Made by a program: the position numbers and the translations under genes. This document shows, one piece after another, positions 1 through 64,000 of a stretch of 64,000 nucleotides of DNA. The notes under the pieces are model-generated. The model was not told where the DNA came from, searched no databases, and saw only the letters and a list, made by a program, of their open reading frames with translations. The stretch is from Massalongia carnosa (taxonomy: Eukaryota). Each line of letters opens with the position of its first letter. Within the stretch, counting starts at the first letter, position 1. The DNA is taken from positions 1,922,001-1,986,000 of the forward strand of contig OZ287070.1 in the NCBI GenBank assembly GCA_965645245.1, given 5' to 3'.

Positions 1-1373
1 TTCGATTGTGCCGATGGGACATCAATATCCATAAGTTCAAGCTTGAGCTTCTTTAGAGGTTTGGCAAAGCCATCGTTAGTTTGCTCATTCCGGCCATGAA
101 GCTCGTTTAAAATATCCCGATGACCGTTGGCTACCATCTCACTTTCGACGCGAGCTCTAACTTCGTTGTCTTCAGCGGCTCTTCGCCAGCGAGTGACCCA
201 TACTACCTTGTCCCGATTGATAATCAGCTTCTCCACTAACTCATGATGCTCATAATCAAACAACTCCATCAGATCATTTTCAGTTTCTCTGAGAGACTTC
301 TCTTCGCCATTTGCTGAGATACCAGCAAGAATTTGTAGTCCTTCCTGGGTTTTGGACTGTTGAACGTGTGCATCTGTATATATCGCACCGATCTGTCGTT
401 GAAGCCAATAGGCATCAATATCACGGACTGAAATAAAGTTTTTTCCAGCAACTTCATCTTTTTTAGATGTAACTCCATCGATATTTCCGTCAATAATCAT
501 CTCTTCACCTTCTCCAACGTCCCCCTCATCCGCAGGTCTCGAAGGCTGTTCATCAGCATCGCCTTCCTCGGCACCAGGCCTATCGTCTGCATTGTCGGGT
601 TCTTCATCCGAAGAGGGTTCGTCTTCATCTCTAACCTCATATGTACCAGCAGCACCTTCTTCGTCGTCATCAGACTCGTCGAACACAACCGCCACACCTT
701 GTTTTTCGTCCAGCTCAGTTTCATTTTCTGCGGTGCCACCACCATCATCATTCATATTGACATCCTCATCTTGACCATCGTAATCCGTAATCTTTTTACC
801 CAAGTTTACCAGCTCATTAAATTCCTTTGATCCCATTATGATGCCTAGAAGATCATCGACCTCTTTCTTTTTGTCAAGATCCTTCATATCTTCGTCCTTG
901 AGAAGCTCAAGTATGGCATCCGCTGCACTTCTGACAACCTCGTGGGGGACATCGCCAAGGTTATTTGCAGTGGTTGTAAGTATCAGGTCATAGGTCTGAC
1001 GTGTTGCTTGAGTTCGCGGTCTGTACTTCAGGCCTTCTACCAACGCATCTGCTGCGGAGAGGATGCCTGCTCCACGTAGTTGCGCTGGCTCTCCCCGTTT
1101 TCGCTTCTTTTGCTCTCGCTCCAGCACATCCTCTCCTTCCCTTATGTTACCCCGCTCAACATTTTTTGGTCCCACCACCTTTTTTTTCTGCTTTGGCGCA
1201 TCGTCCCGTGCATTTCTCGAGCCCATGTCCCTAATATTGATGCGCCCTGCCAAAGACTCGGGATCGCCGGTTACTTCATCGTTGCGCCGAGTGCTGAATC
1301 GGCGATCATGTTGCAATACCAAATTTGACATAGCAGCATACTTGTACTGCTGGATATTGTTGGGGTCTGCCAT
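1..1373 (-). CDS. BRR2: U5 snRNP 200 kDa RNA helicase Brr2, N-terminal part (runs off window start)
   Basis: ATG at 1373 reads MADPNNIQQYKYAAMSNLVLQHDRRFSTRRNDEVTGDPESLAGRINIRDMGSR..., later YRPRTQATRQTYDLIL, NLGKKITDY and IDAYWLQR, typical of the Brr2 N-terminus and PWI-like region. Missing from the ORF track because it has no stop in the window. Confidence 0.93.
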   Translation of the reverse strand, partial: MADPNNIQQYKYAAMSNLVLQHDRRFSTRRNDEVTGDPESLAGRINIRDMGSRNARDDAPKQKKKVVGPKNVERGNIREGEDVLEREQKKRKRGEPAQLRGAGILSAADALVEGLKYRPRTQATRQTYDLILTTTANNLGDVPHEVVRSAADAILELLKDEDMKDLDKKKEVDDLLGIIMGSKEFNELVNLGKKITDYDGQDEDVNMNDDGGGTAENETELDEKQGVAVVFDESDDDEEGAAGTYEVRDEDEPSSDEEPDNADDRPGAEEGDADEQPSRPADEGDVGEGEEMIIDGNIDGVTSKKDEVAGKNFISVRDIDAYWLQRQIGAIYTDAHVQQSKTQEGLQILAGISANGEEKSLRETENDLMELFDYEHHELVEKLIINRDKVVWVTRWRRAAEDNEVRARVESEMVANGHRDILNELHGRNEQTNDGFAKPLKKLKLELMDIDVPSAQS

Positions 1374-1709
1374 TTTGGACGATTGGATGCTCGGTATAGC
1401 GACTATTGCGCAAGAACAGCTATGTGTAAAGCCGGCCTTAGCCAAATATTGAGCTTGTTTGTATCACGAAAAGGATTTAGAGACCCTAAGATCTCTAATT
1501 CAGGTAAGTCATGGGCAGTTTTAAATGGCAACAGTCTTAGAGGGACTGAATAATTGAGATGACTGAAGGCAATCATACCACCCCGACTAGCGCTAGAAAC
1601 TTTTTATGCAGCCTTATTACGCGTTAGATTTGCCGCCATAAGCACGCCTAGGGTGGTCTTTAAGTCACTTTACAGATGGAAGCTATCCTCTTAATAAATA
1701 AACCTTGTA

Positions 1710-3335
1710 ATGTATCCTTTAAAGTATACTGAAGAGTTTCCTTTACCTCAAGTTATAGAGTTGTTGGCTCCATACATCAAAACCCGACAAGAGGCTCTAC
1801 GAATCAGACGTATTTTATCTTTATATCTTGCTCAAAGTATTGATGGCGGTCCAGGCAATCCACTTTCACTTACATCCCTCGCTGTACCCCGTGAAGACGC
1901 GCAAGTCAAAAGAATTCCCCCTGGATTTTCCGGACTTCGGAGAAACTATCTAAAGGCGTTACAGGCCCATATCAAGGCAAGAGAGGAATTTAATCAGCTT
2001 GTTCGAGGACCTGACGAAGCTTCCTTGCATGCTCTACGCCAGGAGCAGCATAAATCAGAGAAAGAGGCTGCTACTCATGTGGAAACTTCCTTAGGGCTTT
2101 TGAGCGCCCAGCAGAAATATCAAAAACTCAGGATTCTACAGGATTACTTGGACAAGCTTTCTCAGAAAGATGCAGCTCAAGCTGACTATCTAAGTGTAGA
2201 AAAAATTCTCAAAGGGGTTCCTCAGGCTCCAGAACTTCCTTCACCAGCAATTAGGGAGAATCTAGCGGCGTCAGAAACTACGCAAGAATTGACCCTGCGG
2301 TTGGAGAAAGCCGTCTTACGTGCGAAGAATGCTTTGGAGACTGAGAAGCGGCTTCTTGCGCATTTAAAATCTCAGCAGCAGGCTGAGGAAGGCTCGGAGA
2401 ATCCCAAGCCAACAAGCATAAGCGCACAAGTCTCCGCGCTGACTCGTACTCGAGACGAACTCGTTAACTGGATCGAGCAACAATTGGCGCAAAGCAGCCA
2501 AGCCGAGGACACTCTCAATGACTTGCCGAAGTCAATTCGAAAAAAAATTCCACTTGATGTTGATCAGCGTAGGAAAGATATTGAAGCCAAATACGAAGAA
2601 TATCTCCAAGCGCGACAATCCTTGATAGCGCTCGTATCAGCAAGAAGTTTACCATCTCTGGAAAAATCGGTCACCAAGCAAGACATCTCTACCTCTGATC
2701 ATCAAAACAAAAGCCCTGAGGAACCCATCAGCAAGGTTTCGTTAATACTGCCCTACCTAACCGAACACATCATTCCCGCTAAAAACGCCCAACAAGGCTT
2801 CCTACAGCAGGAACTCCATCTTTCCAAAACTCTAGCGGATCAGGAGCGCAAAACCGTCCACATGCTAGAAAGACTGGCGGATGAAAGCCACCTGCTGTCA
2901 AACTACCCGTTCTTGGCCGCGCAGCCTCGCTTCCAAAACGCTGTCGCAGCCCTCGGCTCAAAATCGCGTCCCAAATTGGCTAGAACCGGGGATCTAGGTG
3001 CTCGGCGAGAAGCGCACATTGTCAGCCAGGCCCGAGCATGGGCTTTCGCCGCATCGGCCGCGAAATCCGCAAAAGATAAGGAAATTCAAGAGCGCCTAGA
3101 CCATGCGGAAAAAAATGTTGGGATTGCAAAGGAAAGACTCCAGGAGCTGAATGAGATTCTGGGCGTGGATCCGGAGCCACAAGGAGAAGGTGAAGGTTCG
3201 CGGGCGGAGGACTTGGTGGGAAAGTCCAAGAGAAAAGCACTGAAGAAGCCGATCGATAATAGGGGTTTGGGAATCTGGGCGGGACTGGATGGAAATTTCA
3301 GAGTTCCTGGTGATAGTCATAAGGCCAAACCCTAG
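1710..3335 (+). CDS. Hypothetical coiled-coil-rich protein, 541 aa
   Basis: Uninterrupted 541-aa ORF rich in heptad-like L/E/K/Q segments, divergent from BRR2; no domain recognised. Confidence 0.75.
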   Translation: MYPLKYTEEFPLPQVIELLAPYIKTRQEALRIRRILSLYLAQSIDGGPGNPLSLTSLAVPREDAQVKRIPPGFSGLRRNYLKALQAHIKAREEFNQLVRGPDEASLHALRQEQHKSEKEAATHVETSLGLLSAQQKYQKLRILQDYLDKLSQKDAAQADYLSVEKILKGVPQAPELPSPAIRENLAASETTQELTLRLEKAVLRAKNALETEKRLLAHLKSQQQAEEGSENPKPTSISAQVSALTRTRDELVNWIEQQLAQSSQAEDTLNDLPKSIRKKIPLDVDQRRKDIEAKYEEYLQARQSLIALVSARSLPSLEKSVTKQDISTSDHQNKSPEEPISKVSLILPYLTEHIIPAKNAQQGFLQQELHLSKTLADQERKTVHMLERLADESHLLSNYPFLAAQPRFQNAVAALGSKSRPKLARTGDLGARREAHIVSQARAWAFAASAAKSAKDKEIQERLDHAEKNVGIAKERLQELNEILGVDPEPQGEGEGSRAEDLVGKSKRKALKKPIDNRGLGIWAGLDGNFRVPGDSHKAKP

Positions 3336-3434
3336 ATAGAGATCAACCACCACCTTGAATTCTGCCCAAAAATTTCTTACCCTGACCTTACCAAGTGCTC
3401 AAGGACTGAACCCCGCCAGCCTTTTCTCCATCTA

Positions 3435-4374
3435 TCAGTCATGATCATCCTCCTCCCTCCCGGGACAACCCTCCATCCTCTCATCCTCATACCGGAACTT
3501 GCACCAAAAGCAATACCAATACCTCCCCCTCAACTCCCCAATCAACCTTTCCAGCCTCTCCTCAGGCTGTAGTTTTTCAAACGCATCCAACTCATCATCC
3601 TCCTCATCCACATCTTCCTCTTCCCTTCCCCACGCCAATCTATCCTGCTCCTCATCCTCCTCATCCTGTTGATAATGTGCGTGTTTTGATAAGCTTTGAT
3701 GCAAATCGAATCGCGCGCGCCGTTCCCTCTCCTGCTCCTGCCGCTGCCGTACTAAACCCCTGTAGAGCACATTGACACTTTTCTTCTTCTTCTCTGAACC
3801 CTCACCTTGATATGTGCTCTCTTCATCCAACCTCTCGAGTAAGCGCATTGCGCCACCCACCAAAACCTCCAGTCTCCTCGCCTCCCGTTCCTTGGCAACT
3901 CTCTCCCGAAACCCTCCCTCCTCCGCTCTCTCCTCGCGCTCTCTGCCTTCAATCTCCTCTCTAAACTTTCTCTTCTTTTCATTCGCCAGCCCAATCCCGC
4001 CTCGATCTTCTTTCACCTCAACCATCACCGGCTCTAGTGTGCCGCTCATATTGCCAGCTGCACCTAGCGTGCTTCCTGGGACGTAGCCTAGTTTGGCAAG
4101 CATCTGGAACCCTTTCGAAGTATGAGGAAGGGCGGTTGACAGTACGGTGGAGGGGTCCGCCGGGCGTGATTTCTTTTCCGCCTATAACAGGGTCAGCACC
4201 CATTGAAGAGCACCAAAGAGGGGTACGTACTTCACGCTCTTTACGGATTCGGCGCTTAGTGTAGGTTTCTTTCTGCCGCGGTTGGGCAGGTTCAACGATG
4301 GTCATGGACATATAGTCGTCTGGTTCTTCATCGACAGAGGGCTTAGAGGGAGGAGGAGAGACAAGCTTTGCCAT
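3435..4374 (-). CDS. G-patch domain protein with C-terminal YCFWC motif (GPATCH11/DUF4187-like); intron 4182-4230
   Basis: DDYMSM N-terminal motif; GT..CTGAC..TAG intron joins RKERE to AEKKSRP...SKGFQMLAKLGYVPGSTLG (G-patch); C-terminus LRGRYWYCFWCKFRY...CPGREEDDHD. Confidence 0.88.
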
Positions 4375-4578
4375 TTTCCTTGAATAAGTGGGCCCTGTTG
4401 ATAACAGATAATTGTGGAAAGAAATTGCTGCCGATTAGCCGGCTAGAATAAAATATTTAATAAAAATAAAAATAAACTACTAACGATCGATGGCATGTTT
4501 CTTAAGAGAAATTTGTTCAATTATGTGCTTCGCTCACTTTAATCGATTAAAATTGGTTATGTTTAAACTATCCGTGCC

Positions 4579-4821
4579 CACGCGGTGCGAAAAAAAGTTG
4601 ACACACCAAAACTCGTCAGTACGCATAAAACTACACAACTATCAAAGCTTCAACATAATATAGAAAATCAACAACAGATGAACCAGTAAAACAGACTTGA
4701 TAGAGTAATAGAGTTATGTGTTCAAATTCACCTTAACTTTTTTGAAATGTATTACTTAACGATGTAGCCTATCATAATTATTTTATATTTTTGGTGTGTC
4801 AACTATTTTTCGCACCGCGTG
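4579..4821. mobile_element. MITE M1 (243 bp), CACG...CGTG termini, inserted in the left TIR of the Fot1 element
   Basis: About 33-bp TIR CACGCGGTGCGAAAAA(A/T)AGTTGACACACCAAAA, AT-rich interior, flanked by direct repeat CCGTGCC (4572-4578 and 4822-4828). Confidence 0.9.
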
Positions 4822-4950
4822 CCGTGCCACCCACATCGCTCGGGTCGCCTCGCTTAGTGCTAGCCAGCCATACAACCCAACTCAGCCATACAACCCAATT
4901 CGTCAAATTTCAAGCATTTACCTTTCAACAATTTATCATCCATCACCACC

Positions 4951-6597
4951 ATGCCTGAATCATATACCGAAATCGAAAGTCGCATTACGAAGGCTATTGA
5001 CGCCTTAAAAACGCGGAAAAACGCGAAACTTCGAGCAATTGCACGAGAATTTGAAGTGCCTAGAGAAAGACTTCGTTCTCGATATCATGGGGCCCCATCT
5101 AAATCAGAGATACGAGGACTGCATACTAGACGTCTGAAACCGGATCAAGAGTCGGCCCTATATATGTATATCAAGAAACTGGACTCTTTGAACATACCTG
5201 CCCGATTGCACATGGTGGAAATCGCAGCAAATTCTATTCTTCGTCAAACAGCTCCTGTTTCGGAACCGCCTCCTTTGATCGGGTCGCATTGGACCAAGAT
5301 ATGGTTAAATCGTCAGCCCGATTTATTCAAAGTTCGACGAAAACCTCTAGCTGTTGAGCGAAAAAATGCGCATGATTTAGAGTTGCTAATGGCTCACTTT
5401 ACAAAATACAAAGAGGTAATTGATGAGTATGGCATAGATCCTCAAGATCAGTGGAATTTTGATGAAACCGGGTATCGCATTGGCATGGCACGTAATGATT
5501 GGATAGTCAGTGCATCAAAAGACCGAAGGATCTATAATAACGATCCATCAAACAGAGAATCACTGACCGGAGTGGAATGTATCAATGGGACTGGACGAGA
5601 TATTCCCCGTATGCTGATTTTGACTGGTATCAGCATTCTCGCTCCCTTTTTCCTCAACGATCTTAGCAATGATGTTCTTATTACTACTGCTGAATCAGGT
5701 TCTTCAAATGACTGGCTGGCCTTGCAATGGATTAAACACTTCGATAAACACTCTCGAAACATTCGAAAGGGGGCATGGAGACTGTTGATTATGGATGGAC
5801 ATGGATCTCATCATACTCGTGAGTTTTTAGAGTATTGTGACGCTTATAACATCATTCCATTTGGATTACCATCACATACCACTCACTTATTGCAACCGCT
5901 TGATGTATGTGTGTTTCAGCCTTTAAAGCATTGGCATTCCGAGGCTGTCAATGAGGCCATTCAGAACGGTGATGAAACGTTCTCGAAAGTGGAATTTCTA
6001 GCTGCATTCAACACCTTTCGGGCAAAGGCCTTCAAATCAACAACGATTAGGTCTGCATGGAGAAAAACCGGCCTAATTCCATATAATCCAGAGGTGGTTC
6101 TTCAAAAGGTCAGAGAGAGTTTACCACCCCCCCGCGAGATTACCCTACCCTCGTCGATTCAATCAATACAAGAGACCCCTAGGACTGTCAGACAATTGAG
6201 TACAGTAGCCGCAGACATTATGATGCATTCCCGTTGTTCGGATGAACTTACACAAATGATAGCAAAATTTGTAAAGGGGGCTGTTTCGGAAGTCCGAAAA
6301 GGAGAACTTCTCGGACAACGATGGGATAAACAAACAAAGGCCAAAAAAGTTCGAAAAGCACGCAAACGAGAGAGCAATAAGGTACTTCAGATTGGGGGCA
6401 TACTTACTGCACGAAAGGCTCGATCAATGATTCGTGATAGACAGAATCAGGAGGCTCAGAGGGAGAAGGATCGAATGATCGCATGGGAAAAGCGATATTC
6501 TTTGGCACTGGGCAAGGTTGCTAAACAAACCAAAGCTCATCGAAAGTTGAAGATGACCAAAAGTATGAATAGCATAAGAGATAGGAGGAAGTACTGA
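4951..6597 (+). CDS. Fot1/pogo-type DD35D transposase (HTH + CENP-B-type HTH + DDE_1), intact
   Basis: 548 aa; LRAIAREFEVP HTH, WNFDETG, LIMDGHGSH, THLLQPLDV with 35 residues between the 2nd and 3rd Asp. Confidence 0.95.
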   Translation: MPESYTEIESRITKAIDALKTRKNAKLRAIAREFEVPRERLRSRYHGAPSKSEIRGLHTRRLKPDQESALYMYIKKLDSLNIPARLHMVEIAANSILRQTAPVSEPPPLIGSHWTKIWLNRQPDLFKVRRKPLAVERKNAHDLELLMAHFTKYKEVIDEYGIDPQDQWNFDETGYRIGMARNDWIVSASKDRRIYNNDPSNRESLTGVECINGTGRDIPRMLILTGISILAPFFLNDLSNDVLITTAESGSSNDWLALQWIKHFDKHSRNIRKGAWRLLIMDGHGSHHTREFLEYCDAYNIIPFGLPSHTTHLLQPLDVCVFQPLKHWHSEAVNEAIQNGDETFSKVEFLAAFNTFRAKAFKSTTIRSAWRKTGLIPYNPEVVLQKVRESLPPPREITLPSSIQSIQETPRTVRQLSTVAADIMMHSRCSDELTQMIAKFVKGAVSEVRKGELLGQRWDKQTKAKKVRKARKRESNKVLQIGGILTARKARSMIRDRQNQEAQREKDRMIAWEKRYSLALGKVAKQTKAHRKLKMTKSMNSIRDRRKY

Positions 6598-6706
6598 AGG
6601 AATTGTTGAAAAAAACCCCGATGTATGTAGAGGAGTAGCATTTTGGGTTGTATGGCTGGCTAGCACTAAGCGAGGCGACCCGAGCGATGTGGGTGGCACG
6701 GATAGG

Positions 6707-6980
6707 CACGCAGTTGACAAAAAAAATAACACGAAAACCACATCAAAATCTTGTTCGCATCACCCCTTTACACATGATTAAATCATATTAAACCACAATA
6801 AAATCACATAAAAAATCATCATGAAAACAACATCATTGAATAAGATATGGTATTACTTTAGAGCATTGAATAAGATATGGTGTTACTTTAGAACATCAAA
6901 TCTGCACTTTCACTTATCAAATCGGAAAACCTAAACGTACATTTATTTCTACACATTGTCATTTTTTTGTCACCCGCGTG
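6707..6980. mobile_element. MITE M2 (274 bp), CACG...CGTG termini
   Basis: Imperfect TIR CACGC(A/G)G(T/G)TGACAAAAAAA. Right flank CTAGG (6981-6985); left flank reconstructs to CTAGG once the Fot1 element is removed (C4568, TA, GG 6705-6706). Internal 30-bp tandem duplication 6834-6893. Confidence 0.85.
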
Positions 6981-7442
6981 CTAGGTCAAACGCTGATTCA
7001 GTAGACAAGCTCATTAATATACGCCTCAGCAAAGTGTTACTCAACCCGACCTCAGAAACAATACCTCTGAAGACAGGGTTGCGCAATATCATCCTGCCCG
7101 CTCTTAGCTTTATGTGCTTAACGATCGAAGAAAAGAGATGTGGATGAGGGGTTATGACTTGAAGGGGACGATTCCTTGCAGCTTCGTCTTTCTCCTGCGT
7201 GAGAATGTAGCCATTGAACAAATTTATGAAAGACATCCATAAAGGTGATGGATGAACGATAAATAGAAAGTAGTTACTTGACTCAGATCATTGTTTAAAT
7301 GAAGAGAATATAAACTGATTTTAATACTGGAAGGAACACCCCATCATGACCGTCGCGCCATATGATGCAAGGACCCTTTACTCCTAATGCAGATGCAGAA
7401 TTAAGACCTTATAAGGTCAAAGGCGAATGACACATAGAGCCG

Positions 7443-9536
7443 CTAGCTTAAGCTAGCCCCCTTGAACCTCTTAGCAAGCTGATCGCCATCCAACGTGTGC
7501 CCAAAGTTCGAAAAAGGTGAGGGGCGTTTATGGGGGCGCTCACCACTTTCCTGCAAAATAGCCAGCAGGGTTGCCCATCCGGGAGTGTTAAGAAGTTGAA
7601 GCTCTTCTGCGATATCATGTGAACAAGCCACGCGGCATAGGAGAGCTTCTTCGTCCTGTCATTTGACAAAGTGGGTCAGCGTAGGTTATTATGTAAATCA
7701 CGATACAGAAGCATATGTACCTTACTGAGTATATCCATTCCACGCAGGAAACAAAGCAGGTGAAAGTCGGAGGCCGATCGTATTCCTTGCTGGGCATCAA
7801 CCTTACTTCCGCTGACCCCTAGCTTCTTGGCAATATTTTTCAAGTCTTGACTCTCCCCCATAGTTTCGCGATTTTCAATGGCAAAATCCGACGCAACGAA
7901 ATATGAAGCAGATTCTTTGGGAAAGCCATGGGTCAATGTGACAAGAAGATATTCAACAGGAAAGCTTGGCTTTGCGTTCTCCTGAACGCTCACCCCGTAT
8001 TCGTTGATCCGCCTATAAAAAACCTCAGGAATATACCACGCGCTAGCCAGACTCTCATCGTCTTCTTCCCCACGAACAATCATCACCGACGGGTCTGCTG
8101 AAGGCTCAACAATGCCCGCTCGTATCATTTCGACCGCCGAATTGGAAACCTGGAATGCTGTGATGGCAATACCTCCCTGCTCGTCTCCACTAAGGACACA
8201 AGTAACAAAGTTAGACCCAAACCGTCCTGTATCACTCCACTTTGTAGGCTTGGGATTTTGAGCTTGCAATGTTGCGGAAAATGCAATCTCAAGTGAGGAT
8301 AGGTAGTAGGAATCGATATGGCGCTTGCAAAGAACATTTCCATCACCTTCGCCAGCATCAATAAGGTCTGTGAATATCACTCCCACCTTTTGTAGCCCAC
8401 ACAAGCGCGCCACGTCATCCACTTCTTTCTCGTTTCGCCAATCCTGCAACGTACAGCCATCGATTTCATCAACCTGTGGAGGTTCGTAAATTGCTTCCAC
8501 AACGGCTTTGATACCCAGCGGAACCTCCAGGTACTGCTCATAGTGACCGTACAGAAAGCCCACACGCTGTGTGCCGCTGACTCTCCAGAAGTTCAGAAAA
8601 GAGTCAATGAGTGAGGGTGATGAGAACTCCACATGATCTATCATTCGATAGGGCTGGGACTGTAATGTGATTGCACTTGGCTGGCATTTTGTACAGATAC
8701 CTTCTGGCCAAGGTGGATGCCCGGAAGGACAATCCCGTCTTACTCGGTAAAACGGTTCGCTAAGGGGCGGCATGTACGACGATTTCAGCTCGGGTTTATT
8801 CGTGGAGGAGTTAATCTTCCGCAAATATGAATGGAAGGAGAGGTGTTTGATTTTCTTTTCCGCAAGGTAGTCGGCCGAGAACGGTTCGAGAGGCATGCAG
8901 TAGTCGCACATCCCCTTTTGTCCATGCTTACACATCTTCTGATCTCGGGGTCGAGCGATCTTACCATCTTGCTTGTCGAGTTCATTATCCAGGGCCAACT
9001 GTTGGACAGCTTCCCAAGGATTCTTGATAGTGGCAGTGGGAGAGGTAGAGGCAGGTAAGGAAACAGGTAGGTCTACTGCCGAAACAACAGGGTGTCCGTT
9101 CAATCTATTTGATGAGCTGTGCGGCTGTGAGGAGGTCGTTGAGAGTCCGTTAACAGGCGGTTGGTCTTGGTACTTAAGATATAGTTTATCTCCATGCCTA
9201 AAAGCTTCTGATCAGCTCCGCATATAGTGAAATAGTAGAGCACATACCGCAGGCCGACTCTATCTATCGCGATACCCTTTAAGGAGCTTAAAAGCCTGTC
9301 CTCTCCGCCGAATGGCTTGTTTGATAAGGTAATAGAGCGAGAGTCTACATTATTTGGTAAATTGTCTAAAATCTGTGACCAACACGTAAGCTTTATTGAT
9401 CTAATGAAAGACCACATATAAAAAGTGCAGTCACCTTTGACAAAAGCGACGTGAACTGATCAGTAGGATTCACCGTCAACCGAAATTGACCGTTTTTACT
9501 CTCAAAGCGCAATAAGATAGGTTTTGCTTGAGACAT
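7443..9536 (-). CDS. NPL4: Nuclear protein localization protein 4 (Cdc48-Ufd1-Npl4 cofactor), spliced
   Basis: [20 protein letters not shown] start; zinc-finger motifs [14 protein letters not shown] and [28 protein letters not shown] and [15 protein letters not shown]; three GT-AG introns inferred. Confidence 0.95.
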
Positions 9537-9897
9537 AGCGTGTGGAGGAGATGGTGAGATACTAATATGAAGGTTGAATACTCATTTTACACTGGTTTTA
9601 CCAAGGGCTCGGAAGGAAAATACTCCACCAATTTCTCAAGCATTTATGAAGAATGGGTGCTGTTCTCCGGTACGTCAACGTCCACGTCGGCTACTCCCGA
9701 TGAATCCTTGTCAGCCCTACAACGCGGAGTTCGGCATTAAGCTTTTGTGTTCGTTGTCCTTTCTTCAGGCTGTCAGGTGTTGTGACATAAGGGATGTCCA
9801 TTCATTGATTTTCAAAGAGAAGTCTGATTAATTTGTTTTTCCACAACACTTCTGCCATTAGCTGAATTTAATCTGGACGAGAACAAAAAAGACCGTT

Positions 9898-10822
9898 ATG
9901 GTTCACTGGATTGGCCTCATTGTGCCTTTTGCGTATCTCAGCCTTCTAATTGGATCGCTGGCAACTTTCTCTTCACTCTATCGGAGACGGAAAGCAGGCA
10001 AGTTCCATCTGTCGCGCCTAGATCTGCGTGCGCGTGCACGCGGGATCTTGCAGTTGTGAAAGCAAACTTACTGTCAAATAGCGAAGTCCACCTCCTTGAA
10101 GCCATGGTTTGGACCCCATCTTCAAAGAGACATATATCTTTCACTGCTTCACCTCGAACCAGAACCTGGCCAAGAAAGACCGCCAACTGTTCCTGAAAGC
10201 CTTCTTAAAGCGGCATTGCTTCAGCGGGCCACTGAAGACATCCACCGCGTTCTCGCAATACGGAGTGCCAAGCAAGCTTTAAGTAATCTAGTACAGAGAG
10301 GGAGTGTAGGAGATGATTTATGGCAGAGGTATCTAAGAGCGGAGAAAGAAATCGAGGCGGAGCTAAGGGACGTGGTTGAAGAGGTACAGAAAGCCATTTC
10401 AAGGTTACAGAGCCTTTTCTGACGGATCTTAAAAGGCGAATGCACTAGCTACAAATTGGGGGAACACTATCTTTCAGAGCGCCAATGAGATGGTTAACAA
10501 TCAAATAATCCGCCAAAAAGTGGCCGCTCTCCAGGCACAGGGTAAAGCAGACCGCGAGTGGTGGGATAAGGAGAGAGCTAGCATTCAATCTAAATTCATG
10601 AAAGAGTTAGACGAGGTTTCGGTTGGTGCGGGCGCTGGTGTTGGAACTGGAGCTGGAACTGGAACTGGAACTAGCTCCGCTCCTACTAAGTCTACGACAA
10701 CACCTGGTGAGAGAGGAGGCAGTGATGAAGACGCTGTGCTGGTAGAAGGTGGAGGCCCGGCAGCTTCAGGGTCCGTGACGAACTCGAAAGCTAGTACGAA
10801 GAAGCGCAAAGGGAAGAAGTAA
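9898..10822 (+). CDS. SEC66: ER translocation complex subunit Sec66; introns 9998-10081 (GC-AG) and 10384-10435
   Basis: MVHWIGLIVPFAYLSLLIGSLATFSSLYRRRKA (TM), then KPWFGPHLQRDIYLSLLH, LLKAALLQRATEDI, GSVGDDLWQR, EANALATNWGNTIFQSANEM. Confidence 0.9.
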
Positions 10823-13800
10823 TATCCATCCAAAATCAACTACTTAACAGATGGCCAGCACTTGGTCACGTTACTATACCCATGACAAGACGAATCTCTA
10901 CAAAAGCTGGTTTCCATATCCTCACTCGGTGCAGCTATACTTGTTCACACTCTCGTGCAAACTGACTAAAGAATATAGCGATTTGGGCCAATCCCATGAA
11001 CGTCTCTATTAGCATTTCAGTACACTTTAGATATATCTAGAGTGCGCTAGACTCATTTTTCGCTCATTTTTTGTATATTCACGACACGTCATCATTCCTT
11101 TTCCCTTCACTTAAGTTTGAGACGAAAAAATTCCCCGGAACTTTTACCTGATCTTTTATACTATTGCAAAAAAATCTCATCCTTATCTGATGTGTTCAAT
11201 CCCTATATAACCAAACAAGCCAGGTTTCTGTCATTTTTTGTGTTGTGGGGGTTTCTTGTCTATATTAGTAGTGAAAGTTTTGATGTCCAGGTTTACTTTT
11301 GATTTACTATAAGGCTGCTACTACCCATTGGACAAGGGGCCACTTTGCAACGTTTCAAGCGCCAAAAAGGAGAAGGTTGAAATACTCAAGAATGCCAGCG
11401 GTTAAACAGCTTGTCAATTGTGGAGTCTGAACCTTAATCTCCAGTTGCTAGCAGCAGGACCACTGATGTTACTCGCCGCATGAAAACAAGACATCTCGCC
11501 AGCCAAAACACTTCCACCGGCGATCATTATACCGGCTTGGTTAAAGTGGATGGAATTATAACGGGCATGATGGTCAAGAACCAAAAACCGAGCGTGGTGA
11601 ATCCATGCAAACCACAAGAATACTTGAGTAAAGACTAAAAAAAGAATTAAAAAAAATCTCTTCACAGGCATAATCTAGGTGTGTCCTAAGATATGAGCCT
11701 ACTTTTTGCGCATCTATTTTTTGTGAAATCCAGCTTATAGAAAAATAATGAATAGGCTACACGAAGCAGTCGAGGCGCCAGGTGTGGTTAATCTAAGTTT
11801 TATAAAAAATCCTTATTCTCAACAGTTGATAAAATATATTCAATTTCTCGGTTTCATGAATGAAACATCCTATCTACATGCACCAAGATTCCCTGCGAGC
11901 TTTCGGTGGCTCATCGGAATGTGTTTGAAAATCCCTCAGCATCAATATTGAGGTCATATTCGAACCTCAAGCTATGAACTTACCGACAAGAAATCCTGTT
12001 TTGTCATGAATGCCTTGATCTGTTTATGCGGGTTAATCCCAAATTTATAGAACTCCCTCGTATGTGAAGATAACCGGTCACAGCTTATGTTCAAGAAACT
12101 TATGAACAGCCAGACTTGCAGAGTCCTAGTTCTCTATGTGGACTTAATCAGAGAAATGCCGTGGAGAGTACGACATGGGTTGAGTCATACATGGTCAAGC
12201 TGGACTCTACCCGCCTGATACTGATTCTCTCAACTTCCCATGTAGTTTATGCTGTAAAAATTTAAAAGGAAGAAGCGTTGAAACACTCGAATCTCTTCTA
12301 ATAAATTCAAGTCAAAACCTTAAATATAATATTGTGGAAGCCATATACTCTTACCACCGGCCTTGCCAAAATTGTGATCAAGGAACTCCCATTGTACAAC
12401 GAGGAAATTTCTCGCAACGCGCTTGCTGCTTCTTGTCATATGCATTCTTCAGACATTATAAATACTGAAACCAAGAATCATGCCAATCAAATACAAATAC
12501 AAAACTGTAATGATTATTGGGTGGAGAGGGCCCTGACGAGTCGAGTCCACAAAAGGGGCAGCAGTGATTGGGCCTACACCCAAATATCAATCACCGGTAG
12601 TGTTTCTTTTCGCTGACACTAGTAACATCATACTCCAGCTCTCCCGTTTCAATGTTGATCTGCCAGCAGCGTTGAAGTTGAACGCAGCTATAAAGATAGT
12701 CTAGAAGTTGGAACAGGCTCTTAGTCAGGTGAAGGAGTCGAGGACATGACAGATAATGTAGGATACAAAGACCATATGCCATCAATCGGCTAAATTCTCT
12801 CACATTTTTTCCAAGGTCCTCGGTTTTTTACTAGCCGGATGGCAAATGAAACTCATCTTCGAGCCCGTCCAAAGCTAAATGTAGCTTTAGTCGCACTTCA
12901 CTGACGCTTCTAGGAGTGTGTTTGCCCGACTTCCTTTCGCTAAGCGTCATGGCTTACACTCACAGATACAATCAATATCAATTCTATGAGTAATTTGGTA
13001 GGGGTGCAGCTTGTGGAGATAGGTCGACTTTGATGATGTCTCGATGGCTTCATTGCTGCAAAGCCAGTCCCGCTCTTCATGATATATAGGGAAATGCCAG
13101 GTCTGTCCAAGTAGACAACTGTAAAGAGTCTTAGAGAAAGAGCAGATGTTCAAGGATTCGTTAATTTCCTTTCGGTTGACGAAGAATAGTATCATATAGT
13201 ATGTACGCTCACTCCTTCTTTGCTGCCAAAGCACTTGTGACTATCATAACTGATTTGCTTTTCGTTTTCGATAGCCAGCAGTTTCGATTATTTACGAAGA
13301 TAGCAGATGACGCCATCACTGAGAAAGGAGGAGATGTGTGGTTGGGGGGAATATGCCTCTGAGCCGGAGCTAACTACATTTTTCCATTTTTCATGGATAT
13401 CTCTCTCCTTTCCCTACTGCACAGAAGCGGTTGGCACCTTTTTATTGTTGTTGGCAGTCAGCATTTGCACGACCTGAGTCGTACGCCCGAAGATTCGATT
13501 GCCGCTAATTTGTCATCTTGGCTTGACGTGAAGAAGAGTTTTAGAAAGCTTGACAAAAGGTAGAGATCCCGCTCAGGATAGGCTACGGCTACATGAGTAG
13601 AGATGAAAAGAGACAGGGATAGCATGATGCCCACTACCGCTTATTTCGCATTACATTTTTTGAGAGGATATGTCCATGTTCTCAAAGTCCGAGTTATTTA
13701 TCTTCCACGTATAAGCTTTACTTCTTTCTTTCTTCGGTCTATCCTTATTCGTCATCACTCTTTCTTTAGTCAAATAAGTTGGTCTTCTATCCAAATCGGA

Positions 13801-14036
13801 GAAGCTGTCTAGCTTTCGTTGAACAAGTTCTGAGTCAACACTTCCAATAGCGCCTGCGATAAAACAGCGATCCACCTATATCGTTACGTGATCGAATAAA
13901 TCAGTAGGCATAGAAAGCTTTAAAAAAAACTCGAATAAATAGTACATAAGAATATAAGATATAAAACGAATTTTTTTGGTGTAGAGAATGAGTAGTCGAT
14001 TTTTTATGGACAGACCGATGCATGTACGGAGGATGA

Positions 14037-15656
14037 CACGAAAAGTCCTTGTTAGCGCGCATTAGTGCTATTTAGCGTCCTTTCTACATGACGCTAGTAA
14101 GTAAAAGGGTTTTTTTGTACATTTTGACCTGTTCAGCATCAAATATCATCAAAATAGATTTTTGTATGCTTCAAATATGACCTCACGTACTCAGAACAAC
14201 AGTCTGACCATTGGAAAAAAGTTACAAGCATTATCCCTGATTGAACATGGCATAGCAGCCAAAGTCGTTCAAGCAGTCACCGGAGTTTCCACCCAATCTA
14301 TCAGCTATCTCAAACGTAAGGCACGAGATCGAGGATATGATCCCACTATTTCACGAATATTGAAGGTAGAATACGTGCAAGATGCACCTCGTTCAGGACG
14401 TCCTACCAAAGTGACGCCTGAGGTAGAACAGGCCATTTTAAACAATGTTCGTCATGATCGAAATGGTAGAGAAAAATCCTCAGCCGTTTTGGGATATGAG
14501 CACGGAGTTTCAGCTACAACCATTCTCAATGTTCTTCGACGCAATAACTTTCGTCCCTGCAAATCTACCATGAAACCAGGTCTTGATTCAGCGATGAAAG
14601 ATGCTCGATTGCAATTTTGTTTGCGTCATCAACACTTGACTCTCGATGATTGGAAGAATGTTATATGGAGCGATGAAACCAGTGTCGTGTTGAACTCTCG
14701 ACGTGGACGAAGACTTCAATGGCGAACTCCAAACGGAAAATATGCTCAATCGTGCGTCCGACGTAGATGGAAAGGATGTTCCGAGTTCATGTTTTGGGGT
14801 TATTTTTCGTATGAAAAGAAAGGACCTTTTCATATATGGAAGCCGGAGACAGCAGCAGAAAAACACGCCGCTCAGAGAGATATTGACAAAATCAATGAGA
14901 TATTGGAGCCCGTAGCGAAAGAGAATTGGGAGTTGGGAACGGGCATGCAACGAATGGGACTGCGTACGAAAGGAGGTCGAAAACCAGCCTGGAGGTGGAA
15001 TGAAACGCATGGAAAAGTGGTCCGAAAATGCAAAGGGGGCATCGACTGGTACCGTTATCAGAAGGTCATTCTTTTACCCAAACTTCTACCCTTTGCCAAA
15101 GAATGTATGAAAGATCGTCCCGGTACTATTGTTCAGGAGGACAAGGCTCCCTGTCATACTTCTAAACATCAGAACATCGTCTTTATGGATGCAGGAGTCC
15201 TGCGTTTGTTGTGGCCGGGTAATTCTCCCGATTTGAACATGATCGAGCAATGTTGGTACTGGATGAAAAAAACAAACCACACGTAAAGGAGCACCTCGAA
15301 ATCGCATTACGGCCATCAAAGCATGGACACAGTGCTGGACAAAAAGTCTGAAACAGGAACAAATTCAGCATTGGATAGAAAGAATTCCAAGACATATACA
15401 GGAGATCATTGCTTTGGACGGAGGAAACAAGTATAGAGAGGGTCGAGACAACGGTGTGATTAGGCCATATAATTCCGAAGATCGTCGCAGTCGCTATCGT
15501 AAAGACATCATTGATAACATTGGTAGGTTGATGAGGTCTTTCGTTGAAAATGAGGTTGATGATGGGGTCAAAACGGGTGGTGTGGTGGGGTGGTGAGGTG
15601 GTGGCGTTACGCTAAATTCTTAGTGTCATTCTTAGCGCATCCAAGGACTTTTCGTG
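14037..15656 (+). mobile_element. Tc1-like (IS630-Tc1-mariner) DNA transposon
   Basis: 15-16 bp TIR (A)CACGAAAAGTCCTTG at 14036/14037 and CAAGGACTTTTCGTG(T) ending 15656/15657, enclosing a transposase; no clean target duplication. Confidence 0.88.
14177..15596 (+). pseudogene. Tc1-like DD34E transposase, frameshifted at an A7 run (15266-15272)
   Basis: PRSGRP, WKNVIWSDE, VQEDKAPCH, WPGNSPDLNMIE (D34E). Removing one A continues into ...IQHWIERIPRHIQEIIALDGGNKY, the usual Tc1 C-terminus. A sequencing homopolymer error is also possible. Confidence 0.82.
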
Positions 15657-15662
15657 TTACTA

Positions 15663-17794
15663 CAGTCGAACCCCGCTATAGGGAAGTTCCGTATAACGAA
15701 AACCTCGGCATAACGAAATTATTTTTCGGAATTTTTGTAGTTATATGATAAAAACCTCGTTATAACGAAAAACCCTTCTATTACGATATAACGAAATTTA
15801 TTTTCATATTTTTGGTGACGTTCGTTATAGCGAGGTGGTAAAACTATCATATATTTGCTACGATTCTGCTGTAAATATGTCTCGAGAATGGCCTGCCTCC
15901 ATGTCTTTGTCAACTTCCCCCCTCGAAAAAAAACCCGTCATGGAATCACGAATATTCAGCGAAAAGCTCTTCGGGACTGGTACAATGATGATTCAAAGAA
16001 TAAAGTGACTCAGAACGACTGTCGCATGTGGTGGAAAAGAGAGTATAATTATGTGCCTGGGAGTGCATCTATCAGCGAGATTCTTAGTTCCAAATATGCT
16101 TACTTGGATGATAAAGAGGAGGCGAGTTCAATCAAACGGGAGGTTATTCCCAAATGGCCTGTGTTAGAAGATGCTTTGTTCGAATGGGAGCAGCGATATG
16201 AACAGGCCAGTCTCACTGTTAATGCTGACGTGCTACGGACCAAGGCCACCGAGTTGTGGAACAAACTGCCTCAGTATGAAGGTATTCCCACTCCGAAATG
16301 GAGCAATGGCTGGCTGGATCGGTTTAAAAGACGACGAGGACTCAAACAACGCATTCATCATGGCGAGGCTGGTTCAGCTGATCAAAGCGAAAATGTACAG
16401 CAGATAATGACTGATCTTCGTAAATTAGTATCTGAATATGCTGCCAAAGACGTTTATAACATGGATGAAACAGGGCTTTTTTGGAAAATGGCACCCGATC
16501 GATCTCTTGGTACTGAGAGGCACGCCGGTCAGAAGCAGGATAAGGTGTGTTTTTCACAGTAAGCTGCTTCGATTTGCCAGAGTTCTAATTATAACAGGCT
16601 AGAATCACTGCCTGTCTCACATGTAATGCTGATGGGGTCGGATAAACCTGATATCTGGTTTATTGGTAAGGCCAAAAGGCCAAATTGTTTTCGGGATGCC
16701 AAAATTCATGGACTGGAGAATGTGGGTGCTGTTTGGAGGTATAATCCCAAGGCCTGGAATAACAACATCATCATGAGAGAATATTTGCATTGGTTAAATG
16801 GTCATATAAATGGACGATCGATTTTGTTGTTGATGGATAATTTCAGTGCTCACGAATTGGCTGTGAAAATTTTGATGGATGAAGGTAAATAAATCAATGT
16901 GTTAACGTTATAATTAATCATGACATCGTTTCTAAAACTCGTCTATCCAGGTGTTTTGCAGAATATTCGCATTGCGTGGCTACCTGCAAATGCCACCTCA
17001 TTACATCAACCTTTGGATCAAGGCATCATACAAAACTGGAAGGTCTATGTACGAAAACAACTCGTCCAGTTTATGGTAAGTTCTCTCGATGCTGGAAAAG
17101 ATCCGACTGCCTCCATAAATGTTCTTCGTGTCATTCGATGGGGCATTTCAGCATGGGAAAACGACGTCAAACCTTCCACCATACAGAACTGCTAGGGGCG
17201 ATCAGGAGTCATTGATTGGGGTTCAGCACCCTTCAATCAACCAAGAACCTCGAGATGGGTCGAGTCCGAGACTTTTTTGCAAGAGATTACACAGGACATA
17301 TGTCAGATGCAGGTCATGGGTAGAATAGAAGAGGCGATGAACATTCATCAATTTATAAACCCGCCCGAGGAGGCTATAGGGGACACAAATGAAGATATTA
17401 TGAATGATATCGTTTCACGATATGCGGAGCAGGAAAGGCTCGCTGAGACGGATGAAGAGGTGGAGGTTACACCTGTTATAACGGTCTGTCAAGCACAGGA
17501 GGCTTGTAGGATCCTGAGACTGCATGAAGAACAGCAGTTGAAGGGCGATATGGGCATGCTTCGTCAATTACGAAGGCATGAACGGGGGCTGTTTGAAAGA
17601 CGGCAAAACAGTCAAAAACAATCTACTTTAAGCACTTGGGTAGTTGCTGGGGACAAGGGGGAATTGGGAGTTTATAGGGGGGCAAAGTAGTAAATTTACC
17701 ATGATTTTCCCCATCTCCCCCGATATAACGAAAAACCCGCTATAACGAAATTATTTTGGTAAAACGCCACCATCGTTATGGCGGGGTTCGACTG
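15663..17794 (+). mobile_element. pogo/Tigger (CENP-B-related) DNA transposon
   Basis: TA|CAGTCGAACCCCGC(T/C)ATA ... TAT(G)GCGGGGTTCGACTG|TA; multiple subterminal TATAACGAAA repeats at both ends. Confidence 0.93.
15888..17690 (+). pseudogene. Intron-containing pogo/Tigger transposase with in-frame TAG at 17193-17195
   Basis: CENP-B HTH (LEDALFEW...SNGWLDRFKRR), YNMDETGLFW, intron 16545-16597, LLMDNFSAH, intron 16885-16950, TSLHQPLDQGII. The frame continues past the stop to 17690. Confidence 0.88.
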
Positions 17795-17807
17795 TATGTA
17801 GCTCCTA

Positions 17808-17844
17808 ATCGTGCCACACCACCAGTAATCGTTTTCGCTTACTA
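17808..17844 (+). repeat. Orphan Fot1-like terminal inverted repeat
   Basis: TA|ATCGTGCCACACCACCAGTAATCGTTTTCGCTTACTA; starts like the Fot1 TIR (TA|TCCGTGCCAC) and recurs at 43438. Confidence 0.6.
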
Positions 17845-20800
17845 TAAAAGGGAAAATCTAGCTTTGAAAAATGTTAGCGTCTAATTTACTTACACAACTC
17901 GGACTTTATGCATTTCATTATTAGAAGAGCATAAGTTTGGGATGATTTCTTTGTTCTCATTTGCTGGGCAGCTTCTAATAAGAAGCTCCTCCTCGAGAAA
18001 ACCCTTCTTTCTCAAAGCGTAATTTCTGTGCTTTGAGAATAGCAGGGCTTTGGCCTATATTTATATCACAAGAAAGTTAATCAAAAACCTATATCTTTCT
18101 ATCCTCGAAAGTGCAGCTAGACCGCATTCTGCACAACCCACGACCTATGGTATCCTATTCTCCAATTTGGCTTGTCCGCATATCAGGAACAACAGCACAG
18201 ATCCTCTTGTCTGCGCGCGGACAAAAGTTCATGAATGCAATTTCCAGAAGTCAGATTCCCCCCAAAAAACCCCCCATCAATTCTCTCAATTTTTACAGGC
18301 CTCTTTGATTTCATAGCAGATGCTGAGCATAATCACCATACAACATTTAGGATCTCATGAAAACTGACTGAGGCTTGGAGAATTATCTACAACGGAAAAG
18401 CCCGGGCTCCTCGAAAGGAGTTCTTATGGGCATAAGCAGGTGCTCAGAGCCTTGTCTGATTAAAGGGGGAAATAAAACTGTAGCACAAGCTGCGAGTACT
18501 TTACCATCATCAAATATGTCTGCATTCTTACTCGTGCTTTCTGGAACATCGGAGTTAATCCCTTTACTTCATAAACTCATGTCTTCAGGTCTTAAGGTTG
18601 ACCACATAACCTAAGTTTTGGATGTTCGAAAAGCAATAGGCGAAATCTTAAGTTGAGCAAACCGATAAACAAGACAGACAGGTGCAATGGAGGTTCATGA
18701 GATGGGGTAAAATGGATACCTTGGACGATGGCACAAAGTGTTGCTAGGGAAGACAGATTGTGGACGATTGTGGCATAGGTAGGAAAGCCAATCCTAGTCC
18801 TGTTCCTTGGATATATACATGTCTGGACAGTCTCTGGGCGGGAGGGTCACGATGGAGACGAAGTGCGTATTTTATGAGCTATCGATTATAATCTATGTAA
18901 GGTAGTACTAGGCGTAGCGTGTAGGTACATAGTGAAATAGCAATCTAGGATCTCAGTGTCCCCAGAGATTCCTTAAGCTCGTTTGTGACCTTTGTTGCTG
19001 CTTATTAAAGATCATGCCTTCTGTAAAGTAATTAAATCTCGGCATAAATAATTAGTAAACATCAAAAAAGCGATGGTCTTCGTCGAAAAATATAAACTCA
19101 ATATGAAATATGAAATAATATTTGATTAAGATATGTAGGAGGCTGAAGCCTCAAGAATCTAATTGCGCGCATTGAGTGAACGGCGGTACGAACAGCTTCA
19201 TGCATTCCCGACTCAGCTGGGCTCCTCGTGGTAATCCTTCGACTATCATTCACGCTCTTGATAACATCCATTGGTGTTAATAAATCTTGAAATTCTTGGA
19301 CACGAAGAGAAACATTGCAAGCGATATAGCAGAGAGCACGCTACATCCTCACTTCAGCGCCTTCACAAGAATCCTCCTATTCGTTGAGTCATGTCTTCGG
19401 CCTAGTCCTCTGCTAGCTCCTTCATCAACGGTTTACTAGGGCGTCGATCCGAGCCTGCTTTGTAAAGAGTGCCAGGAGGTCAAGGAAAGAACTAATTCGT
19501 CGGCCAACTGCCAAGGAACATCACATAATTCTAACTCTAGGTGATTCTAGGTCTTGAGATGGCGTAACAAGTATAGCGTTGACTCCCATAACGCCCTTAG
19601 CAAGTAATTTTTAGCCAGAGCGAAAAAATCTAAGATCTAGCAGTTAGCCTCAGGCAGTTTCGTAGATATGCCACAGAGGGCTAGATGCTTATCATTATGG
19701 AAGACACAGGATACATCTCGGGAATCTACCACTTTCAATATGGCGTTCGAATCATCCAGAGGGCAGTCTCTGATAAGTTCAAGGGGTGCTGGTTTCTCGA
19801 GAGCCGGACGATCTGCAATATCGACCCCCCTGACTATTTCTGTCCGCCTCTCGAGAAAGGCAATACAGGCATTTTAAGAAAATGGAAACTGCTAATCCGA
19901 AAGGCCATATATATATACTTATGTGCCTAATATCCTGGAAGCCATCGCAAAAATCTGGTTCTCTAGACATTTAGTCACTATGTATCGAGAACGAGCATAG
20001 AAAAATTGAGGAATAGTACTACCAACCAAGGATGCGGAGCTTCTAGAAGCCAAGGTAGCCAAGAATACAGTCATGTTTGGAGAACGGGCAATTGGAAGCC
20101 AAAAACAGTCACTCAACCCCCCCAAAAAACATTTAAGCGGGTAAAGGAGCTGAGGACAAATTCATTGCAAAAGGCACAAAGATGAAAGACAAGCTACCCC
20201 TATCAACCTTATATTCTATCTGCGCATCGGGTAAATCATCATTGCTTTGTTTAGGGGGTGGAATCTTTGCCTCATTCTTCATGAATCCAAGGTTGTTATA
20301 GCTCAAGGGTGTTTAGTACTGTGCGACAGTTTCATCAACATTACAAAAATGATTAGCATCACACAAGTTCGGGGACCTGCTTTCAAAACTTATCTGAACG
20401 CAAATCCTTCCTGCTCCAAGGCTCTATCTCATGACCAGTATGCCGATACAGGCACGGCAGCTGTCTGCTGACAGATGTTCGTCGGTCGGAGAAGTCTAGG
20501 GAATGATTTCACTCATGAGGCACTTTGCTGTCGTAAATTTTCATGCTGAGGCCATCCAAGGAACTGAATGCTGGTAAAGAGGCTCGCAGAGAAACTGACA
20601 AGAAGAAGGCGAACTATTAAAAGCTGTGGTTGACGCCATCGAAAAAACAACCATGCCTCTGCTCTGTGTTTAACCTCAAATTCACTGCTAGTTCAGATAC
20701 TTAGACCACCCAGTTTTTATAAAACTTTATTTCAAAGCCACCGCTGGGTTAGTATGTAGTTTAAGCGTGCACAACAAACACTGAGTAAGATGATATGACA

Positions 20801-21195
20801 TATAATCTTAGAGAATCAAGTTCTGTCAGTACTACGAAGAAGAAGCACTGGATCTCATGATAGCAGATATAAAGTCTCTGAAGGCAAAGATACAGCTTTA
20901 AAGTATGGAAGTAATTAGTTCACAGCAAGTAAGATGACGATAAAACCTAGCATCGATAGAAGGAGCAGTTCTTTATATCTTGGGTAACACGTAGGTGGTG
21001 ATATGGACTAAAGCGTGTCGTAATAGTATTTCTATTTCCACGAGAGTTAGAGCAAACGTCTCACGTTGACAAACATTTGCGAATCATAACCACACCGGCA
21101 AGTCGCAACAAGGCCATGAAGCCTTCTAAGATGCGACTAGGATGCTGTTGCTAATCAATCGCTACAAATAAGTTGTGCTTTGGGCGTGATACACT

Positions 21196-21764
21196 ATGGC
21201 ATCTGTCCCTGCGCTTAATGGTCATGAAGCTTTTCAACCAAAGTCGTCTTGGGCTCAAAAATACCGTGGGGTGCGTTGACCAGACTCCACGCAACCACCG
21301 GATATTCCTTGAGCGCATCCTCATCCTTGCTAACTTTCCAGGCCACGGTGGAAGATCTGGATCCGCCTCCAGCGCTCTCGTCGAAGCCCACCGACCTAAT
21401 CTCCGTCGCTCTCATGAATGCTTATGAACGGGACTACACCCACCTCACGGTCGTCTCCGAGGATACGCGAGCGCTATTGGGCTATCTAAATATCCCTCGC
21501 CTGAAGGAGCTGCTGAAGAACGGATCGGTCAAAGATTCGGATCATGTCGCCAGAGCGATGCAGAAGTTCCGGAGGAAAGGCAGTGTGTACAAGGTGATTA
21601 CCATGGATACACCGTTGGAAGAGCTAGAAGGGTTCTTTAATGGGGAGGGGAGTGGCGGTGGAGCTCAAGATTTCGCCGTCGTCACGGACGCGTCACGACG
21701 ATTTGTCCTTGGGGTTGCTACTAAGGCGGATCTAGAAGAGTTTGTGACGAGACGACCCGCATGA
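21196..21764 (+). CDS. Small CBS-domain-like conserved fungal protein; intron 21271-21341
   Basis: MASVP...QKYRG|ATVEDLDPPPALS...AYERDYTHLTVVS...LLGYL...VITMDTPLEELE...FAVVTD...VLGVATKADLEEF. Confidence 0.8.
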
Positions 21765-23057
21765 TTGAGCACCTTACACTTGAGACCCAAGATGGCTTGC
21801 GAGAGGTATGGGTAGTTTTAGTGTTAAGCGTCTTGTATAGACTTCGATAAGATAAAATGCAGTTTTATCCATGAAGGCTTTTTCCTTTCGAACCTAATGT
21901 TTTTACAGCATGGTTTTTATTTTCATCCGTTGGTTCAACTCATACGAACCGAAGCCGCAACAAGGAATAACTCGTTTCCACAATAGCGGCTGCATCGCTT
22001 TACCCCTTATCTCCACGTGCTGCATTACCTAATCTCATGTGCTCTTCCCTCAAGCATCTTCACCTCTCTTCTCTAACCCGACCTGGCTTTTTCTATTCTG
22101 ACCGTACCGGCTGACTTGGAGCTCTCCTGCTCTCTCGGATATTGTGAGATCGGTCCCTGGGATGGGCGGTCTAGCCTATCTCAGAGCAATCCTTTTCCCT
22201 GTAGCCATAGCGCTACGCACGACGAAAGGCTTTTTCTTTGTCTTCAAGTTCGGGGCCAGTCCTTCCACTAATTTCTCTCATTTCCCTCACGTCATGATAA
22301 TAAGAATAACATCGTCGATGTTGGATGGACGCCGCCTGACTTCCGTTCCGAACCGGAGTACTTAGATATCGACCTAGGCACCTACCTATCTGCCTATTTG
22401 CCTATCAACCCATCAACCTACCGACCTATCGACTTGCCAACCTTTCCCTCCTGTGTTCTAGCATTAGCTCAGGGGTCTGACAGCACCAACCGGCAAGCGG
22501 GCAAAGCGAAGAACAATCTAGTAGCCAGCCCTAGGAGCTGGAGCGAGGAGCTCGAACTCTTTTGTTCCACTTGTGAGAAAGTGATTTGCCAACAGCAACT
22601 GTAACACCACCGTTTCAAACGAAACTACTAGGAAGCCCAACGAATACTTGCCCTAGCTCTGCTTGATGTCATGGCCAAACACGCTTTCTCTCCTTCATCA
22701 TATACCATCTACCCTCTTTGTTCCTTCAATCCTCACCATGTATCCCGTTAAGGTAGACGCTGGAAGATGAACCCGATTCGGCCTGGGGATACGTCTCGTC
22801 ACGCCGTTCTAATTAGGTTCTACCGCATGAGTGCTCCATTTATTCTGCTGCTACCTTGTCCTTTCTTTTCCCTATGACTCTACCCGTTCACCGGGGGAAA
22901 ATGCTTCTTGGCCAGAACATACTCTTTCCTTCGACCTGATACTGATTCTAGGAAGTCAATCGTTCCAACGGTGAGACATCTCATCCTAACATACTTACAG
23001 TTACTCTCTGTCTCACCACCAGGCGAAATATCCCACACTGCCAGCCACATCGAGCTT

Positions 23058-24165
23058 ATGATGACGCCACCGAACCGCAAAAAGCCGATTATTCCTCCAT
23101 CTAGAAACACTCGTAATCTTTCTGAACACACCAATGATGAAGAACAGAGCAATAGGCACCCGAGCGGTGTAGAAAGTCCATTCCAGGTTGAAAGCCTCAG
23201 GCAAGCTGCGACAAACGTGCCGTCAGAGCCTGGAAGTGTGAGCAGTGTATATGTGATACGACCAACGTCGTTATGGAACTCAATGCCGAGGTTCAAAACC
23301 TTTACCGGTTGGTTGTCTCTTTCTCCCGTCTGTCTGAGCCAACCCTGATGGATCTGCCCAGTGAACGGCAACCAGTATGCCATCCATGATGACATTTGCA
23401 CCACCCGTACCCGCCGCATCGATGGTGGGCTAACGGAAAGAGGGGTAGGATCTTCTTTTAGGATCGAGCGACAGACTTGGGTGGCCCGTGTCCTGGAAAT
23501 CAAGGCCCGTGATGAATCCCATGTGTATCTGCGCGTATTTTGGTACTACAAACCCGAACACCTCCCTGACGGTGGAGAAATATATCATGGGGAACAAGAA
23601 CTCATCGCCAGTAACTCCATGGACGTGATTGACGCCTGTACCGTGATCGGCCGCGCAGATCTGACTCACTGGAACGAAGGCGACGAGGATTTCCCTTCCG
23701 AATGCTCTTCGTTTTACTGGCGGCAAACCTATGATGTTGTCACCAACAAGCTCTCCGTCAGTAGATGCCTTCCATTTCTCCCAGTCGACGTTAGCTAATT
23801 TCTATCAAAAGGAACTCGAAAATTACTGCACTTGCTTCGAGCCTCAGAACCCGGATGAGCCGCTTCTCCAATGCATCCATGAAGAATGCTTCACCCGGCT
23901 ACATCAATGCTGCATCATCGAATCCGTGCTGACGCGTCTGAACGAACGGGCTGCCGTGGAAGCTGCCACTACCGTCCATGCAGCCAAGAAGAGCCACCAA
24001 AGAGCCCCTCACCCCAAACCTGGAGAAAGCTTTGAGGCCAGAATAATTGGCATGAACGAGGTTGATGAAACACCGAAGCTGGAGATTCGGGATTACAGGA
24101 GCAACCCACCGCTCATGTGGAGAGAGGCAATCGTGTGTCTCAATTGCGAGAAACCCATCGAATGA
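23058..24165 (+). CDS. BAH-PHD domain chromatin reader (EBS/SHL- or EPR-1-like); introns about 23308-23361 and 23757-23811
   Basis: BAH: WVARVLEIKARDESHVYLRVFWYYKPEHLP...ELIASNSMDVID...FYWRQTYD. Split PHD: YCTC...QC...C...H.CC ... CLNC. Start codon uncertain. Confidence 0.85.
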
Positions 24166-25413
24166 GTGAATCATCGCATATCGAAGCTGGGGGAAAATGT
24201 GGATGCCCTACGCTCAGGGTGGGAGGACGTTTTTTGCCAAATTCTCGCTACTTAGAGTGAGTTCGAGCTGTAGGAATAGAGCTTGTATGATGTATCGTCC
24301 ACTGTTGTTTACGGCGAGTAATATTCTTGCTTCCACCTGGCGGAGCACAGATTCACACCCTGGCTTTCTGTGGATATTCGCATTTGATACTTACTTTCTG
24401 CGATCAGCGATCAGCGCTACCTACCTACCCACACAGTTCGGCAATCCCAAGCTTTCGTGTAATAAACAACCATCATTACTCCGTGCAATCATTCAATCAA
24501 TCTTCCTCGGCTAGCAATCTACATAACCCACCCCCCCCAAAACCAAAATAACCATAACCATAAACCAGAACAAAAATAAAAGTCTACTCTTTTCCCTTCT
24601 TCCTCCCTAATTCATTTAAAACGTTTATGCCTCTCGGGTGTAAAAGCGCGTATGGACTGATTGATATTTAGGGAGGATGAGTGTTAAAAAAATAAAAAAA
24701 AGGGCAAGAAGCAAAAGGCAAGGTAACTACAGCAAACAAGGGAAAGGGGAAGGGAATAAGGGAAGGCAGAAATCCCTTATAGCCGACACCCAGGTAAATA
24801 ACATATTCGTAACCACCCCCCTAGGATGTTAAGAAAAAGATCGAGAAGAAAAACCCCCGGCCTCCGGATGCTAGAATAATAGGACACCTTTTCTTCCCCG
24901 GTGGCGTCAGAACCGGAATAGACAGATAGCCAAGCTAGACCGTTAGATTGATAGATTACATACATACATAAAATAAACCCGGTATAGTTATGCATAGTAC
25001 ACAGAGGACGACTCACGCCCCGCGGATTTTGGAAATCCCGGGTTTTGGAAACTCGTTCGCCAAAAGCCCAGCGATTCGGGATATTGATTGATTGCATTAT
25101 TCTACATATTTATTAACTCATGGGACGATGGATGTCATAACATTAATATAACAATCACTTACTCAATACAGCATACAACATAACAATACAAGATAGATAG
25201 AAAAGAAAAAGAAATAAGGAAATACCCAAGAGAAGACCGAGAGGAGAGAAGTGGTAGATATGTGTAACTATAGATTTTGATGGGGTTTATTGGCACATTA
25301 GTATATGTAATGAGAATGAGATTGGATTAAAGGAGGAAGGGAGGGAGGGGATGGGTCAAGAAAATGGGGTTGAACGAATGAATAAGAAGAAGAAAGTTAA
25401 GCAGACGGATTTC

Positions 25414-25473
25414 GTGTGTCTGTGTGAGTGTGAATGTGTGTGTGTGAGAGAGAGAGAGAGAAGGGGGGGGGGG
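25414..25473. repeat. Compound (GT)n-(GA)n-G run microsatellite
   Basis: Seen directly: gtgtgtctgtgtgagtgtgaatgtgtgtgtgtgagagagagagagagaaggggggggggg. Confidence 0.85.
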
Positions 25474-25846
25474 AAGAAATATATCATAGGTAGGTACTCG
25501 TATATAGCCAACGATACTAAAAGAAAGAATTAATTAATTAATTATAAATGGAATTAATATCGTCAGAATTCCTCCGTTGCCCCACTATTTCCCTCATGTC
25601 ATGCCAAGTCATGCCCCCTGGTATCTCCAAGCCCTAACCTAACCGCTCCTTGCCTCCTTTTGACTTCGTTAGAACCCTAACCCCCTACCCTTCTTACGAT
25701 TCAAAGCACAAACGCAGAACGATCACAAAAAAATGGCCCACAACCGCTCAATGCTTGTAAAAATAGAAAACAACAAACGTAGAAAATCGAGAATAACAAA
25801 AAAACTCACTACCCGAACCAACAACCTACCAAACCCACAAACCCCC

Positions 25847-27182
25847 CTATGGCCACCATCCCATCCTCTCATAACTCTCCACAACCTCCCTCACCGCATC
25901 CTCCCCAAGCTTCTGCCTCTCAGCTGCAATCTCCCATCCCAGCACCTCCACCGCCCGCCCGGCATCCAAGCACAAATCGCAATCCTTCAACAGCTCCTTC
26001 TCCATAAAGGGGCTCAATGGCCCCGGCTTCGTGATGCCCTTCTCCTTTAGCAAATCCGCCCATGGCTGCAAGTTCTCCTCGTTGACATCGTCGACCACGC
26101 TGTCGAGGTTGAAGCGCGCAAACGAGGACACTAGGGTGCCTTGGAAGCCGGTAGGGATGTGAAAGATGGAGGCGAAGATGCCGGCCAACGTGCCCTGAGA
26201 GGTGTCGCCTTTGTCGGCGATGTTGAAGGCGCGCAAAGGGGAGGTGGCATAAGGGGTCGAGCCACACCAATTCGCGGCGAGCCAGGCGGCCTGGCAGACG
26301 TCCCAAACATGCACCGTGTTGACCCGTAGCTCTTTGCCCCATAACCATTTCATCTCACGCTTCTGACTTTGGTAGACTCGCGCAAGACAGAGCCCACGGG
26401 CCAGAAATCCCACGTCATAGGGTCCGTAGACGTGCACTAATCTTAAGACTGCGTAACGGAGACCTTCCTCCTTCGCGAGCTTCTCAAGGCCTTCTTCGGC
26501 TTGCAGTTTGTATTTGGCAATCTTAAGCCAAGGTTTCAGGGGAGCAGATTCTTTGCAGCCGCCGGATGAGACGGTTGAAGAGGATGGCGCTTTGTAGATC
26601 ATGCCGGAGCCGAACTCAATCAGCGCTGGCGTTTTACGGCGGGCGCATTCACGCCCGAGCGCGAGCGAGAGAGCGAGTGAGCGGGCGGAGTAAACCGAGT
26701 CATCTTGAGAATATCGAGTTTCGCCACCGCAATTGAAGACGTACGAAAACTCACGACCAGTGGTGAGGGTGAAGATTTTGGCGAGGGATTCTATCGCACG
26801 AAAATTGATTAGCCGGTCTTGCTTCCGGATTCCTGATTCGGAGTAGCTCACGTTCTCGGCTGGCATCAGCCTGCATGAACTTGTCTGAGGAACAGGCTTC
26901 GGAGAACTCGGGAGCAAGGCGCGCCAATTGGGGGAGAACCTTATCGACAAGGCGGACTTCGGAAGCAAGATTGTTATTATGAATGTGGAGAGCGAGAAAC
27001 CGGCCAATGTAGCCTGGAAAAAGGGATCAGCATCCACTTTCACCATGAGATTCGACGATTCCATTGAGCCTCGACGCCGTACCTAGCCCTCCGATAATCA
27101 ACACCGCGGGTTTTTCATTACTTAACGTCGCCGCCGTCGACGTTGGCGTAGGGGCGCCATGCTCATTCGCAGTCTCTGCCAT
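25847..27182 (-). CDS. NAD-dependent epimerase/dehydratase family protein, two introns near the 5' end
   Basis: KPAVLIIGGLG|YIGRFLALHI Rossmann motif across intron; VFNCGGETRYSQ, YKLQAE, LRLVHVYGPYD, NTVHVWDV, ends MGWWP. Confidence 0.9.
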
Positions 27183-27817
27183 CACCGCTTCGAGTGGACT
27201 ATTGTCTTTACCGGCAGGTGGGTGATACTTGAACACGACAGCAGGAGTGGGGCTTCAGGCAACAGGAGCAAAGACGGAAAACAGGGCGGTGAGCGTCTGT
27301 GGGGGGCATATGGAGGCAGAGAAAAGGTTGGCATGCGTATGGTACACGGCGGCATATATACTTGTACTTGTACGCCCACTTTCACACAATCTTTCCATCC
27401 AGATTTCCGTGAGACGAGGCGGAGGGAAGCTGCAGGTTGCAGGCTCGCAATCCTGCAGCAGGCTCGAGGGACCTGCAGAGCAAGATTAGATCTGCACCGA
27501 ACCGGACAGCGGAGGTCCTGATGAGGAAGTTTCGAAGCTGTCGGAGATTCGCATTGGGGAATGAGGGGAGGTGGGGGAAATGGGGGGGAAAAGTTCCATC
27601 AAGTGAAATGAGTAGGTATGTATCTTACTAGTTTAATGTCGCTGTTCTTTGCTTTTTGACTTTACGAGACGGTATGCAGAGTAAGTAGAGAACCTGGGGA
27701 AGGTGGGAAGGTGGGAAGGTGGAAGCGGGAGACGGGAAGCGGAAAGAATCATGATGATTGGTAGTGCAGATCTCCTCCAAAAGCGAATTAGGCAATTATC
27801 CGTCCTCCATATCCTTC

Positions 27818-27947
27818 CCCTCATAACCCTAATCCCGTAACCCCGTAACGCCGTAACCCACAACCATGGCACGCATGGGTACCTGGCACGCCCAACCCTA
27901 ACAATCGGCCAGGTCCCACGCCCGAACCCTAATCCCTCATCCCTAAC
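27818..27947 (+). repeat. Cluster of telomere-like CCCTAA motifs (interstitial, non-tandem)
   Basis: Perfect CCCTAA at 27827, 27896, 27927, 27941; CCCTCA variants and three CCGTAA units, all on one strand. Confidence 0.6.
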
Positions 27948-28856
27948 GTGAATTGATAGAATCCCATCACACCCAACGACCTAAGCAAGGTACCGACTTA
28001 GATAATCAATGATGAAATTGCCTACCCTCGCCACTTTCCGAGAACAAACTCGGAGATCTTCTCCAGGCTCAGTTTCACGTTTCGAATGGTTCGTTCATCT
28101 CCTTTACTCGTTGGTGGCCTCATCTAGTTAATGCCGGGAAATCGAAAAGGAGAACCCTCCTTCCCTCATCCGTGCAATGGTACTAGTACCAATCACCCAA
28201 AAACCAAAAACCCCATCCTTTGTTTGGTGCTCTGGTCTGTGAAGATTTTTGCTTGTTCCAAAGCTTGCGGGTCATCCCCATTCTTGTCTCCAACTTGCTA
28301 TTGCCTATCGGTTGCACTGCTTCAATATAAGCTATGCATGGCCCCAACTCAAATCTGCACATCAGATCATCATGGTTATAACGATGATACTGTGTGCTGC
28401 ATGCTCACCGCAACCCCCGTCCCCGGAGCAGGGATGAGGTGAAAGGGGGATCGCCGGCGCTATATGAAACGTGCACCGCTTGTCTCGCCGTCACTTTCGC
28501 TAGGAGACTTCAGTCGCGCTGATTTAAGGTTCATGAATTGTAATGGATGGAAAGGGATGATAGTCATGATCAGTCAACGAGCATGAGAGCAGGTCTCATA
28601 ATTTAAATCATGTGCTGCAGAGGTCTAGAGAACCACATAGGAAATACAAATTCATAAAGCTGGAGCCTATCGAACGCGTGGGACGACCCAATTGGCTGGC
28701 ACTGATGCCTGTGCGTAGGTTGCCGTGGAAAAGCGGAAATCTCGAAGACTGACCGCCTGCCGGAGAAACTCTATAGACCCAGAAGCTCTGTAGAAAAATT
28801 GAAAATGAATAAGCAGATCCGCACCGCACAGACCTTTCATGTATCGCCCCTTGTAA

Positions 28857-28926
28857 TGTGCCCAGCTCGATGTGCCAAACTCGATGTGCCAAATTCGATG
28901 TGCCCAACTCGATGTGCCCAGCTCGA
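28857..28926. repeat. Five copies of a 14-bp tandem repeat TGTGCC(C/A)A(G/A)(C/T)TCGA
   Basis: Units start at 28857, 28871, 28885, 28899, 28913. Confidence 0.9.
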
Positions 28927-28997
28927 TGGGTACCACGGGCACTCCTTTACTTTTTGTGCTGTATGCTGGATGGGACACGTGTGATGGCAAGAAGAGC

Positions 28998-31900
28998 CTA
29001 AAATTCCCAGTCCTCGTCCACCGACTTCACAGCCCACTCGAATTTCTCTCGCAGCGTCTTGGAGAAGAATTTTTCAATCGGAACGCCAAACTTCTTAGCA
29101 AAGACAACGGTCAAGCGGGGATCGATGTAATTCTATGATGAAAGCAGGGTTAGCACTCAGAAACACAGTCACAGATCCGTGGAAGTACACACAATCTTTG
29201 ACGTGCCAAGCGCAACCTCCTTGTTGTTCTCTTTGTCCTCAGCTTGGAAAAGCATCGTGTTGATCCGCTGATCGAGTTTCTCTAGGTTATGTTCAAGCTT
29301 TTCGATCGTAGGCCCCTTGCCTTCCGCTTCTACTTTGCCAGTCTTGTTCTCTTTTTTGAACTTGTTAGCCATCTCCTCCGTCACTTGGAGTCTCTCCTCT
29401 AGTTCCTTGTGTTTCATCTCCTTTTCGCCCTCCGCAACGAGCTTCTCATTGTCTTTGGCAAACTTCTTTTCGATCTTTTGACGCTGCTCCTCAACTAAGA
29501 AATTCTGATGCTCTACAATCCACTCCTTGTCTATTTCATCTTCAAGCTCAAAATATTCAGCACCCTTTTCCTTCTTAATCTTGCTGTCTATATCGATCAT
29601 CATCTGCTTGATACGCCATTTTTGATACTTGAGGCCTTGGATGCGATCGCTCATCTTTTCCATCTGCGCGCCGTGCCCGGCAGCAATAGTACGTTTATGG
29701 TTACATAAAATTGCAACTTTACGATTAGCATCATTGTAGTCTTTGATTTTCGCCGCCACGGTGCCGGCCGATTTCATCTCTCGCAAGAGGGTTGCCATTG
29801 TATAAGAGGCATTGTAAGTACGAAAGACCTTTGCGGTAAGACCAGGCATGTAGTTGGAAAGATGTTTGTTAAGTTGGTCTGTCTACAAAGCCGTTAGTAC
29901 AGCGAGAGCGATGGTTTCAACAACACTTACTTTCAGCCGATCGAAAATCTCATCTCCCTCGCCTTTTGGTGGCTTTTTGAAAATCTTCAGATTTTTGAAC
30001 ACCTGCGGCTCCACTTCAACCTCGTCATAAAAGCGGATGCTGTCTTTTCCTAGAAAATCAAAGATGACGATATTAGGCGGCTTTAGCGTGACATGTTCAA
30101 ACTTGAGAGAACAACAGCCAACGGTGTCTGCCTCATCGTCTCCTTTCTCATTCCCAGCACGAAGCGCAAACTTATCAATTAAGTAAACAGCAGTTGCTCG
30201 TTGTCGATTTGCCATAACTTCATCTTTCATTTCACGATTGTAGTCTTTGCGAATCCGATCGATATGTTTCTATAACTACTTAGCTCAAAACCCTTTGGAC
30301 AGCGTGAGGTCGTACCTTAAGCTCCCGTGCCTTCTCAAACTTTTTATAGTCACTCTGGCCTTTGACATCCGAATTAGCCGCAAGCATAACATATTTGTAA
30401 GCGCCATTGATATTTTCCTGCCACATTGCAAGCCATGTACCCTCCCCGTCATGCTTTATTTCTTTCCAGCGGTGGCCCTCAGGGGGCGCTGGGACTGTTG
30501 CCTCTTTTCCGATATTAATCGTGATTTGCTCCGGTTCTACTCTTTTCTTGACTCTGCCAGTCTTCGGGTGCTCGCCTCTGCCACGGAAAAGACCGGGAGG
30601 TTCCACCCGAAAGTTACCAACCTTTTGTCTCCGACCATCCCATACACAATACATATATGGTGCCTCTGCAGCATCTTTCTCGGCCTTTAGTCGTTTCTTT
30701 TCCGCCCCAGAGAGTGCCTTCTTCTCCGCCCGTTGGGCATCATAGTATTCGAAGATAGGGCGGAAATCGCATTTGGTAAACACCTTAATTTCTAACTTGG
30801 CGCCGTGTTTATCTGTTGCACCACCTGTCTCGTCGAGCATTTTCCGGAAGTCGTTGAAGAAATTCTTTTGAAATGTAGGATTTTCAACATTATGAATGGA
30901 ATTTAACATAGCCCCGAAAAAACCAGCAATCTCTTCTGCTTCGAGTGCCATATACACAGGCGTACCTTCATAAAGCATCTTAACGTTTTGAGGGAGCGGC
31001 TCGTAGGGAGGAGGGAAGACAACTCCATTGTGCTCTAGAGTTTTCCATTTCACAGTTCCATCACCTTGCGTAGGATCTTCCCACCAGCGGTACTCCTCTT
31101 CCTCCTCTTCAGCTTCTTGATCTTGTTGCGTTTCCTCTTTCTTGGCTGCCTTGGTCTTCGAACCTTTCTTTGCGGGGATTGAGCTTGCAGGAGCCTTCTT
31201 TTTGGCTGGCAATCTCTGGGTTAGGGGAGCATCATCATTTGATTCATCCTTTTTGACCCCAGTGGGGTCTTTCTTCTTCTTGGAAGCTGATGCTGAAGTA
31301 CCGTTGGATTTCTTCCGTTGTTGCTTCTTGATAATAGGTTCATCCTCGCCATCGCTCTCGTTCTTAGTCCTCTTCTTTGCAGATGTAGCAGAAGCCTTCT
31401 CTTCCTTTCTTATCGCCTTAGCTTCATTTTCAGCCCGCTTCTCGATGGCAGCCTTTTCTTTCGCTAACTTAGCGCCTAATGGAGTATCTGAATCCTCCGA
31501 TTCACCAATCGCTGCACTACTTATTTTCGGGGGTTTCTTCAACATTTTGGCAGACCTGCTCTTTCCCGTCTTACCTACCAGCGGCGCGTCGTCGGAATCC
31601 GAGCCAGCTTCGGATATAGTTTTGGTCGTGGTGACCCGACGCCGCTTGCTCTGGAGCGAGTTAGCATCCAAAATATTATTAGCTGAATGGTCTAGACACA
31701 CTAAAGGCTTCTCATCATCGTCATCGTCATCCGTTGGTTCTTTGTATGATTTTCTTTGCCCAGAGCTGTTGCGAGCCTTACGCTTACCGGTATCCTTATT
31801 GACACCAGGTCCATCAATATCCATTTCTACCATGGGTCCATTGCGAATGGAGATTCCCGGAGCTGCATTCTTTGGCGTTGGGTTCGCCTTGTCCATGGCC

Positions 31901-32167
31901 TTATCAAGGCTTGGGGTTATGGTAGCCTTTGATTTTTGACCACGTCCTGAAACGCCAAGCGCCATATTAGCATGAAGCAACAGGTGTGGATTGATCAGGT
32001 TCTAAAAGCAAGAAGATAGCAAACTGAACCACATCAAAATAACTAGGCAGCTACTGAGACCGTGGTGAAGACTAATTAAGCTAAGGATGAGCAATATACA
32101 TACCATGGCTAAGTCCCTTAGACTTAGACCCATTTGCCAAGGGCATATCATCGTCCGAGGAGCTCAT
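28998..32167 (-). CDS. TOP1: DNA topoisomerase I (type IB), multi-exon
   Basis: [10 protein letters not shown] start; [64 protein letters not shown] (catalytic Tyr); ends DWEF* at 28998. Confidence 0.97.
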
Positions 32168-32696
32168 ATTGAGTGTTGTATGATAGCTAGCAAGCCTAGA
32201 TATTCTGTAATTCAAGAAAGAAGAAGTGGCCAGGTAATAGGCGACGCGACAGCCAGCTAATCCTCTGAGAATGGTGCTGGGCACAAACTGAAGCGATAGA
32301 GTTGTATAAAATGACTGAAATATATGGTCTTTCTGTATGAAGGTCACTCACGAAAGGTGAAGGAAAATGAAGGTGAAGAAACAACGAAATAAGGAAACGA
32401 TTAAGTAGCTGCGCTAGGGTGACCTGGAGAAATCTGAACGAGCATATATTTAGTGTTGCATTCGCTGAAATGGCGTACGGAGGCTGATTGGCTGTCAGAA
32501 TCACGCTTGTCTTAATTGAGGATAGAAGTACTTCATATAGCCGAACGTCACATCTTGGGATTTTTGGAGAAAGTCAACAAGGACAAGCCGGTACGAGTAA
32601 CTAATTCTCGAGACTGGAACTGCCATCACCAAGTGCTTGGACGGTGTACTTAAAGAGTTGATTACGGCTTTGAACCGTTCTTTTCTCAACCTCACT

Positions 32697-33869
32697 ATGC
32701 TCTCTCGCGCTGCCCGTCCATCGCTCAAGGCTGGAGCTGCGGTCTCTATACGGTATATTCCTCCTCCCAGCAACCATTGGTAGACCTTAGAGGACATACC
32801 AAGTACATCATTCATTGCTTGATACTTGATCCTAATCAATTCATCTTCTAGACCAACAGCCGCCACCTCTGCCAATTATGCTACTCTCCGCGAAATCGAG
32901 GGCCGTCTCAAGTCCATCAGAAATATTGAGAAAATCACCAAGACCATGAAAATCGTTGCCTCCACAAAGCTTACCCGAGCTCAACGCGCCATGACCGATT
33001 CTCGACAATACGGCCAAACCTCGAACATGGTCTTTGAGCACGCCGAAACGAAGGCAGTCGAAGACGAGGGCAAGAAAACACTGATCGTGGTTGCGAGCTC
33101 TGACAAAGGTCTTTGCGGGGGCATTCATTCCGGATTGTCGAAGACAGCGCGCAGAATGCTGGAAAAAAAGCCAAACTCTGATATTCTTGTTATTGGAGAG
33201 AAATCTAAAGCGCAGCTGAGCCGGTCGAGCGGTAAAAACATGGTTCTAAGCTTCGCTGGTGTAGGGAAAGATGTGCCGTCATTTGCAGATGCTCAAGCTA
33301 TCGCGGATCAGATTTCTCTCTTACCTGCGAAATATAGTGACATACAGATAATTTACAACAAGTTTATTAATGCTCAGAGTTATGAAGCTACGGTGATCGA
33401 GACTTTCTCGGAAGAGGCGATTGCCAATTCACGTAAGTTTCTAGTCCAACCGGTCTTTCTCCCTGCGGCGTACTTAAGGAAACATAGCCAACTTCGCTGC
33501 CTTTGAGATCGACGATGAGGTTCTTGCCAATCTCCGAGAATATGCACTTGCAAATTCACTTTATTGGGTACGTAAAACCTTACTCCCTCATGTGCGGTTG
33601 ACCAACCCACATATCAGGCACTTGCCGAAGGCCATGCATGTGAACAGTCAGCGCGCCGTAACGCCATGGACGTAAGGATTCCCATTCCAACTCCCGAAAG
33701 GATTATAGAACAGCCCAAAAAAGCTAACTAGCACCATCAGAATGCTTCCAAGAATGCGGGAGACATGATCAACAAATTCCAAATTCTTTTCAATCGTACC
33801 CGCCAAGCCGTCATCACTGGAGAGTTGGTGGAGATTATTACAGGAGCGGCTGCGTCCGAGGATCAATAA
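32697..33869 (+). CDS. ATP3: Mitochondrial F1 ATP synthase gamma subunit, four introns
   Basis: MLSRAARPS presequence; [75 protein letters not shown]. Confidence 0.97.
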
Positions 33870-35540
33870 ATTTTGCTCGAATGTACATTATATACTAGAT
33901 GTTTTACCACAAAAACACCGGTTTTCTCATGTCTCGATGATTGCTATATCCAGAATCATAGCAATTTTAGTTACGGACAGGTTTATATACCATACGCCGC
34001 ATCAACATGGATTAGCTAGCTATGCAGCTACTCGTGCTATGCTTTACCAAAACGAGAGAATATCCATGGAGTAGCAAAGAGAAAAAGGAAAACTTGCTGA
34101 ATGAAAGACTCATGCAGAAAGCAAAGATATGCCCAAAAATATATGTCGAGCTTCTTATTTTATTTTATTCCTTTTCTCATACCCACCTACTAAACATAGC
34201 CTCTTCCCAATCGCAACACCCTCCGAACCCATTTTCCATCAGTGCCGCTAGCTCAGCTGCTTCCATTTACAAACAAAAGAGCCGTCCATATTAACTCCAA
34301 CCAACACCCCATGTTTGTATCCCCCTATTGGGAATTCCTCCCCCAACCGATCGATCGAGTTCCCATTCGCTGCCTAAGGTTTGATGAACGCCCTTTCACG
34401 CCCCTAAACACCTTATCGCCCAAAGCAACACCACCAATATGCAAGCAACGGTATAGATACTACATAACGAAAGATGATTGGGGCCAGGATCAAAAAGGTT
34501 TGAAAAGGAGTAATCAATTACTCGGCTTTATTCTTTTTCCCTGAAGGGGTCTGGTAGAATTAAAGGTAGGGCGAAGATAATGAGTGTGTCTGGTGGAGAC
34601 AAGTTGTTTTAATAACAAAGGAAGGTAGAGATAGAGAGACACGTAGATGAATGACGATATTTGAAGGTCTTTCTTTGGGTTAGTTTCATGAGTAGACAGC
34701 GTTTAAAAATAAAATATCTATTAACATAGCCGAACAACGTTCCCACATAATAAAAACATAAGTCATGGAAGACCACGTCAGATATCCCGTCGTGAAAAGT
34801 GCTTGATACCTAGATTCAAAGTACAGATTTCCGAGGCACTTGTGTCCACAAACCCCTAGACTGATATAGCACCAATGAAGCTGGAAATTTCCTCTCCAGG
34901 GAGTTATTTTTCAAAGGGCTTCACTTCACAGGGCAACGAAGAGGCAAGTAGGTAGGTAGGTATCTAAGCAGGTCACAGAGGGGAGAGAGGGGGAAAAAGA
35001 GAGCAACGGGGAATAACCATATAAAGGGATGGTTGGTAGTTATTTTGGGACGCAGCTTGTTCGACATACCTAATGTAGAACAGCCCCATGCTATATTCCT
35101 AAAATAATTGCTCAACGAGAAGGAAGTTTCTCGCTATGAAAAGTATTAGAGTCCTGAACGGAAGGGTTAGTGGTGATTTTTGTGGGCATTCTCAATACCA
35201 TTCTCTGTGCTCGGAACATTCTAACGAACACATTTCAGAATCTCCCAATAAAACCCTTCAGGACACTCCCATGGACTTTGTAGTGGTGCGCTCCAATGAA
35301 CTCTCATTCTTGTCAACCGAAAGGCCCCTTTGGCTACTCCTGCCTTTTGAAAGGCAACTTTAACGAACGTTGGGTCTTTGCCATGGATATCTGCAAAGAA
35401 TCTTTGTGTTTGTCAAACGGCAGGATGTGAATGTAATTGCCGCTTTGTCCTATCATCCAGCGCTCATCTCCTGCGATAAATGTGTTCTTTAGGAGATCCG
35501 CGAAGTGGGCGTTTAGGTCTATACTCTAAACTTCACTAGC

Positions 35541-36884
35541 CTAATCCTTCCCCGTTATCATAATTCCGGATCTTCGGGGCACCCACTGAATTGTAACAAA
35601 TGTAATGCTTCCAGAAAGACTGACAACACGCTGCAGGCCATGATAAGGGTAAACTGGAGAAAATTGCCAGCACGATGCCTTTCTGGCTGTTTCAGCCTTC
35701 CAAGAAAGGTCCCAACGTTGGGGGTCATTTACTTCGTCTTCCCATCGTGGCCCGTCTCCCACGAGTGGAATACCAGTTATGCGGTTTCGGTAGACACGAG
35801 GCAATCTCGATATATCATCTATGTCTCTCCCACCCATAGAACAATGGCTACTCTCCTCAAAATAAACCATTCCAGGATTATGTCCATCGATTTCCAGGTC
35901 CCAAAATTGGACCGTTTTCCTTTGTCTGATACCATAGAACTCCAGATCATCGGGGAATAACCGATTAATGATCTTTGGTTTTGCATTCTCATCATGTGGC
36001 GGGCCTGTGCGTCCGGTAGCACGGTGCCGAATATCCCAGATTGTAAGGGATTCGAGCGGTACGAGGTTTTGCGACATAGCTTTTTGCCACATATATACTA
36101 CGTAATATGTTGAGGTATGATCCGAGGAAAAGAAGTGTCGAGGATCGGTACGAAATCCATCTAGTTGTAAATTCCATGAACTGCGAAAAAGTATCATCCA
36201 TGGCGCAAGATGATTTATTGGGGGGAAAACATCGAAGGCAGACGCAAAGTATTTGTTGTTATTTTCAATCCCATCAGTCTCTTCGTATGTCCATTCAATA
36301 ATGAGAACCCAACACTTGAGTCTGATTCTTCTAACAACACACAGTTCCAAACTCATTGAGATGTTTGAGCTGATGTTGGTCTCGATATCGAGTAGGACAA
36401 ATCTTCGAGTAATCGGATCTGGATATACGAGCAAACCACAGTCTTATGTCTATATTGGTTGCTGGTGCTGAAATTGAAGATATTCTTTAGGTTTCTTCCC
36501 TAGTCTTCGAGCGAAAGGTTGTATCGGTTTTTGTTGCTCGTGGAAGGTCAGGACATTGGTAACGCTTCGCGGTTTTCTAGATGATAAGGATTGGTAGCGT
36601 GCTGCGACCCTATCAAATATATGCATCCATTTACCTCGTTCGTAAATGTCGCCGGTGTCCGGAAAGCACTTCAGCTCACCTAGAGCCTTCAAACTGCCAG
36701 TTTCTCGAGCCTGGGGGTATTTCCACAGTAGCGCTGCCCGCAAGAACACAAGATTCGTAAAAGCATAGTACCAGTGTACAGACACACCTCGGCATCGAAC
36801 AATATCAAGGGGCTCCAGGAACTGTTGGATAATGATAAGAAAGATACCTGCAGGGAGATCCGTAAAGATATCAAGCCAATTCAT
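35541..36884 (-). pseudogene. F-box domain protein, disrupted by in-frame stops
   Basis: F-box-like start MNWLDIFTDLPAGIFLIIIQQFLEPLDIVRCRGVSVHW. Two ORFs in the same frame are separated by TAG (36450-36452) and TAA (36444-36446) with no evident splice signals. 3' end uncertain. Confidence 0.65.
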
Positions 36885-37533
36885 CTTTACTGCACCTGGC
36901 CTTGGCTCTAATAGTAGAATATGCCTTGGATAACCTTTGTAAATGTGAGAAAAGTGTTGAACAAGGCAAACTTGCCATATTTTCATTTTGAAAATTTGCA
37001 GACGAAGGAAGGCACGATTCAGAACTTTGAATCCACCTTATTCATTGATGGTATCTGGTGAAGAAAAACCAAGCAGAAAATGGAATCCTTTGGCTCCGCT
37101 ATACTGCACATAAGCTGAGGGTCGTTTGCCCAACTACACATATGACTGTGCCATTCGCTATTCGGCTAGATACCTTCCCTCCCTAAAGAAGCAGGCGCAT
37201 AGTCGGCCAAGATACAGATGCGTAGGTGCGTTATACGAAGATATATACGGATGAAATATGAGGGACAATTCGAAGAGTGAACCGGTAAGATAAATGTGAT
37301 GTAGCCACTCGTATTAGGTCCTCCACTTGAAACTTGATGACGCCCTTTGCGATGGAAGCTACCATAAATATCTGCCATATAGAGGGTAAGCGCGATAGAA
37401 CGATGAAGAAGTGGGTTTAAATGTCTGAATCCGTAGCTACTTCATATTGACACTTAGGTTTTGGTCGAATGGGGCACGTACCAACAACTTCAGGGATCGC
37501 TCGTTCCCTTACCTTCACGAGGGAATATCCAGC

Positions 37534-39377
37534 TTAATTCTGCGTTGGCATCTCAACGCTAGCTTTAGTTGCTATCGCATCCTCGGTCATCCAGAAGCTA
37601 GTTACAGTCTTCGTTTGGGTATAGAAATTGAGCCCGCTCCTTCCATAAAATGTATTAGCGCCACCCCCGGCGACGCTCTTCTTGTTTCCCGTGAAGCTGA
37701 ACATAGGAAGTGGCACAGGGATCGGCACGTTGATACCCACTTGGCCTGCCTCGATGTCTTTCTGAAACCGGGCAGCTGTGCTACCACTACGGGTGAAGAT
37801 GGCTACGCCATTTCCATACTCATTGGCATTGATGAGTTCAATAGCGTCGTCGATGGTATCAACGTTCAAGCATACAAGGACGGGTCCAAAGATCTCTTCA
37901 GTATAGCATTTCATGTACGGCTTGACATTTGTAATTAGGGTTGGCCCAAGCTAATGTGTTTATAAGTCAGCTTTAGGTCAGGATGGTTAGATATGATGGC
38001 AGACTGACCCAGTTGCCGTTAGGATACTTCTCCGGTTTGTACCCACGTCCATCTAGTAGTATAGTTGCTCCCTCTTCTTCTGCGCTCGCGATAAGTTTTT
38101 CAATCCGTTCTTTGCTCTGAGGGCTTATTAGCGGGCCAAGATCTGCTCCTTTCTCGAAGCCGCCGTTGACGTTGAGTTTTTTGGCTCTCTCCGCAATCTC
38201 CGGAAGCCAGGTTTCCGTCTTGCCAATCATCACGAGAGTGCTAAGCGCCATGCAGCGTTGCCCGGCTGCACCATAGGCTGCACCAGCAATTGCATTCAGT
38301 GCATGGTTTTTATTGCAATCCGGTACAATGGCGGCATGATTCTTCGCCCCTAAGTTGGCCTGCACGCGCTTACCCTGAGCTGATCCACGGGTAAAGATAT
38401 ACTCACCTGCTTTGTTGCTGCCCACAAAGCTGATTGCTTTGATAGAGGGCTCGTCAATGATAAAGTCAACCGTCCTCGCAGATCCATGAACGATGTTGAT
38501 GACCCCATTTGGAAATCCAGCTTGGCGAGCAAGCTCAGCTAGAATCATTGCTGCCCCTGGGTCTCGCTCCGAGGGTTTTAAAATCAAAGTATTACCAGTC
38601 ATCGTGGCAGTTGGAATGGACCATAATGGAATCATAGCCGGGAAATCTATCCGCCGGTACTCAGCCGGTGATACAAAATCTTCAAAAGCGCGCCAGGAAA
38701 TACATACTAAAGGGACATATTGCTGCCACCACTCCTAGCGGCTCTTTATAGCTCCTTGTCTCCATATCTTTTGCTACCTCAAGCACCTCCCCCGTTAATT
38801 GAGTTGTAATGCCGCAAGCAGTTTCAGCGACCTGTAGCCCCCTCAGCACGTCACCTCTTGCATCGGCGAGTGTCTTCCCTTGCTCCAAAGTAATGGTTGA
38901 TGCCAGCCTGTCCCAGTGCTCTCTTATCAGCGCAACGAATCTGAACATAATCTGCTGTCTGTGCAATAAGCTTGTAGCCCGCCACGCGGGAAAGGCATTC
39001 TTTGCGCTTTCAATAGCAGCCCGAAGCTCCTCATCGGTACTTTGAGGAACGCGGGTAACAAGATTGTTTGTCGCTGGATCATAAAGATCGATCCACAAAG
39101 AAGCTTTGGACGGCACAAACTGGTTATCCAGAAAATTGTGCGTGTTGCTAGGGTTTTTAATTGGAGTATGATCCCTCGTATAATCTTCTGGAGATGTTAC
39201 TTTGACAGTTGTGGTGGTATCCAGAAGATGCTGGGTTGTAGCATGAAGTCTTCTGGAAGCTATGCAATTTGACTTGGTGGACAAAGGCATTGTCCTTCTA
39301 GATATCAGGGGAGAGATCAATGTTCGAGCTTTAGTTACCTGTAACGCTTCCGCTAAAATTCGCTTTGTAGTCATCAT
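37534..39377 (-). CDS. Methylmalonate-semialdehyde dehydrogenase (acylating), mitochondrial, two introns
   Basis: ALDH motifs LKPSERDPGA, ISFVGS, ANLGAKNH, GAAGQRCMA, EEIFGPV, GQVGINVPIPVPLPMFSFTG (ALDH6-type). Confidence 0.95.
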
Positions 39378-39834
39378 GAACGTTTGGATGATTCTAAAGC
39401 CACAAGTAGTTCGCCAACATTGTTGATACGGAATATGTATGAGTTCTGAGTGATGAAGGGCCGGCTACCATCGGCTCAACTTCTCTTCTCCTCACCTTGC
39501 CGTCCTTTCCGCACTTTCTTGGAAGGGATAAGACCTTATCCATGATAACTACTATTGGGCCTCTGAAAGAGACTGTACCAACACATGGCGACACGAAGAT
39601 AGCTAATGTTGTCAAAAAAAGGCTGCCAGGAATAAAAATTCAACATCTAGCAGGAAGAAATTTTTATTCGCTCGAGTACTTTACATATTTGCAGCACCAG
39701 TCTCCCCCCCCCCAAAGCTGGAAATACAGCATATGAGACTCGGACCTGCAGAAGTATACTCTCCTGAACTCCCGCAAAGCTCACACGGTTTTGAAAGATT
39801 TCCCCCACCTCCCAACCACAGTACTCCCTCCCCT

Positions 39835-41806
39835 TCACTCGGCAGGCCCCGATGATCTGGTAGTCCGTTTGTTTATATCAGCTTGAACCTTGTCAGCGCC
39901 TGATGCCGCAGTATCGATAGCTTGATCCTTCAAGTCCACTGCTGCTTGTTTGATGTTTTCCGCCGCCTTTCTAACTTGAGGGGGAGGACTAGCTCCTTTC
40001 AACCCGAAAGCCCCAACGATCAAAGCAATAATGGTAACGGCAAGGAGGCTAGCTCCAGCAACTTCAGGTACGAATTTGATGGCTTGAACAGGATTATCCT
40101 TAGCGATGGCGAGGAATAGATTGATTTTCTCACGGACGTAAAGAACCGGATCATCGAAGAATTTAAGATCCATGGGGGACTTGGGCGACTCGGAGGGCTT
40201 AGGTTTTGAAGCTGCATCTTCAGCATCTTCGACTGGGCGTTTGATATCAAAGGTTTCGGCCTTCAGCTTCTCTGCGTCTGCAATGGAGTGACCAATGTAG
40301 ATATTGTCGAATAGGATGTCGTTTTGCATTGTCCAGATTTCAAAGCCAATCTAAACAGCTTTTTAATAGCAGTTCAACTACATTGCATGAAAATCAACTT
40401 ACAGCTCCCATGGGTTCAAAATTAGCTGGAGTCTTATCCTCAAAGTAATCTGGGTTGGCAATTTTCTTTGGTTTCCAGACACCCTTGTACGCAGGATTGT
40501 CGATGTACTCTGCGCTCCATTTGCCTTTATAGGCTGGGTTTTTCTTGGTTGGTTGCTCCCATTTTCCGCAACCAGAAGCCTCCTCACATTTAGGATTGGG
40601 TACAGTGGGTGGAATCCAGTCACCATCTTCTTCATCATCCCAATCTTCTGGCTTTTCGGCTTCTGGATCTGGAATCACAGTAGGTTCATCCTCAAGCCAG
40701 TCATCAGGCTTGGTAGCATCCTCATCAATAATTTCATACGGAGCGTCCTCATCCCAGTCTTCAGGCTTCGTAGCTTCCGGGTCTGGAATCCGAGCTTCGT
40801 CGACCCAATCTTCAGGTTTCAGATCTTTAGGGTCATCAATCTCCTTCTCGGGATTAACCGCGGGTGCAAAGTCTTCAAGGAGACTTCCCTTCTTAACTTC
40901 GTCACCGTCGACCTTAATCATAAAGGTCTGGTCTGGGTTGACGATTAGTGTGTAGATAGAGGTGGCCTTGGTAATGCGAGCCACCGGTGCACTCTTCAAG
41001 TGCTTCTCTTCGTATTCGCCAGTCTTAGGGTTTTTGTGTTTGAAGATAAAATGAACCTGAATCCTTTAGTCAGCAGGTTTGGTGGTATATGACGGAATCT
41101 CCTCACCTTGTTGGTAGCACCACATTTGTCGGGACCGAACATTATGACATAGGGAGAGGCGTTAGAAAACTCTTCTGCGTGTAGCTTTTTGTTATCTTGG
41201 AGGAGTTTCAGATATGCCCCACCGCATTCCAGCCCATCTGTAGACACACATTAGCTTTGAAGGGAAATATCAATACCAGCCTAGCAACTCACTTTGGAGC
41301 TTGACCTCATACTGGACGACGAGTGTTTTCCCTTTGTTGTCAATTGTCTTATCAAACTTTGCGGATATAGCATGGTGAGCCGCCGGATTCTTCACAACAA
41401 GACCCTTGTCTCCTTCAATGCCTTTGAGAATATGGGGCTCCTCCACTGCCCAGGTGCCAACATATGCCCACTCCTCGTCGGTCTTGGAATCTTCCTTTTT
41501 TGCGTGCGAAGGAGCCCACCGAGAATCCCAATCATCTGTGAATTGTTCGAAGAAAGGTGCTTTAATATTGGAGGGCTTGAATTGATGGTTAGCGATAGTA
41601 GGCGTTATCAGTAAAATGGGCGAGTGCAAATAGAGATCTTAATTCCTTACCGTAAATGTTGGCCTCTCAACGATTGATGACGTTGTTGACCCTCCTACCG
41701 AAGTCGAAGAGCTTTCTAGGGCATCATCGACGAGATCTGCATAGACTTGACCCAAGAGAACAGCAGTGGAATAAAGGGCGGACACAACCGCTGGATTGAG
41801 CCGCAT
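39835..41806 (-). CDS. CNE1: Calnexin, multi-exon
   Basis: Signal peptide [46 protein letters not shown]-domain repeats KPEDWD and C-terminal TM segment. Confidence 0.96.
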
Positions 41807-42207
41807 ATTTCGGAGACGTTGTTAAAAGATGTGATGATTCAGGCAAATCAAGCTGAATGACAACTATTAGGATTTTTTCGTTTTGGGAGAAAGATAGAAG
41901 AAATTGAGTCGCTTGGCCCAAGCAGATAGATATGCTGCAGAAGAGGCCACGATTCGTCTCTTAAGTTCCACAAATTTCGCTTCTTTTCCAATGCTAGTTA
42001 GACCGCTAAGTTTAACCGCGTAGAAGTACAATTAGTTAGCTGACTGGGAAGTCAGATGACAAACATATGCAAGTTTGTATACAGAGTACTCTAGGTAAAA
42101 GGATTTGGAAGGTATAGTCGATACGATAAAATGGTAGTTAAACTTACATTGTTTTCTTTTCGGCCCGGTGTCTTGTTATTTTACGCTGTCTAAACTCCAC
42201 ATCTATC

Positions 42208-43096
42208 ATGGAGAACTTGCAGAACTCCGCACCAGAGAGCGATGACAAGCTCATTACATCAAATGATCCTCAACATCCTGCAAATCTAATCTGTACGTTG
42301 TGCCGCAGTTTTTACACTCTTGGATGGGTTACTGGCACAGGAGGTGGTACCTCCATTGTCCATGGACCTCATATATTCATCGCCCCTTCTGGTGTGCAGA
42401 AAGAGTTAATGCAGCCGTCAAATATGTTCGTCCTTGATAGATCCACCCGCAAGTACCTTCGCAAACCTCCTATCCTGAAGCCATCTGCTTGCACGCCGTT
42501 GTTCCTGGCTGCTTTCGACAGAGGAGCTGGCTGCTGCATCCACACTCATAGCCAGTGGGCGGTGCTAATAACTCTGTTGGTCGAAAGAGATGCCATTGAG
42601 AGCAAGGAGAAGGTTGAGGATAGATGCTTCGAGATAGAGAAGATTGAGCAGATCAAAGGAATCCCAAGAGGGAGAAGAAAAGCCGGGATGTTGGGTTTCT
42701 TCGATAGATTGAGGGTGCCAATCATTGAAAATACCGCACAGTATGTTCCGTGGTGTTGGTGAGAGTAGAATATTCCGGCTAAATACTTGATTAGCGAGGA
42801 GGATTTGACACACAGTCTAGAGATAGCAATGGATAGATATCCGGACACATATGCAGTCCTTGTCAGGAGACACGGCGTGTATGAGTCTTTGAAATCTGCT
42901 ATGAGCATGACGCTGATTGCGCTTCAATAGATACGTATGGGGCGATGACGTTCACAAGGCCAAGACGCAAGCAGAGAGGTAAGAATATGGACCCATTGTA
43001 CTGCAGTCTTGACTGATGCTCCGAAGCTTGGACTACATTTTTCGCTTGGCAGTAGAGATGAGAAACCTGGGGCTTCCATGGGTGGTTTCATCCTGA
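42208..43096 (+). CDS. MDE1: Methylthioribulose-1-phosphate dehydratase (methionine salvage), three introns
   Basis: [51 protein letters not shown]. Confidence 0.94.
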
Positions 43097-43437
43097 TGAT
43101 GATTTGATCATAATAGCTGGCGTTCCCGTTAAAGGAATTGAATCGAAGCTGAAGTATGGATCATCACGTTCAATATGCCACCATACAATCAGTAATAAAA
43201 GAATATGCCAAGAACCTCCCAACTTTGAAATGCTGATCTATATAGCTTCTGAAAGTAAAGGGGCTATTTGACAGCGTGACAAAGATTTTTAACTCAGGTG
43301 AGCTTCAGCACTTTCGAAATGAGACGTTTGCGACCTGTCTTGCCTCGGAGTTTGTTAATTACTTTACTGCATGCGGAAGAAATGACGATGTCTGACCTAT
43401 TTACACGTTGAAATGAAATCGTTCAAAATGTGAGATA

Positions 43438-43494
43438 ATCGTGCCACACCACCAGTAATCGTTAGTAAGCGAAAACGATTACTGGTTATGGGGC
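43438..43494. repeat. Collapsed TIR pair (left end joined directly to inverted right end) of the same family as 17808
   Basis: TA|ATCGTGCCACACCACCAGTAATCGT followed by TAGTAAGCGAAAACGATTACTGGT, the reverse complement of 17821-17844. Confidence 0.65.
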
Positions 43495-43503
43495 TTGCCT
43501 TGG

Positions 43504-43733
43504 CACGCAGGTGACAAAATTAAATTTACACCAAAATTTCCCCCCCACCAAAATCATTGTGATTTAATGCCTAAAAGTTTGCAAGCAGTGATTGATGATG
43601 AAGACAGAATGGCAGATTATTGATTTAATTATTAAAGTTCAAAAAAGCATGAAATTAACTAAAAAAACGCTACTGTTTATGATCGAAAATCCGGTGATAG
43701 GTTCGGTGTAAATTTAATTTTGTCACTCGCGTG
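43504..43733 (+). mobile_element. MITE M3 (230 bp), CACG...CGTG termini, deletion derivative of a Tc1-like element
   Basis: 29-bp TIR CACGC(AG/GA)GTGACAAAATTAAATTTACACC; direct repeat CTTGG at 43499-43503 and 43734-43738; 43561-43623 translates DLMPKSLQAVIDDEDRMADY*, resembling a Tc1 transposase C-terminus. Confidence 0.88.
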
Positions 43734-44027
43734 CTTGGCTCTATGAGCCGGCTAAGCCCCTCCGGGTAAGCCTATTTCGCTAAGCCCCTTCGGGTTAGCG
43801 TCGCTGCTGACTAACATCAGTTCGATAGCTGATGAGCGCAAAACTCAAAATTACGGCTAGATCCGCGTAATAAAATTTTAGCAGTGCAACTTTTCCTTTT
43901 ATGGATTTAATACAATGAATAGGGTCGTATTAGTTTACCATAGACTGTAATTTATACCAAAAACGCACCTCTCAAGATGGATGACTCGATAATCATGTGT
44001 TATAACCACTGTCAGGCTATAAAAAGC

Positions 44028-46215
44028 CTAGTCATGTAAATCCGCGCCGCGCGGCTTTACAGAGTCAGAGGTAGCGGACGGGGCACTTTCTTTCTTGTCT
44101 AGATCGTGTCGGAGAAGGGCCATAGGTACATTCAGTGACAACGCTTCCATAGGATCTCGAGGCGCTTTTTTGGTCTTTGATGCCTTCATCGATGATTTAA
44201 GAGCATCAACATTGTCAGAGATATTGTGATCAGGCGCAGGATTCTCGCCCGATGGCTCCGTGCTCTCGCTTTCCTTCGAGACTTTCTTCTTGACCGCATT
44301 TTGCTTTTTAAAAACCTTTCTCGACATATATCCTTGTTTGATCATCCAGATTTTCCTCCGTTCCTCTAATTCAATACTGGCGGAGTTGCATGTTAGCCTG
44401 TGTAATCGTTTTCGCTTTATGTCGTTGTGTCGTTTCCATTCCTCGAACATGTCTCCCTCGTCTAATCTCATCGCTTGACCCCGCTTTAAAATTTCTAAAA
44501 GATCGGTGCCGTAGGGCAGCCCATGTGTTACCAATCCATCGCCGCATGGTGGGCTCGTCCACAATCTGATCCGCCCAAGTGGTCAAAGAATTCAGTACCT
44601 CATCGGGCATTATCAATGATGGGAAGTATCGCATATGTGAATTTGGGAACTTTTCCTGCGCCTTGGCCTCCCTCCATTCTCGAAGTTTAAGGGTGAACCA
44701 AGGCCGCCTAGATGAGTCACGCTTGGCCGTTCTATTTAACATCTCATTGGCGGCTGTTGATGTCTGAAAACTTGGATCGCAAATTGAACAGCAAGGTTGC
44801 GGCTTAACATAGGCCGACGTTGGATACACTTTATCATTGAAGAAATTCAAGCCAATACCTCGAACGCATCCATCTGAAGGCACATTGATTATCTCCCAAA
44901 GACCCGGTGGCATATCTCGTCGCCGATCAGCATCCTTTTGATTGATGCAGCGTTTACTGGCCTTGGATTCAATCTCGATTCCCGCGTCATCAGATCCGTC
45001 CTGTTCGTCCATTTTTGATCCGCTTCTTGGACCTATGCACCAAGAAGGATGCAAAAGAGTAAAATGCGCTTGTCCTCGACCGCAACGCAAAGCACGACCT
45101 AAACGTTGATATAACTTCGCCATTGACGAGGGTAGCAACCATTGCGTAACTCTCATAACGTCTGCATTATCAATACCAAGCCCGTATGCATCCGTTGCGA
45201 TCAGGATTCGAGGAAATTTACATTGATCCGAGGGCATTTCGAAGCGAGCCGCAATCCTTTCTTTGTCTTGGGTGGCCATGTCGGAAAAGAGAGGCGCGAT
45301 CCAACTAGCGGCCTCAATTGGATAGGACAATTGATTCATCCATACTTTCATTAGCGCACACGCCTTTTTGATAGATGAAATTGAATTCATGAAGATAATC
45401 GTTTTCGGAATATCAAAAGGACTCTCAGCCCGTGTTGGTAAAAGATGTTGAAGATCGATCATGCTGTTCATAGGCCTCTGTAAACTGCTTATCTGTATGT
45501 ATATCTCTGGACGATCAAGCGCTGTTTGAATAACAGTACTTTCGTTATCAAAGTCACAGCGATCTTTAACGCTCTTTAGGGTTTTTGGATCCAGCGTTGC
45601 AGACGCACCCAGAAAAGGAATACCGTCTGGTAATCGTGTACGAAGCACACCGAGCTTGAAGTATTTGGGCCGGAAATCTCGCCATTCGGATACAAGATGC
45701 ATCTCATCAAGAGCTAAAAGACATAAATTCAAGAAGAAACTTGGATGCCTCAGAACCTCCTGATTAAACAGCTTTGACGTCGCTATCTCTGGGCTAGTAA
45801 AAACTATTCATATTAACGAGTAAGTTTTTATATTTATCTCAATCATAATTTGAATACACACTATGCGTATAATTGTTTTCACGAATTAACTTTAATTAGA
45901 AGAATTATTGCTATCACCGTCCAACACGAAAGGCTTGCATCCCTCGGTAACGCTCAATTTCTTGCACTGTTGAGCTTCTAAGGTCTTGAGAGGTATGATA
46001 ATTAAAGCGATCTTAAGACAAGAGAACATTAACGGCATAGCTTGAAAGATAATACTCTTTCCAAATTCAGTCTTGGCGATAAATATCAGATCCTTTTGAT
46101 CGTGTGCCAAAGTCATAATAGCGTCAACTTGCTCATTCTTTGGCGAAAAGCCGAATTTACTTAAAATCACGGTCGTCACCTGCTCGCGAGTTATCGACGC
46201 TATAGGATCGTCCAT
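44028..46215 (-). pseudogene. RecQ-like SF2 helicase, frameshifted near 45893 and 44520; intron about 45804-45861
   Basis: AKTEFGKS (altered Walker A), HIFTSPE, LDEMH, FRPKY, GASATL, IATDAYGLGID, QRLGRALR; Zn-binding C...CCSIC; HRDC-like LREWR...IMPDEVL. Confidence 0.85.
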
Positions 46216-47347
46216 TTAGATGTGTTTGCGAGCGATATTTGACGATTCGCGAGTTGGATTCTTAGCCCGTAAAACGCACATCAAGCAGGTTCATCACATT
46301 CAACGATTTTTAGGCCCCGTTCGGTAATCTCCTTATTGTCAATAAGGAGCCTCCTCCTTGAAAAGATGGAACCTCTTTATAATGAAAAAGGCCTTCCGTT
46401 CGGTTCGGCCTCCTCCTTATTTTTTAAGGAGTCTCCTTCGCGGCAAGTTCTATAATTGGTATATTGCAAAGTGTCTGCAGGGATTGTTGCAGGGGGCCAA
46501 AAGAAGGTGGTCGCGAGGTCCTTTTTTTAGAGGAGGGTTCTATTTGCCTCCGTATTCGACGATTGTATGTCTTTTAAATATGGAACACTACTTGTAGCGA
46601 CGATCGCAAACAGCGACGGTTATCAATTTAATCTTGATGAGAATTGTTCCCAATCTAATTCTGACTACTCAGCATGAGTCGAATAGAGGCAAAGAATATA
46701 CAACGAGTTTACTTACTTGTCAATAGCTTCTTATTGTAACCGCGAATAAGACGCTATAAACGCACGGACACTAGCTTATTCAGGGGTGCAAAAAGGAGCA
46801 GTCTTAATGTTACCGAACAGACCCTTAGGCTTTCGAAAACAACGCTCGGAGGATCAGATTAGTGATCAGAAGCGCCGACAATGAAAAACTGGAGCTAGTG
46901 ACCCGTTGAGTCTGCTGTGGTGGTGTCGAAATTTCGAGTCAAAGTCGAGTCCTCGTCGCGAGATCGATATTGCGACTCAATTCTGCATCGATATGTAATT
47001 AAAATATTGATTAATCGATAGAATGTATATCAAAGCATCATTTCTATTACTAAATAATTTATGAAATGTCGTTGCGCGTTGTTGATTCCGCCGTCAACTT
47101 GATTCTTGATGATTTTTGAGGTTAAGCAAAAAATTTGTATGAGCGCGCACCAAAATAAGCCGGATCTGACAAAAATACAGAGTTTTGCGCTTAGACGTAG
47201 CATGCGTAGTCAGCTAAATGGCCGCTAACCCGGAGGGGCTTAGCTAGCTCATAGAGCCACGCATGAATTACTATAACTACGGGCACAGACCCACTAGTTA
47301 GTTACAGTAGCGCGGTTTCCTTTGCGCGTTGGCTACTGTACTCCGTA

Positions 47348-47353
47348 ACGCGT
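47348..47353. promoter_or_regulatory. Possible MCB (ACGCGT) element upstream of MPH1
   Basis: ACGCGT about 60 bp before the ATG, with further CGCG cores at 47311 and 47325; plausible for a DNA-repair gene but short enough to occur by chance. Confidence 0.35.
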
Positions 47354-47413
47354 CACAGTGTCAATTCTCCCTTTAATTCCCATCACCTAACTTTTTATCT
47401 TGATGGCAAAGAT

Positions 47414-50400
47414 ATGAGGGGAGTTTCAGCAAGAAAGCGTCGGAAGTTAAGTCCCAAACCTGAAAGTGCCGAGATTGAGCCCTTCAATGACTCGGACGCC
47501 ATTGAACAGGCATCTTCACATCAACTTCGCCTTAATTCAAAGGCAAAAACTGAGGGGAACTCTCCAAAGGAGAAGCCCAAATCAAAACACAGAATCCACA
47601 TACCCAAAAATGCAGGGATACCGAAGGACTCTTTCTATACCCAGCCACCTCATAGATCAAGCCCTTATCGAATTGACGAGTTCTGCTGGCAAAAACCCCA
47701 AAGACAGTCTATGTCTCCGTCATCAAAGCCGCATTCTCCGACCCCTATCACACCACGTTCTGCTTACAACCCAAAGGAATTGAATCAAGCGTTGCGACTG
47801 AACGACGTCCAAACAGATGTTCTTTGTAGCTCACCAGATTCAGTTCATAGGGCTTGGGACGTTCGGGAAGGGAACCATATCACAGCCCCGCTAGATGATA
47901 ATAGCTGTCACCTTTCCCGCTGCGCCTCTGAGTCAATCGGAAATGCTGTAATACAGGGCTATGAAGACGTGCTAGCGGAATTGCCATCGGATGCTTTCTC
48001 GTCACCTTCAACATCACCGAAAGGCCTGATCGAGCCGATTCTACTCTTGTCCCAAGACCAAGAAACGCAAACTTGGTATTTCAACGATCAATGTCAAGTT
48101 CTAGCAGCGCCGCGCTCAAACTTGCGCCAGACAACCTTGTTCGGATCAAAAGCCCCAGAGAACTCTTCCCATTCTCAGTCCGTAAGAAAGTACAACTGGC
48201 CGCTTGCGAACCGAGAAGAACCTACCACGCATCATAAGCTAGATCGAGATGCTCTCAACACCTGGGTCTACCCAACAAATCTAGGAACAATTCGGGACTA
48301 CCAGTATAGCATCGTCGCCCGGGGACTTTACCACAATATGCTGGTCGCTCTTCCAACAGGCTTAGGAAAGACATTTATTGCCGCGACCATCATGCTCAAT
48401 TGGTTTCGATGGACTACAGAGGCGCAAATAGTTTTCGTAGCTCCCACCAAACCGCTGGTTTCGCAACAGGTCAAAGCATGTTTTGAAATTGCTGGTATTC
48501 CTCGATCGACCACAACTATGCTTACTGGCGCTACTCCACCAGGAATACGTGCTGAAGAATGGCTGAGGAAAAGGGTCTTTTTCATGACGCCTCAGACCAT
48601 TATCAATGATCTAAAGAGTGGGATTTGTGATCCAAAAAGGATTGTACTACTAGTAGTCGACGAAGCGCATCGCGCGACGGGCGGTTACGCATATGTCGAA
48701 GTGGTGAAATTTCTGAACCGCTTTAATTCAAGTTTTCGAGTCCTGGCGTTGACCGCAACTCCTGGAGCGACCATTGAGGGCGTTCAAGAAGTGATTGATG
48801 GTCTTGGAATTTCGAGAATTGAGATTAGAACAGAAGAGTCTTTGGACATTCGCCAATATGTGCACTCGCGAAAGGTGGAGACAATTTTATTCGACAGCTC
48901 GGAAGAGATGGTGATGTTGATGGACCTCTTTGCTAAGGCGCTTCAGCCCGTTTTGGAAAAACTGAACGGGATGAATGCCTACTGGCTGAAAGATCCGATG
49001 TCCTTAACACCGTATGGCTGTAATCAAGCTCGGATGAAATGGATGAGCTCTGACGCAGGCAAGAATGCTAATCTCGGTGTTAAAGGGATGGTTAACACTA
49101 TTTTTTCGCTGCTTGCTAGCCTTGCTCATGGCATAGAGCTTCTTAAATATCACGGGATTGGGCCGTTTTACCACAAGGTACTAGGATTTCGTGAAGGAGA
49201 GGGAGAGAGACTAGAAAAGGGTGGCAAATACCGGAAGCAGATTATTGAAAGTATGCATTTTCAAACGATGATGGCTAGGATCCAATCATGGATTAATAAG
49301 CCTGATTTTATTGGACATCCCAAACTTGATTACCTACAAAGTATTGTCCTTAAGCATTTTGTCGATGCTGGCGATGGCCAAGAAACATCTGACCCTACAA
49401 GCACCAGAATCATGGTGTTTGCACACTATCGAGACAGTGCTGAAGAAATCGCAAGGGTGCTGAAGCGGAATGATCCGATAATCAGGCCACACGTCTTTGT
49501 TGGGCAGGCCAATTCTAAGGGCTCCGACGGCATGGATCAGAAGATGCAGTTGACTGTCATTAAGAAGTTTCAGGAAGGCATATACAACACCCTTGTGGCA
49601 ACTTCTATTGGTGAGGAGGGGTTGGATATTGGGGAGGTTGACCTTATCGTCTGTTATGACGCCTCTGCTTCGCCTATTAGAATGCTGCAACGGATGGGAA
49701 GGACGGGCAGAAAACGCGCAGGTAATATCGTCGTAACATTAATGAAGGGGAAAGAAGAGACAAATTTCATCAAGGCCAAGGATAACTATGAGAAAATGCA
49801 AGTGGAAATTGCCGCTGGGACCAGGTTTAATTACCACGAAGAGCAATCTCGACGAATCGTTCCCAAAGACGTTCAACCTGTCGCCGATAAAAGGATTATC
49901 GAGATTCCTCCAGAGAATTCTCAAGAAGAATTACCAGAGCCAAGGAAACGTGCAAGGCCTCCCAAAAGACCAGCAAAAAGGTTTCATATGCCTGATGGTG
50001 TTCAGACTGGTTTTAGGAAGGCCTCTCGCATGGAAGCTAAAGCCCCCACTGATGATAAGTTTCTGCACAATCGCTCTCGACTTCATAAAAAAACCCCTAC
50101 GTTGGAGCCGGTTCCTTCCCTTGACGAGGTCTTGCTTACAGCTGCCGAAGGCGAAGAGTTTGCGCAAACCTATCTAAATGTTCATGACGATGCGCCCAGA
50201 ATTGTGGATGTTCCTAAGCTAGATGCGTTTCCGATGCTTCAGGCATCGCTCCGTCCAACAAAACATGTTGGTCATGGGTGGCAGACGATCCAGTTTGTTG
50301 AGACGATAAAATCAATGCGTAACGCATCTAAGAAGATTGAGATGTGGTATGAAGACCGACTTGGACGTGAAGATCGGCAGGAAGGCTTGGCTCAGGTGGC

Positions 50401-50743
50401 GAAGCGGAACGGGTATTTTCAAGGAGCCCATAAGGCATTGTCTACACAAGCACGGAATGCAAACTTTTCCTCTGGGCCAGATGAAGGCAGCAGTGGTAAC
50501 CAGGACGATCATAACCTAATTCAGGTCATGGACGATAAGACGGACGAAATTTATCACGCGCCATCTTCAATATCTCCTCCTTTAGCATTTACCAAGACGA
50601 GCGAACCGTACTATCAACCAGCGAACAAAACCTATGATGTAGAATCGGATTCTAATGAAGATTTACCTGAACTCAGTACTTTGGTTAAGGTTAATGAGTT
50701 TAGGATTGTCAGCAGGTTAGATGACGAGAATGCGGGATCCTAG
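47414..50743 (+). CDS. MPH1: ATP-dependent DNA helicase Mph1 (FANCM/Fml1 family)
   Basis: YPTNLGTIRDYQ, LPTGLGKTFIAA, VVDEAHRATGGYAY, LALTATPG, ATSIGEEGLDIGEVDLI, QRMGRTGRKRAG. Confidence 0.96.
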   Translation: MRGVSARKRRKLSPKPESAEIEPFNDSDAIEQASSHQLRLNSKAKTEGNSPKEKPKSKHRIHIPKNAGIPKDSFYTQPPHRSSPYRIDEFCWQKPQRQSMSPSSKPHSPTPITPRSAYNPKELNQALRLNDVQTDVLCSSPDSVHRAWDVREGNHITAPLDDNSCHLSRCASESIGNAVIQGYEDVLAELPSDAFSSPSTSPKGLIEPILLLSQDQETQTWYFNDQCQVLAAPRSNLRQTTLFGSKAPENSSHSQSVRKYNWPLANREEPTTHHKLDRDALNTWVYPTNLGTIRDYQYSIVARGLYHNMLVALPTGLGKTFIAATIMLNWFRWTTEAQIVFVAPTKPLVSQQVKACFEIAGIPRSTTTMLTGATPPGIRAEEWLRKRVFFMTPQTIINDLKSGICDPKRIVLLVVDEAHRATGGYAYVEVVKFLNRFNSSFRVLALTATPGATIEGVQEVIDGLGISRIEIRTEESLDIRQYVHSRKVETILFDSSEEMVMLMDLFAKALQPVLEKLNGMNAYWLKDPMSLTPYGCNQARMKWMSSDAGKNANLGVKGMVNTIFSLLASLAHGIELLKYHGIGPFYHKVLGFREGEGERLEKGGKYRKQIIESMHFQTMMARIQSWINKPDFIGHPKLDYLQSIVLKHFVDAGDGQETSDPTSTRIMVFAHYRDSAEEIARVLKRNDPIIRPHVFVGQANSKGSDGMDQKMQLTVIKKFQEGIYNTLVATSIGEEGLDIGEVDLIVCYDASASPIRMLQRMGRTGRKRAGNIVVTLMKGKEETNFIKAKDNYEKMQVEIAAGTRFNYHEEQSRRIVPKDVQPVADKRIIEIPPENSQEELPEPRKRARPPKRPAKRFHMPDGVQTGFRKASRMEAKAPTDDKFLHNRSRLHKKTPTLEPVPSLDEVLLTAAEGEEFAQTYLNVHDDAPRIVDVPKLDAFPMLQASLRPTKHVGHGWQTIQFVETIKSMRNASKKIEMWYEDRLGREDRQEGLAQVAKRNGYFQGAHKALSTQARNANFSSGPDEGSSGNQDDHNLIQVMDDKTDEIYHAPSSISPPLAFTKTSEPYYQPANKTYDVESDSNEDLPELSTLVKVNEFRIVSRLDDENAGS

Positions 50744-50994
50744 ACCGAGTCTGCGAAAGGGGAAGAGTACGGCCATTGAAGATGTAAGTGATAACGACTG
50801 ATTCTGGAAGGCGTTAGTAAAACCTGGTTAATGATACCCCGGGGCACTTTTTGATATATCTTGCTTTGTAGAATCCTAATGAAAAAGTCCGCCTACATAA
50901 TGTCTAAAAATTTTATCCGTAGAGTCTTACAGTAACTAATAAACCTCGAAGCATATTCCATCGACTCTTCTCTACCTAATACTAACCGCCCATC

Positions 50995-52157
50995 ATGTCA
51001 ACAGAAACTCAGTTCGACAGCGCTCTGTATCTCTCCCTCCTTCCCCCCATGCTAACAGAATCTACTGAACCCCCTCTGTCCCCTTCCCCTAGTGACCTTC
51101 TCCGCCGCCTCCCCCCCCACTCTACCGCGGAAAACCTCTCCCGCCTCTGCGCCATCGCTCCACACCTCACCGAAGACCTCCTCTCGTCCGTCGACCAACC
51201 GCTCGAGACGCACCGCTGCAGCAAAACCGGCCGCGATTACCTCCTGTGCGACTACAACCGCGATGGCGATAGCTGGCGCAGCCCATGGAGTAATGAGTTC
51301 GAGCCGCCGCTGGAGGGTGAGGATGAGGGGGCGAAGCCCGGGGAGCGGGTGCGTGGGTTGGAGGTGCGCATGGGGGAGGCGGTGGATGTCTATCGGGAAT
51401 TGTGAGTTTTGGGGGGAATATTAATGTTATGTCGTTGATGTATATGAGTTTTGAGAAAGCTAACTTTTGGGCCTGGCTACGGACATAAAGGTACTATGAA
51501 GGGGGCGTGAGCAGTGTTTATTTCTGGGACCTGGATGATGGCTTTGCCGGTGTAGTGCTATTAAAGAAGAGTACGTATCCATCCATACTTCTCCATCTGC
51601 CGTCTGGAAAAGGGGAGAGTGGCAACTGACTGCCGCTTGGCTTCGGGGGGAATCAGCGACGCCAAAAGGAAAAGGCGAAGGAGCATGGGATTCGATTCAT
51701 GTGTTCGAGGCCATTGATCGGGCGCGCACGGCACACTACAAACTTACGAGCACGGTGATTTTACGGCTAAGCGCGGAGAATGAAGCGCTCGGGCAGATGG
51801 ACCTGAGCGGGAATATGACGAGGCAGATTGAACAGGATATGCCAGTGCAGGACGATTCGAGCCATATCGCTAATGTGGGCAAGTTGGTGGAAGATATGGA
51901 GCTAAAGATGAGAAATTTGCTGCGTATGTGTTAACTTTTACGGGCGAGGGCTTGCTTTGGCTAATGGGTCATAGAGGAGGTCTATTTTGGAAAGGCAAAG
52001 GATGTTGTAGGCGACCTTCGAAGTCGGTGGATCTACATCTCCCTTCTCCAATAGGTTTAACTGATTGCAAGCAGGCATACCGCCCCTGACTGAGGCAAAT
52101 CGGGAGAAAGCAACACACCAGGAGATGATCAACTCGATGAAGCGACAAGAGAATTGA
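50995..52157 (+). CDS. CAP2: F-actin capping protein beta subunit, multi-exon
   Basis: [86 protein letters not shown]. Confidence 0.95.
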
Positions 52158-53532
52158 CAGGCTTTGCATTTTGGCCTAAATAGACCTTTGACATGGCGAC
52201 CGCTCCTTTTAAATTTTGTCCTACTAAACAGCCACCCTCTAAGGTACTAGTTTTTCAAGCGCTTAATCCGAGAGTGCTCGCAATCGTATGCCCGTTACGT
52301 TATCATCCATCATAAAGTTCGTCCTGCAGTTAGCCTTTGCTGTAGTCTTTGTTGCGACTTTGTAGATTTGAAGCTCTTGTGCTGGAAGGTCGTGGGTGAT
52401 GACTGAGTTACAAACATTAACATATCATCTCTTATTGGCAATTCATTGCAAACAATAATCGTTGTTAACCATTTGTATTGACCATTCGAAGCGACTCGTA
52501 ATGATTAAAATGACTATAAGTTCCAGATTACCCCCTTCGCTGCTTCCTTTTATGACCATATGACCACCTGGCCTCGGCCAAAAAGGCTTTGGTATGCGAG
52601 GCATGAGGATTGACATTGGCGGTCGGTCCGATACAATATCTCTCTATTGACTTAGTTCTTTATACTCTGTTGATATTGGCCTGATTTTTGGGAAACATGA
52701 AGTCCAATCTGCTTCGTTGAGGCGAGTAGAACCATGAGCACCGAAGATAAGGCGCTCACAATGGGGAAGATACCGTCAAGAAACGCAGCCGTAAGGCTCG
52801 AGAATATACTTTTTAGTTCTATCTCATTCCACACATATCTTTCTGATATACGAATAATCTCGTAATGGATGATGGTACCGTTGGCGTGGTCGATGTTGAA
52901 GGTACGTCGTTATCGTTGAGTTTGGGGTGCCGAGATTTGCATTCGAGGGGAAAGAAGCCCAAATATGTACATACATGATTCCTTCCTAAGCATTAAATCC
53001 ATAGGAGAATTCTGAGCATCCACTTTATCTACTCTCGCTTGACTTGCAAGCTGAGAGCGGATTATCATTTTCCGTATTTACATGAATTACGTAAGTTGCC
53101 TTGATATACATCTTTCTTACGTGTGGAAAAAGGTGGAATACGTGAGTACTAAGTAGTGCTGTTCCATCCCTCACTATGTAAGTTGATCCACCAGCTGCAC
53201 TGAAAAACAATATTTATATAATTTGAGGCTGATCCTTTTTCTAGCCTTCGCTATTAATGCAAGTGGTCCCTGAGAAGAATGAAAGTGCGACACTAAAACT
53301 TGGAGGATATCTTGATTTCTGGACAGTCGTCGACTAGACATGTCATCCATCAAAGACCGCAACAAAGATATCGAGTCACAGATTTCTGGTATCTTTGACC
53401 ATAGTCCGAGTCTTTTTGAATCCGAGAAGACGCAAAGACCCGTGGCTGGATGGTTTGTACAGAAACCATTCAAATCTCGAATGTATACCAACGGTGGAGT
53501 ACTATCTATTTCCTGATAGAAACATTGTCTAA

Positions 53533-56500
53533 ATGCATCAAGGTTTAGGTTATTCGTTGAACTCGAGGAACTCCTTTGAGTCTCCTCAATCTCTTGGCGG
53601 GAGCCATCCAGCTAACTGGGGAAGTCCGTACCAAACACCGATTTCTGGTAAGAATGACGTCTATCAATCTCCTTACAACAATAGCGGAAGCAGCCTCGCG
53701 CAGCACGAGGAGTTAAGCATTTTGTTAAAAACCGCAGAGACCTCCGAGACCTCAGGTTCCCAAAGAATGGGTAGCACCCCTTCAAAGAATTCTGCGCTAT
53801 CATCTCGTACGTCGGCTGGGCTCACGTCTATTAAGAAGGAGTTGGAAGACTATGACTCATCAATGGTTATCCTGCAACCGCCCTCTCCTTTATCTACCGC
53901 TTCATCCCAACTCTCCCCTGCTAAATCTACAACCCCGGTAGTCTTAACGACACCAGCCAAAACAGCAAACCCAAAACCACGAAAGCAACCCTCAAGGGCC
54001 AAAAGACGGCGTTACTCGGATCTTCGACCGAGGACCTCAATTCCTGCTAACTTGTCAGCGACAGAATTGGCGCAGCAAAGCATACATGCTGCGTATTCTT
54101 CAAGACTTAACCCGTTTACTCTTCATCCAGATGAATACCAGCTATTGCGGGACCATCTCTGTCGCCTTCACGTCTCTGCATATCTGAATATCCGCAATCG
54201 TATTTTGAGGTTATGGGTGCGGAACCCCTTAGTGAGTGTCACGCCAGACGAGGCTGCTGGGTGTGCTCTTTCTTCAAGATGGCTTGGCCTGGCTGAAGTC
54301 GCTTACGAATGGCTTCTAAGAAAAGGATACATAAATTTCGGTTGCCTTGAAATTCCTGATCTAGCAGATGCACGGGTTAAGAAAAACAAACTTAAGCGGT
54401 CTAAGAGGAAAACTATTATCATTGTCGGCGCTGGGATGGCAGGTTTGGGATGTGCGAGGCAGCTTGAGGGCCTATTTTCTCATTACCGGGAGAGATGGGC
54501 ATCCATAGGAGAAGAGCCACCTAAGGTAGTAGTTTTGGAAGGTCGCAATAGAATCGGTGGGCGGGTCTATTCACATCCGCTCCTGAGACAGGACACTACT
54601 ACTTTACCAGAGAATGCTAGGTGCACGGCGGAGCTTGGAGCACACATCATTACTGGGTTCGATCATGGAAATCCACTGAGCATGATAATACGCGGCCAGC
54701 TCGCGCTACATTACTACCCGCTCAAGGATAACTCCACTTTGTTCGATCTCGATGGGCATGTTGTTGATAAGGTACGAGACACTATGGTAGAAAAACTGTA
54801 CAATGACATACTTGATCGCGCCAGCGTCTATCGACATAGAAGCGCAGCGGCCCCAACAATTGAAGGGGACAAGGACTTGGTTGAAGCTGGACGTGATCCA
54901 CATGGAGAAACTGGACCTCCTATGAGTACCCTGGAGATTGAGCGTAGCTTCGAAATGGCACTTGCCAACGGGAACGGAATTGAGCCCGTGCCTGGCGGCG
55001 TGGATAAGCTTACTGGGAAAGCTCATATGGTTTCAGGTTCGCGAAAAAAGGTTCCACCTGCCATCGCTGCTGAGGATATGGGATGGCAAATTGCCTCAAA
55101 TGTACTTCCAAACGGGGATTTAAACTTAGATGCTGCTGCTAAATCTTGCCAGTACCCAACGTTGGGCGCTGCCATGGATGAGGCGGTGAAGCAGTATCAA
55201 TTTCTTCTCGATCTTTCGCCGCAAGATATGCGCTTACTGAATTGGCATTATGCAAACTTGGAATACGCGAATGCGGCGAATATCGGCAAACTAAGCCTTG
55301 GTGGTTGGGATCAAGATATAGGCAACGAGTTCGAAGGCGAACACGCACAAGTCATTGGTGGATATCAACAGGTACCTCGAGGCATATTCCAGTACCCATC
55401 GCGGCTCGATTTGCGAACCTATAAAGCCGTCAGAGCAATAACCTACACCTTGGAGACTTCGAAAGAAGGCCCAGCTACGATCTATTGCGATGACGGCGAT
55501 ATCCTTGAAGCCGATCGAGTTGTCCTCACGACTCCGCTAGGTGTGTTGAAGGACAACTCGATCAGTTTCAACCCTATACTACCGGAATGGAAGCTTAATC
55601 CAATTCAGCGACTAGGATTCGGTACGCTGAATAAGGTCATCCTAGTCTACGAAAAGCCATTTTGGGATGTCGATCAGGACATGTTCGGGCTTTTGAGGGA
55701 GGCTGAGGTGGTTGGCAGCTTGGATCAAGAGGATTATGTCTGCAATAGAGGAAGGTTCTATCTTTTCTGGAATTGCATCAAAACTAGTGGTCTTCCTGTT
55801 CTTATCGCGTTGATGGCAGGTGATGCGGCTCATCAAGCCGAAAGTGCAAATGACGCTGAGCTGGTGGCTGATGTTACGCAAGACCTCGCTCGAATGTTCA
55901 AACAATCACCAATACCTATGCCATTGGAAACTATTGTGACGAGGTGGGGGAAGGACCGCTTTGCACGCGGCAGCTACTCTTATGTCGGTCCTACATCTCT
56001 GCCCGGCGATTACGAGGCCATGGCGCGACCCATTGGGAATCTACATTTTGCGGGCGAAGCAACATGTGGCACCCATCCCGCTACTGTTCACGGTGCCTAC
56101 ATCTCAGGGCTGAGGGCTGCTTCCGAGATCATTGAGTCCCTTCTTGGGCCGATTGAAATACCTGCTCCTCTGGTCTCTGCTCCAGCCAAAGCAGACACGA
56201 TTCGAAGAGAGCCAAGCCAGAAGCCCAGAGCTGATCCCCAGCGCCAGAAGAAGCCAGAACTCTCCAGAGAGGCACGCCTTGAAGCATTCGAATCTGATAT
56301 ATTATCCGCCATATTTACAGAACTGGGCCTTCGTCCATCGAAACCAGGAAAACCAGGATCCAACCCATTCCTTCTCTTCACTAAGGATCAATGGGCCTCC
56401 TGCAAAAAAATCTGTGATGACGCACGTCGAACCGCTACAGGAGACCCTATCGCCAAAGCCTCCCGGAACGAGGTCCGCTCTGCGCTGGGTCAAATGTGGC

Positions 56501-56787
56501 GCGAAGCCAGTGAAGACATCAAGCAACCGTACATCGCGCAGACGGAAAGCAACCGCATCGTAAACATAGAGAGTGCGGCTACCTTCCAGGACCGGCTCGC
56601 CGCGTGGGATGCGCAGGCTATGGCCGTGCGGAGGAAATATGTGCAGGAGCACCCGAACGTACTTTCTGAGGAGGAGGAATTGCAGATGTGGCAGGCGTTG
56701 GGGGTAGAGGGGTTGTACGATGGGGAGCGGAGGGCGAAGAAAGTTTCGGGCTATGCTGAGGAATCGGGGTCGGACGGGGAGATGTGA
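53533..56787 (+). CDS. Lysine-specific histone demethylase LSD1-like (SWIRM + flavin amine oxidase + HMG-box-like tail)
   Basis: YLNIRNRILRLW and GYINFG (SWIRM), IVGAGMAGL, EGRNRIGGRV, FAGEAT...ATVHGAYISGLRAA; C-terminal NPFLLF...LGQMWR. A further upstream exon (ATG 52865) is possible. Confidence 0.93.
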   Translation: MHQGLGYSLNSRNSFESPQSLGGSHPANWGSPYQTPISGKNDVYQSPYNNSGSSLAQHEELSILLKTAETSETSGSQRMGSTPSKNSALSSRTSAGLTSIKKELEDYDSSMVILQPPSPLSTASSQLSPAKSTTPVVLTTPAKTANPKPRKQPSRAKRRRYSDLRPRTSIPANLSATELAQQSIHAAYSSRLNPFTLHPDEYQLLRDHLCRLHVSAYLNIRNRILRLWVRNPLVSVTPDEAAGCALSSRWLGLAEVAYEWLLRKGYINFGCLEIPDLADARVKKNKLKRSKRKTIIIVGAGMAGLGCARQLEGLFSHYRERWASIGEEPPKVVVLEGRNRIGGRVYSHPLLRQDTTTLPENARCTAELGAHIITGFDHGNPLSMIIRGQLALHYYPLKDNSTLFDLDGHVVDKVRDTMVEKLYNDILDRASVYRHRSAAAPTIEGDKDLVEAGRDPHGETGPPMSTLEIERSFEMALANGNGIEPVPGGVDKLTGKAHMVSGSRKKVPPAIAAEDMGWQIASNVLPNGDLNLDAAAKSCQYPTLGAAMDEAVKQYQFLLDLSPQDMRLLNWHYANLEYANAANIGKLSLGGWDQDIGNEFEGEHAQVIGGYQQVPRGIFQYPSRLDLRTYKAVRAITYTLETSKEGPATIYCDDGDILEADRVVLTTPLGVLKDNSISFNPILPEWKLNPIQRLGFGTLNKVILVYEKPFWDVDQDMFGLLREAEVVGSLDQEDYVCNRGRFYLFWNCIKTSGLPVLIALMAGDAAHQAESANDAELVADVTQDLARMFKQSPIPMPLETIVTRWGKDRFARGSYSYVGPTSLPGDYEAMARPIGNLHFAGEATCGTHPATVHGAYISGLRAASEIIESLLGPIEIPAPLVSAPAKADTIRREPSQKPRADPQRQKKPELSREARLEAFESDILSAIFTELGLRPSKPGKPGSNPFLLFTKDQWASCKKICDDARRTATGDPIAKASRNEVRSALGQMWREASEDIKQPYIAQTESNRIVNIESAATFQDRLAAWDAQAMAVRRKYVQEHPNVLSEEEELQMWQALGVEGLYDGERRAKKVSGYAEESGSDGEM

Positions 56788-57848
56788 GAGATGTTTTTTA
56801 GGGCTTGGCTTACGCGGTGGTGCTGGCTACGTGTGGCGCCGGCATGTACTCTGTAGGAAGGTGGAGTTTCGGTTTGCGGGTTGTATGCTTACAACGCTGT
56901 TGGCGAGCTGTACGTGCATTTGTAGGGCGAAGCTTTATTTAGCCTTTCTTTCGATCCTTACTGACTGTTGATGCCGCTGAGCTTGGCTTTGCCTTCTTCG
57001 TTGTAGATTACATGTGCCAGGTATGAAGAACACTGATAACTTAGAGGAAGTAGTCGCCTCAGGCACAATGGCTTCCCAGCTACCCTTTGGAAAACTCGGC
57101 ATGAAATGGGTTTTTTTAAAATCCAGCCTCCATTAACTTGCGACATCCCTCATCTAAGTCTTGTGCACACATACTTTGCTGATGATTGAGCTATGATTTT
57201 GTCTGGTAAACTAGTTACCTTTCGTGGCGATATCCTCCGGAAAATGACAATGGCTCTGCTTCCTCGTCATCATGGAAACGAGAGTTGATAGCGTTAAAAG
57301 ATAAACTTTTGCTGATCGACTAGAGTTTCCGTGTTGCTGGGACAGAGTACCGTTGGGCGCAAGCTGCCTTAACGTTATGCCAGGCCCAATCGGCGCTAAA
57401 GATGTCTCTGGGATCTATCTCCGACAGACGGTCAATTTCGTGTCACTTTCGAAAGGGCTGCCTCAGATATCCTAACAATCCGAATCGCAACGACGGAGTG
57501 AGACTCGAATGCTATATGAATTACAAAAAAAGGATCAGCTCATCATCGAAAAACTTTAGTCTTATTTCTATTCGTCGTCGACATTGTGCAATTCCCCATC
57601 TTCTAGGACACTAGACTCCGAGACTCTAATATCCCGCCCCCCCACATTTACGCCTTTCCTCCAAGGCTTATATTAGGTCTTCGTGTGACTTTAGGCAACG
57701 GTATACACGGATTTTTAATCAATTATTTTGATTTTATATCTTTCAAGCATCATTTTAGACGCATGCATGTGGCTAGGGCAATACTGAATTTTGGCCTGAC
57801 CTCTCCATCCGCCTGGCTGGCGCCCAACGCCAGCGACACGCCGTTGAA

Positions 57849-60307
57849 ATGGCATCATTCTTTGCGAAGATGCGCTCGAGCGCTGTTAGTATTTACTTTC
57901 CTACTTCGGTGAGAGGGAAAGAGTTCCCTCTCACTTGGAGTATACGTACGGGGGCTTTTGTTTGAAGATATCATTATGGCAGCCATGGCCTTGATTTTGC
58001 TAACGAGCTTCGCCATACGGACTAGGGAGCCTCGAGTCCATCAACTGGATCTTCGCCGGCAAAGAAAGATCCTAATGCCTCCCAACTGACCCCACTTGAG
58101 AGACTTCTAACAGACGCCGGACCGTTACGAAACGATGGCAGCGATAAATTCTTTGGTATGGAGAACGTGAGTCTCGATTCTGTGACTGTTCTGACCATTT
58201 AAAGCTGATAGGGCGCAACTTCTGTAGTTTGGCAATACATGGTATGTTGGCCATTATCTGCAGGGAGCGACTATGCTAACCCAGATCATCCTCCAGCTAC
58301 TGCAATTCAATTCTGCAATGTCTGTATTATACCGTTCCTTTTCGAGATCAAGTCATTAATTACCCCAAAAACTCGTCCTTGGGGCGGACAAAAGTAACAT
58401 CGAATGATTTACCACGGCTAAACCTAAGCTCCGGCGCTGCTCTCAACGGGCAGACATCACTCTCACCTACAAAATCAAAAGTGCCCGCAGCTGCCTCTTC
58501 AGCGCGGAATCCCGGTGGACCAGTACCATCACCTAAGCCTGAGGATAAAGAAACGCCGGAATATAAAAAAAAGCTAGCGTTAGCAAAGGGCCCGGTGCTC
58601 AATATGAATCATGCCAACACCGCGGCTTACGGAATGAAAGAATCTTTGTTCACAGCGCTGAAAGATATATTTGAGGCTATTCTGGCACATAGCTCCCGAA
58701 CGGGTGTGGTCAGCCCAACCAAGTTCCTTGAAGTCTTGCGAAAGGAAAACGAGATGTTCCGAAGCTTAATGCATCAAGACGCTCACGAGTTTTTAAATCT
58801 TCTTCTCAACGAGGTTGTCAAGAATGTAGAAGTGAATGTGAAAAAACTCGAGGCCGAAAAGGATGAGCTTGAAAGAGACACGAATAGCTCAGCAGAGTCA
58901 AGTAGCTTTGAAAAGGCTCTGGCGTCTACACTGCCAACAACCACAGAAGGCACACGAACGCCTACTAACACCGGATGGGTTCATGAGCTCTTTGAAGGGA
59001 CTCTAACGTCAGAAACAAAGTGCTTGACGTGTGAAAATGTGTCGCAGAGGGATGAAGTGTTTCTTGACCTCTCCGTAGATTTAGATCAACATTCTTCGGT
59101 GACATCGTGTTTGAGAAAATTCTCCGAGGAAGAGATGCTTTGCGAGAGGAATAAATTTCACTGTGATCGGTGTGGAGGGCTACAAGAGGCTGAAAAGCGT
59201 ATGAAAATCAAAAGATTACCCAAAATCCTGGCCCTGCACCTGAAAAGATTCAAATATACTGAAGACCTCCAACGGCTACAAAAGCTATTTCATCGAGTCG
59301 TATACCCCTATCATTTGCGGCTGTTTAATACTACGGATGATGCAGAAGATCCGGATCGGCTTTACGAGCTATACGCTGTTGTTGTACATATTGGCGGGGG
59401 GCCTTACCACGGCCATTATGTCTCCATCGTAAAGACTCAAGATCGCGGTTGGTTGCTTTTTGATGATGAAATGGTTGAGCCGGTGGATAAAAGTTATGTA
59501 CGAAACTTCTTTGGCGACAGACCAGGGCTAGCTTGTGCGTATGTTCTATTCTACCAGGAAACAACACTGGAAGCTGTAAAAAGAGAGCAAGACGCCGAGT
59601 GGCAACCAGAAGCCCCTCAGCCGGTAGAGACCTCAAGAGAACCGGTTGGGCTTGGTCTTAAGCCCAATGGCGTTTTCACCAAAACTCCTGTCTCCCCGAT
59701 ATCTGTAGAAGGCGATCGCTGGGACGGACTTGATAAGATAGTCACAGAACCTCCACCTCTACACCAGCCCTCTGCGGAGGTCGCCATCAGCCCTATCTCC
59801 ACAAAACCTCTAAGCGCTGGCTTAATAACCGCGAAGGGGGAGACGCAATCAAGAAAAGAACGTGCCAAGGAAGAAAAGGAGCGTAAAGCAGCCGAAAAAG
59901 ACCAAGAAAAGGCGGACCGAGCGAAGCAAAAAACGTTTGAGCTGAGGAGGAAAGAGAACGACAAGAAGCAAGCGTCAGACGTCAAAACAACCATTGAAGC
60001 GAGCAAGGTATCAAGGTTGGACGACGACCACGCTGGTGGTGCATCGGAGGCACCTGCTCCCAAGAACGCGACCGTGAGCAGCTCGAACGGGCTTACCGCG
60101 GGGCTCAGCCGGTTTCGCCAAAGCAGCAAGAGCATCAGCAAGCGACCGAAATTTTGGATCTCTAAAGACTCCAGCAAGGATGAGACGGCGGTAGTCGAGG
60201 GAGAAGAAATCCCTAACCCCAACCCTGCTTCGGCGCCCCTAGCCCCCGAGAAACCCAAAAATCGGTTTAGCAATCTACGAAAGAAGACTTCGAATATGAT
60301 ACTGTAA
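57849..60307 (+). CDS. creB: Ubiquitin C-terminal hydrolase, CreB/Ubp9-13/USP12-46-like; three 5' introns
   Basis: MASFFAKM start; [26 protein letters not shown] (Cys box), [25 protein letters not shown] (His box), AYVLFYQ. Confidence 0.9.
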
Positions 60308-61266
60308 CAACTTATTGACTCATTTGGTCCCTTCGTCTTGCGGAACATAAAACCCTTTTGCTTCTCGTGATCTACTGTACATTTATTGATAGTGTTTCCG
60401 GATAACATTTTTCTACAGCACACATTAAGTTATCGCCCGTTGCAAAGCGTCGGAGTCGGAAGGCATATATTCTCTATGAGAACGAAGTCATTATTGTTAG
60501 ATACCAACTGGCTAGGCTGCTGGGTGTTGGAGAGCAACATTCTATCCTATCGTATATCCATACAATCCTCAAAACCCATTTTTCACAACAAGCACACCTC
60601 CAGCGGAGTCCGATAGGGTTCCTATTCAATTTAACAATGGACATTTCACTAGCTCCGCAAGGCGAGCTCGGAAAAGGTAGGCAGACACCATTCTGGAGCA
60701 TGAAATAGAGACATCCTTCTTAGTGGATGGGTGCATAGACGCGGCATCGCTGGAAGCGGGCCTGGTAGATACCTACTTTCATATACCAGACACACCTCAG
60801 ATGCCTAGGTACCTTAAACTGACCCTGTATACCCCTATATTTACCGTGTTCTTCTTCCCGCATTATCGGGAAAAATCCTTCCTCGATCCAGTATGGAACC
60901 GTCTGGTGATCATCTTGAGTCTTGGGTACTTCTACCAACATATATGCTATACAAATACCAAGCTGCGCGCGATAGTAAACTCCAATGCTGCGAATCCCCC
61001 TCAAAATGCTCTGACAACGCCATGGTAATGCATCGTCCACTTTGCAGGTTTTGCGTAGGTAGTTGGTTAACTGCCCCTGGCTCCTCCTTCTCCTTCCCAT
61101 TCTTACACATATCTACCCTCCTTCTCTCCCTCTCCTTCGTCTCAGCCCGCACTCTTACCCTTCCCTCCCTCCCCCAAACACGTCCAAATCCCCATCCCAC
61201 TCCTACCCCCACCCGGTCTACCTTTGCTTCGTTTCACAAAACGCTGTATTCCCTCGCCTATGGGAC

Positions 61267-62005
61267 TCATCCGAGCACGACCTCATAGGCGATTACGAGC
61301 GTATTGATGACGATTAGGGGGACTGAGAGAGAGGGAAGAGAATGGAGGTTTTTGGTTAGCTCTTTATTAATTTAGGTTGGGAACTCGGATCCCGGCTAGG
61401 GTTCATGGTGGTCGAGGGGTGTGTCTTTGTTTTTGTAGGCCTTCTCGTCTCCTTGCTTTGATTGGATCCCATCGACTCCCCCTTCCCCCAACCCCCCAAA
61501 GCATTAAACCCTCAACCTCTCAAACACCGGGAAACACCATTATAGAAAAGGAGGCAGAACTCACTCCGCATCAGCGTTCTCACGCTCGAGATCAGATTTA
61601 TCAGCTTGCCTTTTATACTAGCGGCGTCGTCGCGGGAGCCGGCGGTGCCGAAGGCTGGCTCTATTTGGGTGTTGCCCCAGCCAACTGTTGTTGGAGAAGG
61701 GGGGGAAGTTAGTGTAATTTGAGGAGAAAAAGGGGGGGGACTCTTTAATTGTAGGGATGAGGGTTTGTGTAGGAGAGAGAGGGGTTAGAAGGGAGGGGCT
61801 TGAGGAAAGAAGGGAGCTAGGAAAGGGGTTATTTATGAGGAGAAGGGCGTACTTCGTGCTAAAAAGCGGTCTTCGGAGAGGATTGCGACAGCGTTGACGA
61901 GGAGGATGGCTACTGTGGGCGAGAGTTAGTGAGGGGTTCTTGAAGAGCAAGGACGGGAAGGAAGGCCTTGCCGTAGAAGAGTTTGCCGAGGCCGAAGAGA
62001 AGCAT
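61267..62005 (-). CDS. YOS1: Yos1-like ER-Golgi transport membrane protein, four exons (introns 61913-61971 GC-AG, 61685-61852, 61323-61564)
   Basis: Spliced translation MLLFGLGKLFYVAILLVNAVAILSEDRFLARIGWGNTQ...SIKGKLINLISSVRTLMRIPLIVINTLVIAYEVVLG*; not visible in the ORF track. Confidence 0.92.
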
Positions 62006-62170
62006 TTTGGGAGTTTGTGTGGTTGTTGTTGTCGAGAGGAGAGGAGGACTTTCGGTGCCTTGTAGGGCTGAGGAAGGCTTGCGGATTTTCAGCCCCCTTC
62101 GTAGATTGGCGACAGCGAGCAGATATGTACGTCGTCATGCTGCAAGGCACTAGCCGCAAGACTCGACGAT

Positions 62171-64000
62171 ATGCGACACTTGACAGGTATGCATATCCTC
62201 AATTGACACCTCCTGGTCCACCCAAAATAGCAATTCACGTCTAACCTCTCCAGACACCCTCCTTGCAACCCTGATTCCCCTCAGCATCCTTCTCCATCTG
62301 TCGCTTTCTCCGTACACGAAAGTGGAGGAATCCTTCAATATACAAGCTACGCATGACATTCTTACTTATGGCGTTCCTGTCACGCAGGCTGCCTCAAGGT
62401 TGAGAGAGCAATACGATCATCTTACGTTCACGGGGCCGGTCCCTAGGACATTTGCGGGACCGTTGGTATTGGCGGTAGTGTCGTGGCCTGGGGCTTTGCT
62501 ACTCGAGGGGGTGAATAGGCAGATTCTCGGTAGGCATTTTCTTCCTAGTATGCTGCGAAACAGAACGGGCTTGTTTCATTCAGAAATGCGGGGAGGCCTT
62601 AGTATTTCGGCTTGGAGAAGAGAGAACGCTGATAGAAAAGTTATAGTTAGAGCTATCCTAGGGCTTTTCAACGCCTTCTGTCTCCTTTCGTTCCGCAATG
62701 GCGTGCTCAGGGTGTTTGGACGAAGCACAGCAAATTGGTTCGTCGTCCTTCAGGCTGGACAATTTCACCTCATGTACTACGCTTCACGCACCTTGCCAAA
62801 CTTCTTTGCATTCGGATTCAGTATGTCGAGCCATTCCGTCCAAAACCAGCATCATTCCTTCTAAGTATCATTAGCTACATTAGCCCTCCGTGATCTTCTC
62901 CCCGATTCAGGGGGCACATTCGCTCGACCCACAAGCAGGCAGCGCTACAGACGAGCCCTAACAATCCTCACCGCCACGGGCGTGATATTTCGCTCCGAGA
63001 TTGCCCTCCTCCTTGGCACTCATACCCTCTACCTCCTCGCCTTTAAACGCAGCACTTTAAGCCTAGTCCGCGACATCATTCCCTCAGGCCTCCTAGGCCT
63101 TCTGATCGGTCTTTCCATCACTGTCCCTCTGGACTCCTACTTCTGGCTCCGCTTCCCTCTCTGGCCCGAGTTCTCCGCATTCAGCTACAACATTCTGGCC
63201 GGCCAGTCCTCCAGCTGGGGCACCTCCCCCTGGCATTTCTACCTCACTTCCGCGCTCCCCCGCCTCCTCTTCAATCCCCTTGTCTACCAAATCTACCTCC
63301 CCTTCACCCTCGCCATCCCCGCCCTTCGCCTGCCAGCCTGTGACATCCTCATTCCAAACCTTGCCTTCGTCGTGCTGTACAGCCTCCAGCCGCACAAGGA
63401 ATGGCGTTTCATCGTCTACACCATTCCGCCCCTGATCGCCGTCGCGTCCGCCGGCGCGGCCTGGATCTGGACCCGCCGCGCCAAATCGTCCGCCTACCGC
63501 CTCCTGGCCTTTTGTCTTGTCGCGAGCTCTTTGGCCGCATTCGCTGCCAGCGCCGCTATGCTGGCCGTCTCCCGTCTAAATTACCCTGGTGCCAAAGCGC
63601 TAGAGCAACTCCATGAACTGCACGCTCTTGGTAACCCCCATAGCGCGCGCAGGGAAGTGGTGCGCGTGCATCTAGACACCCTGACGTGCATGACGGGCGT
63701 GACGCGTTTTCTGCAACTGCCGCCACCGCCGCCGCTAGAAAACGGCACGTGGTGGCTCTACGACAAGTCCGAAGACTCGACGGAGCTCCTGCACCCGGCG
63801 TTCTGGGACCGGGTTGACTACGCGCTCGCGGAGCGGGTAGAGACGGTGATTGGAAAATGGCAGCTTTTGGGCATGGTGCAGGGGTACAGTGGCGTGGAGA
63901 TTGTGAGACTGTCGGATAAGGTGGGGGATGATATCGTAGGGGTGGCCAAGAAACAGGGAGGAGGAGGAGACGGTTCGGTATCGGTTGGCATGGGCGATGT
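62171..64000 (+). CDS. ALG12: Dol-P-Man alpha-1,6-mannosyltransferase Alg12 (runs off window end)
   Basis: SPYTKVEESFNIQATHD, YDHLTFTGPVPRTFAG, FHLMYYASRTLPN, IFRSE, QPHKEWRFIVY, NYPGA, MTGVTRF. Confidence 0.94.

Follow-up and report, generated by a model that had tools for sequence, protein, structure and literature searches.

Transib/RAG-type transposons are characterized by CAC termini and a GC-rich target site duplication (TSD) of 5 bp. Among the elements that target the ends of other elements or factor-bound sites, IS4321 and IS5075 insert in the TIRs of Tn21, and IS30 and IS911 next to IR-like sites. Nested MITEs, Tf1, which acts via Sap1, and the pogo-derived CENP-B proteins on LTRs are further examples. 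ITm elements in general produce TA duplications (PMC10045372), Sagan elements combine TA duplications with a long insertion between D and E (PMC3164196), Transib is reported to be absent from fungi (PMC5751038), and the P element recognizes a palindromic motif wider than its TSD, with better-matching sites acting as hotspots (PMC2577343). Clustering of transposable elements as such is ordinary. 

Composition and history of the stacks

The window, i.e. the whole stretch of 64,000 nucleotides from Massalongia carnosa that was analyzed, harbors three tight stacks of transposons, in which all seven elements of an earlier note on this DNA are present (Table 1). Two of the stacks precede host start codons by about 150-200 bp, and one lies in a 10-kb gene-poor stretch.

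Table 1. Transposable elements and TAAGCGA motifs of the three stacks (positions within the window).
Feature	Position	Strand	Remarks
Fot1/pogo-type transposon	4571..6702	+	TA duplication 4569-70 / 6703-04; DDE_1 + HTH_Tnp_Tc5
Fot1 transposase ORF	4864-6597		
M1, CACG MITE, 243 bp	4579..4821	.	8 bp inside Fot1 left TIR
TAAGCGA in Fot1 left TIR	4850..4856	-	~21 bp from M1
TAAGCGA in Fot1 right TIR	6667..6673	+	~33 bp from M2
M2, old CACG MITE	6707..6980	.	TSD CTAGG, right copy 6981-6985
Tc1-type (DD34E) element	14027..15657	+	TA duplication; HTH_Tnp_Tc3_2 + DDE_3
Tigger/pogo-type element	15663..17794	+	TA duplication; HTH_ABP1_N + HTH_Tnp_Tc5; in decayed Tc1 tip
Half copy of hairpin MITE O	17808..17844	+	TCGCTTA at 17835-17841
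Damaged full copy of MITE O	43438..43494	.	TAAGCGA at 43466-43472; last ~6 bp gone
Helicase-carrying transposon, Academ-like	43495..47263	-	internally deleted; helicase ORF 44371-45807
M3, CACG MITE, 230 bp	43504..43733	.	TSD CTTGG; 9 bp inside left end of helicase element

The true ends of the elements were corrected by comparison with other genomic copies. The reported position of M1 within the Fot1 left TIR, a perfect repeat of 59 bp, was confirmed. The distance of 4 bp between the right end of Fot1 and M2 is also correct, but M2 is not the inserter: C-TA-[Fot1]-TA-GG restores the CTAGG duplication of M2, which identifies Fot1 as the inserter and M2 as its target. M2 was thus followed by Fot1, which entered its duplication, and M1 is the youngest element. 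Sequence identity agrees with this nesting, as the best other copy of M2 is 83% identical, whereas Fot1 shares 98% with other genomic copies and M1 has a 100% identical one. The right end of M2 is also present on contig X1 of another strain. M1 is flanked by a 7-bp duplication instead of the 5 bp of its family, which is best read as the TSD CCGTG plus two extra bases; TA-T-CCGTG has a target score of +2.9 bits compared with -6.5 for the alternative reading.

The distances in the other two stacks had to be revised in part. The Tc1 element had been described as ending 6 bp before Tigger. Its TIR is 9 bp longer, however, and the right copy lacks these last 9 bp, with a loose end at 15657, so that Tigger lies within a decayed Tc1 tip and not beyond an intact end. 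The supposed orphan TIR is indeed spaced 13 bp from Tigger (17794 to 17808), but represents half a copy of MITE O, a hairpin family of about 68 bp. Likewise, the "collapsed TIR pair" about 6 bp before the helicase element is the damaged MITE O, with a gap of 0-1 bp. M3 had been placed 3 bp inside the TIR of the helicase element, but lies 9 bp inside the true end, which is about 24 bp further out than the TIR of the note. This end was set at 43495 because all 29 of the other copies listed carry an extra terminal stretch. In the window copy, 18 bp are deleted from the left TIR, and about 20 bp together with the TSD are missing at the right end; the copy comprises 3.5 kb instead of 6.0 kb, with the DUF6589 transposase deleted. 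The full form encodes a DUF6589 protein and a superfamily-2 helicase within a 6-kb TIR element, and its TSD is 8 bp in two readable flank pairs if the ends are TTGCC...GGCAA, with no match in a third pair.

The CACG transposon and its target site

The CACG elements represent MITEs of an IS630/Tc1-mariner transposon (DD37-38E), which is 1.3 kb long and has CAC...GTG ends. The 1.3-kb copies (L103, L107, L330, L334) possess short TIRs and one ORF. The transposase of about 370 aa contains DDE_3 and HTH_Tnp_Tc3_2 domains, the HTH domains being N-terminal, with an E value of 1.6e-10 to SB100X and a match to NF033545 below the cut-off. Its predicted fold is nearest to Mos1, SB and SETMAR, and it matched ITm proteins but not RAG1. 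The spacing from the second D to E is 37 residues in L100; in homologs, of which 46 of 155 were readable by regular expression, it is 37 in 19, 38 in nine and 34 in four. The DD34E of the strict Tc1 family was not found in this transposase, which has a short insertion after the second D relative to SB. By its protein the transposon is an ITm element, but not a canonical Tc1/mariner member.

The longest exact duplication is 5 bp in 35 of 50 CACG groups. Metagenome relatives show an exact 5-bp duplication in 22 of 35 cases and a TA duplication in none of the 35. The target consensus is the palindrome TA-N-CCWGG-N-TA, with T at -3 and A at -2 in 62% each and C at TSD positions 1 and 2 in 54% and 49% (n=40). 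This logo was repeated in 25 new pairs and 23 metagenome sites, although the 25 pairs support the logo and not the TSD length, since pairing required a 5-bp match. Footprints are 3-base (TSD-CAC-TSD). A clade with the Tc1/mariner fold that cuts with a 5-bp stagger, with TA outside the cut, is very probably a fact. Chances are about even that this clade is also undescribed, the comparison lying outside Repbase and Dfam: in a search of the literature beyond these databases and subscription journals, neither an ITm clade with a 5-bp TSD nor CACG targeting nor the heptamer discussed below was the subject of any paper, and the available parts of PMC9977792, PMC2817418, PMC10085805, PMC11544213 and PMC2836289 contain nothing on these points. 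As TA duplication is the accepted hallmark of Tc1/mariner, a 5-bp-stagger clade with the same fold departs from it and lends itself to asking how the length of the stagger and the choice of target are determined in a family employed for gene delivery.

The target consensus predicts the few-base register of insertions at TA-flanked ends. Score maxima coincide with the observed offsets in Fot1 (+1, M1), MITE O (-8, M3 copy at C5) and the helicase element (+3, L297/298), and the site of M3 scores 4.75 bits. The mean score, however, is 1-2.5 times background over tips and 0.96 over the solo-LTR family LTR-A, so target sequence alone does not yield enrichment at these places.

Distribution of CACG insertions

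According to the earlier note, every CACG element lies within about 8 bp of a terminus. This applies to all three in the window, but outside it only 7 of 114 independent insertions have the end of another element at a distance of 10 bp or less by script (4/46 and 3/68); two of the three from the second set are internal LTR breakpoints, leaving 5-6 true ends by eye. The absence of insertions from the middle of other elements, as stated in the note, does not hold genome-wide either, since 29 of the 114 insertions lie within repeats (6/46; 23/68). Of random positions, taken from 200 kb of the genome, 0.52% fall within about 10 bp of an end, 1.75% within 50 bp and 8.9% in repeats. The binomial p for 6/114 is 3e-5, or 3e-3 if only non-ORF DNA is counted. 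The genome-wide rates are lower bounds, as the library of repeats has gaps and represents the families of the window itself best. Insertions of CACG elements near ends thus exceed chance expectation about tenfold. This excess over a random null is real for the family, whereas a general draw of all superfamilies to termini is not supported.

Most CACG insertions do not occupy a fixed position at another element's end: the spacing is variable, and 5-7 of 114 come as close as 10 bp. Terminus density around CACG sites is 4.2 per kb at 0-10 bp, 0 at 11-20 bp and 4.4 at 21-50 bp, followed by 1.3, 1.0, 0.7 and 0.55; the profile decays over about 100 bp without a spike at the tip itself. The elements are often found within solo LTRs and subterminal regions, and M1-type copies do not recur in other Fot1 TIRs, the one in the window being the only case among 32. 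At a rate of 5-12%, three of three in one window has a probability of 1e-4 to 2e-3 per such window, with about three such windows expected genome-wide, so an extra local factor, or blindness of the library elsewhere, is likely. The window stands at the extreme of a tendency and does not represent a rule.

A strong preference concerns LTR-A, a family of less than 300 bp with at least 155 copies (about 0.1-0.2% of the genome). Of 132 CACG sites, 12 lie in this family, compared with none among 120 flanks from five further families (p 4e-4); relative to its share of the genome, it is hit 18-109-fold too often. The same LTR-A nucleotide was used in 4 of 16 copies, corresponding to 2-3 independent events by different CACG subfamilies, and the same nucleotide of the P TIR in 3 of 42 plus a footprint, i.e. 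at least two events, again by different subfamilies. Score ratios at these reused nucleotides are only about 10. L024, initially considered a Fot1-like TIR, is LTR-A. The data show a pattern in which the CACG family, unlike others, is drawn to particular terminal repeats (LTR-A, a pogo-like TIR family, MITE O and Fot1 TIRs) far above what the target consensus explains, with survival bias and insertion bias inseparable in one genome. A pure open-chromatin model should bring the helicase element, Tc1 and Tigger to LTR-A too; 0/65 was observed.

Alternative explanations

The stacks are successive independent insertions and not a composite unit. Composites and segmental copies exist elsewhere in the genome (one flank is common to seven M1 loci; L330/L333), but here every junction, including M1 in the Fot1 TIR, is unique among the copies examined and TSDs are intact. 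Single-copy-depth contigs from two runs, possibly of the assembly's own sample, span the outer junctions host-Fot1-M1 (4000-4607) and M2-host-Tc1 (6925-14067); stretches lacking cover in X1 and in the low-depth X5 count neither for nor against. Composite units or assembly chimeras, which the earlier note had considered, are thus extremely improbable. A targeting of transposon termini in themselves by every superfamily, e.g. through bound transposase or bent DNA at TIRs, was suggested by the three stacks, in which seven elements of four kinds are combined. Non-CACG families do show three distinct abutting junctions (four flanks, one junction weakly supported) in 120 flanks against about 0.5 expected (p 0.017), possibly an undercount because the flank filter discards ends pointing toward the focal element. 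An apparent 33 of 120 near-end flanks (within 12 bp) for TA and helicase families was rejected, since BLAST had extended the focal element beyond its own boundary. Further abutting cases were seen by eye (L071, L100). However, no flank of Tc1 (0/14), Tigger (0/16) or the helicase element (0/35) abuts another element's end, breakage or truncation affects three of the "ends" in the window, and neither the density profile, which has no spike at the tip, nor the lack of recurrence at the Fot1 tip fits targeting of tips. General cross-superfamily targeting is not supported and highly unlikely; the preference is specific to the CACG family. Survivorship only, with insertion random by consensus and selection leaving insertions in or beside junk that is small and therefore near ends, is more plausible but still unlikely. 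Long ORFs make up 58% of random DNA but contain 3 of 49 CACG junctions, MITEs O and P (70-110 bp) and LTR-A are small, and there is no RIP signature, so neutral copies persist. Such selection would nevertheless affect all families equally, in conflict with the LTR-A counts; the interiors of long elements, although neutral, receive too few insertions (for random positions in repeats, the median distance to an end is 400 bp), and identical nucleotides with modest scores are reused.

A protein bound at the heptamer TAAGCGA, be it a host factor, one of the pogo/CENP-B-like type or the transposase of the CACG family itself, might instead tether the transpososome, which would then use the nearest good palindrome 4-65 bp off; elements sharing the heptamer would thereby become targets although unrelated. 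All three CACG elements of the window have TAAGCGA within 40 bp, and it is carried by the Fot1 TIR, MITE O, the P TIR, LTR-A and both TIRs of one autonomous CACG subfamily. It was the top 7-mer around discovery sites (7/45, expected 0.68; one mis-paired row left out). Named in advance, it was replicated with 8 occurrences in 5,580 bp within 60 bp against 2 in 16,819 bp beyond (p 2e-7; duplicate L317 left out). Genome-wide, it occurs within 30 bp of 13 of 311 CACG ends and 1 of 263 helicase-element ends (Fisher 0.0025; 0.024 with nine distinct sites). Most matches, however, come from two repeat families, so any k-mer held by these would rise, and in the replication set, ranked after removal of two possibly composite rows (L327/328, L311), two 7-mers of LTR-A stand above it. 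In DNA without library match only three sites have it within 30 bp, compared with an expectation of about 0.7 (p about 0.04, calculated by hand), LTR-A insertions spread from -13 to +95 of it, the own ends of M1, M3 and L330-type elements lack it, and it is present in only 2 of 79 metagenome flanks and absent from about 85-90% of CACG sites. The tether is a tentative and rather unlikely idea. Mimicry of the own TIR as sole cause was rejected, as most CACG subfamilies lack the motif; the L297 motif, taken for unique DNA, lies in a CACG relic, and CGTG near CACG sites is weak (9.5 vs 5.2 per kb). The broadest version, a widespread undescribed Tc1/mariner clade with a 5-bp stagger and TA read on both sides that in this genome a TAAGCGA-bound factor steers onto the LTRs and TIRs of other elements, so that it would parasitise their promoters and ends as safe harbours, is doubtful.

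We favor, with a probability of roughly 0.6, independent insertions into small, tolerated, accessible patches, combined with the target consensus and a CACG-specific draw. The ITm-type transposon cuts with a 5-bp stagger inside its palindrome. Ends of TA-duplicating elements offer exactly "TA + GC-rich TIR" and CACG flanks offer TAs to TA-inserting elements; this matching supply leaves two such elements 0-9 bp apart when they meet. The draw appears regional (0-100 bp, no fixed spacing), and the repeats concerned are most likely nucleosome-poor or protein-bound promoter-like DNA beside genes, where insertions would be neutral and survive.

Comparison with known systems

The helicase element may be related to AcademH, as domain matches place DUF6589 and a helicase within its TIRs, but its putative 8-bp duplication (two pairs) would differ from the 9-10 bp of AcademH. 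The CACG transposon shares with ITm elements (Sleeping Beauty, Mos1, fungal Tc1/impala-type) a single transposase of about 370 aa, short TIRs and 3-base footprints. It differs in its CAC...GTG ends, in a 5-bp GC-rich duplication instead of TA, with the TAs at -3/-2 and +2/+3 being read beyond the cut, and in a spacing of 37-38 residues from the second D to E. Like Sagan, it belongs to a divergent fungal ITm group, but it has neither the TA TSD nor the long D-to-E insertion. CAC termini and a 5-bp duplication are shared with Transib, whereas the transposase is ITm and not RAG1-like; annotation by structure only may thus label CACG MITEs as Transib. As in the P element the target is palindromic, but reused CACG sites score only moderately, so a motif match alone is insufficient. 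With the known targeters of ends or factor-bound sites the CACG family has the terminal-repeat bias in common. Its bias, however, is partial (about 10-25% of insertions) and regional and falls on several unrelated families, with no dedicated single target. If the draw to LTR-A and pogo TIRs acts at insertion, it would provide a eukaryotic example of a DNA transposon that finds its safe harbours in other elements.

Structure and setting of the stacks

The three stacks of the window are separate insertion events. Stack A contains M1 and M2, two of the window's three CACG elements, which are MITEs of an IS630/Tc1-mariner transposon with CAC...GTG ends. M2 is its oldest member (83% to the most similar other copy). 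Fot1, at 98%, was inserted in the TA within the left CTAGG duplication of M2, and M1 (100%) came after Fot1 at a position 8 bp inside the Fot1 tip. The order of insertion is M2, Fot1, M1. Among 50 groups, M1 alone has a 7-bp duplication, which suggests an aberrant stagger or repair. Stack B consists of a Tc1 element that lacks 9 bp of its right TIR, a Tigger element in this decayed tip and, 13 bp beyond Tigger, half of the ~68-bp hairpin MITE O. In stack C, a damaged MITE O copy adjoins the helicase element, an Academ-like transposon; M3 lies 9 bp inside the latter, across an older 18-bp deletion.

Two stretches were bridged without differences by single-copy-depth contigs from two runs, one of the stretches being covered by two overlapping pieces. 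Another strain has the right end of M2 and the half MITE O in common with the window. Its differences in run X1 may represent further insertions or a deletion close to the same stacks.

The eukaryotic genome, in which the window occupies G000:C4:1922001-1986000, comprises 52 Mb in 25 contigs, and the window's genes are typically fungal (NPL4, topoisomerase I, calreticulin family, SWIRM amine oxidase). No dinucleotide bias of RIP type was detected in the window. Of the words sampled from one host stretch, a fraction of 0.73 was found in a run labelled lichen metagenome. Stack A begins ~200 bp upstream of where a G-patch gene starts, the end of stack C lies ~150 bp upstream of a likely start of a helicase gene, and stack B is located in a gene-poor stretch.

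Features located in the window and at other genomic loci
Feature	Locus	Position
Bridged stretches	window	4000-4607; 6925-14067
M1 7-bp duplication	window	4572-4578 / 4822-4828
True helicase-element end	window	43495
14-bp tandem repeat, 5 copies	window	28856-28942
Scattered telomere-like AACCCT tracts	window	25673; 27825; 27925
X1, contig end	window	4479
X1, ~150 additional bases	window	near 11392
X1, joint into Tc1-like sequence	window	12899 to 15532
Further stack	L100	2124-7242
1.8-kb P element	L336	G000:C15:906830-908760
Helicase-element insertions in an LTR family other than LTR-A (flanks)	L072, L076, L085, L086, L095	

Stacking across the genome

The genome was searched with M1, M2 and M3, the copies were excised by script, and repeat ends were mapped by all-against-all comparison over 0.9 Mb. 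Among 46 independent CACG insertions outside the window, four were located within 10 bp and ten within 50 bp of an end, and six lay within repeats. For a second set, an end pattern matched the genome 311 times; within the first 100 listed matches, on contigs 1-5, six were already in the collection, and the other 94 ends yielded 68 independent insertions. Three of these were within 10 bp of an end, two of them at internal LTR breakpoints, nine were within 50 bp, and 23 lay inside repeats. The corresponding values for random positions in 200 kb were 0.52%, 1.75% and 8.9%.

CACG insertions near ends are therefore about tenfold above random, all rates being lower bounds because the repeat library is incomplete. 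The earlier note had claimed that transposons stack end to end, each CACG element within about 8 bp of another terminus, and had inferred either that termini are targeted or that very narrow safe-harbour hotspots are shared across superfamilies. The stacks are real, but they do not reflect a rule, as most CACG insertions are elsewhere and interiors are also used. Targeting of termini is partly supported by the excess near ends; however, only 4 of 120 outer flanks of Fot1, O, Tc1, Tigger and the helicase element adjoin an end (three junctions), and end density around CACG sites is flat over 0-50 bp and falls off over 100-200 bp. Recurrence of M1-type copies in Fot1 TIRs was not observed, with 31 TIRs intact and one interrupted. 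The stacking in the window is an extreme of a modest but real tendency.

At L100, an autonomous CACG element contains pieces of the helicase element, and an M1-type element is positioned 12 bp from its end. Seven M1 loci (L012, L013, L015, L019, L021, L025 and L028) have one common flank: here an M1 rides inside another replicating repeat.

Register and rate of insertion

When the target matrix was scored along the tips of elements, it peaked at +1 and +6 of Fot1, -8 of O, +1 of Tc1, +8 of Tigger, and -1 and +3 of the helicase element. Observed insertions sit on these peaks: that of M1 on +1 of Fot1, one of an M3 copy on -8 of O, and L297/298 on +3 of the helicase element. The tip-averaged gain is no more than 1-2.5-fold, so the consensus fixes the register of CACG insertions at tips, not their rate. 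The palindromic-hotspot model, as presented in PMC2577343, accounts for this first layer, the target consensus.

Certain terminal repeats show an excess that is specific to the CACG family. The solo-LTR family LTR-A, with at least 155 copies, contains 12 of 132 CACG sites, compared with 0 of 120 flanks from other families. At one nucleotide, 4 of 16 LTR-A copies are occupied, by two CACG subfamilies; two of the four are one segmental duplicate. Similarly, one nucleotide of P, a TA-flanked pogo-like TIR family, is occupied in 3 of 42 cases by two CACG subfamilies, although two rows are perhaps one composite, and additionally carries an excision footprint.

The explanation that we favor most (probability about 0.58) is that this excess would arise as elements insert, by way of DNA that is accessible or bound by protein. 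Analogous behavior is known from bacterial IS that aim at the ends of other elements and from factor-guided integration in yeast. Tethering at the heptamer TAAGCGA is a less likely cause of raised CACG insertion, even though the heptamer was the top k-mer around discovery sites in an unbiased scan (7/45, expected 0.68), was replicated (8 in 5,580 bp near CACG sites vs 2 in 16,819 bp far from them) and, across the genome, is found within 30 bp of 13 of 311 CACG ends, compared with 1 of 263 ends of the helicase element. It is carried by the Fot1 TIR, MITE O, the P TIR, LTR-A and the TIR of one CACG subfamily itself. However, two LTR-A 7-mers rank above it in the replication set, just three sites within 30 bp fall in DNA without a library match, its spacing to the insertion varies, and it is present in only 2 of 79 metagenome flanks. 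That selection alone accounts for the CACG excess is more doubtful still.

Other mobile elements

The helicase element (DUF6589; L113, L100) has 263 exact end matches genome-wide, shows 8-bp duplications in the two flank pairs that were readable, and frequently has small deletions in its TIR. By eye, 5 of 29 left flanks lie in an LTR family that is not LTR-A; DNA transposon families may each favor an LTR of their own. The 1.8-kb P element has long TIRs and contains no ORF over 150 aa. P also occurs as 100-bp hairpin forms and is often nested near Fot1 and Tigger ends. Runs of the motif TACGGAG beside Tc1-family insertions (L154, L158, L159, L163, L182) are possibly footprints or the same site used repeatedly.

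Identity of the CACG transposon

CACG copies of 1.3 kb encode a DDE_3 transposase that is similar to SB100X, with 37-38 residues separating the second D from the E. Its predicted model is confident (pLDDT 81), and the closest structures are Mos1 and Sleeping Beauty. Of 50 groups, 35 have a duplication of 5 bp, and the sequence targeted by these elements is a palindrome (TA-N-CCWGG-N-TA, 3.6 bits). Apparent excision footprints, consisting of duplication, CAC and duplication as expected for Tc1-type cutting, were observed at L193 (MITE O TIR) and L142 (P family), the latter at the position that holds M1 in L007.

Relatives are numerous, with 233 clusters at E below 1e-30. Of 255 metagenome loci, the 80 best included 41 with a TIR pair, 35 of them distinct; 22 of these 35 carry an exact 5-bp duplication and none a TA duplication, and the target logo is the same. 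Fungi are reported to be without Transib (PMC5751038). A literature search, with Repbase and Dfam outside its scope, found no description of a 5-bp-duplicating clade of the CACG type. This Tc1-like clade and the selectivity with which it uses the repeats of other elements are the lasting results. The clade differs from ITm elements in general, for which TA is given as the duplication (PMC10045372), and from Sagan, which is described as retaining TA (PMC3164196), whereas CACG elements duplicate 5 bp.
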